Notes: a model not told the origin generated them from the sequence alone. A stretch of DNA of 63,939 bases, filler included, from Kipferlia bialata (GCA_003568945.1; 6 parts of 6 records of this genome joined end to end with filler, not necessarily neighbours in it), one strand, 5' to 3'. Shown: positions 1-63,939, counted from the first letter of the whole stretch. Program-made: numbers and translations.

Positions 1-1364
1 GGCCTCAACCATGTGAAGGTTGCGCTCTACCTACTGAGCTATCAGACCACATAGGGCTTCAGTAAGCCTGGTTACAATAACCACTAAGGAATGAACTGAG
101 CTATCTTCCTTGAAACGACACCCCAATACCTCCGTGAAACACATTCACAAGCGTACCACACAGCCGATACTTACCTCAAAGCCACTCCCCTTAGGGACAC
201 TCCCTCCATCATCATGATGTAGGGCAGCACCTGCTCCCTGGTCTCCTGTCTGACATCCATGGCCACAGCAACTAGCTCAGTGAAGGCAACCTGAAGATAA
301 GACGACACATCTGACATGACAATGATATATATATCATACACGAGGCATACTATATCACACAATGTGGGTGGTATGTATATACGTACCTCCGGCTGGTGTG
401 TGACTGGTGCTGTACCCGCTGTGCACAGCAGATCAGCATAGGCGGCAGCCATACAGGTCAGGTGGATAAGGCTGTTGCTGGGAGTAAGCACTCACTCCCC
501 TCAATAGATACAAGAGTATATAGAATATAAAGAAGAATATGGACATTACACCATGACGTACCTACTGGATATGTAGTCAAGGTCAGTATCCGACAGCAGT
601 GGGTTGAAGGATGGTATGTCCAGTGAGCTCCTAGGCGGGCACTTCCTAGGGTCCTCATGGGCATCCCCAGTGTGCCCCCCATCCACCTCGTATGCCCTCT
701 CTCTCTCCGCCTTCTCTCTCTCCCCATGCCTCTTAATGGCAGATAGCACATTGGACAGGTCAGCATCGGTGAAATCGGGGACGTCTCGGCTACGTGTCTC
801 AGGGCCCTAGAGGTCAGAGTAACGTATGTTTAGAATTCTCTATGCATGCATAATGCTAGACATACTCCTTCACACCTTCTTCTGTCTCTCTTCATACTCA
901 TCGGTGCTAGTGCCAACTGCAGTGTGGACCTGAGGAGTAAGGTACTAGGATACAATTTCTGAAGCAAAATTAGTACAATATACACTGGAAACATGCATCC
1001 TAACCTTCCTATCTGTCTCACTCTTCCTGGGTGGTGACACCAGCCCCAGGGCAGCCACTGCATTACGCACCATGAGGACAGTGTCGTCTAGCTCCTGAGG
1101 CATCAGTGACAAGTAACCGCGTAGCATGTTGAGATAATAGTGTCCCTTACCTGTAAGGAGTAGAGACTGAGGTTGTGGGGTAGTGACCCCAGCCACCGTG
1201 CCTCTGCTGCATTGGCATCCTCAGACGCAGGCACACAGTGGGCTCTTAGGATTAGTACGTATAGAAAGACAGAGGGAGAGAGAGAGAGATAGTCAGGGGT
1301 CAATTGGCATCCTCAGAGGCAGGCACACAGTGGGCTCTAGGGGGTTAGAGTGTACATACAGATA

Positions 1365-1402
<38 letters not shown>

Positions 1403-4400
1403 GGTAACGGTTTCACTAATAGAAGATAATGGGATCGCGAACAGTATCACGATACCTGAAAGCCCTTCTGTTTCTGAGCCAGAACACATAGGCATTGTAG
1501 GCAGCAATGGTGTCACTCCTGGAGGGTGAGAGACAGAATCAAGGAAATACATTGCAGGTGTATAGTAAGACAAACATGCATAATATACCTAGACCAGTGC
1601 AAGGTATACATACTTAAGAGAGTTAATAGTCGAGGATAGAAAATACTTGAGCCGAGCACAAAGTGTGTATATCCCGAGTGATATACTATAGATACCCAGA
1701 ATATACCTAGACCCCAATGCAAAGTGTGCGTGTGCCCTAACTGTGGGTCCCATGTTGGTGATGGGGGCCTTGATCGGGGTCTTTCTGTCACAGACAGCAG
1801 CAAGGATGCACCCGGCCTCACCAACACCTGACTAATAAGGGGCCAGAGGGAGAGACTTGAAACAAACTCAATTCTAGAATAGTGCATACAGATACAGTAC
1901 CTACGCATGCTGAGTACAACGCCAGTCTCACTGCCCTGAGTGATAGGGGCACTCTACTGGTGACAGTGCCCAGGGGGGTGAGTCTAGGGGGGTATCCGGA
2001 GGTGACACAATCTGCTGATCTCAACTGAGCAAGGGCATCGCCAATCCTGACAGTTAATATATGTAATACACACTGTATAGAATTCTACGCGACGTGTAGA
2101 TGTACCTAGTGGGCTCTGGTGGCTCTGGCATGTTCTGCAGCAGGTATCAGTTATAGTGCGTACCCTATACGATATGGTAATATACGCGATATATGTATAT
2201 ACCTCGTAGGCTCTGGTGGCTCAGGCATATTCTGCAGCAGAGTGATGGGGTTGCTCTGTGGGACAGAGAGACAGGAGAGGAGAAGGGGGCCCAGACCACG
2301 CCGCCTAGAAGGGTGAGAGAGAGTACTTGTCAGCAGGGGGCATATGCCACATCCTATTTAGGGGTGAGAGTAAGACAGAGATTATATGTCGCTTAGCAAT
2401 GATGCATTGCAGAGAGTGAGGCAAGTACAGTTTGAGAATGGGTGTGATTAAGCTTAGAGTACTAAATGATGAGTCCATTACCTGACCTCAGGCCTGGCCC
2501 TGGCTGGCAGCCAGTCCAGTCTGGACACATACGAGATGGCAAGGCCTGGGCCGGTGCGGCATGGGGTCAGAAGACATATATTTTGTATTGATATTTCATT
2601 GTAGATATATATTGAAATTTATGTAGACAAGGACTAGTTGGAGGATCGATATAGATGCATACTGGTAGATCTCCGTACCTGTGCGCCCTGCCCTCTGCTT
2701 GACCACATCTGACCCGACAAAGGTGACAATGAGCTCTTCGCCCTAGGGGTAAGGGATGACGAAGATATATACTCACGAAATGTAGGGACCACCACAACAG
2801 GTAGAAGGATACGACAACAAGAGCGAAATATACCTGTCTGGTAGTTGAGTACCAAGCCTCCTTGGTGACACACAGGTCTAGCACGACATCGACATCGGGC
2901 ACAGTGATGCTGGACTCGGCAATGGAGGTGGCCAGGATAACCTAGGTTAAGACAGAGAGAGAAGGAGATGCTAGATGAGTAGATCCATCACCACTAGTTA
3001 AGTTGGCAACCACCCACCTTGATCTTGTCGGTCCCCTCAGGCAGAGGATCAATGGCAGCTCTCATGGCCGCATCACTCAGACTACTGTGCAGAGCCCTGA
3101 CTGCTACATTTTTGGCAGATGGGAGGGCAGATATGAACCTAAGGTGAGGAGGGTAACGCTAGACGCTATCGTGTAGGAAAGCGTTACCTTGCGAAGTCCA
3201 TGACCTGTCCTATGCCTGACACAAAGACCAGGATGGCCCTGGGTTTCCAAGGGGTATCATCCACTACAGCAGGAGTGGCACATACACTTGACTGTTCAGC
3301 ACTAGTACCGGTCTCTCTAACCTGGGTTAGTTTCTCGCTCGAATACTTGATATAGCTCCTCTACCATTCTATTATGTGAGACTAACCTGTGTACGCATTG
3401 CTGACAGTCCCCCCTCCACCCTCTGTACCCCGCACTGACCGAGGGTCAGGGCACCGGAGGCAAAGTCCTGAGTTTAGAGTGAATATACACCTTGATAATG
3501 ATATATAGTCAGTAACAAGATGCATTTATATTGTCATCTGACCAAGAGTCAGGGCACCGGACGCAAAGTCCTGGTGTCAGTATCCTAGATATATCGCAAA
3601 CAGTATTATAGCTGGCTAACAGCGGTGTGGATAGCATTGGAAATGTGACCATCCACTGGGCAATTACAGGTAGTATAGTATACAATTAATGCACTAATAC
3701 CTCTACTAGGCACAGCACACTGGCCATGACTGTCATGTGCACACGGACAGGCTTCTCTGAATATAAGAAGAGTACTGGAGTAATAGAGAGAAAGAATATA
3801 TGGATATACCATACCGGCCTTTGCGGGTCCGTTGGGAATGCTCTTTGGGGCCATCAGTTCATCGTCCACTGCTGGCCACCCACGCTCTAGTCCTATGGGG
3901 TAAGGGTACCAATCGCGTAGAATCTAAAACCGACGCGTAGTAGAGGGAGATAGTACGTACCCTTCTGCAGGTACCTCCTCACAATTGGATGGTCTAGGAG
4001 CAGGTGGGTGATCGGGTAGCCTCTGGTGCGGACCTGTACAGTCGCAACCTCGCCTAGAGAGTAAGACTCAACGAGTGGTGATAGTACCGCGTAATTGTTG
4101 TAGTACCTGAAGGAGCCTCCAGTGCCAGCTGTGCAAATGCATCCATGGTGGATCCTGCTGGGCCTGGACGCACTGACGTTAGCCAACACATCTAAAAGAG
4201 TATGAATACACCACTCACAAGAACTATAAACCACCCTGTACCTGAAGTGAAGTAGTCGATCAAGGGCCTTGCAAACAGAGTGGCCGACATAACAACAAGG
4301 CGGGTCCTGAGGGTGAGATGACAATGTATGAAAACTGTATATGCATATGAATGAGTGAATGATGGGAAACAGAGATGGACATGCCTAGGCCACTTCTCGA

Positions 4401-7400
4401 TGAGTCTCTTGGCAAGGTGGAGACAGAGGTCAACCTCTAGAGTGCGCTCATGTACCTGTATATGAGAATATCGCGTAGTTTTGAGAATCGTGTAGACAGT
4501 GGTACCTCATCAAACACTATGATGTCTGGGAACCGTCCACCCTCCATCTGCAGGGCTAGTAGGTCGTCACCAGTAGGCATCTGGTCAAGGGGTCTAGGGG
4601 TGAGTAGAGAGATCAATAAGAGTAGCTACATACATAAAGTCTGGATGTCATTGCTACTAAAAGAACCCACAAATGCATGGCGAAATACCCTGAATAGTGC
4701 AACAGATGGTGTACATAAGGTTACTCACTTTGCGGACCGATGAGCAGCAGCCTCGGCATCGACCATGGGATCTCTGAGGTTAGGAGTAAGGAGTACATGA
4801 CATCAACACTTGATACGTACTAGGAGTCAAAGACTCATCATAAGCATCTAGCAATGTACCATACCTCTGCGGGAGGTTGAGCAGCCTCTCCAGAGTGGAC
4901 TTGAACACACCACATGTTGTGTAGAGGATCCTGCTGGCTGATGTGTACACAGGTCTCCCTCCCACATAGTACCCCACAATGGAGCCAAGGGGTCTCTGAA
5001 GGAGAGCGGAGACATGCATGGCTAGCTGCACTGGAGAGTCAGAAAACTAAGCTTATCATGATACATATACAGTAGCCGTATCATCTACGGTGTACGGTGT
5101 ACCTGATGGCAGTCTACGGTGCTGTGCCACTACTATGAAGGGAGGGGGCTGGCCGTCCTGGATCTGGGCATCTAGGGTCAGTGCTGTAGTACATTATCAA
5201 TAGTAGTATCTACATCAGAATGGAACTCATATCGAGCGAAACGTTTAGAGCTCTTCCAAGATTGGTATATAGGGAAGAATATAGTAAATACATACATCAT
5301 ATATACCTAGTAGGATGAGTGGGGCTATGCTGCTCTTGCCTGCCCCAGTGGCAGCATGGACTAGGGTTGTGGAGTGGGCTCTGGGATAAGTAGAGCCTAG
5401 TATCCGCCGACAACCGGTATACAATGATTCATACCTGACACTGTCTACTAGCTGTTGTCTCTGTTCCATCATGCTGTATGCCTTGACCCTCTCCAGTGCG
5501 GCACTCACACTATACAGACTATTATATATATATATATATATATGACATACTATATAGTATGCATACCTTACACTATCTACCAACTGCTGTCTCTGCTCCA
5601 TCATACTATAGGCCTTGACCCTCTCCAGTGCGGCACTCACACAGCTCTTGAGGTAGGGGCCACTCACATCGGCAAAGCCACCTGACATTAAAACAGGAAC
5701 ATATATTTACAAGAGAAGTGGATAGAGTTAGAGACAGAGAGAGAGAGTCCCTACCTATCTGGGGTGCCCCTGGTAGGGGTACATGGGGTGGTCTCTTGTT
5801 GAGAGATGCCCCACTCCTGATGTACACAACGTCATCGGGGGATCGCATCATGGCGCCTCTATCAATTAGCAAAGTATTATACCATTTTCATGTGGAAACA
5901 ACTCAATTATCTTGTATTACCTTATGATGAAATACTACAGAGAGGATAATATGGCATACTAAGGATTGGAAAGTAATTGGTATTACACACCATTGACGAT
6001 TATGCTAACTACACTGTTACTATATTCATAGATCCTCACCTGACCCTGCTGACCACAGACAGCACTACCAACAAACGGGTGGGGTCACTGGGGTAAGGGC
6101 TTTAATCACTAAGTAAAGATTATACTGCTCTCCGTAAAATCTCTACCAGATCACTATGGAAAGATAGAAGTTACATTACTATACACATACCCCTTCTTTC
6201 GTGGTATGAGCTTTGTCCCCCTCAGTCTCACGGCACCAGGTGGGGGGGAGGGGCGACAGGCTGGGGTCAGTATTCATTTCAAACGGGAGACAAACAGGAC
6301 ATATAATGGCATCAACTATTCACATATTCGTGTGTGTATATGTAAATACATACCTGACAGGAAGTCCGACAGTGCCTTCCTCAGAGTGGACAGGTCCTCA
6401 TAGGTCAGAGGGGTGCCCTCCACAACCTGGTTGTTAGGGTACATATGCATATAGATGGGATCAGGTGTAGATATTCAATACATATATGTATAGTCACACT
6501 TAATACATTAGTATTTGAGACCAATATCCATACAATCCATTACCTGCTCCCTCCTGTCACTGACTCCCATCACCAGATGACCGCCATGGGTGTTCAGGTA
6601 CCCACACGTGTATCTGAGGGTGAGAGGCAGCAAGACCTCTAATAGCGTTCCAATTTGTAATGGGCAACACTCAATAGAATAGGCAGAGCAGGAGAGACAC
6701 TGTATATATGTAGATACAGATACCTTGAGAGTTCCTGCAGAATGTCCCTCAGGAATGACTCCTTGTCACGTCTCGAGTAGGACCTATGCGCCTAAGGGGT
6801 TAGAACATTGTCGTATAGACAACTGTTCCAAGACGTATGAATGGCTCACCTTCAGCTCGAAGTACTGTCCCTCACTAGGACACTTCCCTGCGAGTTGATG
6901 TCCCACCCTCAGCCGCTTGGGTCTCTTATCCTTCTTCTCTGCCTCTCCCTCTCCCTCTCCAGGAACCCCCCCTATGTGGCTACCACACACGCCCTTTCCC
7001 TTAGGTAAGGGCACCTGTATACGGGCCACCTTCTCTCCCTTACGGAGGGTGCCTATGCCCTGGGTGTAAATGGAAACAGAAAGGATAGATATCGAGTCAC
7101 ATCCCAACACAGTAATGAATGTATCCCTATAATTTATGTATTGGTGTATATCTACCTGACTCATCAGACTGTCTACAAATGCAGTGGCATATATATATAT
7201 ATATATATATATGAGTATATGTAGAGAGTTATATATATATATATATATGCATATACACACACCTGGTTCATTAGACTGTCCACAAATGCAGTGGCATATG
7301 CTGCATCCTCGACATCGGACAGAAAGGAGGACCTGACAGTCAGTGTATGGATATAGACATATGAAAATAGGCACCAATACATGTATGGATATATCTGAAA

Positions 7401-7950
7401 GGAGGAATGGAGATCTGACATCTGCATATATACTACAACTTATACTGATACCCAATATAATGATACCCAGATTTCCACGCTTTGCATAGTACAAATCCTC
7501 CGCCATTAAAGGATACAGTGTATAACTATAGATACAATTGATATACAGGTACCTAACGTAGTACTCATCCTCTGCCACTAAGGGTGTTTTCTTGCCCTTC
7601 CCCTTCTTCTGTCTCTCTCTCTCCTTCTGTCTCTCCCTCTTGTTCTTGCCCTTCCGCTGCTTCTGATTCTTGACAGGCTTTGGTGCATCTCTATCATCCA
7701 CAGAGAGTGACGCATGCACCCGTACACTGGTCACCATCGATACACGGGGATGGAGAGTGGCTGGGGGGATCGGAACTGAAGCATTTCCCTTCTCTCTCTC
7801 TCTCTCTCTCTCAGCATTGAGTCTATCCCTTGGATCCCTTGCCATCACAAGAGACTGCCTTGACAATAGGACACGCGTGGCATATGATACACTATCCTCA
7901 GATGGGGCACCAGGCAGGGTCACAACTATGTGAGAAGAGTCAGGAGAGCA
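1..7950 (-). CDS. DExH-box (RHA/DEAH family) RNA helicase, multi-exon, partial at both ends
   Basis: Hand-spliced exons give motif I TTLVHAATGAGKSS (about 5330-5380), II PDIIVFDE|VHERT (4440-4535), III VVMSATL (4275-4305), IV AILVFVSGIGQV (3190-3240), V ILATSIAESSITVPDV (2880-2940), VI KQRAGRT|GRTGPG (2545-2700) and HA2-like LTPLGTVTSRVPLSL (1930-1985). Ends approximate. Confidence 0.93.
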
Positions 7951-8335
7951 GGAGAGGCTACAGAGGCAACAGTAACAGAATCGATAAGATAGTCGAGAGG
8001 GGGGGGGGGTGGATTTGTGATAGACTATTCTGATGCAATTGGCAATAGAGATAGATATCCCGAAGGTCCAGAAATGAAAGATGAATGAATACGTGTCTCC
8101 AAATGATACGTAATACACGCGCAAAGAAAATTGCAACCTAGATACACAGGAGCGAATGGGTAGGGGGGGGAGAGAATAGTGAAAGAGACATACTATATTA
8201 GTCGCGAAACAGAAATAGCAAATACAGAATGCAGAGGTGGGGGGGGGGGGGGGGGGGGAAAAAAAACCCCCCACAAAAAAAAAAAAAAAAAAAATTTTTT
8301 CCCCCCCCCCCCCCCCCCTCTTTCTTTCAACCCAG

Positions 8336-11300
8336 GTGCCGCCTATGTCTTCCACCTAGACAAGTCAGGCAGTTCCAGCCTGGGACCATGGGAGTATGTG
8401 CAGGTACTATATGTATATATATTTGAGTGTATGTATATATATCATATATATGACCATGGGGCTGTGTGCAGGTATACATAGACATTCTATACATATATAT
8501 ATATTCATATGTGTGTATATATGTACATAGCATTCATACATAGACCATGGGACTATGTGCAGGTATTGTATATATATACGTATATGTATATATTGATATC
8601 CGATGACTATTATATGAGTATATATTCAGCCCCATGGGACTATACTCAGGTACTTTATGAATATTCATGATTGTATCTATATAGATTACATATATATATG
8701 ACCATGGGACTATGTACAGGTATATATATTCTATATGTATGTATATATACATATATGTATATATGTGTGTAGTATATATGCATCTACATGGGGTGGCCCA
8801 TGGTCCTACGAGCAGGCTCCCTAGTTCTGCCAGTACTGTCTGGTATAGTACATACTTCATGCAATAGTACTTTGTTAATAATCACTAACCCCGGTCCCTC
8901 ACCCAGCCCAGTATACTTTTCCAATATATACTATATACTGCTTACAATGACCATCTATATACAATGTATTGTAGAACGGTGATAAAGGATGCTGACAACA
9001 GTCCCTGACCCAGCCCAACACAGAGTTCATGGGAGTGTCAGTGGCCATAGAAGGTATATTAGTATTCTTTGATGGTCATGACATGGATGGTCTTTCTCTC
9101 TTTCTCTTTTCAATTTAGTATAGATAGTCACGATATACGATATGGGTATATATATGGTTCACCTTCGTCTCTCTTTCTCATTTCTATTTGGTTCCCTCTC
9201 ATCCTTTCAGGAGACTGGCTAGCTGTGGGCGCCCCATCTCAAATAGGGGGCAAGAGCAGTGTGTTTATGTACAAGAGGTGTTTATTCATCACTACATTAC
9301 TATTTACTAGTGTAATCTATATATATATGTGTTCTTGTGTGGGTCTGTCATTTCCAAAGTATATATATATATAAAAATGCTCGGTATGTATGTGTATGTA
9401 TATATGTAACCTCTTCTCATGTCAGGTCAGGGTGTGTGTTAGTCCATGCCCAGACGAAGATGCACAAACACATTTAATTATATTGTTACTATATTTTTAC
9501 TTAACCTCTATTAATGTCAGGTCAGGCGGTGTGTTTGTACATGCTCAGACACTGACCCACCCAAGTACCCCGGCCATAGACTCATTTGGCCAGGTGGGGT
9601 TGAATCAATACTATGACATACAACCAATACAATGACTGTATATGCATAGACATGGTACATATTAGTAGCCAGAGAGTCATTTGGCCAGGTGGGGTTGACT
9701 AGACACACATGGACGATATTTGTGTTAATAGGGACTATCTAAGTCATTGTCCTGTTCTTACCTTCAGGCAGTTGACATGTACATCGATGCAGAGACATCT
9801 ACTCTGGCTGTTGGATGTCCAGATGACAAGGAGGACAGGTAGGGTCTTCTTCCGCTCTTCGTGGATGGTTCTGTGGATGAGCACCCCACTACTCTCTCTC
9901 TCCCTACACCATTCTGAATGTGATCTGTCCCTTTTCTCATTCCAGCGGTGCTGTGTATGTGTACACCCTGTCCAGTGGTGAGTGGATCACCAAGAACACC
10001 CTGACTGCCACCAAGACTGGCCTCTGGGGATACGGGTACTCACTCACGGTGGAGAAGGTATAATATTCTATATGTATAGTAATATATAAGTATACATATA
10101 TATATATAGTACATGAGTTGTGTGTCTCTGGGGATATGGGTACTCACTCACAGTAGAGAAGGTATATAATAAGAGAGAGAGAAATATATAGTATGGCAGA
10201 GGGAACACGTATGTTTCCTATATCTCCATCTCTGGGGAACGGGTACTCACTCACGGTGGAGAAAGTGTGGACTCATATATACGCATATGAATATATGCAT
10301 ATAGTATTGTAGTACTATTCAGTGTCTTCAGTACATTCCCCCACCCTCAGGACACCATTGTGGTTGGGACTGAAACTGGGGGTGTGGTGGAGGTGCACAG
10401 TACAGGTATATAGGGAATACATTCTCTCCATCTGTAGTGTCCGTGTTATTCAGTATATGCACTGGTTCAGGTATAGTAGTGTTCATACACACTCTCTACA
10501 TACACCAAGTGTATAATACTCTATACGTATATATATATGTATAAATATCAGCACTGACTTCCAGATGGCGACAGGTGGGTGTGGCAGAATACCCTTCAGG
10601 TCGAGTGCGAGGGTACCCTCTCTCTCTCCCTCCACCTGGATAGCGATAGAGACACCCTCGCTGTTGGGTGCCAGGACCTTTCAGCCGGCAAGGTAGATTC
10701 TATTTCAGAGTATCATTTGACCATATACTTCCAAGGTTTCTCTGGGTTACTCTTCTACAAGGTATTAGAGTTGTCTCTATCTGGCGTCGAGTTAAATACC
10801 GTCTCTCACCTATCAGACTCGTTATGCCGGTGGCGTCACCACCTTCTACAGAAATGGTGCTGGTGTCTTTGGAAGTGGGACCCTGATAACTGGGTCCAAG
10901 TCATGTAAGTGATGGTATATTTAGTATAATATTCACATATGTGTCTATCAAGTATATGTCTCTCTCGGAGCCTCAACCTGACACCAGACTCCTTCTTTGG
11001 TGCTGGTGTTGTGGTGACTGGGTCCAGCTTGTATGTTGGTATCCCAGGTGTGTACACATCTGGATACATCTGTAAGGCTCTTCAATATAGTGAGTATGGG
11101 AGTTACTGCCAATGATCCTACTATTGGCCCTTTTCTCTCTGCTGTGTCTCTCTCTATTGTAGTGTGAGAGATATTCTACACTACTTGACATATCTGCATT
11201 GTCTCTCATACTTCCAGGAGACAACAACTTTGGTGGCTCTGTGTACACCTTCCAGCACAACAACCCTTACAACGAGGACACGTGGCAGATTATGGACGCA

Positions 11301-11852
11301 GAGATGGTACGGAGTCCACATAATTCACCCAGTCTACTTCGTTTGTTGTGTTTCACACTTGATACTGATAAGAATCCTCCCTGGCTTGCAGCTGTATGGC
11401 GGTATCTTTGATGTATGTCTCTCACCCTTCAGTGCAAGGAGGAGGATTCATCCATGGGAGAGACCCTTGCAATTGACAACGGGTGAGTAGTCAAAAGAGA
11501 ATCAGCAGTGAATGATTACATACGTGTTAGATCTTCCATGGACAGTGTCTCTTCCTTCCTTTACCCCAGCATCCTTCTGGCTGGCATATTCCGGGACTTG
11601 CAGTAGTTATCCTAATATACCTTTGATACTTAATCTGTATATAACCTGATATATATATATGACCCCTGAGCATCCTTCTGGCCGGCATGCGCCAGTGGGA
11701 CATGAATTCAGAAGATATACATATACATATTCACTGTATGTATATTACCAACTCCCATAGTATTATACTAACCCAGCATCCTTCTAGCCGGCATGCCCCA
11801 GTGGGATATGGAAGACGGGATGGTGGGGATACTGCCTACATGGGAGTACTAG
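8336..11852 (+). CDS. FG-GAP repeat (integrin alpha-like) beta-propeller protein, multi-exon, 5' part missing
   Basis: Exons give GAAYVFH, EFMGVSVAIE|GDWLAVGAP, STLAVGCP, GAVYVYT, YGYSLTVEK|DTIVVG, DTLAVGCQD, FFGAGVVVTGSSLYVGIPG, GGSVYTF and ILLAGMPQWD...WEY* (TAG 11850-11852). The first visible exon starts at an acceptor, with no ATG. Confidence 0.85.
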
Positions 11853-12161
11853 CCGAGTGCTACTAGGCTAAGTATTTACATACCTGAGTGTAATAGACCC
11901 TAGTATGCAGTGTTTGATGTGCTGTGGTTGGGGTTTACTGTCTGATGTCCAAAGCTATACTGCCATATGACTTGAGAGGCTCCAAGTAACTCTACCAACC
12001 GGGTTTCCTACTAGGCCTAGTATAATGGAGTCATTTAACGAGTATTTAGTGTATATTGTATACTCAGGAGAATTTTGACAGTAGTGTCAGAACTCTAGAT
12101 CAGACAGTGATTCAAAATCAGAGTGGTGAAGGAGCTTCACAATACAGTTCCCCCTGAAGCC

Positions 12162-12261
12162 NNNNNNNNNNNNNNNNNNNNNNNNNNNNNNNNNNNNNNN
12201 NNNNNTTAATTAATTAANNNNNNNNNNNNNNNNNNNNNNNNNNNNNNNNNNNNNNNNNNNN
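12162..12261. other. Artificial scaffold-concatenation linker
   Basis: 44 N + TTAATTAATTAA (stops in all six frames) + 44 N; the identical 100-bp unit occurs five times. Confidence 0.98.
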
Positions 12262-12927
12262 CCCTGCATGAAACTGAACAAGGGGATTGGGCTGTCTCCG
12301 GTGCGCTTCCATGTCTTTGTGGCTGGATACCACTCCCACGTGTCTGTGAGTGTCTCACCTCTGTTGTTGAGGCCACCACACACAACGAGACAGTCATCAG
12401 TACCAAAGACAAGAGGCATGTCACGTGGCACAGGGTTCTTTCCACCCCTGTCTGTGAGGTTGCTGAAACCCCACCCTGTAGCCGCTATGGCCTTGGCAAT
12501 ATCCTCGTCTTGCTTGTCATCTACAGTCTCCCACTCCCCTGTGAGAATGGAGTAGCCTACTCTAGGAGTAGGTGGCGAGTGTGCCCTGTGACAAGCCGGT
12601 TCTGTACCCACTGCAGAGGGTCTTGCCCCCAAAGGCTACCACAAGCTCACCAACACGTGCTATCTGGACAGCAAATACACCCGCAGGTAGGGATGGGCCA
12701 TCGATGGGCTCATTCTCTACCTGGCGGTCTGGGGAGAGGGTCAGTAGGCGCCACTTCTGCACAAACTTGTTCCTTCCTGTCCCCTCCGCCACGCTGTAAG
12801 TGAGCATGGCTCTGTCATGTCCAATACTGATCACTGACATGTTCATGCCGATGTCTTCCTCCCCTCTCTCCTCAGTGACACAGGGTGGTAAGTGTGTACA
12901 CTCTGTGAACCATGTCTTGGCCTCCAT
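12262..12927 (-). pseudogene. Kelch-type beta-propeller gene disrupted by a 16-bp insertion (stop plus frameshift); truncated at scaffold end
   Basis: ORF 12562-12927 (…QIARVGELVVAFGG…TYS*) continues in another frame (YSILTGEWE…VCGG…DTWEWYPATKTWKR). Both halves align with the paralogs at 13284 and 15245, and removing 12549-12564 restores TYSILTGEW. Confidence 0.75.
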
Positions 12928-13283
12928 TGAGTGTATATATTTCCTGACACTTTGTTACTGGTTCAATGATCCTGGTAAGAGAGTGGGCCTTGTATATGTC
13001 ATTGTATACCACAGCTGTAAACATGTCAACGAGAACTGTAAACGTCATGACATAGTACTGTAAAGGTCTCACTTGTGGATAGGTGTACTCTCTACGGTAA
13101 GATTAGACTCAACAGTCACTATGAATACTAAATAGATGGCCTCTAGGCTATACTGTCTTTGTGGCCAGTTTCCACTATGGGTACTCTCTTCCACATGCTT
13201 GCCCCTACCAGCCCCTAACTGAACCACACTGCCGCAACTAGCTTTTGTGGACACCTGTCACATTGGATCAGTAATCGAGAGGT

Positions 13284-14351
13284 ATGGCACCAGTACAGAG
13301 ACAGCCATGGTACGACGAGTGCATACGACTTCCACCTGTGACTCCGTCTCTTTTTGATGTCTCTGTCGCTAGTCTCGGACACAACAGAGCGATGGTGACA
13401 GGAAATCTATGGTCGGACTCTGCGACAGTCCCAAGGCTCTGCAAACAGGTCTGGTACGATATCAGGCTTGTCACTGACGACAACACAACCTGTATCCAGA
13501 CACAACCACTACCCGGCCCTGCAAACCCGCAGAATGTGATTGGTTGTCAAATTACCAGGGTAAACAACTATGTTGTTGCATTTGGGTGTTGTGAACGACT
13601 GCAGAAGTCTCTCTGGTTCATGCATGTGTACTCAATCGATTCTGGAGAGTGGGAGGAGATTCCCTATATTGATGGCCACTCACCATTACTGGGATACAGC
13701 CCATACATATTTTCCGTAGTAGATGCTTTCGTTGTAGTCAACAGATTCACCAAGGACGATACAGAGTCTCGTCATACATGGGAATGGTCTCTAGCCACCA
13801 GACAGTGGGCACGCTGCGGAGTCTTTGGTGCTGAACTCCCCGAGACCAACAGTGGGGCTACTACTGGTGAGACCCATCACGTATTTCAGGAGACGTGGTG
13901 GCACGGATGGGAACATATGTTCTACTCTCAAAGAAGGTGGCTTTCTACAACAGACCAATGGTCTACCGTCCTGATGAGTCAGACGGAAACGAGGGAATTT
14001 CACTTGTCCTTAGTGTCGAAACTGAGTGACCGTCACCTACTGGTGTTGACAAAGACACTTAGAAGCCCTGACAGAGATTACAACTACAATACGCTTGTGA
14101 TCACTTGCACAGAGTGTTGGCTGCGGGATACCATTACTCTTGATTTGGTGCGTCTCGAGATGTTGCCTCGAATTGTGTTCGAAGGTCATCATGCTATAGC
14201 CCAGACAAACCTGGTGACCATGAATCCCACTACAATCCTAGTGATCCGGGACTCGTTCAGTATGATCATTAACATTGACCCTTATGTACTTGGCCCTGAG
14301 TACCACACGAGTATGGTTGGACGCGGTATGTGTAAGAGCAAGAGAGAGTGA
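13284..14351 (+). CDS. Divergent kelch-type beta-propeller protein, intronless, 355 aa
   Basis: Uninterrupted ORF with QITRVNNYVVAFG…HVYSIDSGEWEEIP and TWEWSLATRQW; clear paralog of 15245-16345. Confidence 0.85.
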   Translation: MAPVQRQPWYDECIRLPPVTPSLFDVSVASLGHNRAMVTGNLWSDSATVPRLCKQVWYDIRLVTDDNTTCIQTQPLPGPANPQNVIGCQITRVNNYVVAFGCCERLQKSLWFMHVYSIDSGEWEEIPYIDGHSPLLGYSPYIFSVVDAFVVVNRFTKDDTESRHTWEWSLATRQWARCGVFGAELPETNSGATTGETHHVFQETWWHGWEHMFYSQRRWLSTTDQWSTVLMSQTETREFHLSLVSKLSDRHLLVLTKTLRSPDRDYNYNTLVITCTECWLRDTITLDLVRLEMLPRIVFEGHHAIAQTNLVTMNPTTILVIRDSFSMIINIDPYVLGPEYHTSMVGRGMCKSKRE

Positions 14352-15244
14352 TTGATAGTAACAATGTAGTGTGACTACTCGTGTGCGCTCGTCCGCTGAG
14401 GCAGTTACATAGCCGCAATGTGTGGTGATAGATATTGACACAGATATTTCTCAGTCACGACGTTCACATATCTATGGTGGGGTCTACACAGTATATACTA
14501 TTGAGCGTTAACCGTCTTCCCTCTACTCTCAGTGTCTGAGACAGAGTCTCAGATTCAATAGCAAGAAAGAAGCAGATGTACATTGCGCGACTGTGTGTGT
14601 TGTGTATTTACCAGTCCTAATCAATAGTGCTGGTATAAGTATATATTGTGTTAGGCTACCGAGCAGCTCTCTGCCTATATATCCACTCAGCTAGCCCCAC
14701 AATTGTGTGCAAAGACTGCTGTGTTCACTATCTTCTTAGCAGGACGCCACCACAATATTCTAGGTCTCACCAGCTGCTAGAGGCCTTATATTATATATAC
14801 ATATACATCTAAGGCAACGATATGAAAAATGTCGTGGAATACATGGCTTTCTAGCATAACCTCTACGGAGTCACTGCCCAGTCCGAAGATATACGCAACA
14901 CCTCTGGAATACCAATACTTTCTCTCTATATCAACGTCCGTCACCCTATCCATAGGCTGCTTGCTCAACAGTGTCTGTCCCAGCAGATGCTAGGTAGCAG
15001 AGGGTATCAAGTTGACACTATCAATCATTGAAGAGTTTTGGGGTTCGGTTCACTGTTGGCTGTATATTGTGGTCACTGAGAAATCCTCGCCATTGGAGAA
15101 GATAGCCACTGGTCCAATGTCCTGTGGCTTCTCAGACCACTTTTCTATTTAGGCCTTAACACCACCTTCCTCCAGGTAGCGAACTGACAAGCACTTCACC
15201 AAGCCATACTGCTATACGCAATCGAGATCGACACTGGACACACA

Positions 15245-16345
15245 ATGGTACCAGTACGGAGACAACAATGGTACACGGGCTTCCAGTATCTACCCTCTGC
15301 AATTCCTAAGCTGACCGATATATCTGTGGCAAGCCTTGGGAATAACAGAGCAATGGTGACCGGTTGCATTCTTGAGTCACCTGATACACTTGAGTTCGTC
15401 AAATCCAGCCGACAAGTGTGGTATGAGATTGATCTCGTTACTGTAGATGGACAGTCCTCTGTCCAGTCACGAACCATCGCTGGACCTTCCAACCCACATA
15501 ATACATGTGGATGTCAGATAACCCGTGTAGGTGACTCAATCGTGGCGTTTGGGTGTGCTTTAGGGAACTTGGATATTGAATGGTTCATGCATGTGTACTC
15601 AATCGATTCCGGAGAGTGGGTGGAGATTCCCTACAGAAGAGGCCACTCCCCTGTACCTCGGTATACCCCTTACGTCTTCTCTATTGGCGACTCATTCGTT
15701 ATGGTCGGTGGATATAGAGACTACAGATATGCCAAAAGGATTAAGTACACTTGGGAGTGGTCTTTGAGCACCCGGGAGTGGACAAGGCATGGTATCTTGG
15801 ACGTGTATATGTCTTCAGATACTGTCGGTGCTACCCTTGGCAACAGACACCATGTGTTCCAAATGACTCTCTTAGTGTGGGAGTCAGATGAGGATGAGTT
15901 ACATCAGGAGTCATCGCATGACTATCTCTGCTACTCAGAGGGGAATTGGGTCTCCGAGCAAGACGACTTTCTCCCTATGATCATTGGACCAATGGATAAT
16001 TGGAACGAAGGTGATGACTGTACCACCATTGCCAAGAGTGTGAGTTCTCACCACATGCTGGTATTTAGCCAGGTGACATCAATTGATGATGATACCTATG
16101 ATACTGAGGTGATATCTGAGTGTTTCATGCGGGATGACGTGTCTCTAGACCTAGTGCCCCTTAGAGTGTTACCCCCTGTGGTGCTAGAGGATGAACACCC
16201 ACGATATCCACAGATAGTGAAGATGAATCCGAGTACCCTTCTGGTAATTCGGAGTGATGTGTCTGTGGTTATCAACATTGACCCCTACTTTCTCAGTCCC
16301 GAGTATCACACGACCATGGTGGGGCATGGGAAGTGGGAGAGGTAG
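15245..16345 (+). CDS. Divergent kelch-type beta-propeller protein, intronless, 366 aa (tandem paralog)
   Basis: Uninterrupted ORF with QITRVGDSIVAFG, YSIDSGEW and VFSIGDSFVMVGG…TWEWSLSTREW. It shares the N-terminus (MxPVxRQxWY) and C-terminus (MNPxTxLVIR…INIDPY…PEYHT) with 13284. Confidence 0.87.
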   Translation: MVPVRRQQWYTGFQYLPSAIPKLTDISVASLGNNRAMVTGCILESPDTLEFVKSSRQVWYEIDLVTVDGQSSVQSRTIAGPSNPHNTCGCQITRVGDSIVAFGCALGNLDIEWFMHVYSIDSGEWVEIPYRRGHSPVPRYTPYVFSIGDSFVMVGGYRDYRYAKRIKYTWEWSLSTREWTRHGILDVYMSSDTVGATLGNRHHVFQMTLLVWESDEDELHQESSHDYLCYSEGNWVSEQDDFLPMIIGPMDNWNEGDDCTTIAKSVSSHHMLVFSQVTSIDDDTYDTEVISECFMRDDVSLDLVPLRVLPPVVLEDEHPRYPQIVKMNPSTLLVIRSDVSVVINIDPYFLSPEYHTTMVGHGKWER

Positions 16346-16639
16346 TACCTGGAACGGTTTTGGCTTATCCATTTCCATAGTCTCCTTAGATGACAGGTTT
16401 GAGACACACTTTGAGTCGATATAGGTCATGTAGTGATATGTGTAAGTAGTATTTCTAGGATCAAGTATATGGAATCCTGTTCATGTAATAGATAAGAGAT
16501 TTGCGAAAGAGTACATCTATAATAAATCTAGGAGCGCGTTTCTGTGTCTCTAATATGATTTGATTGGAGACTCTGGGACATAGAGGGAAAGGACTGCTTC
16601 GATATGAATGTGAAAGGTGACATTGGCCGACACCAGCAT

Positions 16640-19600
16640 CTAGCAGGCTGCTTTGGTGAATGAGACAACCACAGTGTCAGAACTCTCATCTGCATCAACC
16701 TGGGACTGAGCGGTGCTGGCATGTAATACAATATAGTAAAATGAATAGTACATACGGGATCCATAACCCATAAAGAGAAGACTTAGACTGAGCGACACCT
16801 GTAATCCAACATCAGCCTGAGCGAGATACTATATTGTAACAACACCGATCTATCTGCAACTACACCTACTGCCATACACTCACCTTCACCACCCTATCCG
16901 TTGGCCCGTGCCGTGACACACTCTCCCTCACCCCATCTAGAGGCAGTGTGTTAAGGGATATGTCCACCTCTGTCAGGGATGGGCACTCTCTGGCACTCTG
17001 TAGCAGAGGGGCCAGGTCATCTAGGCCTATGTTGCACCGTCTCAGGTAGAGCTGGGGTTGGAAAGATCCATGAGACTGGTAGAAAGAGAATCTATACTCA
17101 GCTCAGATGGCAACGCGTCCGCTATTGGTGATGTTAGGTAGGAGACGAGTAGACATTGTTGCTACACATGGATCAGACATCGACCTACCTTTGATACATT
17201 GCCTCCCTGGAGTGCACTGCTCAGAGTCTGGACACTCCCTGGGGCAAGAGTGGAGCCATCCAGTACAACCTAAGGTGTGGGTGTCGTTGCTGTAACACAT
17301 GCATATGTAACAATACGTATTAACACACATTCATAACAGTATACCGAGATACTACTAGGATCATGCCAATACTTCAGGACTCGTATCAATGACAGCAGGG
17401 CGCTAAGAAGTGTCTCGGGAGAGAGAATAGTGGACACAGAAACAACAGTATTGCTGTTATGTGTATACAGTGATGCTACACCATACACCATACCTCCTTG
17501 ACCCTGGCTGGCAGTGCCCTCAGCACCGTCTCCACAGACTGTACCACAGGTGGAGAGGTGATGTCCAGGGAGAGAGTCAGGGACTGACGTGAGGAGAGAC
17601 ATGGGACACTTGCGATCACATGATGATAGAACGCTATGCTTAAAAGGCACCCTATGCTCTGGTACGTACATCTGTAGCAGTGAACAGTGCCCTTTGTACC
17701 GACAACATTGAATGACTGTCGTCTTGGCGCTGCTGGATGCTGGACTGCTGGTAAGATAGTGGTATTAGCGCAAGAACACAGTCTATGGATAGTATACACA
17801 ACATGTACAAACAAAAACATACCGACAGCAGGAGTCGGTCAGCAGCAGCGGAGGCGTCAAATCCCCTGCTGCGCTGAGCACAGTCCTCGGCCTGGGATAA
17901 GCAACATTCATATTATACAATAATAGTAGTACAATCATAGTAATGAGTAAGAGTATAGTATAATATATGTAGTTTTGCGCTGAGCACAGTCCTCGGCCTG
18001 TGATAAGCTACATAAGAGCATATTGAATGAAGTGGCACTAATAGAGGCAGACCATGTACCTGTGCTATGTTGAGGGCAGAGGACTGGATGTACACATTTA
18101 TCTTACTGTGTATATGCGTATATATATATATATGTATATATATATACACAGTCCGTGTACCTGTGCTATGTTGAGGCATATCTCTCTCTCTCTCTTTATA
18201 TATATAAATGAATGTATATATTATTCCGTGTACCTGTGCTACGCTGAGGGCAGAGGACTGGAGATACATCTCTATCTCACGGTATATTGTACATATTTAC
18301 ATACACTTATATACAGTCCGTGTACCTGTGCTATGCTGAGGGCAGAGGACACTGCTAGGAACTCAGCATGGGTGCAGCCCCTGATAGATGAGGTAAAGAT
18401 AGACATATAGGGGATGACGGATAAATTCTTAAACAATACACATACACCAGTTACACATATACCTCTGGACTGGCGGGGTGGAGGAATACATACATTATAA
18501 TGAATATAATATATGTATATATATAATATATTCTACACTGTATATGTATTGAATTACCTCTGGACTGGCTGGCTGGATGGTAGCACTGGCTCCAGGCTCT
18601 CTGGGGTCACAGTGTACGGGTGCTCCTGGATGTCAGGTGTGAAACGGCAGAGAGCAACAAGTAACATCACACAAGACGACTATTTCTCTCGATATATACC
18701 TCCTGCAGCTGTCTCATTCTCTCTACCAGCTCAGTCACAGGTGCCCTCATGTTAGGGTCTTTCTGGGGGTGAGTAATAGTACCCAACAAACCCAACCATA
18801 CCTGTTCATAATATTTGGATACCCACCTGTAGCATTGAGTTGATGATGTCTGCCAGTGCAGGCACCACCTCTGGGGGTACAAGGGAGTGGGGGATGGTGC
18901 TGGGGATAAGACCTTGTTGACATACTATACTATTACACAACAGTACATCCATATATACGTACTCGAATCTGAACTGATCATCGTACAGCCTCCCACTGAG
19001 AGGGGTGAGTGACCGTGTAGAGTCACACTCACTGATGATGTCACTCATGAGCCACTTGGGATGCAGCATCTGGACTGTTAGTATAATGGTACACATACAC
19101 GCTTGTCACAATACATGTGGCAATACATGTCACACCATACCTCTGAGAAGAGCAGTCCCACAGCCCACACATCCCCAGTGTCAGAGCCGGACAACGAGGG
19201 AGAGTGAGGGCTCGAGGGCCAGTGCTGAGGGTTAGAGGCCTATAACTAAGACACTCAATATGATATCCCATACTTACCTCAGGTGCCCTGTAGAGGTGGT
19301 TGCCGATCATGGTGGAGTTGGTGGTGGGCTTCTGGGGGTGAGGAGTGAGACCGGGTATATATATTATATACCGCTGTAAACACAGAAACGTATACCGTAC
19401 GCCGTTCTCCGTACCTCCTCCCCCAGGATGCGACAGAGACCCAGGTCCACTATCTGGACTTGTACCTCTCCCTCCTCGGATATGTATACCATGACGTTGT
19501 CGGGCTGGGGGTCAGAGAGAGAGAGACCAATAGAATTTATACGTAGTATACAGTTCCACGATTGTGCAATGAATGAAGTTTCTATGACACAAACTTCGTA

Positions 19601-22600
19601 GAGACATACCTTGATATCTCGGTGAACAATCTTGGCCCGATACAGGGCAACCAGTCCAAGTAGGAGCTAGGGGTGAGTTATAGTAATAGTAGTAGTACAT
19701 CGAAGTGTTCTAAGTATTGTACATGTGGACATTGCATACCTGGTACATGGTCGTAAGTAAAGAGAGTCTCATATGTCAGGTATCTGGAAGCTAAGATAGA
19801 CACATCATGTATGCAGTGCATACCTGGTACATGATTGTGAGCATGTATGGCAGCGGTCTCTCTGGGCACCTCCCAGGGTACTTACGCAGGTACTCCTTGA
19901 GGGTCTCGCCTCTTGGTTAGGAGGACGAACCTGAACATATATGGAGTCAAACAGATAGTATAAGTGTCATCCACGCCTTGTATCAGTATTACTTACGCAG
20001 GTACTGCTTGAGGGTCTCACCTGGTGGGGTTAGAAGGATTGACATCTATATATCAACCTCTATATAGGCAAGTTTAGTATATATGTGCGAACATACCCTT
20101 TGCCAGCTCCATGATGATGACCAGCTCGTTGGGGTTGTCCTTGTTGATGAAGTGGTCCTTGATTCTGAAGTTAGGTGGGCATAGTAGTATCCTTCAATGC
20201 TACTACCTGCATATACGTAGTGAATACTATATCAATATATCACTCACTTGACCACGTGTGGAGAGTCGACATCGAGATCCTCAGCGGCAACCTCTCTCTC
20301 CACCTCTCTCAGTCGCTTGGCCGTCTTCTTGTCTGGGTGGGTCAGATACATATACTATATTTCCCTGTATATACACATGGCCTACTATATCTGCGCATAT
20401 ATTTATATATTAGTACATACCAAGTGCACGGTGGGACTCCTCAAAACCAGCCTCCCTAGGGTTCTGAAGGTCAAACACCAATAACACCAGGGAAACCAAT
20501 ACATACACAAATGTATATATTATCAGACACAGCTATATATATGAACATATACACCGTACGTAGTTGGTGAGGTCCTGGAACTTGGCTGCCACTATCTGGC
20601 CTGTCTGTATGTCCTTGGCCTGGGGTAACTAGGACATCTATATAGATATATATATATATATGTGTGTGTGTGTGTTAAAAATGTCCTTGGCCTGGGGTAA
20701 CTAGGATATATATATAGAGAGAGAGAGAGATGGATATATGTATATGTGTGTTAAGAATGTCCTTGGCCTGGGGTAAGATATTGGTGTATAGCCATATTTA
20801 TATACATATACACCTTCACATAAACAAGAATATGGAAGATATACTCAGTCTCTCATGTCCTTGGCCTGGGGTTGGGGGAATAGAAAATATCCAGATGGTA
20901 ATTTCGCTATACGTATGTTATCATCCATATGACACTCGGTTTGCATGCCCTTCGCTTGTAGTAAGTAAGGGTATAGATAAAGGTCATGTAAGAGTGACTG
21001 ACAACTACTGATACAACGGATACTCTCTACTACTAATTATGTAAAATATATATAATAGATACAGTCTGTCTGCATGTCCTTGGCCNNNNNNNNNNNNNNN
21101 NNNNNNNNNNNNNNNNNNNNNNNNNNNNNNNNNNNNNNNNNNNNNNNNNNNNNNNNNNNNNNNNNNNNNNNNNNNNNNNNNNNNNNNNNNNNNNNNNNNN
21201 NNNNNNNNNNATACAGGCTGTCTGCATGTCCTTGGCCTGGGGTAACTAGGGTATATATATATATACACTATAGTAATATATATACTTTATACTAATTATG
21301 TAAAATATATGTTATAGATACAGTCTGTCTGCATGTCCTTGGCCTGGGGTGAGATATTGGTATATATGCGTATATATACAGACACACCTTCACATAAACA
21401 AGAATATGGAAGACATACTCGTCCTTGGAGTGGGTGTGGAAATTAATAGACGTCCTAGTAAACGTGGACATCACATGACTGTACCTTGACCACGTATCCA
21501 AAGGCCCCCTTCCCCAGCAGGTCTCTGTTCCACATGTACCGAGAGTTGAAGGACCTGGGGTCACGTACAATGCTACTGTGTCCATAAAGTAACAGTGGGG
21601 AGCACTGTAGCAGATAGTAGTGTATATGTATGTACCTCATGGTGTGGCTGGTTGCGTTGAGGAGTGAGGGTGCCTGTCCAGCTAGAGTGGTGCCATTGCT
21701 AGGTCTGCCAGAGCCTAGGGACCCAACGATCATGTCCTGCGTATCAGAAAGAATACAAAGGTGTGTCCAAGGTACCGGTATAGCTATGATATATACATAC
21801 TGTATATACTATATATACTACATATACTATACCTGCTCGCTGTGTATCAGCAGCGTGACTGGGCTCAGCATACAGGCACGGCCAAACTGGAAGTCCACGT
21901 GGATGTCACCCAGCTGGGGTCAAGGGGGTACTATGATAGTATTATACTATCAATGCATAACTAGTCATACAGATGAATTAACACTAATTCATTTCATATA
22001 CATATGGATGTCCACGTAGATGTCACCCAGCTGGGGTCAGTTGGTATGGTCCTTACCTACAAGGATACACATCCATAAATACATATGTATACCTGATCCC
22101 ACTTCCTAGTGAGTGTGTCGTACTTGTGAACCCTGTTTGAGTGCCCCCCTCCCCCCATCACCAGGATGTCAGTGCCTATGCATACACTGCCAGCACAGTT
22201 GGACTGGGGTTAGTATATGGTATACACAATATGCTGCATATATACGTATACTATATATAGAGAGATATAGCATCATTACCCACTTGAACACTGCCAGCAC
22301 AGTTGGACTGGGGTAAGAGATAGGAGACTCAGTATGAATGCAGAGACATGGGGTGAGGGAATACACACTTCTACCTTGAACGGTGTGCCTGGCATCATAT
22401 ATGTACATATGCATATATACTATATACTATATATATACATATAAATACAATTATACTCATACACCTTGAACGGTGTGTCTGGCATCTGAGTCCACTCTCC
22501 CTCACCCTCTTCGGAGTAGGTCAGGTGCAGGCTCCTGGGTGGTCAGCATGACAGTGTAAAGTCCCGCATAACAAACATGCATATATCAATACTGTGAGCA

Positions 22601-24211
22601 CAAGGATACAGTCCCCCCATATCCGATGTGTCTTCAGCCTATACAACGTGTGTAGCACTGTACCTGTTGCACCCGTCCCTCCCCTCATTGCCAATGATGT
22701 GGACAGTGTCACCCACAACAGAGGAGGTGGCGGCGCCTAGTGTGATGGAGTGTAGAAACAAATACACACGGTTATGGTAAGTTAATGCTTGTATACATAC
22801 GCTCATTCTTCACAACAACGTCTTTTACGTATTACAGTACCTATGTACTCTACAGGTGCGCTCTTCCGCTGTGTCCACAGACGTGTCTGGTTATTAGTAC
22901 ACACACATGCATCTATACTATAATATACATATGTGTGTTTTACTATACTGTCCACAGACGCTCCTGTATGTTGGTATATTCATAAATATACAAAGTGACC
23001 AAGAGCAAAGAGTGTGGAGGTCACGGAGTGTTGGTTAGAGAGACACAGAAAAGTATAGGACGAATACTGTCTTCTGGAGAACGCTAAGGGTCGTACTACA
23101 ACTGGAGCACTCTTTGACAATCGCTTCAGAAACTGCTAGAGGGTAGTACCCCGAAACTGGACAGGGTTTCCCTACACTGTAGAGGTAAACCATACCTGTG
23201 CGTCATATCTCCAGCACTCGTTGACGATGGGCCATGCACCCACTAGTGACCCACCCACCACATAGACCATACCATGCATGGAGAAGACACAGTGACCTGT
23301 CCTACAGTGAGATATGGTACATATATATATTTGTTTGTAGTATGTGTAATCTGTAGATAGAAATGTACTCATAAGAATGCCATCGCAAACTATGACCGGT
23401 TGAGACAGGATATGCTCAAATGTGTGTACCTAAATGTATATACTTCCTTACCTAGGCCTAGGCCACTCCTCCTGCCCCTCTCTCTCCTGGGTGGACCAAG
23501 TGCGATCCTAGGTTGATAAGACAAATTGTGTAGGCAAATACGTCTAGAGAGGTGAATACGTTATGATATCATATTCATCGGTATAGCAGTGCTAGCAAGC
23601 CCTACCTCTATGCAGTATGTGTACAGTGTGGGTATGTTGACACTGCCCTGCTGGCCACTGAACACATAGATACTGGGGTCAGTAACATATATATATACAC
23701 ATATATATATATCTATACTGTTACATATATATAGTATATATACCCAGTATATACTACATAATGACACTGCCCTGCTGGCCACTGAATACATATACGCTGG
23801 GGTCAGTTAGGGATACACATACCCGGACATTATGTTTGTGACACGTATGTGTTGATGTGAGATTGGTACATACACAAGCATATATATGACATACACACTG
23901 GGGCTACGTATACATACACATACACATGATGAATTACTATTTCTCGTAAGGTGTATGTCTGTGAAAATGTCTGTGCATCTACATATCCCCCCCCCCCCCA
24001 CCCCACCCTATATGCGTCTGTCCATGAATACATACAGAAGAGACTAAATATATTTTCAGTATATATATATACGTATTTAAATGTGTATATATATATACTT
24101 ATATACTCACCTATCCCCCACCCTGCATGCGTCTGTCCATCTGATGTTGGTGGGTGGACTTGACTCTGTGTGGGGGACGGGGACGCCGGTGAGAAGGCCG
24201 GAGATGGGGTC
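16640..24211 (-). CDS. Kelch-repeat + Ser/Thr protein kinase + putative RNI-like LRR protein, multi-exon, 5' truncated
   Basis: Kelch exons (GHCVFSMHGMVYVVGG…WRYD; ILVMGGGGHSNRVHKYDTLTRKW) splice in frame to LGKGAFGYVVK|AKDIQTGQIVAAK, LVIIMELAK, IVHRDIK|PDNVMV, IVDLGLCR, YRAPE and DVWAVG. The C-terminal exon reads LYLRRCNIGLDDLAPLLQSARECPSLTEVDISLN. The last two small exons and the stop are tentative. Confidence 0.85.
20620..21484 (-). repeat. Intronic array of acceptor echoes (branch point-AG + GCCAAGGACAT), 6 decoy copies upstream of the real kinase exon
   Basis: The plus-strand word GTCCTTGGCC(TGGGGT) occurs at about 20611 (real), 20682, 20759, 20857, 21076, 21227 and 21335, separated by TA-rich spacers; includes an N gap. 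Confidence 0.9.
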
Positions 24212-24372
24212 CTACAAGTGAGACACCGAGACACCGAGACACCGAGACAGTGAGCGAGAGGGGGGGGGCAGACAATGGAGAAGAGAAGACAAGAGGGAGA
24301 GAGAGAGAGATAGGGAGAGAGCCAATGACAACTGTGTATGGGGTCTTGTATCTGTATCAGAAAATAGAGAAG

Positions 24373-24405
<33 letters not shown>

Positions 24406-24417
24406 AAAAGAAACACC

Positions 24418-24517
24418 NNNNNNNNNNNNNNNNNNNNNNNNNNNNNNNNNNNNNNNNNNNNTTAATTAATTAANNNNNNNNNNNNNNNNNNNNNNNNNNN
24501 NNNNNNNNNNNNNNNNN
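24418..24517. other. Artificial scaffold-concatenation linker
   Basis: 44N-TTAATTAATTAA-44N. Confidence 0.98.
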
Positions 24518-24568
<51 letters not shown>

Positions 24569-24609
24569 ATTAGTGATTCCTAGGGCTCTGCTTATCCACT
24601 TCTACTCAC

Positions 24610-24774
24610 CACGGGGGCTCTAGTGAGCATTGTGGGTGTCGGTCCCTGTCTGAATGCCCCACACCGGTGTATGGTCTTGGTGGCAAACTCCTCAGCATTG
24701 AATACGTGTGGAGAGACATGTTGAGGGGTGCCAGGGGAGGAACGCACTGGCCTCCTTTCCCCTCCAGGGGACAT
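24610..24774 (-). CDS. Possible first exon of a gene cut by the scaffold end
   Basis: ATG-initiated GC-rich ORF (MSPGGERRPV…TRAPV) ending at a GTGAGT donor, divergent from the 25127 gene. No recognisable homology. Confidence 0.3.
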
Positions 24775-25126
24775 GAAAGTACTAGTGTCAAGCTCTACTA
24801 GTATGGTACTGAGTAGTGGATGAAGAGAACAGTGATGTCAAACATTCCGATTGACTGTCCGACTCGGTCTCCGACCCCAAAGCTCTCTCTCTACTCACAA
24901 TGTCGAAGAAACGACAACTGCCCACAGACCTGCTACAATTATCGTATTCTGATGCACTACGGCAGTTGGACGATCACATATCGCAGTATGAGAGACTGGA
25001 TGCTGGTGTGATTGCCGCTGTGGAGCATATTGAGACACACTCAAGGCAAGTCAGTGTGTCCTAGGTTGATGTATACAGCTGGAGTCTCACTGCAGACCAG
25101 CCCACTCAGACACCACTCCTGCCATC

Positions 25127-27040
25127 ATGTCTCTAGGAGGTGCCCTTGCAGCCACTCTCCAGCAGCACTCCACTGCTAAGACCCACCTGGATGCAGGGGC
25201 AGAGGCCAAGAGAGAGTTCAACAGGGCGTGCCCCCCGTCATCACAGGCCTCTCTTGCCTCCCTGCAGGTGCTACTAGACAACGCCTCGACTCTCAAGGGC
25301 GTTCTCTCTGAGTTGCGGACCCTGGAGTCCTGGGTCGGGTCTGATGCCCCCCACCCTGCCTCTGATGTCTCCAGACTGGCCAGGGCCGCCTCACTTGCCT
25401 CCCGGGTACCTAAGCTGGCCAAGTGTGCAGAGGCACATGCCAATGCTAAGAAGAGGGCCGTCTCCCGTCTCAAACAGGAACTGACCACTGCCCTCTCCCA
25501 GCTTCCCTCTCTCTCCGGATCTCCAGTCTCCCCTACCATGAGAGATCCTGTGCTCTCTATCTGTACTGGTCTGGAGTCGATGGGGGCAGCCAGTGACATG
25601 GTCAGTTCCGTTAGGTCATACCTGGAGGGGCCAACACACCTCCCCACAGAGGGTCTCTCCCGCCTCTGCACTCTGTATAGCTACCTGGGTCCCAAGAGAA
25701 TGACGGCAGTGCTTGAGGCAGGGCAGCCCGGGGGTCACAGACTCAAGGGCCTTGTGTCCAGCCTGACCCAGGGGCTGTCCGCAGGTGACTCGGCCTACTC
25801 CTGGGAGGCTGTGACCAGGCACCTGGCCCCAGTCTATGCCCAGCTGGTCCAGGGCAGTGTGCCGCAAGAGGTGCAAGAGGTGCTGCGGAAGGGAGTCAGG
25901 AGTTCCATCCTGGCCCAGGCAGAGGCCAGCACCGTGCATGCCGTGACATGCAAGTCCCCACTGCCAAAAATGCCGAGTGCCGGCCCCCCCCCCTCTGTGG
26001 TAGATGGTCTGGCACACGCCACTGGGGCCTTCTCTTCTGCCCTCCGGCCTGTTCTGCTCTGCTGTACAGAGGAAGGGGTAGGGCTGAGGGGCCAGCCACC
26101 TGCCCCTCTGTCCCTTGATGTCCAGCAGGCCACCCAGGCTGCCGTGGCGTCCCTCACCTCAGACTACGGCAACAGGGTGATCAAGGGTCTGTCTGGCGTG
26201 ACCAGTGCTAGACTGACCGACGTGGCTGTCTCTGGCCGAGGCCTTGTGACCAAGGGCAAGGCCGACGCTGCCCCCCTCCCCACTATGCGTCAGGCACTGC
26301 AGGGTGTGCATGACTCTGTGGACTGGGAGGGGGTGTTTGGGGAGCGGACTCCCTTCTCCCCTCCCTCTGAGTACCTCACTGCCCTGCCACTACCCCCCCT
26401 CCCCGTACCTGCCTCTGGGTCCCCCCATGCCTTCTCCGTCATGAGCCCTGGCAGTGCTGCCTCCCTGGTCAAGGCATGCATGGGCCTCGCAAGGCAGCTC
26501 GCCAAGGCCCCACCCTCTGCACCCATATCTGCTGTCCAGGTGTTTGTCGCAGCCCTGCAGAGAGCAGCAGAGGAGCTCCTCTTCCTCTCCTTGCTCCACC
26601 CTGTCTCCTCCCCCCTTGCAGCATACGGCCACAAGGTCCGTGCTCTACTCTCTGCCCCCACCCCCCTTGTGCCCCCTGAGGCGTCTGTCGACATAGCCTC
26701 TGCCGGCAATGCTCTGCTTCTGGTGCCAGCTGCAGCCGAGTCTGCCCTCTCCCAGTCCGAGGTGTCAGGTCATTCGGTGTCTGGGTCTGGGGGGGTCATG
26801 TCTGTCTCAGCATGGGCACAGGACATTGCGTCCAATGCCGCCACTAGGGTGTGTGGTCTGTTGCAGCTTGGGGTATCCAGGGCGTCTAGGGGTGGTGCCA
26901 TGCAGGCCAGGGCAGACGCTGTCTACCTCAGAGCAGTGTGCGATGCAGTCAAGGCAGACAAGGCGTCATCCATGCTGGGATCGCTGGTGCAGGTCTGCGA
27001 CAAGCGATGCCGCGCACTGGGATTCACTGCAGAACTGTGA
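25127..27040 (+). CDS. Intronless 637-aa helical protein, probably a COG complex subunit (COG7-like, CATCHR tether)
   Basis: Long GC-rich ORF. The C-terminus WAQDIA…SRGGAMQARADAVYLRAVCDAV and AGNALLLVPAAAE resemble, from memory, COG7 motifs (GAxQLAxDxxYLxNV; GQYLLxLP). The coding call is strong; the family call is moderate. Confidence 0.6.
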   Translation: MSLGGALAATLQQHSTAKTHLDAGAEAKREFNRACPPSSQASLASLQVLLDNASTLKGVLSELRTLESWVGSDAPHPASDVSRLARAASLASRVPKLAKCAEAHANAKKRAVSRLKQELTTALSQLPSLSGSPVSPTMRDPVLSICTGLESMGAASDMVSSVRSYLEGPTHLPTEGLSRLCTLYSYLGPKRMTAVLEAGQPGGHRLKGLVSSLTQGLSAGDSAYSWEAVTRHLAPVYAQLVQGSVPQEVQEVLRKGVRSSILAQAEASTVHAVTCKSPLPKMPSAGPPPSVVDGLAHATGAFSSALRPVLLCCTEEGVGLRGQPPAPLSLDVQQATQAAVASLTSDYGNRVIKGLSGVTSARLTDVAVSGRGLVTKGKADAAPLPTMRQALQGVHDSVDWEGVFGERTPFSPPSEYLTALPLPPLPVPASGSPHAFSVMSPGSAASLVKACMGLARQLAKAPPSAPISAVQVFVAALQRAAEELLFLSLLHPVSSPLAAYGHKVRALLSAPTPLVPPEASVDIASAGNALLLVPAAAESALSQSEVSGHSVSGSGGVMSVSAWAQDIASNAATRVCGLLQLGVSRASRGGAMQARADAVYLRAVCDAVKADKASSMLGSLVQVCDKRCRALGFTAEL

Positions 27041-27237
27041 AATGTGGTTGAATAGATATTATGTTTCAGAGCACGTGACTCACCAGGTTATCGGACTCAT
27101 AATTCAGTCTATGTATCACAAGCATCTCAATTCGTGTGAGGAAAAAAGAGTGGCAAAGAAACCAAAAATCTCAAAAGGGTGTATAGAAGCCAGCCTTGTG
27201 CCTCGAAACCTTCTATTAATAACTGAGCTTGGGCCTG

Positions 27238-28365
27238 ATGAGCCTATGTGACATTGTAAACACCTCTGATTTTGGCGCTGATCCAGTCAAGCTCTTCTGC
27301 AGGTGGCTGTCTGACACCCTGGCACACCTACAGTCAAGCCATAAGGAGTGTGATACTGACAGTGGTAGGTGGGAGACCCTCAGCAGCGACTACTCTACCC
27401 TCTCCTCTGTTCTGGCCGACCTGTGGAAGGTGTCCTATGCCGCCAGGTCCAAGTCATCCAGTGCGGCCCTGATGGTGGCACCCCCAGTGGGCATGGAGGA
27501 CGCATACTCTGTAGAGGTATATATTCTCTTGCAAAAATATGTCTCTCTCTTGCTTTCTTCTCTCTCCTACTCTGTCTCTCAGTTTCTCTTTGGGGCGATA
27601 CAGTCTCTCTCATTGTGACTCTCTGTATGCGTCTCTCTTCCTTTGTCTACTCTATCTATATTCTCTCTCTCTCCCCTCTCCCGCTCTCTCTTCCCCCCCT
27701 CCTCTCTGTCTTTCTCCCCCCGCCACTATAAACGTCTATATTTGCAGGATGCTTCTTGACAGCCTGATGTTGTAACCAAAGTCGCCTCTCATATTCAGCT
27801 GTCGGCCTCCGAACTCACTGACATGTTCTTAGAGGTAGACTGCGTCCTCTTGGAGCCTGATGTCCTTGCTCTACAGAGCCACGCCCTGTCCACATGCCGA
27901 GAGGTCAGACCAGCTGTGATCAAGTACCTTCTAGCCTTGGCCAGACTCCGCCCAGACTCCATCCTCCAGCACCTGATGGGAGGTGGTGGTGCAGAGGCTG
28001 TCTCCCTGGCTGTGCTGGGTGTACTGTCTCAGGCACATAATGCAGAGGCAGCGGACTCTGTGGTGGCACCTGCCCTCCTGTACCTTAGGGAGGTGTGTCT
28101 GTCCCCCTTCCTCGTGACGCTAGTCAGACAGGGTCTGTTTGCTTCTCTTGAGGGTTTAGACCCTACCTCTCTCTCCCATGGGGCTGCTCACGCTATGGCA
28201 GATGTGCTCGAGGCCTGTCTCTCCTCTGGCAGTGCGTCACTAGCCGCCAAGCTAGGCCAGACCAAGGTGCTTCAGGTGCTCGAAGATGCTCTTGTCAATC
28301 GGTTTGACGATATGGTGCCTTATCAGAATGTGTTGCGACGGGTTCGTGATCTAGAGTCTAGTTAG
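27238..28365 (+). CDS. Hypothetical helical (ARM/HEAT-like) protein, two exons (27238-27516, 27763-28365)
   Basis: Exon 1 has 93 codons and ends at GAG|GTATAT, followed by a CT-rich intron. A phase-0 acceptor at 27762 is in frame with ORF 27823-28365. Confidence 0.65.
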
Positions 28366-29785
28366 AGCAGTCGACTGAGTGTCTATACAGCCAGAAGTTT
28401 GGAGAATGGCTTCTCTTACGTTGAAGAGCTGACTATTGTGGCCGGGTTTTCTGTGACGTGGCCAGTAGGCATTTTGTTTTGCCAAAGTGCTAACGGGTAC
28501 ACGAGTCATTTGCATCTGACGCTGTCCTCTCTCAGTCCGCTGAGTGTTGGTGTTATACCGCTGGACTGGTGCCTCTCCAGGGTCACAGAGTACACATACG
28601 ACAGTCGATATGATCCTGTAGAACAAGGTGCTCGATCCAGTTGAGACATAGGTACCAGTGAGGGACGCGTCATCCAAGTGGTTGTGGGGAAATGTGCTCT
28701 TACGCACGCAACAGTGGTAGTACTTGTCGGATGGCAAATAGAGACAGATACTGTCACCCTAGTATATCTTATAGTCGCAATGTCGGAGATGAGGCTCTCT
28801 TCATGAGAGACTCCTAACTCAGGAGTCCTGAGAGGACTGAAGAAGTGTGGATACAGGAGTAAGCAACAAAACCTCACTCTTCTCGTCTATATGAGGTTCA
28901 CGGAGACGGACAGGAGTGAATACTACATATGAACATAGTATAGAAGTTCTATAATAGAATACACAACATTTAGTGCATTGGCAATGGGCAAGTGGGTAAC
29001 ACCAATGGTTATCAGTGGCACCCATGAGAATATGAATCATAGACAAGGCTCTCAAGTGGTCCACCTATGCTCTAGATTCCACGGCATTGATGTCTAGAGT
29101 TCGACGCCATACAGTGTATGGCGGCCATACACTGAGTTAGTACCAACATAATGAAGGCATCTCAAGTTGGTGCACTTCTCAATCGGTCCCCCTGTCTCAT
29201 CAATACGTCACACTTCCTCTCTGTCGAAAGGAAGATACCATTACCTCACTTCAATGCTTGAATCCATCCTCTTCCTGTTTTAGCAAGCAGATATTGATAG
29301 GGTGACTTTGCCTTGCGTGACTCGAATCTGAGTCAGACTATCTGATCGTAGTTTAGTCTCTTTATCGAGACCAAATCAAAGTCGGATCAAGTAAAAGGGC
29401 CGTCTCTTTACAAGTATTTAGACTTGCTGATTAGTACTTCAGGTTGCCATTGATAATTGAGTATCACAACATATATCACTCCGAGCCGACGAGAGAGTCT
29501 ATCTGAGATTCCAACAGAGCAACTCAAACAATGACATAGACACCACTAGACTCTAGTGACTAGAGGTCAAGGATGGATTGTAATTGTTGGTGTAACACTT
29601 AAATCGTGTATCAACTCTGAATCAGAGTCTGATTCATGGTTTCCGGAAGCCAACGCTATGGGCTTCATAGTCATTGATCTATAGTCAATCATATGTATGA
29701 TGTGACGGTGTATGAGCTAACGTGTCTATTCAGCATTCGAGTGGATCTATCATCATATGACACAGTGAGCGACCAGGTCCACTTG

Positions 29786-32700
29786 TCACACCCTGTAAGT
29801 CACAGGGCCTGTACTCACCATAGAATGGGAGTATCTTCACCCCATGGCCTCCGCCCTCTGCCTCTGCCTCTCATCGTGTGCCACCACCTCTGCCTCCACC
29901 ATAGCAGCTATCTCAGCCTCATAGTAGACCTTGACGGCATTGCGGCGGATCTTCTGGGTGTTAGTATTAGTACTCAGTATCCAATCCGTGACAAGTATAG
30001 AGTCACCGTACCATTGTCACAGTCATCAGGTTGTTCTCCACTGTGAACTCCTCAGCGATGTGCACACGTCTCACAACCTAGTGTTAGAGTAGTGAGAGTC
30101 AAGGTGACAAAATGTCCTTATGGTCGCCACTTACAAATGTCTTTGGATCTGAGGAAGTTCTCTATAACACAATACATACCTCATAGCCGTGTAGTGAGTA
30201 TCTCTTGGCCGTGTTCTTGATCTCTGCGAGCAGGGCCTCCTCTCTCTCAGCCACAGGGGTGGCCACACTATCCCACTCAGCTGTCTGCTCCTCACTGGGT
30301 ACCACAATAGACACAAGGAAGGGGACCGTGGTGATGTCGGGGATGTACATGGTCTCTAGGCTGTTGTGCTCACAGTACATGGACTCCAGGCGCTCAGGGG
30401 CCACATACTCTCCCTGCTGCAGCTTGAATATCTCCTTGCACCTGCCTACAATCTGGAGGCAGTTCTTGTCGTCCCACCTGGGTCAGGGGTCCATAGAAGG
30501 CAAGTAGTAACACAGATACATGAGGTGTTACTAAACAGTACACATCATCTCTTCCTACCTCCCAATGTCCCCTGTTCTGAACCACCCGTCTAGGAAGGCA
30601 TCTGCCGTACCCTCTGGGTCCTTGTAGTACCCGGAGAAGATGGAGGTCCCGTTCACCAGGATCTCTCCCCTGCCATCATCTGGTAGGTCCATACCGGGCT
30701 GGGGTGGGATGAAGGTACAACTATAGCCATCACAGACAACTGATTGTATAATGATTATACTAATCCATCACAGTTACAGTATCAATGTGAACTGCTACCA
30801 CATACCTCTCTGTACAGGGCTATTTCTGCGTTGGGTGTGGGCACTCCCACATTTCCCACATCCAGCTGGTCTGTGTGCTGCACAGTGGTGGCAGCGCATG
30901 TCTCAGTCAGTCCATACCCACATATGAACCTGCAGCCAAAGGTCTCCCTCATGAAGCACTGCACCTCCTCGGATATGGGTGCACCCCCACAGATCAGCAG
31001 CTCCATGCTGCCTCCCATCCTCTGTCTCACCTGGGTGATGAGAAGACTAGGTGCATAGATAGCATAGATCCATTGAGTGTCATATATGAATGGCAGGTAT
31101 ATTGACCCACCTTGCCGAGGATGAACCTGCTCACGGCTGAGGCGGCATAGGGGTACTGCTCGTGCTGGTCCCTCAGGGCGTAGCGGAAGAGTGCATTGAC
31201 TACCTAGTATCAGACATGTGGATCACAATACAGCAACATATTAGAATGGATAGGCATTTGCCCACCTTGTGCTTGGCGAGCAGACGCCCGATGCCCTCGT
31301 AGATCTTGCAGTACACCCTAGGCACACCCAGCATCACTGGGGGTAAGTGAAGGTATGTCAGAGAGATACATTGGTGACCGCCACCCACCGTGTGGCTTGA
31401 TGATCCCGATGTCCCCGAGCAGGTGCTCGACATGGCCTGGGTATCAGCATATCATATGCATACACATATACAGATATTGATACTGATATTGATACTGGCC
31501 TGAGTAGAAGTGGATGTGGGCGCCGATGAACACGGCCACCCCGAACACCACTCTCTCCAGTACATGGGCCAGAGGGAGGTACGAGATGTAGCGCTGGGGT
31601 GAGTAACGTGGCATCGGATAATAGAATAGGTGAAGTCTCTCTCTCATACCTTGTGGTCGAGCTGCATGTAGAGGGGTGCCAGCTTTGCCTGGTAGAACCC
31701 TATGACGGCAGTGGCCAGGGCACCGTGGGACATGACGGCGCCCTGGAGTTAGGAGTGAGAGACACTACACTAGCAGATACAGAGTGAGTCACTCACCCTT
31801 TCCCCACCTTCTGTGCCCCCGTTGTGCCACTTGTGTATATGATGCTGCACAGGGTGGCAGGGGTGGGGTCCTCGGGGGGTGCGGGGTCCGAGTGGCCCAG
31901 GGTCTCCAGGGCAGGCAGGCGGATGAAGGACACACCCACTGCAGAGCAGGTGGCCTGGAGGAGCTCCTGGTCTGGGTTAGTGACATGGGATGAATAGCTA
32001 CACGATACTCTCTAGAACTCACCTCCACGGAACCACTCCTCGTCGGAGAGAAGCACCACGTGCTTGACACACAGCTCCCCGTCCCCCGCCTCCTCCTTTA
32101 GAAGGTCGAGGGCAGCAGCTATGGACCCAGCCCTGGGGGCCTCTACACACACGACAGATGACTCAGAGTGGTGGATGACATGTCTGGAGGTGGGAGGGGG
32201 GGTATGGTCAGAGTAGGTAGTACGAAAGAGGGCAGTTGTATATGTATACCGTACCTGTACCCGGTGACACCCAGGCTGTCGTAGAGGGGCACAGAGACAA
32301 AGGAGTTGCGGTAGCATGCCTGCTGGATCAGGGCCCACTCAGGCCGGTTGGCAGCGCATATGACCACCTTGTCCCCTGCTACTACACCCCTATGACACAG
32401 ACCAGAGGCAACGGCGTCAATCTGGAGTGAGGGGTGAACCCAACTGATATGACAGGTAACTGTATGTTACAGAAGAGAGAGTAGTTGAGGTATAATACTA
32501 CCTATACCTTCTGATCGAACTCGGCGTATGTGAGGGTGGTAAATGTGTCAGCCAGCACATATGGCTTGGAGGATGCCTCATCGTCGGGATTGCTGGGTGA
32601 GTAATTGTGAGTGAGAGAGAGTGACTCACTAGTGAGACAGAAGGCACATTCTATATCGTACCGAACCCTCTTTGTACGGTACCCGCTGAATGGCTTCTCA

Positions 32701-33070
32701 GCATAGAGGCGCACAGATCTCTGCCAGTTCTCCCTGGGGTGAATACACACACATGCAGCACATAATACCCAACACGTTATATCCAATAGTCACATGTGAC
32801 TGAGTACAATAAGACAGACCCCCATTGTCCATGTCTTCCCCCACACTACCACACAATATAAATAGAAGCAGTGTGCCAGAACAGTGAATCTCACCTGAGT
32901 GTAGTTACCCCATCCAGCTTGATGTCGGTGTAGATGTTCTCAGGTGCGAAGGGGCTCCTATGGGCAACAGTCTCCACCCCATTGATCACAATGGGCACCT
33001 CGCAGGGGTGACCGGAGGGCTCCATTCCTCCTACAGTGAAGAGGGTGGGCCGAGGGGATGAGCCCTTCAT
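29786..33070 (-). CDS. ACSL: Long-chain acyl-CoA synthetase (AMP-binding), multi-exon
   Basis: [11 protein letters not shown]…[105 protein letters not shown] and KIRRNAV. ATG at 33070 is the only in-frame start; the stop is at 29786 or about 29815 depending on the last intron. Confidence 0.95.
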
Positions 33071-33202
33071 CCAGGCAAGCACTGTAGACCAGACCCAATG
33101 AACAGTGTGGGTAGCCTATTCCGGCATTTTTGTCTCGTTATGGTAAAAGGGTGCGGCCTGACTCGATGCCTTTGGAACATAGACTGCCTCTCTCTTGTTG
33201 TC
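33071..33202. promoter_or_regulatory. Putative bidirectional promoter (132 bp between divergent ATGs of ACSL and ARP6)
   Basis: Head-to-head start codons at 33070 (-) and 33203 (+); no motif assigned. Confidence 0.55.
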
Positions 33203-34750
33203 ATGTCCAAGTACCAGAACACTGTGGTTCTCGACAATGGGGGCCACACCCTGAAGGCAGGTGTTGTGGGCCAGTCTGACTTTGTGTGTGTGCCCAACAT
33301 GGCTGTGAGGGACAGGACCGGCAAGGTGCACGTGCACATGTCTGGGGACGATGTCCAGCTGGCCAGTGACGGCCAGATCCTGAGGCCCACGGACAGAGGG
33401 TACCCCCTGAGGTGGAGTGTGCAAGCCAGCCTGTGGGACCATGTGTTTGGCCACCAGTGCCTGGGTGTGGACCCGACTGACTCTGCCCTGTGTCTGGCCA
33501 CCCCTCCCTTCCAGCCCAAGGAGATAGCCAAGGCATGTATATATATAGAGAGAGAGAGAGAGAAGACTGGCAAGGAGATGAAAGGTCAGGGGGTATGATG
33601 GGGGGGGGGGAGTTGTGATATATGCATATACATTGGATACCATCCCCACTGATATCAGGTGCTGTATGAGCATGTGTTTGAGTACTACGGCTTCCAGGGT
33701 CTGTTCCGCCACATCCCAGCCTTCTTCGCGTCCTTCCAGGTGGACACACAGGCTGGCCTGTACATCGACTCAGGCCACTCTGGCACATGGACGGTGCCAA
33801 TCATCCACAACCAGGTGGGTGTCTCTCTCTCTCTCCCTATCTGCACTGGTCTCTTTGTCTGTCTCACACTAGGTGTTGCTCCATGGTGTCAGGAGGGTCG
33901 ATGTTGGAGGGGCAGTGCTCAACAAGGTATAATTGTGTTGCTACCGTTGTAAGGAGTGACACACAACTCTAACTAGTACATTGTTATTCAGTACCCCCCC
34001 CCCCCTTGTAAATCTCTGATCCCCAGGAGCTGCGTCGTGTTGTGTCCATGGCCCAGTTTGACTTGACTAGAGAGGCGCTGCTGGCAGAGCAGATCGGACA
34101 CCTCATCTTCAGGGTGTCAGACAACTTCAGGTACATCATCCCCCACCCCCCCCACTCACAGTATACACTACACTTGTTGCTCACACCCCAGGGCCGATAT
34201 GATGTCCTTCAAGGAGCAGCACTCGGTGGGCTCCCTCCGCAGCAGGTGCCGCCCCCTCTCTGTATTGCTCCCAGACTACACCACCTCCAAGGCCCCCGTG
34301 GTCCTGGACCCCACCACCCCTGCCCCCCCTAGGAGGGATGTGTACAGACCAGGCCCAGAGCAGGTGTACTGCCCAGAGCTGCTCTTCCACCCCGAGTATG
34401 CGGGTATAGCCCAGGGGGGTGTACAGCAGGCTGCGGCCCAGGGCCTTGCCTGTCTTCCCTCAGCTGTGGCCGAGGCCTGCTGGGGCAGTGTGGTGCCCAT
34501 AGGCGGTGTCACCAACATACCCGGGTACAGGCAGAGGCTGCAGCAGGAGCTGTCGGGTGTGGCCCCCTCCTGTGTGAATGTGAGTGTGCTGGACCCTGGG
34601 CAGAGTGAGAGCGGGAAGGGTGGGGAGGGCATAGCCTTCAGGGGGATGGTCAAGTATGCAGCCGGGGATGAGTTCCCAAAGAGCATGGTGACCCTCGACC
34701 TCTACAAGGAGTATGGCGACAACCTCTGCACATCCCGCTTTGCCTGGTAG
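33203..34750 (+). CDS. ARP6: Actin-related protein 6 (SWR1 complex), multi-exon
   Basis: VVLDNGGHTLKAG, GYPLRWSVQASLWDHVFG, EHVFEYYGF, IDSGHSGTWTVP, RVDVGG, LPDYTT, PELLFHP, GGVTNIPGYRQRLQQEL and VTLDLYKEYGDNLCTSRFAW* match ARP6-type motifs. Confidence 0.85.
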
Positions 34751-35259
34751 CGTGTCAGTCAGATAGGCTAGGGGGGGAGTGGGGGGAGGCCCACGTTGCC
34801 TCCTCCCCCCCCCTTCTACCCCACCTGCCTAGGGACACAACCACTGACCCTGGCTGGTCCCATCCCACCAGGCCTGGATGCATGCAGCGGAGTCAAGTGC
34901 TATTCACTTCACTACTCCATGCCATACCGTTGCAACACATTGGACACGCCGAGAGTCGACATGTACGCATGTGCATCCTGTATCCCAACCGCCCATCCCG
35001 TCTCTGTGTAGAAGACCACCATGGGCTGAGTCTAGTATGTGTAGTGCTCCTAATGATCCACACCAATACTCATACACCCAGTCCTGAGAGAGGTGACTGC
35101 ACGGGTGTTTCAGTCAGAGATAGAATATTGGGAGCTGTGTATTATTTGTCCTAAGCCACTAAGCCGAGTGTTTTGGAGACATACATCTGTCATTGTTGAT
35201 CTATATCTAACACTCAAACACAGAGTGATATATATCTGATACACTAATGAATCTATTGC

Positions 35260-35505
35260 TCACTCGACGGACTTGAGGAGCCAGTCCACACCCGGCTTGA
35301 CGTCCTTGTTCTCAATGGCTGAGCAGCCCTGGATCTGCCACTGCCTGGGGTGGGTGGGCAGAGATACGGATAGAACAGTTGAATCAAGACATAGAGGTGA
35401 ATATGTATATACGGATACACGGAATGCATATGGATACCTGTCCCTAAGCTGGTGGAGTCCCAGAAGGTCGCATATCTCGTCTGGCTTGGCAGATGTGATC
35501 AGATC
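35260..35505 (-). CDS. ARL3: Last two exons of an ARF-like small GTPase (ARL3-like); 5' half absent
   Basis: 35438-35505 DLITSAKPDEICDLLGLHQLRD and 35260-35344 RQWQIQGCSAIENKDVKPGVDWLLKSVE* match the ARL3 C-terminus. No G1-G4 motifs found upstream past the G-run. Confidence 0.7.
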   Translation of the reverse strand, partial: DLITSAKPDEICDLLGLHQLRDRYPYAFRVSVYTYSPLCLDSTVLSVSLPTHPRQWQIQGCSAIENKDVKPGVDWLLKSVE

Positions 35506-35555
35506 CTGGGGTTAGTCATGGGACGCTTGGGGGGGGGGGGGGGGGGGAGGGGGAA

Positions 35556-35594
<39 letters not shown>

Positions 35595-36449
35595 AGAGAG
35601 TCACTCCAATCCTGTGTTGAGATACGCCTTGGTAGTTGCACTGACTAAACATAGGGTATATGATACCAATTCAGGGACTACTGGATCGGTGTGTAGCAAG
35701 TGAGCCCCTAATATCTGGTAAATATATATATACCTGGTATGGTGGCATAGACACCAGTGACACACACACACACCAGGGCCACCAGCGTCAGACACCATGT
35801 GCCTATGAGCATTGGGAGTCAAGTGCTGGTGGGAGAGGAGATAAGAGATAAGAGAATGACAGTCACTGGACTGAAGAGGAAGAGAAGAAACAATGGTAAC
35901 ACTTATCCGGGGTGATATCCATACAAGCATACCTGTTAGCAGCAGTAACTAACTAGGCGGGGGTCAATAGCCGAGCCTCCTCCCAGCGAGACTACACTCT
36001 ACTCTGAAGGAGAGGTTCGTGTGGATAGGTCAGACAGCCCAAAGGGTCCAGTGGGGTTGGCCAGATTGTCTGATGGACTTGTCACACTCAGAGTCAATAT
36101 CAGGACTCAGAGATCAGTAGAATCAGTAGTATTAACCTCAGCCAGATCCCCCGTTGAGTTAAGAGTACCCAAACATGTAACCTGGGCCAATAGAGACCCC
36201 CAAACGTATTCCAGATGTGCCAAGGAGACTGTGTGTATTGTCGAGGATGACTCCAAATACCATCAACCAGTGTGCACATCCACATCGTACACTCTATTGT
36301 CATGACCCCTACTCACTCATATACAAGCTGAATCCCACTTTCTGAGCAGTACAGACAACATGGGGAGTGTCAGGAGGACTTGGGCCTCTAGATAGCCCTA
36401 CAGACACCGATATATACACGATGAGTCACTACTCATCTGCCCTCTCTCC

Positions 36450-36602
36450 TCAGTCGTACTCTGCCTCCCCCTCTCCCTGTTGGTACAGCGAGTCCAGTGC
36501 CTCCCTGAGTATCATCTGTGCATCGGACAGACAGAGGTGGGGCAGGGGGGTCACAGCCTGTGGTCTAGGCAGACCCAGCAGCACAGACACGTCATCCTCT
36601 GA
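36450..36602 (-). CDS. Terminal exon of an unknown gene truncated by the scaffold end
   Basis: CTCACCCCCTCAG acceptor followed by DDVSVLLGLPRP…GEAEYD*. Confidence 0.45.
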   Translation of the reverse strand, partial: SEDDVSVLLGLPRPQAVTPLPHLCLSDAQMILREALDSLYQQGEGEAEYD

Positions 36603-36652
36603 GGGGGTGAGGGGGGGGGGAGAGAGAGATACATGAGAGGGTGCCAATCCCG

Positions 36653-36752
36653 NNNNNNNNNNNNNNNNNNNNNNNNNNNNNNNNNNNNNNNNNNNNTTAA
36701 TTAATTAANNNNNNNNNNNNNNNNNNNNNNNNNNNNNNNNNNNNNNNNNNNN
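36653..36752. other. Artificial scaffold-concatenation linker
   Basis: 44N-TTAATTAATTAA-44N. Confidence 0.98.
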
Positions 36753-36996
36753 ATCCCCCCTCTGCCCCCCCCCCCCCTGTCCCCTAACCCCCCCCCCCCC
36801 ACAACATATATTCTATCCCCCCCTCACTCTATAACCAGTCTTTCACACTCTTTTGAATATGTATATATGGAATACGTAAATATGTAAGTATTCTACCTGT
36901 TTGCCTCACCAATAGGGCATCCCCCCCCTTCTATTAACCCCCTGTTCAACCTCTACTGTCCTTCAATATAATCTACCCTCTTCGTCTCACCCCTAG

Positions 36997-37292
36997 GGGA
37001 TCGTACTCAGACCCCAGTGGCTCTGAGAGCTACCGCAGCAGTAGGCATGGAGACCAGTATGACAGTGAGTACACAGACAGTGAGGGGTACAGTGACAGAG
37101 AGAGTGAGGGGGAGAGTGCCTCCAGCGACAGAGAGAGAGAGAGTGAGAGTGACAGAGAGTGGAGCCGGCTGGTGGAGGACACCTCCATTGCAGTGATAGA
37201 CGACATGATCAGGTGGGTCTCTCTCTCTCTCTCTCTCTCTCAGTATCTGATCAGACTATTCTCCATGCTGGCATGCCTGGGAAGGAGGACAC

Positions 37293-37329
<37 letters not shown>

Positions 37330-40300
37330 CCTCTGTCTCTCTGTCTGCATCTGATTCAGGCTGGTATCTATGCTGCCTGGGAAGGATACCTCTGGACTGG
37401 TGGTCTCTGATGACTACACTGAGAGTGAGGGGGAGAGTGATTGGGAGAGTGGTAGTGATGGGGAGGTGGAGAGTGGGCATCCTGTTACTGTCAGTTCACA
37501 CACCCAGACCGAGGAGAGGGAGAGGGAGAGAGAGAGAGAGAGGGAGACTGGCAGGGCAGGTGGCGCCCTCTCCTCTGCTGCCTCAGGTGCAGATGCCATC
37601 CTGCGTGCCATAAAGGGTGTAGAAGGGGCAGAGGGGACAGGGGGTGGGCGCATCCGTATACCCAGGTATGTGTCCAATATCAGTATCATTATCATTATCA
37701 GTATCTAGTATGATAGTCTAGTATGATACTGATACTGATACACAGGGAGAGTAGGTCTGTGTCCCCTCGGCCAGTGAGGGCAGGTGCAGCTACGACTGCT
37801 AAGCTGGGGGTTGCCCCCTCTGATGGTGTGGCTGCTGCACTCTCCACCCTGGCAGACTCTATACGCGTCAAGGAGAGGGGGGGAGCGTCTACACGCACCA
37901 GGCGCACTCTCACCCCGTGCTCCCCTGTAGTTATGCCGGGACAGACACCCACTAGAGGGGGATCTAGGGAGGGAGAGGGAGAGAGAGAGTCCAAGGAGAG
38001 CATGGGTGTCAACTTCACCCTCAACACCCCAGAGCCACAAGGGGAGGGAGAGAGGGAGAGGGAGAGAGAGGGAGGAAGGAACATTGTGGTTGATGTGCTG
38101 TCCCCTGCCGCTCTGGTTCCCACTATAGTACCAGGGTACGTGCAGAGAGAGACACAGGGAGAGAGAGGGGGAGCTGGTGGTAAGGAGCCCCAATGGGAGC
38201 CCTTTGATGCAGCCAGTGTCAGAAGAGGGGGAGAGAGGCAGAGGGAGAGAGAGACACTATCTACCAGGAGACGTGCTGCCACTGTATCCCAGACCCAGAG
38301 GAGAGAGAGAGGGAGACTATCTACTCAGACCCAGTCGCAGAGGAGGAGGGAGGGTAGAGATGGTAAGAGAGAGAGGTCCACTTCGCAGGCCAAGCCCAAA
38401 GCTAGGCAGTCCCGGTACACATCGGCACCGCCCTTACCTATAGTAGGTACACACACACCTCTCTCTCTCTATCCCTCTCTTCAATATATATATATGTATA
38501 TGTATATGTATTTATATATCCAGATAGATGAATATATGTCTCACTGTAGGTGTCCTCAAGAAGAGACACCATATTGTATATTCTCCCCCTGTCTCTCCAT
38601 GCATATACAAATGTATATATATGTCTCTCTCACTCCAGGTGTGCTCAAGAAGAGGCTGAAGGAGGCACGGGCAGAGCAAGAGAGGAGTGAGGCTAAGGTA
38701 TATATATGTATACAGTGGTATAGTGTATAGGTAGAGAGAGAGAGAGAGTAAGACACAGGCAGAGCAGGAGAGAAGCGACGCTAAGGTATGCGTAAGTGTG
38801 TGTATGTATGAGCATAGGGTGATCCTCTCTCATTGTAGTGTGGACATGAACTTAGTACTAACCCCAGGCCCGCCACTCCCACTCCCTTGTCCTCAATATA
38901 TATACATATATATATATGTGTGTGCAGTAATACTAGGGTTTGGAGTAGTGGATGGTTGTATTAACCTTAGGCCCGCCACTCGCACTCCCTTGTCCTGAAG
39001 GAGAGGGCAGAGAAGAGAGTGAAGGAGCGGAGTGCCAAGGAGGTATACTAGATTGTATATGTATATGTGCTATTATATATGTATAGAGATAGCAGAGAAG
39101 AGGGTGAAGGAGAGTGCCAAAGAGGTATGAGCACTATACATATAGTATTCGTCCCCTCTAGAATAGGTTCGTATGGAGAGGGTCAAGCAGAGAAGCGCCC
39201 GTCTTCCTTCTTCCCCCACTCCTTCCCCCCTCACCCCCAGGTTCTGAGGAGACTGCTGAAGGAGAAGGCAGACCTCGAGGCAAAGGTATGGAGTAATATA
39301 TACATGTATATGGTTCCAATTTCTTTGAATATGTCTTCTCATGTCAGGTGGCCTCTCTGGAGAGCATGGGCAGGGTCATCAAGGGCGAGAAGCAGGTGGG
39401 GGGGATACATGGATATATACAAGTTCTCTTTTAGGTATTTGAATTGTACTCTATTACAATTCTCTCTCTCTCTCTATTTTGACCCTGACCCTAGGCCGTA
39501 TCCTCTGAGAGGGCTGCCCTGCTGAGAAGACTCAGACTCACACAGGAGCAGGCAGAGGCACTGGGTGAGTATACATATGTATAATATGTGCACTTGCAAT
39601 TAGAAATATATGTATTTATCCCCTCACCCTTAGGTGGAGAGATGCGCAGTGCCAGGGAGAGAGAGGCATGTGCCATCAACATGCTGAGGTATGTATTTAA
39701 TATATACATATCTATACGTTGATATATATATATATCAGTATACTAACAAGCTAGGACTGCCTCCCTCAAGGGCGTCTCCACCCCAGCCCTCACATACACT
39801 CTGCATAAGGGGTCCAAGGCATCTGGTGTGTCCAGCAGTACAGTGTCTGTGTCTACAAAGGGTAGTAAGGGTGCCAAGAGTGGCAAGGCCAAGGCTAAGG
39901 AGGACCTCTACACCAGGCTGTACAGGTCAGGGAGACACGTTGAGGACCCATCCCTGCAGGTGGGTATATATATCTCTCTCTCTTTCATAGTAAATACATG
40001 TGTATATATATATTGTTATATATACAATTCATCTCTCTAGTCTGTTATGGTATACTGTGCAAGATACACACTTACCTGTCAGATGATTAACATATTGACA
40101 GATGCATGTGTGTGTGTCTCTCTCTCTGACTATTCAGGTGATTGAGGAGCCCTGGCGCCCTAGGAGGGGCTCCACCAAGCCAATCAGACCCAGGAGAGTG
40201 AAGCCCAAGAGACACCACACCAAGTATACCAAGTCCAGGCCTAGCCCTAGACCTGTGTCTCTGACTGAGTCTGTGCTAGGTAGTGCATCCACCCAGAGAG

Positions 40301-41192
40301 AGAGGGAGAGAGAGAGGGAGAGTGAGAGGCTTAGGACCCTGAAGACCTCTGTCTCCAGGATCAGGGGTCAGAAGATACCCAAGAGGGAGAGAGAGAGGGT
40401 TGATATGGTGGATGTCCGTTCCACTGATGTTCTGCCCCCACCCCCCAGTGCCACAGAGGCTAAGGGTAGGGGGAGACATGCATCTAGACATGCTAGACCT
40501 AGTGGAGAAAGAGATGCAGCAAGGGAGGAGGTGTTTAGGCCCCTTGATGGTGGGTATGACAGTGGGACAGAGAGTGACACAGACTCAGACGGGGGCATGG
40601 CAGTCGATGAGAGGTAGGGGTACTGTTGTGTGTGTGTGTTCATGCAAGGTACAAGGTTCAACTCAATTCATATAGTCTGACCCTCAGGAGTCTGCGTCTG
40701 TTGCAAGAGTACCAGCACCTGCTTGAGGACAAGTGCCGCAGACTGGAAGAGAGTGGGGTCACTCTACATACCCATACTGGGGAGAGGGTGAGTGTGGATA
40801 TGGGGGAGAGAGAGAGAGTGGAGGAGGTCCCCCACCACACTGCAGTGAGAGAGATAGAGAGGGAGAGAGAGAGTGGCCCAGCCTTTGGCTTTGCTGAGCC
40901 TGACCACTCTCTCACACCCACTCTGTCTCAGGAACCCATAGATGGAGAGAGGGAGAGAGAGGGTAGGGAAGGTGTGTCCACCCCGGCTGTGTCTCTACAG
41001 GAGCCAGGCAGTGACAGAGGGGAGAGAGGGGAGAGAGGGGAGAGAGGGGAGTCCAGTATTCTGACCTCTTCTACACTGCCTCTAGAGGGTATGGAGGGTG
41101 TAGATGCCCTCCCTATCACAGCTGCCCTGCCCAGGAGTGATGTATCTCTATACAGAACAGTGGCCAAGGTGTACGAAGAGGGAGTGGAATAG
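36997..41192 (+). CDS. Hypothetical low-complexity/coiled-coil protein, multi-exon, probably 5' truncated
   Basis: GC-rich exons bounded by canonical sites: an acidic/Ser N-region, ER-repeat segments, and a coiled coil (VLKKRLKEARAEQERSEAK, VLRRLLKEKADLEAK, LRLLQEYQHLLEDKCRRLEE). Stop at 41190-41192. Confidence 0.65.
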
Positions 41193-41354
41193 AATACTAC
41201 TTATTATCAATATTTCTTGGTCAGGGAATGTAGAAAATCTCATGTATTTGGTTTGCCATATAGAACAGTCGCTAAAGTGTACGATATGGGAGTATAATAG
41301 AACACAACTATGTAACCTACTACTCTATACAATAGTAATTGTACACTCTCTATT

Positions 41355-43065
41355 CTATGTCACTGTTGTTCTCAGTGTCTCCACCACTCTGGTATGTGCT
41401 GTATTGAGTCCCCTCAGGTCTCTCTTGGCAGTACGCACAGCCTCGGAGGCCATGGAGATCCTCTCGAGCAGCCTCTCTCTCTCCCTCAGCCTACCTGCAT
41501 CTGCCTCTGCCCTGGGTGTGAGATACTGACATATAATTGTGAAATATACAGTTGTAAACTAATATACCTAACTGCCCTCTGCACCGCAAGCTCCCGGTCA
41601 CAACGCTGCTGGGCAGTGTCGGTGCGTCGGCTCCATCTAGGGTAAGAGGGTGTGTATGTATATAAGAGAGAGAGCAAGCGAGAGAGAGTGCGAGAGACAG
41701 ATGGAGAAAGAGATGGATACCTCCTGTCGAATGCCCTGATGCGCACTGCCCCAGCTGCGTTGCTCTCCCTCTCTGTCCCCTCCACCCCCACCTGCACTGA
41801 CGCATGCTGGCCCTCGGCCTCACGCACCCTGTCTCTCACCTGGAGTTATCAATATAGTTGTTGTNNNNNNNNNNNNNNNNNNNNNNNNNNNNNNNNNNNN
41901 NNNNNNNNNNNNNNNNNNNNNNNNNNNNNNNNNNNNNNNNNNNNNNNNNNNNNNNNNNNNNNNNNNNNNNNNNNNNNNNNNNNNNNNNNNNNNNNNNNNN
42001 NNNNNNNNNNNNNNNNNNNNNNNNNNNNNNNNNNNTACTATTATATACATATATGTATATATGCACAGAGGCATGCTCGCCCTCGGCCTCTCTGACCCTG
42101 TCTCGGACCTGGAGTTATATATTTATACCCCTATGCAGTATATCCCAGCATATATATCGCCCTCGGCCTCCCACACTCTGTCTCTGACCTCGAGGGTGGG
42201 AGTAGGTACATGACATACATAAATATCATGTGACCACTGATGCCCACCTTTCTCTCGATAGCCTTGGCCTGTGAGTGTCTCTCCGACACTGCATTCCTGG
42301 TCTCCTCGGCCTGGGAGGCCCTGGGGTGAGAACAAATAACACACATGCACTGATTTCAACAATCTCTCACATGTCCCTTCCCAGATCCTGTCTCACCTGT
42401 GCCCCAGCTCTGCTGTCCATCCCCTCACCCTCCCTCTCTCCCCTATCTCTCTATATACGTATATATACCACTGGTCTCTCTATCCTATATCCCTCTCTCT
42501 GTATGTACCTGTGCCCCAGCTCTGCTGTCCATCCCCCCCCCTCTATCTTTCTGTCTATCTGTATAAATATATCCTCTATCTCTCTCTGTGTATATATATA
42601 CCTGTGCCCGAGCTCTGCTGTCCATCCCCTCACCCTGTGCAACAGAGCCCCGGACCCAGACTGAGGGGTGAGGAAAGCAGTGAATACTACATATGGAGAG
42701 AACAAATCACACTTATATGTCTCACCAATGTTGGGGGTGAGACGGGTACATACAGACATTCATGAATGAACATCCATATGGTATATCCCATAGTACTGAC
42801 TGCGAGTGATAATAAGTTTTATAATATACCTGGAGTGCCGACAGTGCTGCCTCGTTGGATGCCTGGTCTGTCTTCTCACTCACTCTCTCTCTCTCTATAT
42901 ATATATACATACTATACATATACTTATATATATGTACCTGCAGTGCCGATAGTGCTGCCTCATTCGATGCCTGGTCTGTCTGCCTCAGGAGGTGGAGCTC
43001 AGAGGCATGCTTCTCTAGCAGCTGGGGTTAATATATATACATATAGACAGACACACACACACAGA

Positions 43066-43105
<40 letters not shown>

Positions 43106-44237
43106 CTTCAAGGTGCTGGGTGAGTACATACATATACAAACTCTCTCTACTATACATATATACACATCCACCCACCCTGGCCATGACCACCTCGGGTGAT
43201 GCATCCCCAGTGGGGGTCTCGGCCACAATGTGCTGGGGGGTAAGGGAATGTATATCAACCAACAAATATCTGTATTTATCTCTATAAATGAAATATATTG
43301 TGTTTATATGTGGCCACAATGTGTTGGAGGGTCAGTTAGGCATATGCAAAATATACTCTCATATATACACAATCATTATCCATACACCCACATCCTGTAC
43401 ATACCTGTATATCGTCCAGAGCATTCATAGCTATCAGCCTCTGGTGGTCTGGCTGTATCTCACTCCGCTGGGCAGCCAACTCAGCACGCCGCAGGGCAGC
43501 AAGATCAAGCCTAATCGTGAGATAGAGTAGATCGTATGTAGTGTGCGTCCTACAGAAGCGAGGCACTGACACATTAATAGGGAGACGACGTCCTTTCAAT
43601 ATTCAGCTCCAGTGATAGTATAGCGTACATGTGTCAAAGTAGCAAAGGGATACTGCAAGTACACATTGCATATACCTCACTGCGTGTGGGGCTGGTGGGA
43701 GGGAGGGTAGCTTTGGGGGGACAGGGTGCTGGGCCTGAGTCAGAGGGAGAGAGAGAGTAGATATAACGGGGGGGGGGGGCGAAGGGCGGAGCAACATCAC
43801 ACTGAGATGGATGTACAGTTGGGGGTAGGGTGGGTATAGGGAGAGAACGAGAGAGAGAGAGAGCACTACCTTCTTCAGTATGTCTGCTATTCTCTCCAGC
43901 TTGTCTATGGTCAGCCTACGCTGCAGACGGGTGGCCTTGACCACATCGGTCCTGGGGTGGGAGAGGAGATCAGACACATACATAGTGTGATACTGTATTC
44001 ATACGTACCTCTGCCTCAAGTCTGTGGCCCTTATCCTCATCTCCTGGACATGCACATGGGAGGAGGCTGGGGTAAGAGGTCCCGTCCACATGAGTATAGA
44101 TGACGAGTAGTTGCATTACCTGTCCCTGTGACGCACTCAAACACCCTCCTCTCCCTGTCCAACAGACCCAGCCTCAGGGCATTCACCCGGCCAAAGGCAG
44201 CCTCAGTCTGCGTCACTGACACTTGGGACGTGTCCAT
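41355..44237 (-). CDS. Hypothetical coiled-coil protein, multi-exon (contains an N gap)
   Basis: MDTSQVSVTQTEAAFGRVNALRLGLLDRERR…, RLQRRLTIDKLERIADILKK, LDLAALRRAELAAQRSEIQ, …TRVVETLRTTVT*; canonical splice sites. Confidence 0.65.
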
Positions 44238-44498
44238 GTGAGTAGTAGGACACACCACACCAGGATGGCGCAGTGAGTGAAGAGAGAAGGACCGCTTGAA
44301 CTTTTGAAGTGCACATGTGTTTTTGCCGCCAATCTGCACCCTTGCCAGGTAATCTTCAGTACCTCTCTATAGGCCCTATTTCGTGCTACTAGCGGGGTTA
44401 TCGGGCTGTACTGCTGCGTTAACAGAGCCTAACCGTTCGTCAATAGTTGTGGTTCGTATCAGAGTAAGTGAATCTGTGTTCATTGCAGTGAGTGAGTG

Positions 44499-44501
<3 letters not shown>

Positions 44502-44550
<49 letters not shown>
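44502..44550. repeat. (GA)n microsatellite
   Basis: About 24 GA units, one of many GA/CT and TA tracts. Confidence 0.95.
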
Positions 44551-44551
<1 letters not shown>

Positions 44552-44845
44552 ATGGTGCGGCGACCCTCCCCCCTGGACCTTGAGGTTGCTGTGCGCTCTG
44601 TCAATCTGGACGCAGATGCACTCCCCTGCGCGGCATCTGACCTGTGTCTGGCAGTGTCCATGGAGGTATGAGTATTGTACATATATGCAGTATCGACTCT
44701 CGCTCTGACCCAGAGTTGGGCACTCTCTCTTGCAGTTATGCAGGCAGTTCCTCCTTTGGCTATATCCCCCCCCTCCCCCATCGGTTCCCTCCCCCATACT
44801 CTCACTCTCTCTCCCCCCTCATGTCAGCATGTCCCTGCCCTATGT

Positions 44846-44889
<44 letters not shown>

Positions 44890-47800
44890 GTCAGCATGTC
44901 CCTGCCGTATCCTCTCTCTCTCTCTCTCTCCTCTCATATCAGCATGTCCCTGCCGTATCCTCTCTCNNNNCTCTCTCTCTCTCTCCTCTCATATCAGCAT
45001 GTCCCTGCCGTATCCTCTCTCTCTCCCCCCCCCCCCCCCCGCCCCTCATATCAGCATGTCCCTGCTGTCTGTTTCGACTGTGCCCAGGACCTGTGTGAGA
45101 TCAGGAGAGAGACAGTGGCACTCGACGAAGATATCTTGTTCACAAGTCTCTCAGGTACACATAGGGCTAGTCATGTACCCATGTATTCTATCTATTCCAT
45201 TTGTCTATCTGGTCTAACACCCTCAGGTGCATCTATCCACTGTTATTAGCACGCATTACATTGTCTATAATAATCTCATTTCCAGGCGCCCTGACTGTCT
45301 CCCTGTGCATGCCCCATGTATATGTATATCTGCCAGTATATATATATTATTAATCATCGCGTCCTTACCCCCTAGGTGCCCTGACTGTCTCCCTGTGCAT
45401 GCCCCCCCCTGTGACTAGGGGTCAGGCAGTGCCAGCACAGTGTGACACAGTGGCACATGCTAAGGTATATATGTATATATGCATACTTAGTGTATTATAC
45501 TATTACTATATAGTATACTGTTACTATTAGTGCCAACACTCAGTGTGACACAGTGGTACATGCTAGGGTATGGTGTATATGTGTATATTTACTGGTTTTA
45601 CAATAAGTGTATGTCTCTTCCCTGACTCTAGATCCCCCTCCTGTCCCACTGTGGTATCTCTCTCTCTCCCTCTGTGCATTGTTACATAGTAAATACTATA
45701 GTATAAATATATATATGTGTGTGTGTGTACTGACTCTAGATCCCCCTTCTGTCCCACTGTGGTGTCACCTCCCTGTCTGAACTGCTATTCCTGGACGAGA
45801 CAGTGTGCCTGGCAGTACCACCAGCTACTAGTGCCTCTGGTGCAAGGGGTGCCGCCGAGGGGACACCCGTGGGTACAGTCAGGGTCACAGCGAGGTAAGG
45901 ACATGTATGTATATTGACATATATATTAGTTTTAATATATGTATATAATACATGTATATCGTCTCTAATCCCCAGGCTGTGTGTGCATGGTGACGGTGTG
46001 CTAGTGCTGACATCTGAGTCTGGCCCAGCTGTTGTGTCTAGGGACTCAGTGTCAAGGGAGAGAGGGAGAGGGAGTAGGAGTAGGAGTAGGAGGGAGACTA
46101 GAGTCGAGAGCAGCCCCGTTCCCCAGATAGCGGCTGAGAGACCCCCAGCCCCTGTATCTACCTCCCCACCCGTGACTGTGGAGGTGCATACACCGGCAGT
46201 GGTGCCTGTACAGAGAGAGCGGGAGACAGAGAGGGTAGAGGCAGAGAGAGAGAGAGAGACTGCCCCCACAGTCCCTTCTGTACCTTCAGTTCGTGTGGTA
46301 CCTGGTACCTCCTCCCCTCCGAGAGAGAGACCTGCCCCCTCCCTACCTGTCTACAAGAGGAGGAGTGACCACTTCTCAACGGGGTCAGACGGTACACTCC
46401 TGATAGACGGCACAAGACAGCCCAAGACCCCTGCCCGTACGTCCAACGGCACCCCTGCACAGGTGCCTGCTGTGGGTAGCATAGGACTGATGTACCCCCA
46501 GCCTCCCCCCATGCACTTCTCCAGTGGGGCCAGACGCGCTTCCTCTCCCAAGTCTCCCTCTACAACCGCTACAGATAGTAAGGGTGCAGAGAGAGAGAGA
46601 GAGAGGGGCAGGTCGATGTTCAAGTGTGAGTATGAGGAGAGGACTGTACCCGGTGGTATGAGTGGGACTGGGCAGAGACCCGGTGCATACCCCATGCCCT
46701 CTATACCAGGCCACACACATGCAGTGCGCATACCCTCTATACGTACCTGCTACCCCCTTGGTCAGACTGCCCAGTCTGTCAGACACACTGTCTATGAGCA
46801 GGCAGGGGTGGAGACTAGACAGGAGCTTGCTGATCTAGTCAGTGGGGTGGTGAGGGATACCATGCGTGACATGTCTACTACTGGTACTAGGCCACGCACA
46901 GTGCCGTCTCATCTGTATGGAGGGGGACTAGTGGATCCTGCCTCCCCCTCACCCCGCTCGCAGCAGAGACTGAGGCGCAACCTGGGCCATGCTCTACTAT
47001 CTGCGATGGTATCTGCCCTAGGGGAAGAGACTGACAGCAAGGGGGAGGGAGAGGGAGAGGGTGGGGTTGCAGAGGCGCTGCAGGCTGCTGCCCGGAAACA
47101 GAAGTACGACAAGAGGGAGAGGGAGAGGGAGAGAGAGAAGGAGAGAGAGAAGCGGGGCACCTCGGCCACCCCTGTCACACCGATAGGGGTCATGCGGCAG
47201 AACTCACTGTTCAGGACTGACATACAGCTGAGTGACGTCAGTGAGTATGGACCCGACTCAGACTTTGAGTACAGTGTCAGCATAGGGGGGGTCGGAAGGT
47301 AGTGTATATGACACCTATGTAAATGTATATATGATTCAGTACCCCCCCCCCCCTCTAACCCCCAGGAGTGTCAGCAAGAGTGGCGGCCGGAGTGTGGGCC
47401 GCGCTGGGCGTGGTGGCCGTACCGCCCGTGGAGACAGCCGGCCTGTCTCCCGCCAGTCCTCCTCCCCTGACACTGATGTGGTGACATCAGACATGGACAC
47501 TGCTGTGACATCCAGCATACCAGACGCCACGAGCAGGTATATAAACATATATATATATATTCATGCCAAACGCCACAGGAAGGTACATGCGTCTCTCTCT
47601 CTCTTTCTCTCCCATCCTCTTCCCTCCTCTCATCCCAGTGTGATTGACGATACCACGGCCAGTCCAGTGGAGACAGTGGGTAGTGGAGATGAGAGGGAGA
47701 GAGAGAGGGGTACTGTCAGGAGGGTGGTGCTCTCCAACAGGAGTAGCCCCACCTCTACCTCAGGGGAGGGGGGGAGTGACGTGGTTGCCATCGGGCCAGG

Positions 47801-48814
47801 GGGCAGTGCCGAGCTGCACACACCCGGTGTCCAGAAGGGAGGGGTGCGGATGACACCCATAGCCAACAGGAGTGGCCTTGTGGCGTCTGATAGGCTACCC
47901 GGTGCAGTGGCAGACGACAATGACACGAGTCCCTTCAATGTGGATGTGTCTGGGATATCTGGTATCACACCCACAGGGACACCCTACCTCCACACCTCCT
48001 TCACCCCTGTCCATGCCAGGACACCCACCCCACTGGGTACACACCTCCCACAGGCACAGTATGGGAAGGGGCCTAGCAGTGGCACTGGTGCTGGAGGTGC
48101 CGCTGGGACCTCCCCCTCTCTCGAGTACACCCCCCCTCAGTCACCCTCTGGTATGCAGGTGGTGGATCAGACAACAATGTCCATGGGTGGGGTGGACCAG
48201 ACCACACTCTCTGGCATCAAGGGTGAGGACAGCCTGGACATGTCATATGCAGCACGGGCTGAGATGGATGACGACGACTACCTAAGGCTGATATTGAATG
48301 AGGGTAAGAGGAGTGGGAGCATAGGGAGGGGTAGTATGGGTGGCACACGCAGTGGTAGCATCAGTATAGGCAGGGCAGGGCATCACGATGAGTGGAGGGA
48401 CCCATCACCCATAGGCAGGATGGGAAGGATAGGGGCCATATCACCATCCCCATCGGCCTCCCTCTCCCTCTCCCTCTCTGCCAATAACAGCATAGGGCCT
48501 CAGTCCGCTAGTTACAGGCAGAGGCAGAGGGAGAGAGAGATGGAGAGACAGAGAGAGAGGACGGGGGGTAGGCCCGATATTGATAGGACCCTGGACGGGC
48601 TGGTGGGACTCAACAGATCAGACAGGTACAGTGTACTAATTGTATATATATACATCAAGTAGTATTCAGATATGGTAAATGCATATTCGTATTGTATTTG
48701 TCAGAGTGCCTATTCTTTGTTTTGTACTTATTGCTGTTCACCTTCTCCTCTAACACTAGGCGCATGGTGGCCCCATCAGGTGCCTATGGGGTGATGCTGT
48801 CAGACTACCCATAG
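44551..48814 (+). CDS. Large hypothetical protein: short beta-rich (C2-like?) N-region followed by a long disordered Ser/Pro/Gly/ER-rich tail
   Basis: Exons LEVAVRSVNLDADALPCAASDLCLAVSME|HVPAVCFD…|GALTVSLC…|…GTVRVTAR|LCVHG lead into long exons at about 45976-47298, 47366-47536 and 47639-48624. Stop at 48812-48814; the start codon was not located. Confidence 0.7.
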
Positions 48815-48878
48815 TCAGGGAGAGAGAGGGAGAGAGAGAGAGAGGGGGGGGGGGGGGCTAGCTCTTCATCAAGTATTT

Positions 48879-48978
48879 NNNNNNNNNNNNNNNNNNNNNN
48901 NNNNNNNNNNNNNNNNNNNNNNTTAATTAATTAANNNNNNNNNNNNNNNNNNNNNNNNNNNNNNNNNNNNNNNNNNNN
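48879..48978. other. Artificial scaffold-concatenation linker
   Basis: 44N-TTAATTAATTAA-44N. Confidence 0.98.
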
Positions 48979-49215
48979 AATTTTTTTTGTTTTTTTCCCC
49001 CCCCCCCCCCCCCCCAACGTCAGGATGAGGCCTCTGCCTCTGTCTCTCTCTGACACTCTACTGGAGTACATACATGTGTCTATTGTATGTAAATATGCGT
49101 CTATACCTAATGTCAGGATGAGTCCTCTGCCTCTGCCTCTCGTGACACACTACCTATACATACCTGTTCCACATATGTTATATATGTACATGCATGTATA
49201 TGTGCATAACCCCAG

Positions 49216-52200
49216 GATGACGCCTCTGCCTCTGCCTCCCTGGACCCCCTGCCCATGCTGTATCCCACCAACCAAGTCAAGACAACAAAGTACAGCGTGG
49301 TCAACTTCATACCAAAGGTGGGGGGTGTATATTTAATACTTCTCTATTGTACTATAGAATACTATAGTATAATCCTCTTGTGTATAGTGTCTCACTACCA
49401 AGTGCAGCGTGGTCAACTTCATTCCAGAGGTGGGGTATAGTTAATACTATATTGTATTATAATATACTGTAATATAGTACTCTTGTGTATAGAGTCTTGC
49501 AACCAAGAGCGAGTGTGGTCAACTTCATACCAAAGGTATTGTTCTCTAGTGTGACTGTGACTCTATTTATATTGTGTATGTTGAGTATATTTCGATAAGT
49601 GGTAGAGTCTCTATCACTGCAGTGTTGTGTGTAACCGTGTTGATTATACACCCCTAGCTTCTATGGGTCCAGTTCAAGGGTGTATATAATTAGGTTCAAT
49701 ACATAAATATTGGTGTTTGTGTGTGTGTGTGTGTGTGTTTTCCTCACCCCCAGCTGCTGTGGGACCAGTTCAAGAGACCCGCCAACCTCTTCTTCCTGGT
49801 CACAGCCATCGCAGACAGGTACTTTGACCGATATCTACACTTCTTTACGTATGGTGTATATATATTATATACATTATAAGGAGTTTTATGTGATGCTATG
49901 ATACCCTAATCCCAGTATTCCTGCCCTGACTGTGACTCACCTTCATCATATATTTATACCTTGTTATATTTATACTTATACATTGGAACATAGTGCCAAT
50001 AGTGTTTACTGCCCTGACATCAGTATTCCCGCCCTGACCGTGACTGCCCCCTTCACCTTCATCATGCTATATTATATATATATATATATATTCGTAAATA
50101 TTATATGAGTATCTATATATATTTATATATGCATTGCAATATGAACTCACTCCAGTATCCCTGCCCTCACCGTGACTGCCCCCTTCACCTTCATCTCCCC
50201 CCTGATATTCATTGTCGTCATGGCAGCAGTCAGGGAGGCACTGGACGACATGAGGAGGTAATGATGATTCGNNNNNNNNNNNNNNNNNNNNNNNNNNNNN
50301 NNNNNNNNNNNNNNNNNNNNNNNNCGATATATATATTCATTTTATGTATATGTGTGTATGTCATTGTTGTCATGGCAGCTGTCAGGGAGGCACTGGATGA
50401 CATGAGGAGGTAAGAAGAGATATACATAGTGTTTATATTGTGTATGGATATTGTATGTATTATACGTCTGGGTCATGGCAGCTGTCAGAGAGGCACTGGA
50501 CGATAAACGGAGGTAGGGCAGGATACAATGTATTCTCTTGTATATAGTGTAGATGTCTAACCCTTACCCCAGGAAGAAGGCTGACGTCACAGCCAACGCA
50601 CCCACCTTTGAAGTCATCAGGTACAGTGAATGTAAATATATTTATGTTTCTATTCAACGATATTGTATGTATCTGTTCTCCAACTCTATAGGCACTCTGA
50701 GTCTGGGATGGATCCTCTACCCAGGGCAGATGGAGAGAAGGAGAGAGAGAGACCTCAGCAGACAGGGAGGGAGAGAGAGGGTGACACCCAGACACTCACT
50801 GTGGCCAGCAAGGATATCCTAGTAGGGGACATTGTGGTGGTCAGAAGTGGGGCAGAGGTATGCATGGATAGATCCTATTTACTCATTTAGTACTTCAGAT
50901 CCCTGGTGACCTTGTTCTTCTGTCTTCCACCTTCTCCTCCATGCATTAGTCCCTACAATCTATATATTACTGATATTCTCTGTTTTATTGTCTCATTCCT
51001 CAGGTCCCTGCTGACCTTGTGCTATTGGCCTCCTCCAACACTGACAACTTTGGATACGTCCAGACCGCCAACCTGGACGGAGAGAGCAACCTCAAGGTCC
51101 GATGGTGGAGTATGAAATATTGTATTTATGGGTACCACTCTCCAGTAACCTCTAGACCGTAGCCTTTGCACTCTACCTCTCTCTCTCTCCCTATATATAT
51201 ACGTATATATGTGTTTTTCTAACTCTTAGGCCATTGCCTCCATGGACTACACCGCTGAGTGCTCATCCATAGACGACCTGTCGGCACTGTCACTATCGGT
51301 GTCAGGTACCCTTGTTATAGCTACTTATATATATATTTAGAGTAGTAAATTCACATGCTGTATCGACCTGTCGGCACTGTCACTATCAGTGTCAGGTGAG
51401 TGGAGTGTGGGTTCGCATAAACATCAACATGTCGTCTCTGCTTCCTGCTCCCTCCATATTCCTCTCATAACCAGCCCCTGCCCCGAGTGCCAGTCTCGAG
51501 GTGTTCAGTGGAGAGATGAAGGTATGGTATCTATATGTATATGTGCATACAGGTATTATTACTGCTCTCTACCTGAGTACCTTCCCTTACCTCCAAGATC
51601 AACCTCAACTCCCTCCCCGAGAGAGAGAGAGGCAGCATGGACGTATCAGTCACACAGAGCAGCACATGCGTAGGGTCATCTGTGCAATATGGGTAAGTAC
51701 TGATTCTGTATGTGAAGCAGTGCATGATACTATATCCCTCATATATACACTATATTCCCCTACTCACTCCAGATCTCTGCTGATCCCCCAGAGTGCCCCT
51801 GGCATGCTGTCATTCAGACCAAGGTATATATAGTAGTATATACGCATATCTACCTCTTACGTCCGGATACCCGTACTTTCATTCAGATAGAGGTATGAAT
51901 TACACAGTGTATCATTACTATGTATATCTGTGTACGCCCTAGATACTGACCCCAGGGACCGTAACTCTGCCGTATTATTATACATACACACACATACCGT
52001 ATATATTACTATCACTATGTACACATACACCCTGACCCAATGGCCGTACTACATATATCATTCACTATACTGAATATTGAGTGTTGTACACATGTATTGA
52101 CCCCAGGGGCCGTACCTCTGCCAGCAAGGAGAGGCGCAGCAACTCTTTACATTCTCCATATACCCTGTTAGTATGATATATTGTTTGTACCGACCCACCC

Positions 52201-55200
52201 CAGAGGGCGTAACTCTGCCAGCAAGGAGAGGCGCAGACAGCAGAAGCTGAGGAAGTCGAGGGAGAGGAGGCTCAAGCACCAGAGAAGGAGGAGCTTCAGG
52301 TGCATTTCCAGTATGTACTTGTACATGAATGTTGATATATAGTATCCTAATGCCCCCAGAACCTTCCTATTTCCATGTATATCCCATAACAGTACATCTT
52401 TCTGCTAATACTCGATACCTTTTACCCCTGTATGTGTTCATTCATGTTCTAACCCCCAGGACCTTCCTGCCCAAGATGCCAAAGATGCCAAAGATGCCCG
52501 CTATGAAAAGGAATGGCAGCAAGGTATGGATATATAATAGTATATATAACTTACCATATGTATAGCATTTCTCTCTTTATATGTAGTCTCCTGTTTACTC
52601 ACCCCCAGTCTGCCGTGTCCACCCCCCCTTTCTTTCCAATCTTTGCATTGTATATATATATATATTGAAATTGACCCTTGCCTCATCCCCAGTCTGCCGT
52701 GTCCACCCCCTCTCTCGCTACATTATATATATATACATATGGTGTATGAATAAACAATGAATGTATATTTGTGTTCTCACCCCCAGTCTGCCCTCTCCAC
52801 CCCCTCTCTCCCCGTGGCCACCACCTCTCTCCATCTCTCTCTCTATATATATTCATATATATACTCGTACTCACCCCCAGTCTGCCCTCTCCACCCCCTC
52901 TCTCCCTCTCTCTATATGTATGTGTGTTACTATTATATTATTCCATTACGTATATTCATAACATTTACTAGTTTTGACACCAGTCCGCTCTCTCCACCCC
53001 CTCTCTCCCCGTGGCCACCACTGAGAGGAGACAGGCTGAGAGAGAGAGAGAGAGGACAGAGCTGGAGGGAGAGAGAGACGTCTCATACGGCTCAATGACT
53101 AGGTCCCTCCCTGCCACCCTCAAGCACATCCCACAGGTATTACATATATGTATGTCTTCTACATAGTATGATTATTCTTTTACATATCCTATACCTGCCA
53201 CTCTCCCTTACCTTCTACGGTTAGGGGGGGGGGGGAGAAGTTATAATTGTACTCACATATTTAGTCTCATAAGCACATCCCACTGGTATATGTGGATCCT
53301 AATTACAATTCATATTCACATACTAATATAGTTTTGCACTTACCCCCAGGCTGCGGGTGATGATGCCCCCCCTGACCTTCCAGTGGACTATGCAAGGTAG
53401 GGAGTCTTTCATATATGTATATATACATACGTATATGTTCACGAATACATATATATATATATGTGTGTGTAGGTAGAATTTAGTGGACTATGCCAGGTAG
53501 GGATTCATCATGTATTCATTCCTTTCAAATAGCACACACATGTCTGGATCCTGTGTCATTATTATTAGGTCGTTTCAATGTGTAGGACACATCTGCAGAG
53601 ATCTCTAGCAATACACCCCCTAATGCCAGGAGGGGTGACGTTGTTGCTGTCCCAGTTGGACTAGGAAACATGTTGTTGAGGGGCACAAGGCTGTGCAACA
53701 CAGACGTCGCATATGGACTGGTGGTCTACACAGGTATGATTCAACCTCTCCCTATATTGGGCCATTGGGTACGCTAGTTAAGATATAACATATGTCCTAT
53801 ACTCTGTGTCTCATGTCTAGGCCACCAGACCAAGGTGTACATGAACACAGCCAAGCAGCCGAGCAAGACATCATTCCTGGAGGCTAGGTACAGAGTGAAT
53901 ATAGGTCCAAGCAGTACTATGTATATTTATTGTCTTTCACACCAGAATGAACAAGATGGTGATTGTCCTCTTCTTCCTCACCGCCCTTGTCATATTTGCA
54001 CTGGCAGTTCTTCCCGTCACAGTGGCACAGGAGGTACAAATATAGATATATGTACATACATATGTACATAGAATGTGAGATAGAGAGAGAGAGTGTGTAC
54101 CTTATCTATTTGCACTGGGAGTCCTACCCGTGACAGTGGCCCAGGAGGTATGTCCTGCATGCATCAGATATATACATATATATACATATATAGATAGATA
54201 TATACAACACGGTCCCAGCACTCTTATACTCCAAGCCAACCCGTTGGTACCTTGTGAAAGAGAGAGAAAGAGTGCTTTTAGTGTATACACATACTACCCC
54301 GTTTTCACCCAGGTATCCACCTATTGGTACCTGTCTAGTGCTATCTATAGAGGAAGTGTTATGATTTATCTTGTGTGTCCCTCACCCCCCAGGTCTCCAC
54401 CCACTGGTACCTGGTGGGTGACTATGCCATGGACACGGGCATCAGACTGTATGCTACACGGTACGACAACAGGATATAATAGTCCGGGATATCAGTATCT
54501 AGACGCTTCTCATTTCTGTATACATTAAGATATGTCTCACCCTATGTTCTGTGTATATGGTACTCACACCAGCACCATGGAGTACATCCATCATATGTCC
54601 AGTATATAGTATAGTATTATGGTATTACTGTTACTCACCCCAGCGCCATGGAGTACATGATTCTGTTGAGCTGGAATATCCCAGTCTCACTATTTGTCAC
54701 ACTGGAACTGGTCAGATACCTGCAGGTACTGAAGCATGCTATGAATTCAACGTACTATATGTACTCCATATGTATTTTACTATAAACCAGTCTCGCTCTT
54801 TGTCACACTGGAACTGGTCAGATATCTACAGGTACTATACTGCCTTCATTCATTTATAATTGTATATATAAGTATTTATATATAGACGTGCCACTGTCTT
54901 CACCCTGCCAGATATGTATCAATATATATTCTTACCCCCTAGGGCCGCATGATGGAGTGGGACCAGCACTGTGTATTGACAATCTGTATGTATCTCCCTC
55001 TCTCCCTCTATCAATACATCTCTTTCTAACCCCCTCAGGGCCGTATGATGGAGTGGGACCAGCACTATGTATTGACACTACACATATACTCTCTCTCTAA
55101 ATATACTCTCTCTCTATATATACACTTATATATACATACTTATACCAGGGCCGCATGATGGAGTGGGACCAGCACTGTGTGGTGGAGTCCNTACTTATAC

Positions 55201-58200
55201 CAGGGCCGCATGATGGAGTGGGACCAGCACTGTGTGGTGGAGTCCAGGGGAGACCATGGGCACATACTGGCCCAGAACAGTAACGTCCTGGACGACCTGG
55301 GCCATGTTCAGATTGTTGTCTCAGGTATAGCTGTGTATGTGCACTCTTGTGGATTTTCAAGCCCATATGGACATAATGTGTATGTATTTGAATGTATTAC
55401 TATAACCCCAGACAAGACTGGGACCCTGACCTCCAACGAGATGGTGTTCCCAGTTCATTACTATATGTTGTATCGTGTATTATATTTATTTCTTTAATAC
55501 TATACCGTGTATATAACCCCAGACAAGACTGGGACCCTGACTTCCAACGAGATGGTGTTCCAGCAGTGCTGTCTGGTGGAAGGGGCACCAGTAGACAGCG
55601 AGGAGAGTGAGACAGAGGGAGAGAGAGAGAGAGAGGACAGTGAGGAGATGACCCATGGGGAGGGTCTGGAGAGCACAAAGTACTCAACGGAGACAGGGAC
55701 ACCGGACCTCAGGTATATATATATAATTATTATTATTATAAATTTGCTTCCTGCCTCACTCGCAGCCACCCCTACCGTGTCCACCCCATCAATGCCACAG
55801 AGGATGTAGAGGGTACAGAGGGTGGAGAGCCCAGCCCCACCCTGGACACATTCTTCCTGTCACTGGCACTCTGCCACTCCGTGCTGCCACAGGTGTGTAT
55901 ATATATGTATATATATGTGTGTATGTGTGTGTGTAAGGTGTATATTGTACTTAAATACACCCGTCTCCCTGGCACTCTGCCACTCCGTGCTGCCACAGGT
56001 TCACTACAATGCTATATTATTGTATTTATGTATTAGTAATTGATTCTCGTGTATGTATTAGTAATTGATTCTCGTGTATATATGTAAACTCAATTATTGT
56101 GTATATCACCCCCAGCGCGACATGGATGAGCGTCTTATTATGTATTGGTATGTCTACCCGTCTAACATCAGCCCGACATGGATGTCATCGGCATGTACTC
56201 CCGCAATGAACTGCTTTATATATATAAATATTCATGTGTGTGTGTATGTATCTCTGTATATACCAGTATATGTCCTCCCATCTAACATCAGCCCGACATG
56301 GATGTCATAGGCATGTACTCCCCTACTACTATATTGTATATATATATATGATACATGCAATGTCTATATATACACATATTTTCATTAGTATGTCTATATA
56401 TATATTAGTATGTCTACCCGTCTAACATCAGCCCGACATGGATGTCATCGGCATGTACTACTCCCCCATTACCATATTATATATATATATAATACATCCA
56501 ATGTCTATATATATATAAATATGTCCCCTATCTAATATTAGTTTGATATGGAAGTGATTGGTATGTACTCTTTTATTATAATGTATATATATATATATAT
56601 AATATATGTATATATAATGTATATAAATATATTAATGTGTTCCCCCGTCTAACATCAGCCCGACATGGATGTGATTGGCATGTACTCCATCATTACCATA
56701 TTATATATAAATATAATACATCCAATGTCTATATATATATTAGTGTGTATATCTGTCTAACATCAGCCCGACATGGATGTCATTGGTATGTACTCCCCTA
56801 TTGCTATATTATATATATATATATAATACATGCAATGTCTTTACATATATATTGGTGTCTAACCCCAGCCCGACATGGATGTCATTGGTATGTACTCCCC
56901 TACTACTATAATATACAGGGATATATATATATATATATATATCCCTGTCTAACATCAGCCCGACATGGATGTCATTGGTATGTACTCCCGTAATGAACTG
57001 CTGGTGGAGCAGGATGGAGAGGAGGAGAGAGAGATACACGTGGCATACTCGGGCCAGAGCCCAGACGAGATTGCACTGGTGGACGCTGCCAGGTATCATG
57101 TATAGCACTTCTCTATCTATCTATATATAGCTATATTTATCTATACATATATATACTATATTATTCTATCTCGGGCCAGAGCCCAGACGAGATTGCGCTG
57201 GTGGATGCTAGGTACAAGAATATAGTATGTATTGATAGACATAGGTACAAGGTACAGATATAGCACTTCTACATAGTATTCCAAGAGATAAGGAATCGTG
57301 TATCCGTTACCTTACTCTCAGGTCCAATGGCTGCACCCTCCTAGCTAGAGATGCCTCCTCCCTCTATGTCCTGATGGGTACACCCTGTCCCAGGACAAGG
57401 GTCATCAGGAGGTTCAGGGTCATCACAGTGGTACCATTCACAAGTGACAGGTATGGACTTACATGTAATGTATCAGTCTTTGACTGCCTCGCTCTGACGC
57501 CCAGGAAGCGCATGAGTGTGGTACTTGAGGAGCTGGTGCCCAGTCCCCACCTCTTTGGTAGCAAGGTATCAATCAACAGGATTATAGATATATAGATATA
57601 TATGTGCATTGGGTATTAGACCACTTCTGACCCGCCTCCGCCTGTTTGGGAGCAAGGTATTAGATATGTGTATCCAGAAGGGTTTGTATGTACAAATACC
57701 ACTGACACCAGGAGAGAGAGAGACTGGACGAGCTTGGCGTATTCTCCAGAGTGCTGCCCGGGGACTCTGAGAGCCCAGTCCTCATATGCAAGGTGGGGAG
57801 TGTCAATAGTATATGTGTATAGTGGAGTAGTATATTGCGCATATCCTCATCCCCCAGGGTGCTGACTCCCACGTGCTCCCCCTCTGCCGCCCTGCCTCCC
57901 TGTCTGCTGGCATAGACAGTGCCATACACGACTACAGCTGCCAGGGACTCAGGACACTCGTCATGTGCCACGCTACTATACACGGTGGGTATCAGTAGTA
58001 TACTATATGTATTTGTGGTTGGTCGCTCATTAGTATCACTCTTACCCCCCAGACCTTGAGGCCCTTGACCTGTTTGTCATCAATTATATATATATATAGG
58101 TGTATATACTAATATATATATATGTATATGTATACTATTGGTGTCATCTCTCCCTCTAACCCCTAGACCTCGAGGCCCTTGACCTGTTTGTCATCAATTA

Positions 58201-58348
58201 TATATACATATAGTTATATTTATATATATTTATATTTCACTGTTTATGGCCCATGTATATCTCTCCCTCTAACCCCTAGACCTTGAGGCCCTTGACCTGT
58301 TTGTGAGGGTGTCCATGTGTGACCCAGACGACGAGGTATATATATATT

Positions 58349-58383
<35 letters not shown>

Positions 58384-61038
58384 ATCGTATAGAAGTGCTA
58401 TATTGTTGCTCATTCTACATAGTTCTGACTGTCAGGAGTTCGAGCAGGCTGCAGATGGACTCGAGCAGAGCCTCACACTCATAGGTAGGGGGTATTACTG
58501 CCTTCTAAGACACATATTCGCATTCTCGCCCTTGTATCCCATCTCTAAAGCGGTTACATATGTGTGTGTGTATACTATATACTATGGAAAATCTACTCTT
58601 ACTTACCCCCAGGCGTGACTGATAGTGGACTGATACTGATGACTATACTCTATATATATATATATATATTCGCTACTTACTGTAAGGCGTGACTGGTGTG
58701 GAGGACAAGCTGCAGAGGGGCACTATATACACTATAATATGTATTCTATATTACTATATATTCATATATCATATATATATATGTATTACTCTCTAACCCC
58801 AGGCGTGACTGGTGTGGAGGACAAGCTGCAGAGGGGTGTCCCTAGGACACTGGAGGCACTCAGAGTTGCAGGCATCAAGGTACCTTTGCCTCATGTCATT
58901 CATTCATGTATATACATTCGTATTCAATATATTGGAGGCTCAGGGTGGCAGGCATCAAGGTGATTATGCATCTATATATATAGATATAGATATAGATATT
59001 CATATGAATGAAAGGATATATATACCATACACTGGAGGCACTCAGGGTGGCAGGCATCAAGGTACGTATACATCCAATAATGTAAGTATTTATGGGAGAT
59101 ACATATATACTTACCCCCAGGTGTGTACTCTGACCGGTGACAAGAGAGAGACTGCCATCAACATTGCATACAGCAGCCAGCTGTTCCCACAGGTATGGGT
59201 ATACCTATGTATACATGTGTGTGTATGTTACTCTTTCTCTATACAGTCTATATAGTACACTGACACGTCCAACTGTTCCCACAGGTATGTTTACTTTTTA
59301 CTCTCTCAACCCTGGATATGTAATGTATATTCTTTCCTCTTATCAATTTCTTCCTCACCCTTAGGTCTGTGATGTGCACTGTATTATTGGGATGTACTCT
59401 AATTTTTCTGTAGGATGTGTTATGTGTAATAATGTATCTTACCGTTAACCCAATAGGTCTGCGATGTGCACTGCATCATAGGGGATGAACTGGACGATGA
59501 GGCACTCGACATGTACGAGGACGAGGTACGGCATTGTTATGTATATATATATATGTGTGTATGTATATGAATACGCATTGTATGGACGTTGACGATGTAT
59601 GGCATTGGTATATCGAAGACTCATTCCTTGCTCTGGTACTCACACCCAGGTGCAGCGTGTGACCACTGCCCAGACCCCCTCAGCCCAGCCCAAGGAGGGG
59701 GTGTTCCCCAGCATACCAGGGCAGGTGTGGATATAAAGATATATATACATAAATATACTTTTCTTTTTTATTGTGTTGAGGGTGCTGGTAGTGTGCTCCT
59801 ATATATATCTTCTCACCTGTTGTAAAGCTGTCAGGTAGTGCAGTATGCAGTGTGCGTATGTGTGTGTCTCTCTCTCTCTGATGCATCAGGGTGACTATAT
59901 GTCTGTCTTGTATCTTTAGTGTGTGAATGTATCTCTGATGTATCAGGTTGAGGACTCCCAGGGCAGGGAGAGAGAGAGAGAGTCAGTGAGGGAGAGGGAG
60001 AGGAGTGACAGTGTGCAGAGTGTGACTGGTGGCCCCAACAACTGTCTGTCCTCGGTGGAGATGGAGAGTATGCAGAGACAGGCGTTGACAGAGGCTGCTA
60101 GGACAGCTATTGAGGGGCTTAGGTACCTTTAGTGGATTGTTTTGTTGTTGATCTCAATTGTATGTACACACATGCCTCTGCCTGGCCACATCCTCTAAAT
60201 TCTAACACCTCAGGACAGCCCTCCAGGCCCAGAGGGCACTGAGGAGGGAGAGACGGTCCGAGATGCCTCAGGTATATATATATGTATGCATGAAGTGACT
60301 ATACCATAGATGTATTCATTCAATGAGTAGTCTTTACATGACCACCCTGACGCCAAGGTCCTTTTCCTCGATATAGCAACATAATAATTGGTATACTAGG
60401 CCTTGTTCAAAAGTGTATATTATAGAGTATAACCCTGACACCTAGGTCCTTGTCATCGATGGCCGTGCCATTGCCATCCTGGAGGAGACTGGGCTGCTGG
60501 GAGAGCTCATAGGTACGTTACGTGGGTGTGTACAATTTTCTCTGTATTCCTGTATCGAAGTTATCCGCCCATGGGGGAAGAATAGTATACTCAATAGCCA
60601 CCCACCCCCAGGTCTCACTGAGCCCTGTGTGTCTGTACTGATGTGCAGACTCAGCCCAAGGCAGAAGGCACAGGTGAGCGTGTATGTATAATCTGATGAA
60701 CTATATTATACTATTGACTGTATATATAGACAATAGATAGTCAGGACAAGGCAGGAGGTACAGGTGAGTTCATTTTCTTTTGTACCATTGGGATTGAGTG
60801 GTATGGTACGTGCCCGAGGTGTGCCAGTGTATTGGAGTCCGTATGATACCGTATATTCACCTTACCCAGGTTGTGTTGAATGTCAAGCAGGGCCTCAAGC
60901 TCAACACACTCGCCATCGGAGACGGAGGTATTGTATATATGCATACTGCAATTCTCTCTCATAATATAAATATGTATATATGTATGTGTGTGTGTATACA
61001 TCTATGCCGAGCCCCTGACATTGCCATGATCCAGGAGG

Positions 61039-61040
<2 letters not shown>
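49216..61040 (+). CDS. P4-type ATPase (phospholipid flippase), many small exons, truncated at both ends (TM5-10 absent)
   Basis: [37 protein letters not shown]…[32 protein letters not shown]…[89 protein letters not shown] and TLAIGDG. Confidence 0.97.
55893..56958 (+). repeat. Intronic array: 8 decoy copies of CTAACATCAG|CCCGACATGGATGTCATYGGYATGTACTCCC before the real exon at 56959
   Basis: Acceptor AGs end at about 56115, 56171, 56291, 56431, 56541 (degenerate), 56658, 56766, 56868 and 56958 (real); TA-rich spacers. Confidence 0.92.
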
Positions 61041-61092
<52 letters not shown>

Positions 61093-61192
61093 NNNNNNNN
61101 NNNNNNNNNNNNNNNNNNNNNNNNNNNNNNNNNNNNTTAATTAATTAANNNNNNNNNNNNNNNNNNNNNNNNNNNNNNNNNNNNNNNNNNNN
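61093..61192. other. Artificial scaffold-concatenation linker
   Basis: 44N-TTAATTAATTAA-44N. Confidence 0.98.
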
Positions 61193-61216
61193 ATTGGCTG
61201 CGGGGTCCCCAAGCCC

Positions 61217-61250
<34 letters not shown>

Positions 61251-61403
61251 TTACACAATAAATACTTAGGACATTGACTCTGGTGTGTCCAAGACCCTCT
61301 CTCTCTCTCTCTCTCTCTACACCCATATTCCCTAGGACATTGACTCTGGTGTCTCCAAGATCATCTCTCTCTCTCTATCTCCCTCTAGACCCTTAATTCT
61401 TAG

Positions 61404-61786
61404 GACATTGACTCTGGTGTCTCCAAGACCATTAGGAAGCAGGAGAGAGAGCAGATGAGGAGGATTGTCAAGGCAACGGCTGGAAAGCCAGGAGTCATTG
61501 AGGTATCGCATCGTGTGTATTTGATTAGCGAGGAGTCATTGAGGCATGTATATTTATATATTATACTGAAAATATGATCTCTCTCTCTATATATAAGGAG
61601 TATATATATGTGAGGATTGGCAAGGCAACGGATGGAAAGCCAGGAGTCATTGAGGTACAATTACTGTCATATGTGACTCCTCCCGCTCTCTCTCTGGCTC
61701 TCTCTCTCTAAATATGTATCTACATATCTATATTTTATGTATAGTCTAACCCCAGGCCATCTCCATCGATTATCTCCCCCCCCCTC

Positions 61787-61823
<37 letters not shown>

Positions 61824-62018
61824 CCACTCACCCTAGGCCATCTCCATCCATGTCACTCTCTAATTATCTATCTACATATATATATATTTATATATCCACT
61901 CACTCTAGGCCATCTCCATCGATTATCTCTCTGTCTCTGTCTCTCTCTCTCTCTCCCCCTCTATGTATACATATATATATATATATGTATACCCTCACCC
62001 TAGGCCATCTCCATCGAT

Positions 62019-62059
<41 letters not shown>

Positions 62060-62089
62060 CCACTCACCCTAGGCCATCTCCATCGATTA

Positions 62090-62122
<33 letters not shown>

Positions 62123-62311
62123 GAATGTACCTTCACTCTAGGCCATCTCCATCGATGAGGCCCAGATCAGGGATTTTTTCTCTAGATAATAGTAACACTC
62201 TATTATTTCTGGATTATTACAATGCAGCTTCGTGTTATGTCTAACTCTAGGCCATCTCTCTCTCTCTATATATATATATATCCACTTATTCTAGGCCATC
62301 TCCATCGATTA

Positions 62312-62347
<36 letters not shown>

Positions 62348-63574
62348 CCCTCACTCTAGGCCATCTCCATCGATGAGGCCCAGATCAGAATATATATACA
62401 CATGAATATATATACACATATATATGTATGATAGTATGTATATATGTGTGTCTTCACTCACTCTAGGCCATCTCCATCGATTCTCTCTCTCTCTCTCTGT
62501 GTATATATATGTATATATCCACTCAGTCTAGGCCATCTCCATCGATGAGGCCCAGATCAGAGACCAGGTGGTGGAGGGGGTGCTGGCAAAGGTGTGTTCA
62601 TATATATATATATATATGTATATATATATGTGTGTGTTTGTGTTGCCCAAGGTATGGTATAGCGTCTCTCTCTCCCTCTCTCTACCCCCTCATTCTCAGG
62701 CTGGGCGTCTGCTCTCTCTCTCTCTCTCTCTCTCTCCCTCTCTCTCTACACCCTCATTGTCAGGCTGGCCGTCTCCTCAGGATGTCCTCTCTCTCTCTCT
62801 CTGTATATATGTGTGTATGTGTATATATATATCTCTCGCTAGCCCCTCAATGTCAGGCTGGGCGTCTCCTCAGGATGCTGGCGCTGCTCCCTATATCTCT
62901 CTGTGTGTGTGTGTCTCTCTCTCTCTTCCTCTCTCTCTAGCCCCTTATTGTCAGGCTGGCCGTCTCCTCAGGATGCTGGACATCATGGCAGCTGGGGCAC
63001 TAGGTATTGTATATATATATGTATATAAATATGTTGTGATAAGTAGATAGATATATATATATAGTATACTCAGGATGCTGGACATCATGGCAGCTGGGGC
63101 TCTAGGTACACTATATTATATATATACATATTATACATATATCTATATGTACTGGCTTAGTCGGGAGAGAGAGAGAGAGAGGGAGAGAGAGAGTATACTC
63201 AGGATGCTGGACATCATGGCAGCGGGGGCACTAGGTATTGTATATATATATGTATATAAATATATTGTGATAAGTAGATAGATATATATATAGTATACTC
63301 AGGATGCTGGACATCATGGCAGCGGGGGCACTAGGTAATGACAGTATATTCATACATACATAGATATATATGTAAGTACACACATATACACACATATATA
63401 TAGATTTATAGACACCTGTAATTGTTTGTATATTCACGGTAAGGAAAGAATACATTATGCTCTCTCCTTCTACACCCTTATATCAGCCACTGCCGGTATC
63501 CTCTACTCCCAGCCCTGGAGAGAGATGCTGGTGGAGATGAGTGCTGACAAGTACTTTACGGAGCCCATGATCAG
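61404..63574 (+). CDS. Internal exons of an unknown gene (61404-61502, 62532-62591, 62955-63003, 63487-63574)
   Basis: Phase-consistent splicing gives DIDSGVSKTIRKQEREQMRRIVKATAGKPGVIE|AISIDEAQIRDQVVEGVLAK|AGRLLRMLDIMAAGAL|ATAGILYSQPWREMLVEMSADKYFTEPMI; no family recognised. Confidence 0.7.
61746..62531 (+). repeat. Intronic array: 10 decoy copies of branch point-AG|GCCATCTC(CATCGAT) before the real exon at 62532
   Basis: Copies at about 61755, 61836, 61908, 62003, 62072, 62141, 62250, 62294, 62359 and 62466, each followed by (CT)n/(TA)n spacers. Confidence 0.93.
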
Positions 63575-63765
63575 GCATGATTATATATTTATATACATAC
63601 ACATACACCCACCCACCCACACACATATATATATATATATATAATCATATATAGATATATATACTCATGTATATTGATGCTGGTGGAGATGAGTGCCGAC
63701 AAGTACATCACAGAGCCCATGATTAGGTATGAGTATATATATATACATATACGCATAGACACACC

Positions 63766-63797
<32 letters not shown>

Positions 63798-63888
63798 CAT
63801 ATATACATATGTATAGTCATGTATATACATAGAGTATGTATGTTGTGGAGATGAGTGCTGACAAGTACTTTACAGAGCCATTGATCAG

Positions 63889-63939
<51 letters not shown>

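Follow-up and report, generated by a model that had tools for sequence, protein, structure and literature searches.

Minisatellites that span an exon–intron junction have been described in human F7 intron 7 (37-bp unit), LMNB2 (100 bp), and PDGF intron 4 (81 bp), and CBS and the interferon-inducible gene 6-16 are further examples, in the portion of the source that deals with these loci (PMC1557585). In F7, LMNB2, and PDGF, according to the same portion, the repeated splice sites look functional, while the outer authentic donor alone is used (PMC1557585). In helq-1 and BRCA1 mutants of C. elegans, furthermore, failed synthesis-dependent strand annealing followed by PolQ joining yields tandem duplications that range from about 100 bp to 10 kb, in the part of the source that concerns them (PMC8654963). 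Introns of Kipferlia bialata hold truncated copies of neighboring exon ends, which we call echoes; these units also reiterate a splice junction into the intron, and the main RNA contig of a P4-type ATPase, the one gene followed, uses the outer site alone. While this layout is already known from the F7-type loci, the silent excess, the density, and the spacing of the echoes appear unpublished, and our literature search did not find these three features in print.

The window analyzed here is the whole 63,939-nt stretch of K. bialata DNA, in which six records are joined, and all counts refer to the window alone. Introns were matched to the ends of their flanking exons in a codon-blind manner, and a single scoring scheme underlies every count. 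At a score of 12, 106 raw segments were obtained versus 0.6 in mismatched exon–intron controls; with overlaps removed and four terminal part-introns added, the final set comprised 107 echoes in 66 arrays, 43 of which have a single echo. About one-third of the modeled introns (51/163) bear an echo, as do 49 of the 67 introns of at least 150 nt, and most long introns of the window are accounted for by echoes. The gene models were RNA-checked for the ATPase only (exons 49216–55892), and the read checks cover 48990–56500; the helicase and the other genes are described from the gene model alone. Several echoes were called micro-exons by the gene predictor used here, and echoes thus mislead gene prediction.

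The tandem unit of about 100 nt is composed of an exon end (12–76 nt), one splice signal, and an AT-rich spacer of intron length. The spacer from echo to live site measures 48–95 nt in 97/108 cases and is enriched in TA; echo and spacer lengths are uncorrelated, as examined for a fixed period versus a fixed spacer, and there is no bias of unit length toward multiples of three. AG precedes 59/62 acceptor echoes, GT follows 40/45 donor echoes, and the acceptor matrix score averages 6.05 in echoes versus 5.69 in real acceptors. Among the 30 echo acceptors that differ from the live acceptor at four or more of 12 positions, 21 keep the branch motif, which is found at 11% of other intronic AGs. The exon part and the splice signal are duplicated in echoes, and the intron part is often unalignable; indeed, the intron flank matches the live flank (p ≤ 0.02) in 6/39 donor and 22/50 acceptor echoes and is often no closer to it than random introns are. 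Partner donors are under-represented in acceptor-type spacers (6/51 versus 33/88, P = 0.0015), and the branch-acceptor motif occurs in 0/36 donor spacers versus 6/88, a depletion that is not significant (P = 0.18).

In all, 179 distinct differences separate the echoes from their exons; 121 of them affect the 519 silent sites and 58 the 1486 replacement sites, a few indels being scored as substitutions in these counts. Divergence is therefore 0.23 at silent and 0.04 at replacement sites, with a pN/pS of 0.167 (95% range of 0.116–0.240 by array bootstrap; 0.11–0.33 by gene bootstrap). If the echoes were ordinary tandem duplications, in which a neutral copy stands beside a constrained exon and the picking of examples inflates the bias, the expected silent share would be 0.41, as compared with 0.26 if the exon were frozen and its copy neutral; the observed share is 0.68 (P = 8e-13 versus 0.41). 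Neutral copies beside a constrained exon should give a pN/pS of about 0.5, and the detection pipeline simulated under that null returned 0.46–0.60 without bias; only 0.3% of the gene-level bootstraps reach 0.5. Even without the 12 arrays quoted in the initial annotation, 72 silent and 47 replacement differences give a pN/pS of 0.22 (0.15–0.33, P = 9e-6), and ordinary duplication is rejected window-wide. Leaving out one gene at a time gives 0.15–0.19, and in the stretch of the ATPase checked against RNA, 37 silent and 11 replacement differences give 0.11. Ordinary duplication does fit contig 2, where the kinase-like and kelch genes have 2 silent versus 11 replacement differences and hence no silent excess, and also the short echoes of 12–24 nt (pN/pS of 0.39), but is highly improbable as the explanation of the whole set. 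The initial annotation had claimed that echoes differ from exons almost only at synonymous sites and had named a constrained exon plus a neutral copy as what would undo its reading. The silent bias proved strong in our unbiased survey, and the neutral copy did not suffice to explain it in the window; “almost only” was, however, too strong, as about one-third of the differences are replacements and contig 2 has no bias.

Mutational bias was also considered. CpG or context bias was rejected as the cause, since 22 silent differences lie in a CpG-type context and context-aware nulls rise merely to silent shares of 0.27–0.30 (frozen exon) and 0.43–0.47 (constrained exon); transition bias was rejected as well, a kappa of 10 still leaving 0.22. 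Replacements lie closer to the cut end than silent changes do (P = 0.0003), which points to alignment overrun, and the true pN/pS would be lower if anything. A conservative bias of the replacements was tested and was not significant (P = 0.20). Where a second echo agrees with the exon, so that a difference is confined to a single echo, the counts are 27 silent and 15 replacement against a silent expectation of 25%, and two-step silent codon changes (TTG/CTA, CGT/AGA) are present. Across genes, pN is even (P = 0.23) and pS is variable (P = 0.0002); among the 50 echoes of at least 28 nt, pS is not overdispersed (chi-squared of 57.5 on 49 df).

The individual loci illustrate both the bias and its exceptions. 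On the minus strand, the 3′ end of the working exon 5567..5681 of a DEAH-type helicase gene, whose model has no internal stops and whose Helicase_C match lies on another exon and below the cutoff, is echoed downstream by the longest donor-type echo (5435..5510, 76 nt; 9 silent, 0 replacement), with GT next and a spacer of 56 nt; all nine differences between 5567–5640 and 5435–5508 are peptide-neutral in the gene frame, as had been claimed. Also on this strand are an acceptor-type echo at 3538..3570 of exon 3467–3387, which has its own branch-acceptor motif and 3 silent and 0 replacement differences (3/3 silent against 3435–3467, reproduced), a donor-type echo at 2106..2143 of the helicase exon end 2240–2203 (4 silent, 0 replacement), which the initial annotation did not list, and an acceptor-type echo at 1303..1336 of helicase exon 1244–1151 (1 silent). 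On the plus strand, replacement differences predominate in the donor-type array at 8452..8719 behind the exon ending at 8403 of a repeat-protein gene, which is FG-GAP-like by eye and has no Pfam match in the one exon scanned. Two donor-type echoes of the exon end 10022–10057 lie at 10126..10263 (plus); the first (10126–10161) again shows 3/3 silent differences, and the second has a 1-nt deletion near 10234. The counter-example loci of contig 2, both on the minus strand, are the kinase-like gene (by eye) at 17976..21343, with ten echoes (0 silent, 7 replacement), and the kelch-repeat gene at 22005..24025, with six (2 silent, 4 replacement). An unnamed low-complexity gene at 37274..39112 (plus) has five echoes (7 silent, 4 replacement), and another unnamed gene at 42062..43323 (minus) has six (13 silent, 2 replacement) with the two-step Arg codon change CGT/AGA.

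The P4-type phospholipid-flipping ATPase (49216..60927, plus strand; PF16209), with 38 modeled exons, holds 43 echoes, with 58 silent and 22 replacement differences. Two acceptor-type echoes at 49916..50063, belonging to exon 50156–50257, are skipped in the RNA contig, while two donor-type echoes of the exon end 50209–50257 at 50361..50503 lie outside its cover, and a donor-type echo of the exon end 54676–54725 at 54782..54831 lies together with that exon on a single DNA contig. Exon 56959–57092 has seven acceptor-type echoes at 56172..56902, with three Ile and two Val codons among the copies, and exon 59457–59525 has one at 59365..59391, with 4 silent differences in 27 nt and an intron flank unrelated to that of the live acceptor. 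The pairs quoted previously for this gene were all recovered, namely 50211–50257 versus 50363–50409 (3/3 silent), 54681–54725 versus 54787–54831 (4/4), 56959–57000 versus 56172–56213 (3/3), and 59457–59483 versus 59365–59391 (4/4). A 2-nt loss near 58933 and the two replacements of the counter-example 61613–61654 were likewise confirmed. Further on the plus strand, nine near-identical acceptor-type echoes, as assembled, precede exon 62532–62591 at 61756..62481 and mark a recent expansion; three donor-type echoes of the exon end 62962–63003 lie at 63064..63334, one unit being 96% identical to the live unit over 100 nt, intron included; and two donor-type echoes of exon 63487–63574 lie at 63678..63888.

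Could the echoes be an assembly artefact, in which another haplotype or strain was joined on in tandem? Their period, about 100 nt, comes near a common short-read length, the assembly is fragmented with N gaps within two arrays, and the DNA-type run may represent the source sample. Nonetheless, four DNA contigs built from the raw reads by another method span exon and echo with 0 differences and even depth: 49000–50063 (depth 374), 50350–52649 (453), 53224–54163 in two pieces of one record (445), and 54209–54968 (469). Only three other letters were found in 7.5 kb of this run, all inside one repeat, with no heterozygous site elsewhere, and the strain looks haploid or homozygous in this stretch. 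As judged from short-read contigs, therefore, the mis-assembled second haplotype raised in the initial annotation was not seen, and we consider an artefact the most improbable of the accounts discussed here.

Weak protein-level selection on the echoes in place, by rare in-frame use in RNA or by reciprocal exon swapping, would be another source of silent bias. A tiny cost would suffice in a huge population; in a per-site model, a cost of 10–30 times the site mutation rate gives ratios of 0.29–0.13. The full-strength splice signals are in line with such selection, as is the absence of stop codons among 57 replaced codons versus about 2.5 expected. The RNA-type run, which is not on record as RNA and was classed as such by an automated guess, behaves as spliced. 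Its main ATPase contig, however, fits the echo-free model at 14/14 offsets, with single introns running from outer donor to outer acceptor, so that every echo in the checked part is skipped; this result concerns one gene, and contigs drop minor isoforms. The use of echoes in splicing, as once proposed, was accordingly not seen in this contig. RNA-type depth exceeds the exon-only expectation in 11/23 echo-bearing bins, but it matches that expectation in the other 12, and 10 of the 11 excess bins have DNA depth at least doubled by repeats. The depletion of partner donors, the frameshifting indels (3 versus 0.8 expected), and the indifference of unit length to multiples of three also speak against selection, and we know of no route by which half an exon would replace an exon end in frame. 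Selection in place is, therefore, unlikely.

The echoes might instead be in-place snapshots that change several-fold more slowly than the silent sites of the exon, owing to exon-biased mutation or to re-synthesis of the live end time and again. An 8-fold faster exon would give a pS of 0.24, a pN of 0.04, and a ratio of 0.17 (0.28 and 0.26 for 3- and 5-fold), and a second allele becomes unnecessary; in the 56172–56902 array, moreover, silent sites agree with the live exon in the two closest echoes and differ in those farther away. Spacers around echoes nonetheless look fast-changing, and a frozen copy leaves unexplained why the acceptors of echoes, though diverged from the live one, still look functional. 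To our knowledge, furthermore, no process mutates an exon while sparing its intronic copies, and we hold this account to be slightly less likely than selection in place.

The initial annotation had also proposed a reservoir, in which gene conversion or array collapse would return echo sequence to the gene and replacements would thereby be purged. In-place array expansion is clear, as in 61756–62481 and the 96%-identical unit, and big arrays cycling past the live position could in theory lower the ratio. In our simulations, however, two-copy conversion in any direction gave a pN/pS of 0.54–0.59 and six clonal expansion/collapse settings gave 0.51–0.92, never below 0.5 as against the observed 0.17. 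The bias is, furthermore, equal in single- and multi-echo arrays (0.16 versus 0.17), and no collapsed form branches within the long DNA contigs, which drop rare variants. A reservoir is hence very unlikely.

We favor, with a probability of roughly 0.55, the reading that echoes are leftovers of mis-resolved recombination between diverged working alleles, followed by short neutral decay; the silent bias would go back to the period when both sequences coded and would not be maintained within the intron. Two alleles with silent divergence near 0.2–0.3 and unalignable introns would recombine: a broken end would pair in an exon and copy over the partner's intron into the next exon, annealing would fail on the short mismatched overlap, and end-joining would leave behind a duplicate made up of the exon end from one allele and the bulk of one intron. 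Only products without a partner splice site and with a short exon piece would survive, and arrays would later be enlarged or refreshed by unequal exchange before brief neutral decay. The specific route, aborted strand-annealing repair with polymerase-theta joining, is possible but doubtful. Captured-allele settings passed through the detection pipeline gave a pN/pS of 0.18–0.24, and a recombining population, simulated at small scale with one seed per setting, gave 0.08–0.12 at high diversity and 0.48 at low diversity. The even pN and variable pS would follow from a common short decay atop locus-specific allele divergence. Also in keeping with this reading are the differences confined to single echoes, the two-step codon changes, the echo acceptors that retain strength and branch motif despite divergence, the frequently unrelated intron flanks, and the depletion of partner donors together with the frameshifting indels. 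In the K. bialata gene list, Spo11, four Dmc1 entries, PolQ, and Rad52 are present, and Rad51A, Ku70, and BRCA1 are absent (PMC8516963 Supplementary Data 2). The alternative of alleles or paralogs posed at the outset is thus narrowed: alleles fit best, and paralogs are disfavored since no second copy of at least 85% identity to the ATPase stretch was among the matches listed.

Several points weigh against the allele reading. It requires a silent diversity of about 0.2–0.3, an extreme value; a simple panmictic coalescent should, by our own reasoning, spread pS, unlike the non-overdispersed pS observed; and contig 2 lacks the silent excess. It accounts only in part for the tight 48–95-nt spacer with its enrichment in TA. 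No donor allele turned up, and since the DNA-type run lacks heterozygous sites outside one repeat in 7.5 kb, the recombination must lie in the past. A metagenome scan with the single-exon gene 25127–27037 gave no match, and one with an acyl-CoA synthetase exon gave no Kipferlia-like copy among the 80 loci kept of 212 matches (top identity of 49%). Two small runs under the same species label yielded no contig on the stretch, which speaks neither for nor against a second isolate.

If the allele reading is true, population diversity and recombination could be read from one genome, in a lineage for which our search turned up no second isolate, and a free-living fornicate would provide sequence evidence of sex or parasex. 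Echoes would also let repair be followed naturally in a cell whose gene list lacks Rad51A and Ku70. More tentatively, recombination between hyperdiverse alleles with unrelated introns may routinely leave the displaced exon end and most of an intron; thousands of introns would then preserve, in layers, the working alleles of other individuals, and one haploid-looking genome would record silent diversity near 0.2–0.3 and past sex. The process may be the chief force replacing and lengthening introns and could seed new micro-exons and introns. Whatever their origin, echoes supply many natural splice-site competition constructs in which strong upstream acceptors are skipped; the classic duplicated-splice-site experiments are reportedly those of Reed and Maniatis in 1986. 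Such skipping suggests that recognition operates at the exon level in an organism whose introns are short and whose spliceosome is reduced, that of Kipferlia having 87/174 proteins (PMC6679479).

Among other known systems, the intron repeats of earthworm metallothionein are a different case, as far as the relevant portion of their description goes. The gain of introns through tandem or internal genomic duplication was reportedly described by Gao and Lynch in 2009. Like the Kipferlia process, it involves intragenic duplication that remodels the intron–exon structure and lengthens introns, in the part of the source concerned (PMC3443670); in Kipferlia, however, no new intron is made, and an existing one is extended with the duplicate site skipped. 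Mutually exclusive tandem duplicated exons of the Dscam type, a topic of PMC8373072 and PMC3236188, are similar in that adjoining copies differ mainly silently, but they are complete exons that have an acceptor as well as a donor and enter the mRNA. Kipferlia echoes are half exons with one site and are absent from the main RNA contig; indeed, the sites of a whole exon are scarce around them (branch-acceptor motif in 0/36 donor spacers, donor-like sites in 6/51 acceptor spacers). PolQ joining as in C. elegans would give head-to-tail duplicates of a repair-copied stretch with sizes from about 100 bp, but the duplications there derive from a sister template as identical copies with a median of about 1 kb, in the part of the source that describes them (PMC8654963); the Kipferlia template is probably diverged, and the size is tight near 100 nt. 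In F7, finally, the repeated sites are sequence-identical, and the cases cited in that portion of the source are donor-side and at few loci (PMC1557585). Kipferlia echoes, in contrast, occur in about one-third of introns on both donor and acceptor sides; near-identical monomers are confined to a few arrays such as 61756–62481, single echoes prevail (43/66), the intron parts of the units are often unrelated, and the exon parts carry silent differences beyond the neutral-copy null.

The window is eukaryotic in character with many introns, and a small predictor combined with curation gave 11 gene models without internal stops, holding 163 introns; single-exon genes, a short gene at ~35200-35900, a gene at ~27400-28400 and some terminal exons lie outside these models. 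The survey used ungapped alignments of every intron to the exon on either side of it, scored without regard to codons after simple repeats had been masked; at a score of 12 it returned 106 raw segments, compared with 0.6 for controls. After removal of overlaps, 101 segments were left, and six more came from terminal part-introns. The survey total is hence 107 echoes (i.e., cut-off intronic copies of a neighboring exon end with one splice site) of 12-76 nt in 66 arrays, namely, 45 donor-type echoes copying an exon 3' end and 62 acceptor-type echoes copying an exon start, one scoring scheme underlying all of these counts. Echoes were present in 51 of the 163 modelled introns and in 49 of the 67 long ones (at least 150 nt).

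The gene for a P4-type ATPase (49216-60927, plus strand; family match PF16209) was the sole model open to RNA checking. A 4569-nt contig of the RNA-type run X2 agreed with this model at every one of the 14 offsets listed for 49213-55887. The ATPase mRNA in this main contig therefore splices from the donor lying farthest upstream to the acceptor lying farthest downstream, and over that range it leaves out all of the echo micro-exons proposed by the predictor. For the other ten genes, frames were taken from open-reading-frame continuity, and the live (i.e., working) copy was assigned by the outer-site rule. The K. bialata genome paper reports 124,912 GT-AG introns, and the terms “duplicat,” “heterozyg,” and “ploid” are absent from its main text (PMC5874029). 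In our models, two introns start with GC, at 31499 and at 63575; both echoes downstream of the latter have GT where the live donor has GC. The best-fitting 3' end of a helicase intron (2561-2678, minus strand) is a typical branch-acceptor motif that ends with AT, not AG; a base error is possible, as is a non-canonical acceptor, and 15 nt beyond there is an AG in frame. Two intron-free kelch-like genes stand side by side (13305-14348 and 15245-16342), and the protein of the latter had only two relatives among 1048 candidates, both from K. bialata (78% and 37% identity), which points to this species or a very near relative as the source of the DNA. Genes are interrupted at the N linkers, which, with a 12-nt stop spacer, separate unrelated contigs (12162-12261, 24418-24517, 36653-36752, 48879-48978, and 61093-61192).

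With each variant counted once per array, echoes differed from their exons by 121 silent and 58 replacement changes, corresponding to 0.233 silent (pS) and 0.039 replacement (pN) differences per site and to a pN/pS ratio of 0.167 (0.116-0.240), with donor (0.18) and acceptor (0.15) types in agreement. The initial annotation had claimed such a silent bias from seven quoted pairs, all of which, as well as its counter-example, we reproduced exactly; once the 12 arrays quoted there were removed, the ratio was 0.22. The right null, we consider, is a neutrally evolving copy next to an exon under constraint; under this null the silent share should be 0.41 and the ratio ~0.5, and it is rejected in the window (P = 8e-13). 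The observed silent share is 0.68 versus at most 0.47 under context-aware nulls, and simulated data passed through the same detector gave ratios of 0.46-0.60. The ratio was 0.15-0.19 upon leaving out one gene at a time, 0.11-0.33 in a gene bootstrap, and 0.11 in the RNA-checked part alone. While the bias is thus confirmed, it is uneven by gene: silent/replacement counts were 21/3 in the helicase, 13/2 in an unnamed minus-strand gene and 58/22 in the ATPase, but 0/7 in the kinase-like, 2/4 in the kelch, and 8/7 in the repeat protein gene. Among genes, pS was heterogeneous (P = 0.0002), and pN was not (P = 0.23).

Replacements arise only in the echo and silent changes in either copy, and one-way conversion or collapse purges both equally from the copies that can still be observed, so that a ratio of about one half is expected. 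A reservoir of exon ends kept by gene conversion or array collapse, one of the readings offered in the initial annotation, is therefore unlikely; in small illustrative runs, a two-copy conversion model gave 0.54-0.59 and six clonal array settings gave 0.51-0.92, all above the observed ratio. That interpretation is supported in part, an origin in diverged alleles being its likely branch. Three classes of model, likewise in small illustrative runs, reached the observed range. In the first, the echo copies a sequence once coding elsewhere (0.18-0.24), and in a recombining population this gave 0.08-0.12 at high and 0.48 at low diversity. In the second, echo replacements bear a standing cost of 10-30 times the mutation rate, which gave 0.29-0.13. 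An exon mutating approximately eight times faster than its echo, as the third, gave 0.17.

Read-derived contigs support echoes of the ATPase gene as real DNA. Among the 16 listed of 3803 pieces of X1, a DNA-type run possibly of the source sample, four contigs span exons and echoes with no differences and even depth (374-469); three variant letters, all inside one repeat, were found over 7.5 kb, and these pieces gave no sign of a second haplotype or close paralog. In X2, depth equaled the exon-only expectation in 12 of 23 echo-bearing bins and exceeded it in 11, ten of which were also at least doubled in DNA depth from repeats; the bin 53257-53507 had an excess (14.7 versus 10.5) without such doubling. 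At ~54763-55264, the X2 excess about equals the contribution of fully used echoes; these echoes, however, hardly differ from the exon start, and the offsets keep them out of the main RNA contig. An unspliced, low-depth (2.7) contig of the RNA-type run at 49044-49229, running over an acceptor echo into the first modelled ATPase exon, is either pre-mRNA or DNA.

Spacer, splice-signal, and flank anatomy add to the initial account. The splice dinucleotide is retained in 59 of 62 acceptor-type (AG) and 40 of 45 donor-type (GT) echoes; the scores of echo acceptors are similar to those of real ones, and among the 30 that have diverged strongly from the live acceptor, 21 still have the branch motif. 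The intron flanks of echo and live sites are on average only slightly alike, with significant likeness in 6/39 donor and 22/50 acceptor cases. A spacer of 48-95 nt separates the echo from the live site in 97 of 108 units; for comparison, no echo-free intron is shorter than 49 nt. In donor and acceptor types alike, the median period is ~102 nt. The AT content is 70% in the spacers, which abound in TA runs; the remaining intron (61%) resembles echo-free introns (59%). Donor-like sites are rarer in acceptor-type spacers (6/51 versus 33/88, P = 0.0015), which may partly reflect base composition. Contig 3 (24518-36652) has 18 modelled introns, no echoes and only two TA runs, and the echo load is therefore regional; this contig carries an acyl-CoA synthetase, an actin-related gene, and long single-exon genes. 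The densest arrays (20 echoes) are in the contig 6 gene at 61404-63574, two scanned exons of which had no Pfam match. In the array within 20620-21387 (minus strand), which contains an N gap, an acceptor echo of the following exon runs straight into a nearly complete copy of exon 21423-21388 (36 nt) that retains the donor but lacks the acceptor. At 8384-8719, one codon has C in all three scored echoes (Asp in two, Gly in one) versus G in the live exon (Glu), suggesting that the exon was altered or replaced after the array formed.

It is likely that the echoes derive from diverged working alleles. Further observations are consistent with such an origin: variants private to one echo are biased toward silent changes (27 silent, 15 replacement), some silent codon differences take more than one step, acceptors have diverged yet are intact, intron flanks are often unrelated, pN is even across genes while pS is not, and some echoes carry frameshifts (3 versus 0.8 expected). 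Against it, extreme diversity is required, the donor allele is not seen, and pS lacks overdispersion among echoes (P = 0.19), which would better suit exchange between deeply split lineages than one mixed population.

As for a proposed route, metamonads are described as lacking classical end joining and fornicates as lacking Rad51A (PMC8516963); by column position, Supplementary Data 2 of that paper has Spo11, four Dmc1 entries, Rad52, XPF, ERCC1, and PolQ present and Ku70 and BRCA1 absent in K. bialata. In C. elegans, PolQ is reported to join an extended break end after failed annealing, producing a tandem duplication (PMC8654963). Between alleles with unpairable introns, the exon would be the only place for a break end to pair, and the end could copy the partner's intron and a short stretch of the next exon. 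Joining to an end retaining most of its own intron would then leave a core intron, an echo, an intron-length spacer, and the live exon, the donor type being the product of a mirror event. Selection would retain products without the partner splice site, and introns rich in TA are possible break sites.

Our searches of openly accessible papers, largely their main texts, turned up neither an account of these echoes in Kipferlia nor a silent excess greater than the neutral-copy null allows. Mutually exclusive splicing and intron gain were rejected as classes for the echoes. In intron 7 of human F7, a junction-spanning minisatellite, the most upstream donor is reported as the only one used (PMC1557585). 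The echoes share with this type of minisatellite both the layout and the use of the outer site, the latter checked in the ATPase, but differ from it in not being, for the most part, near-identical multi-copy monomers.
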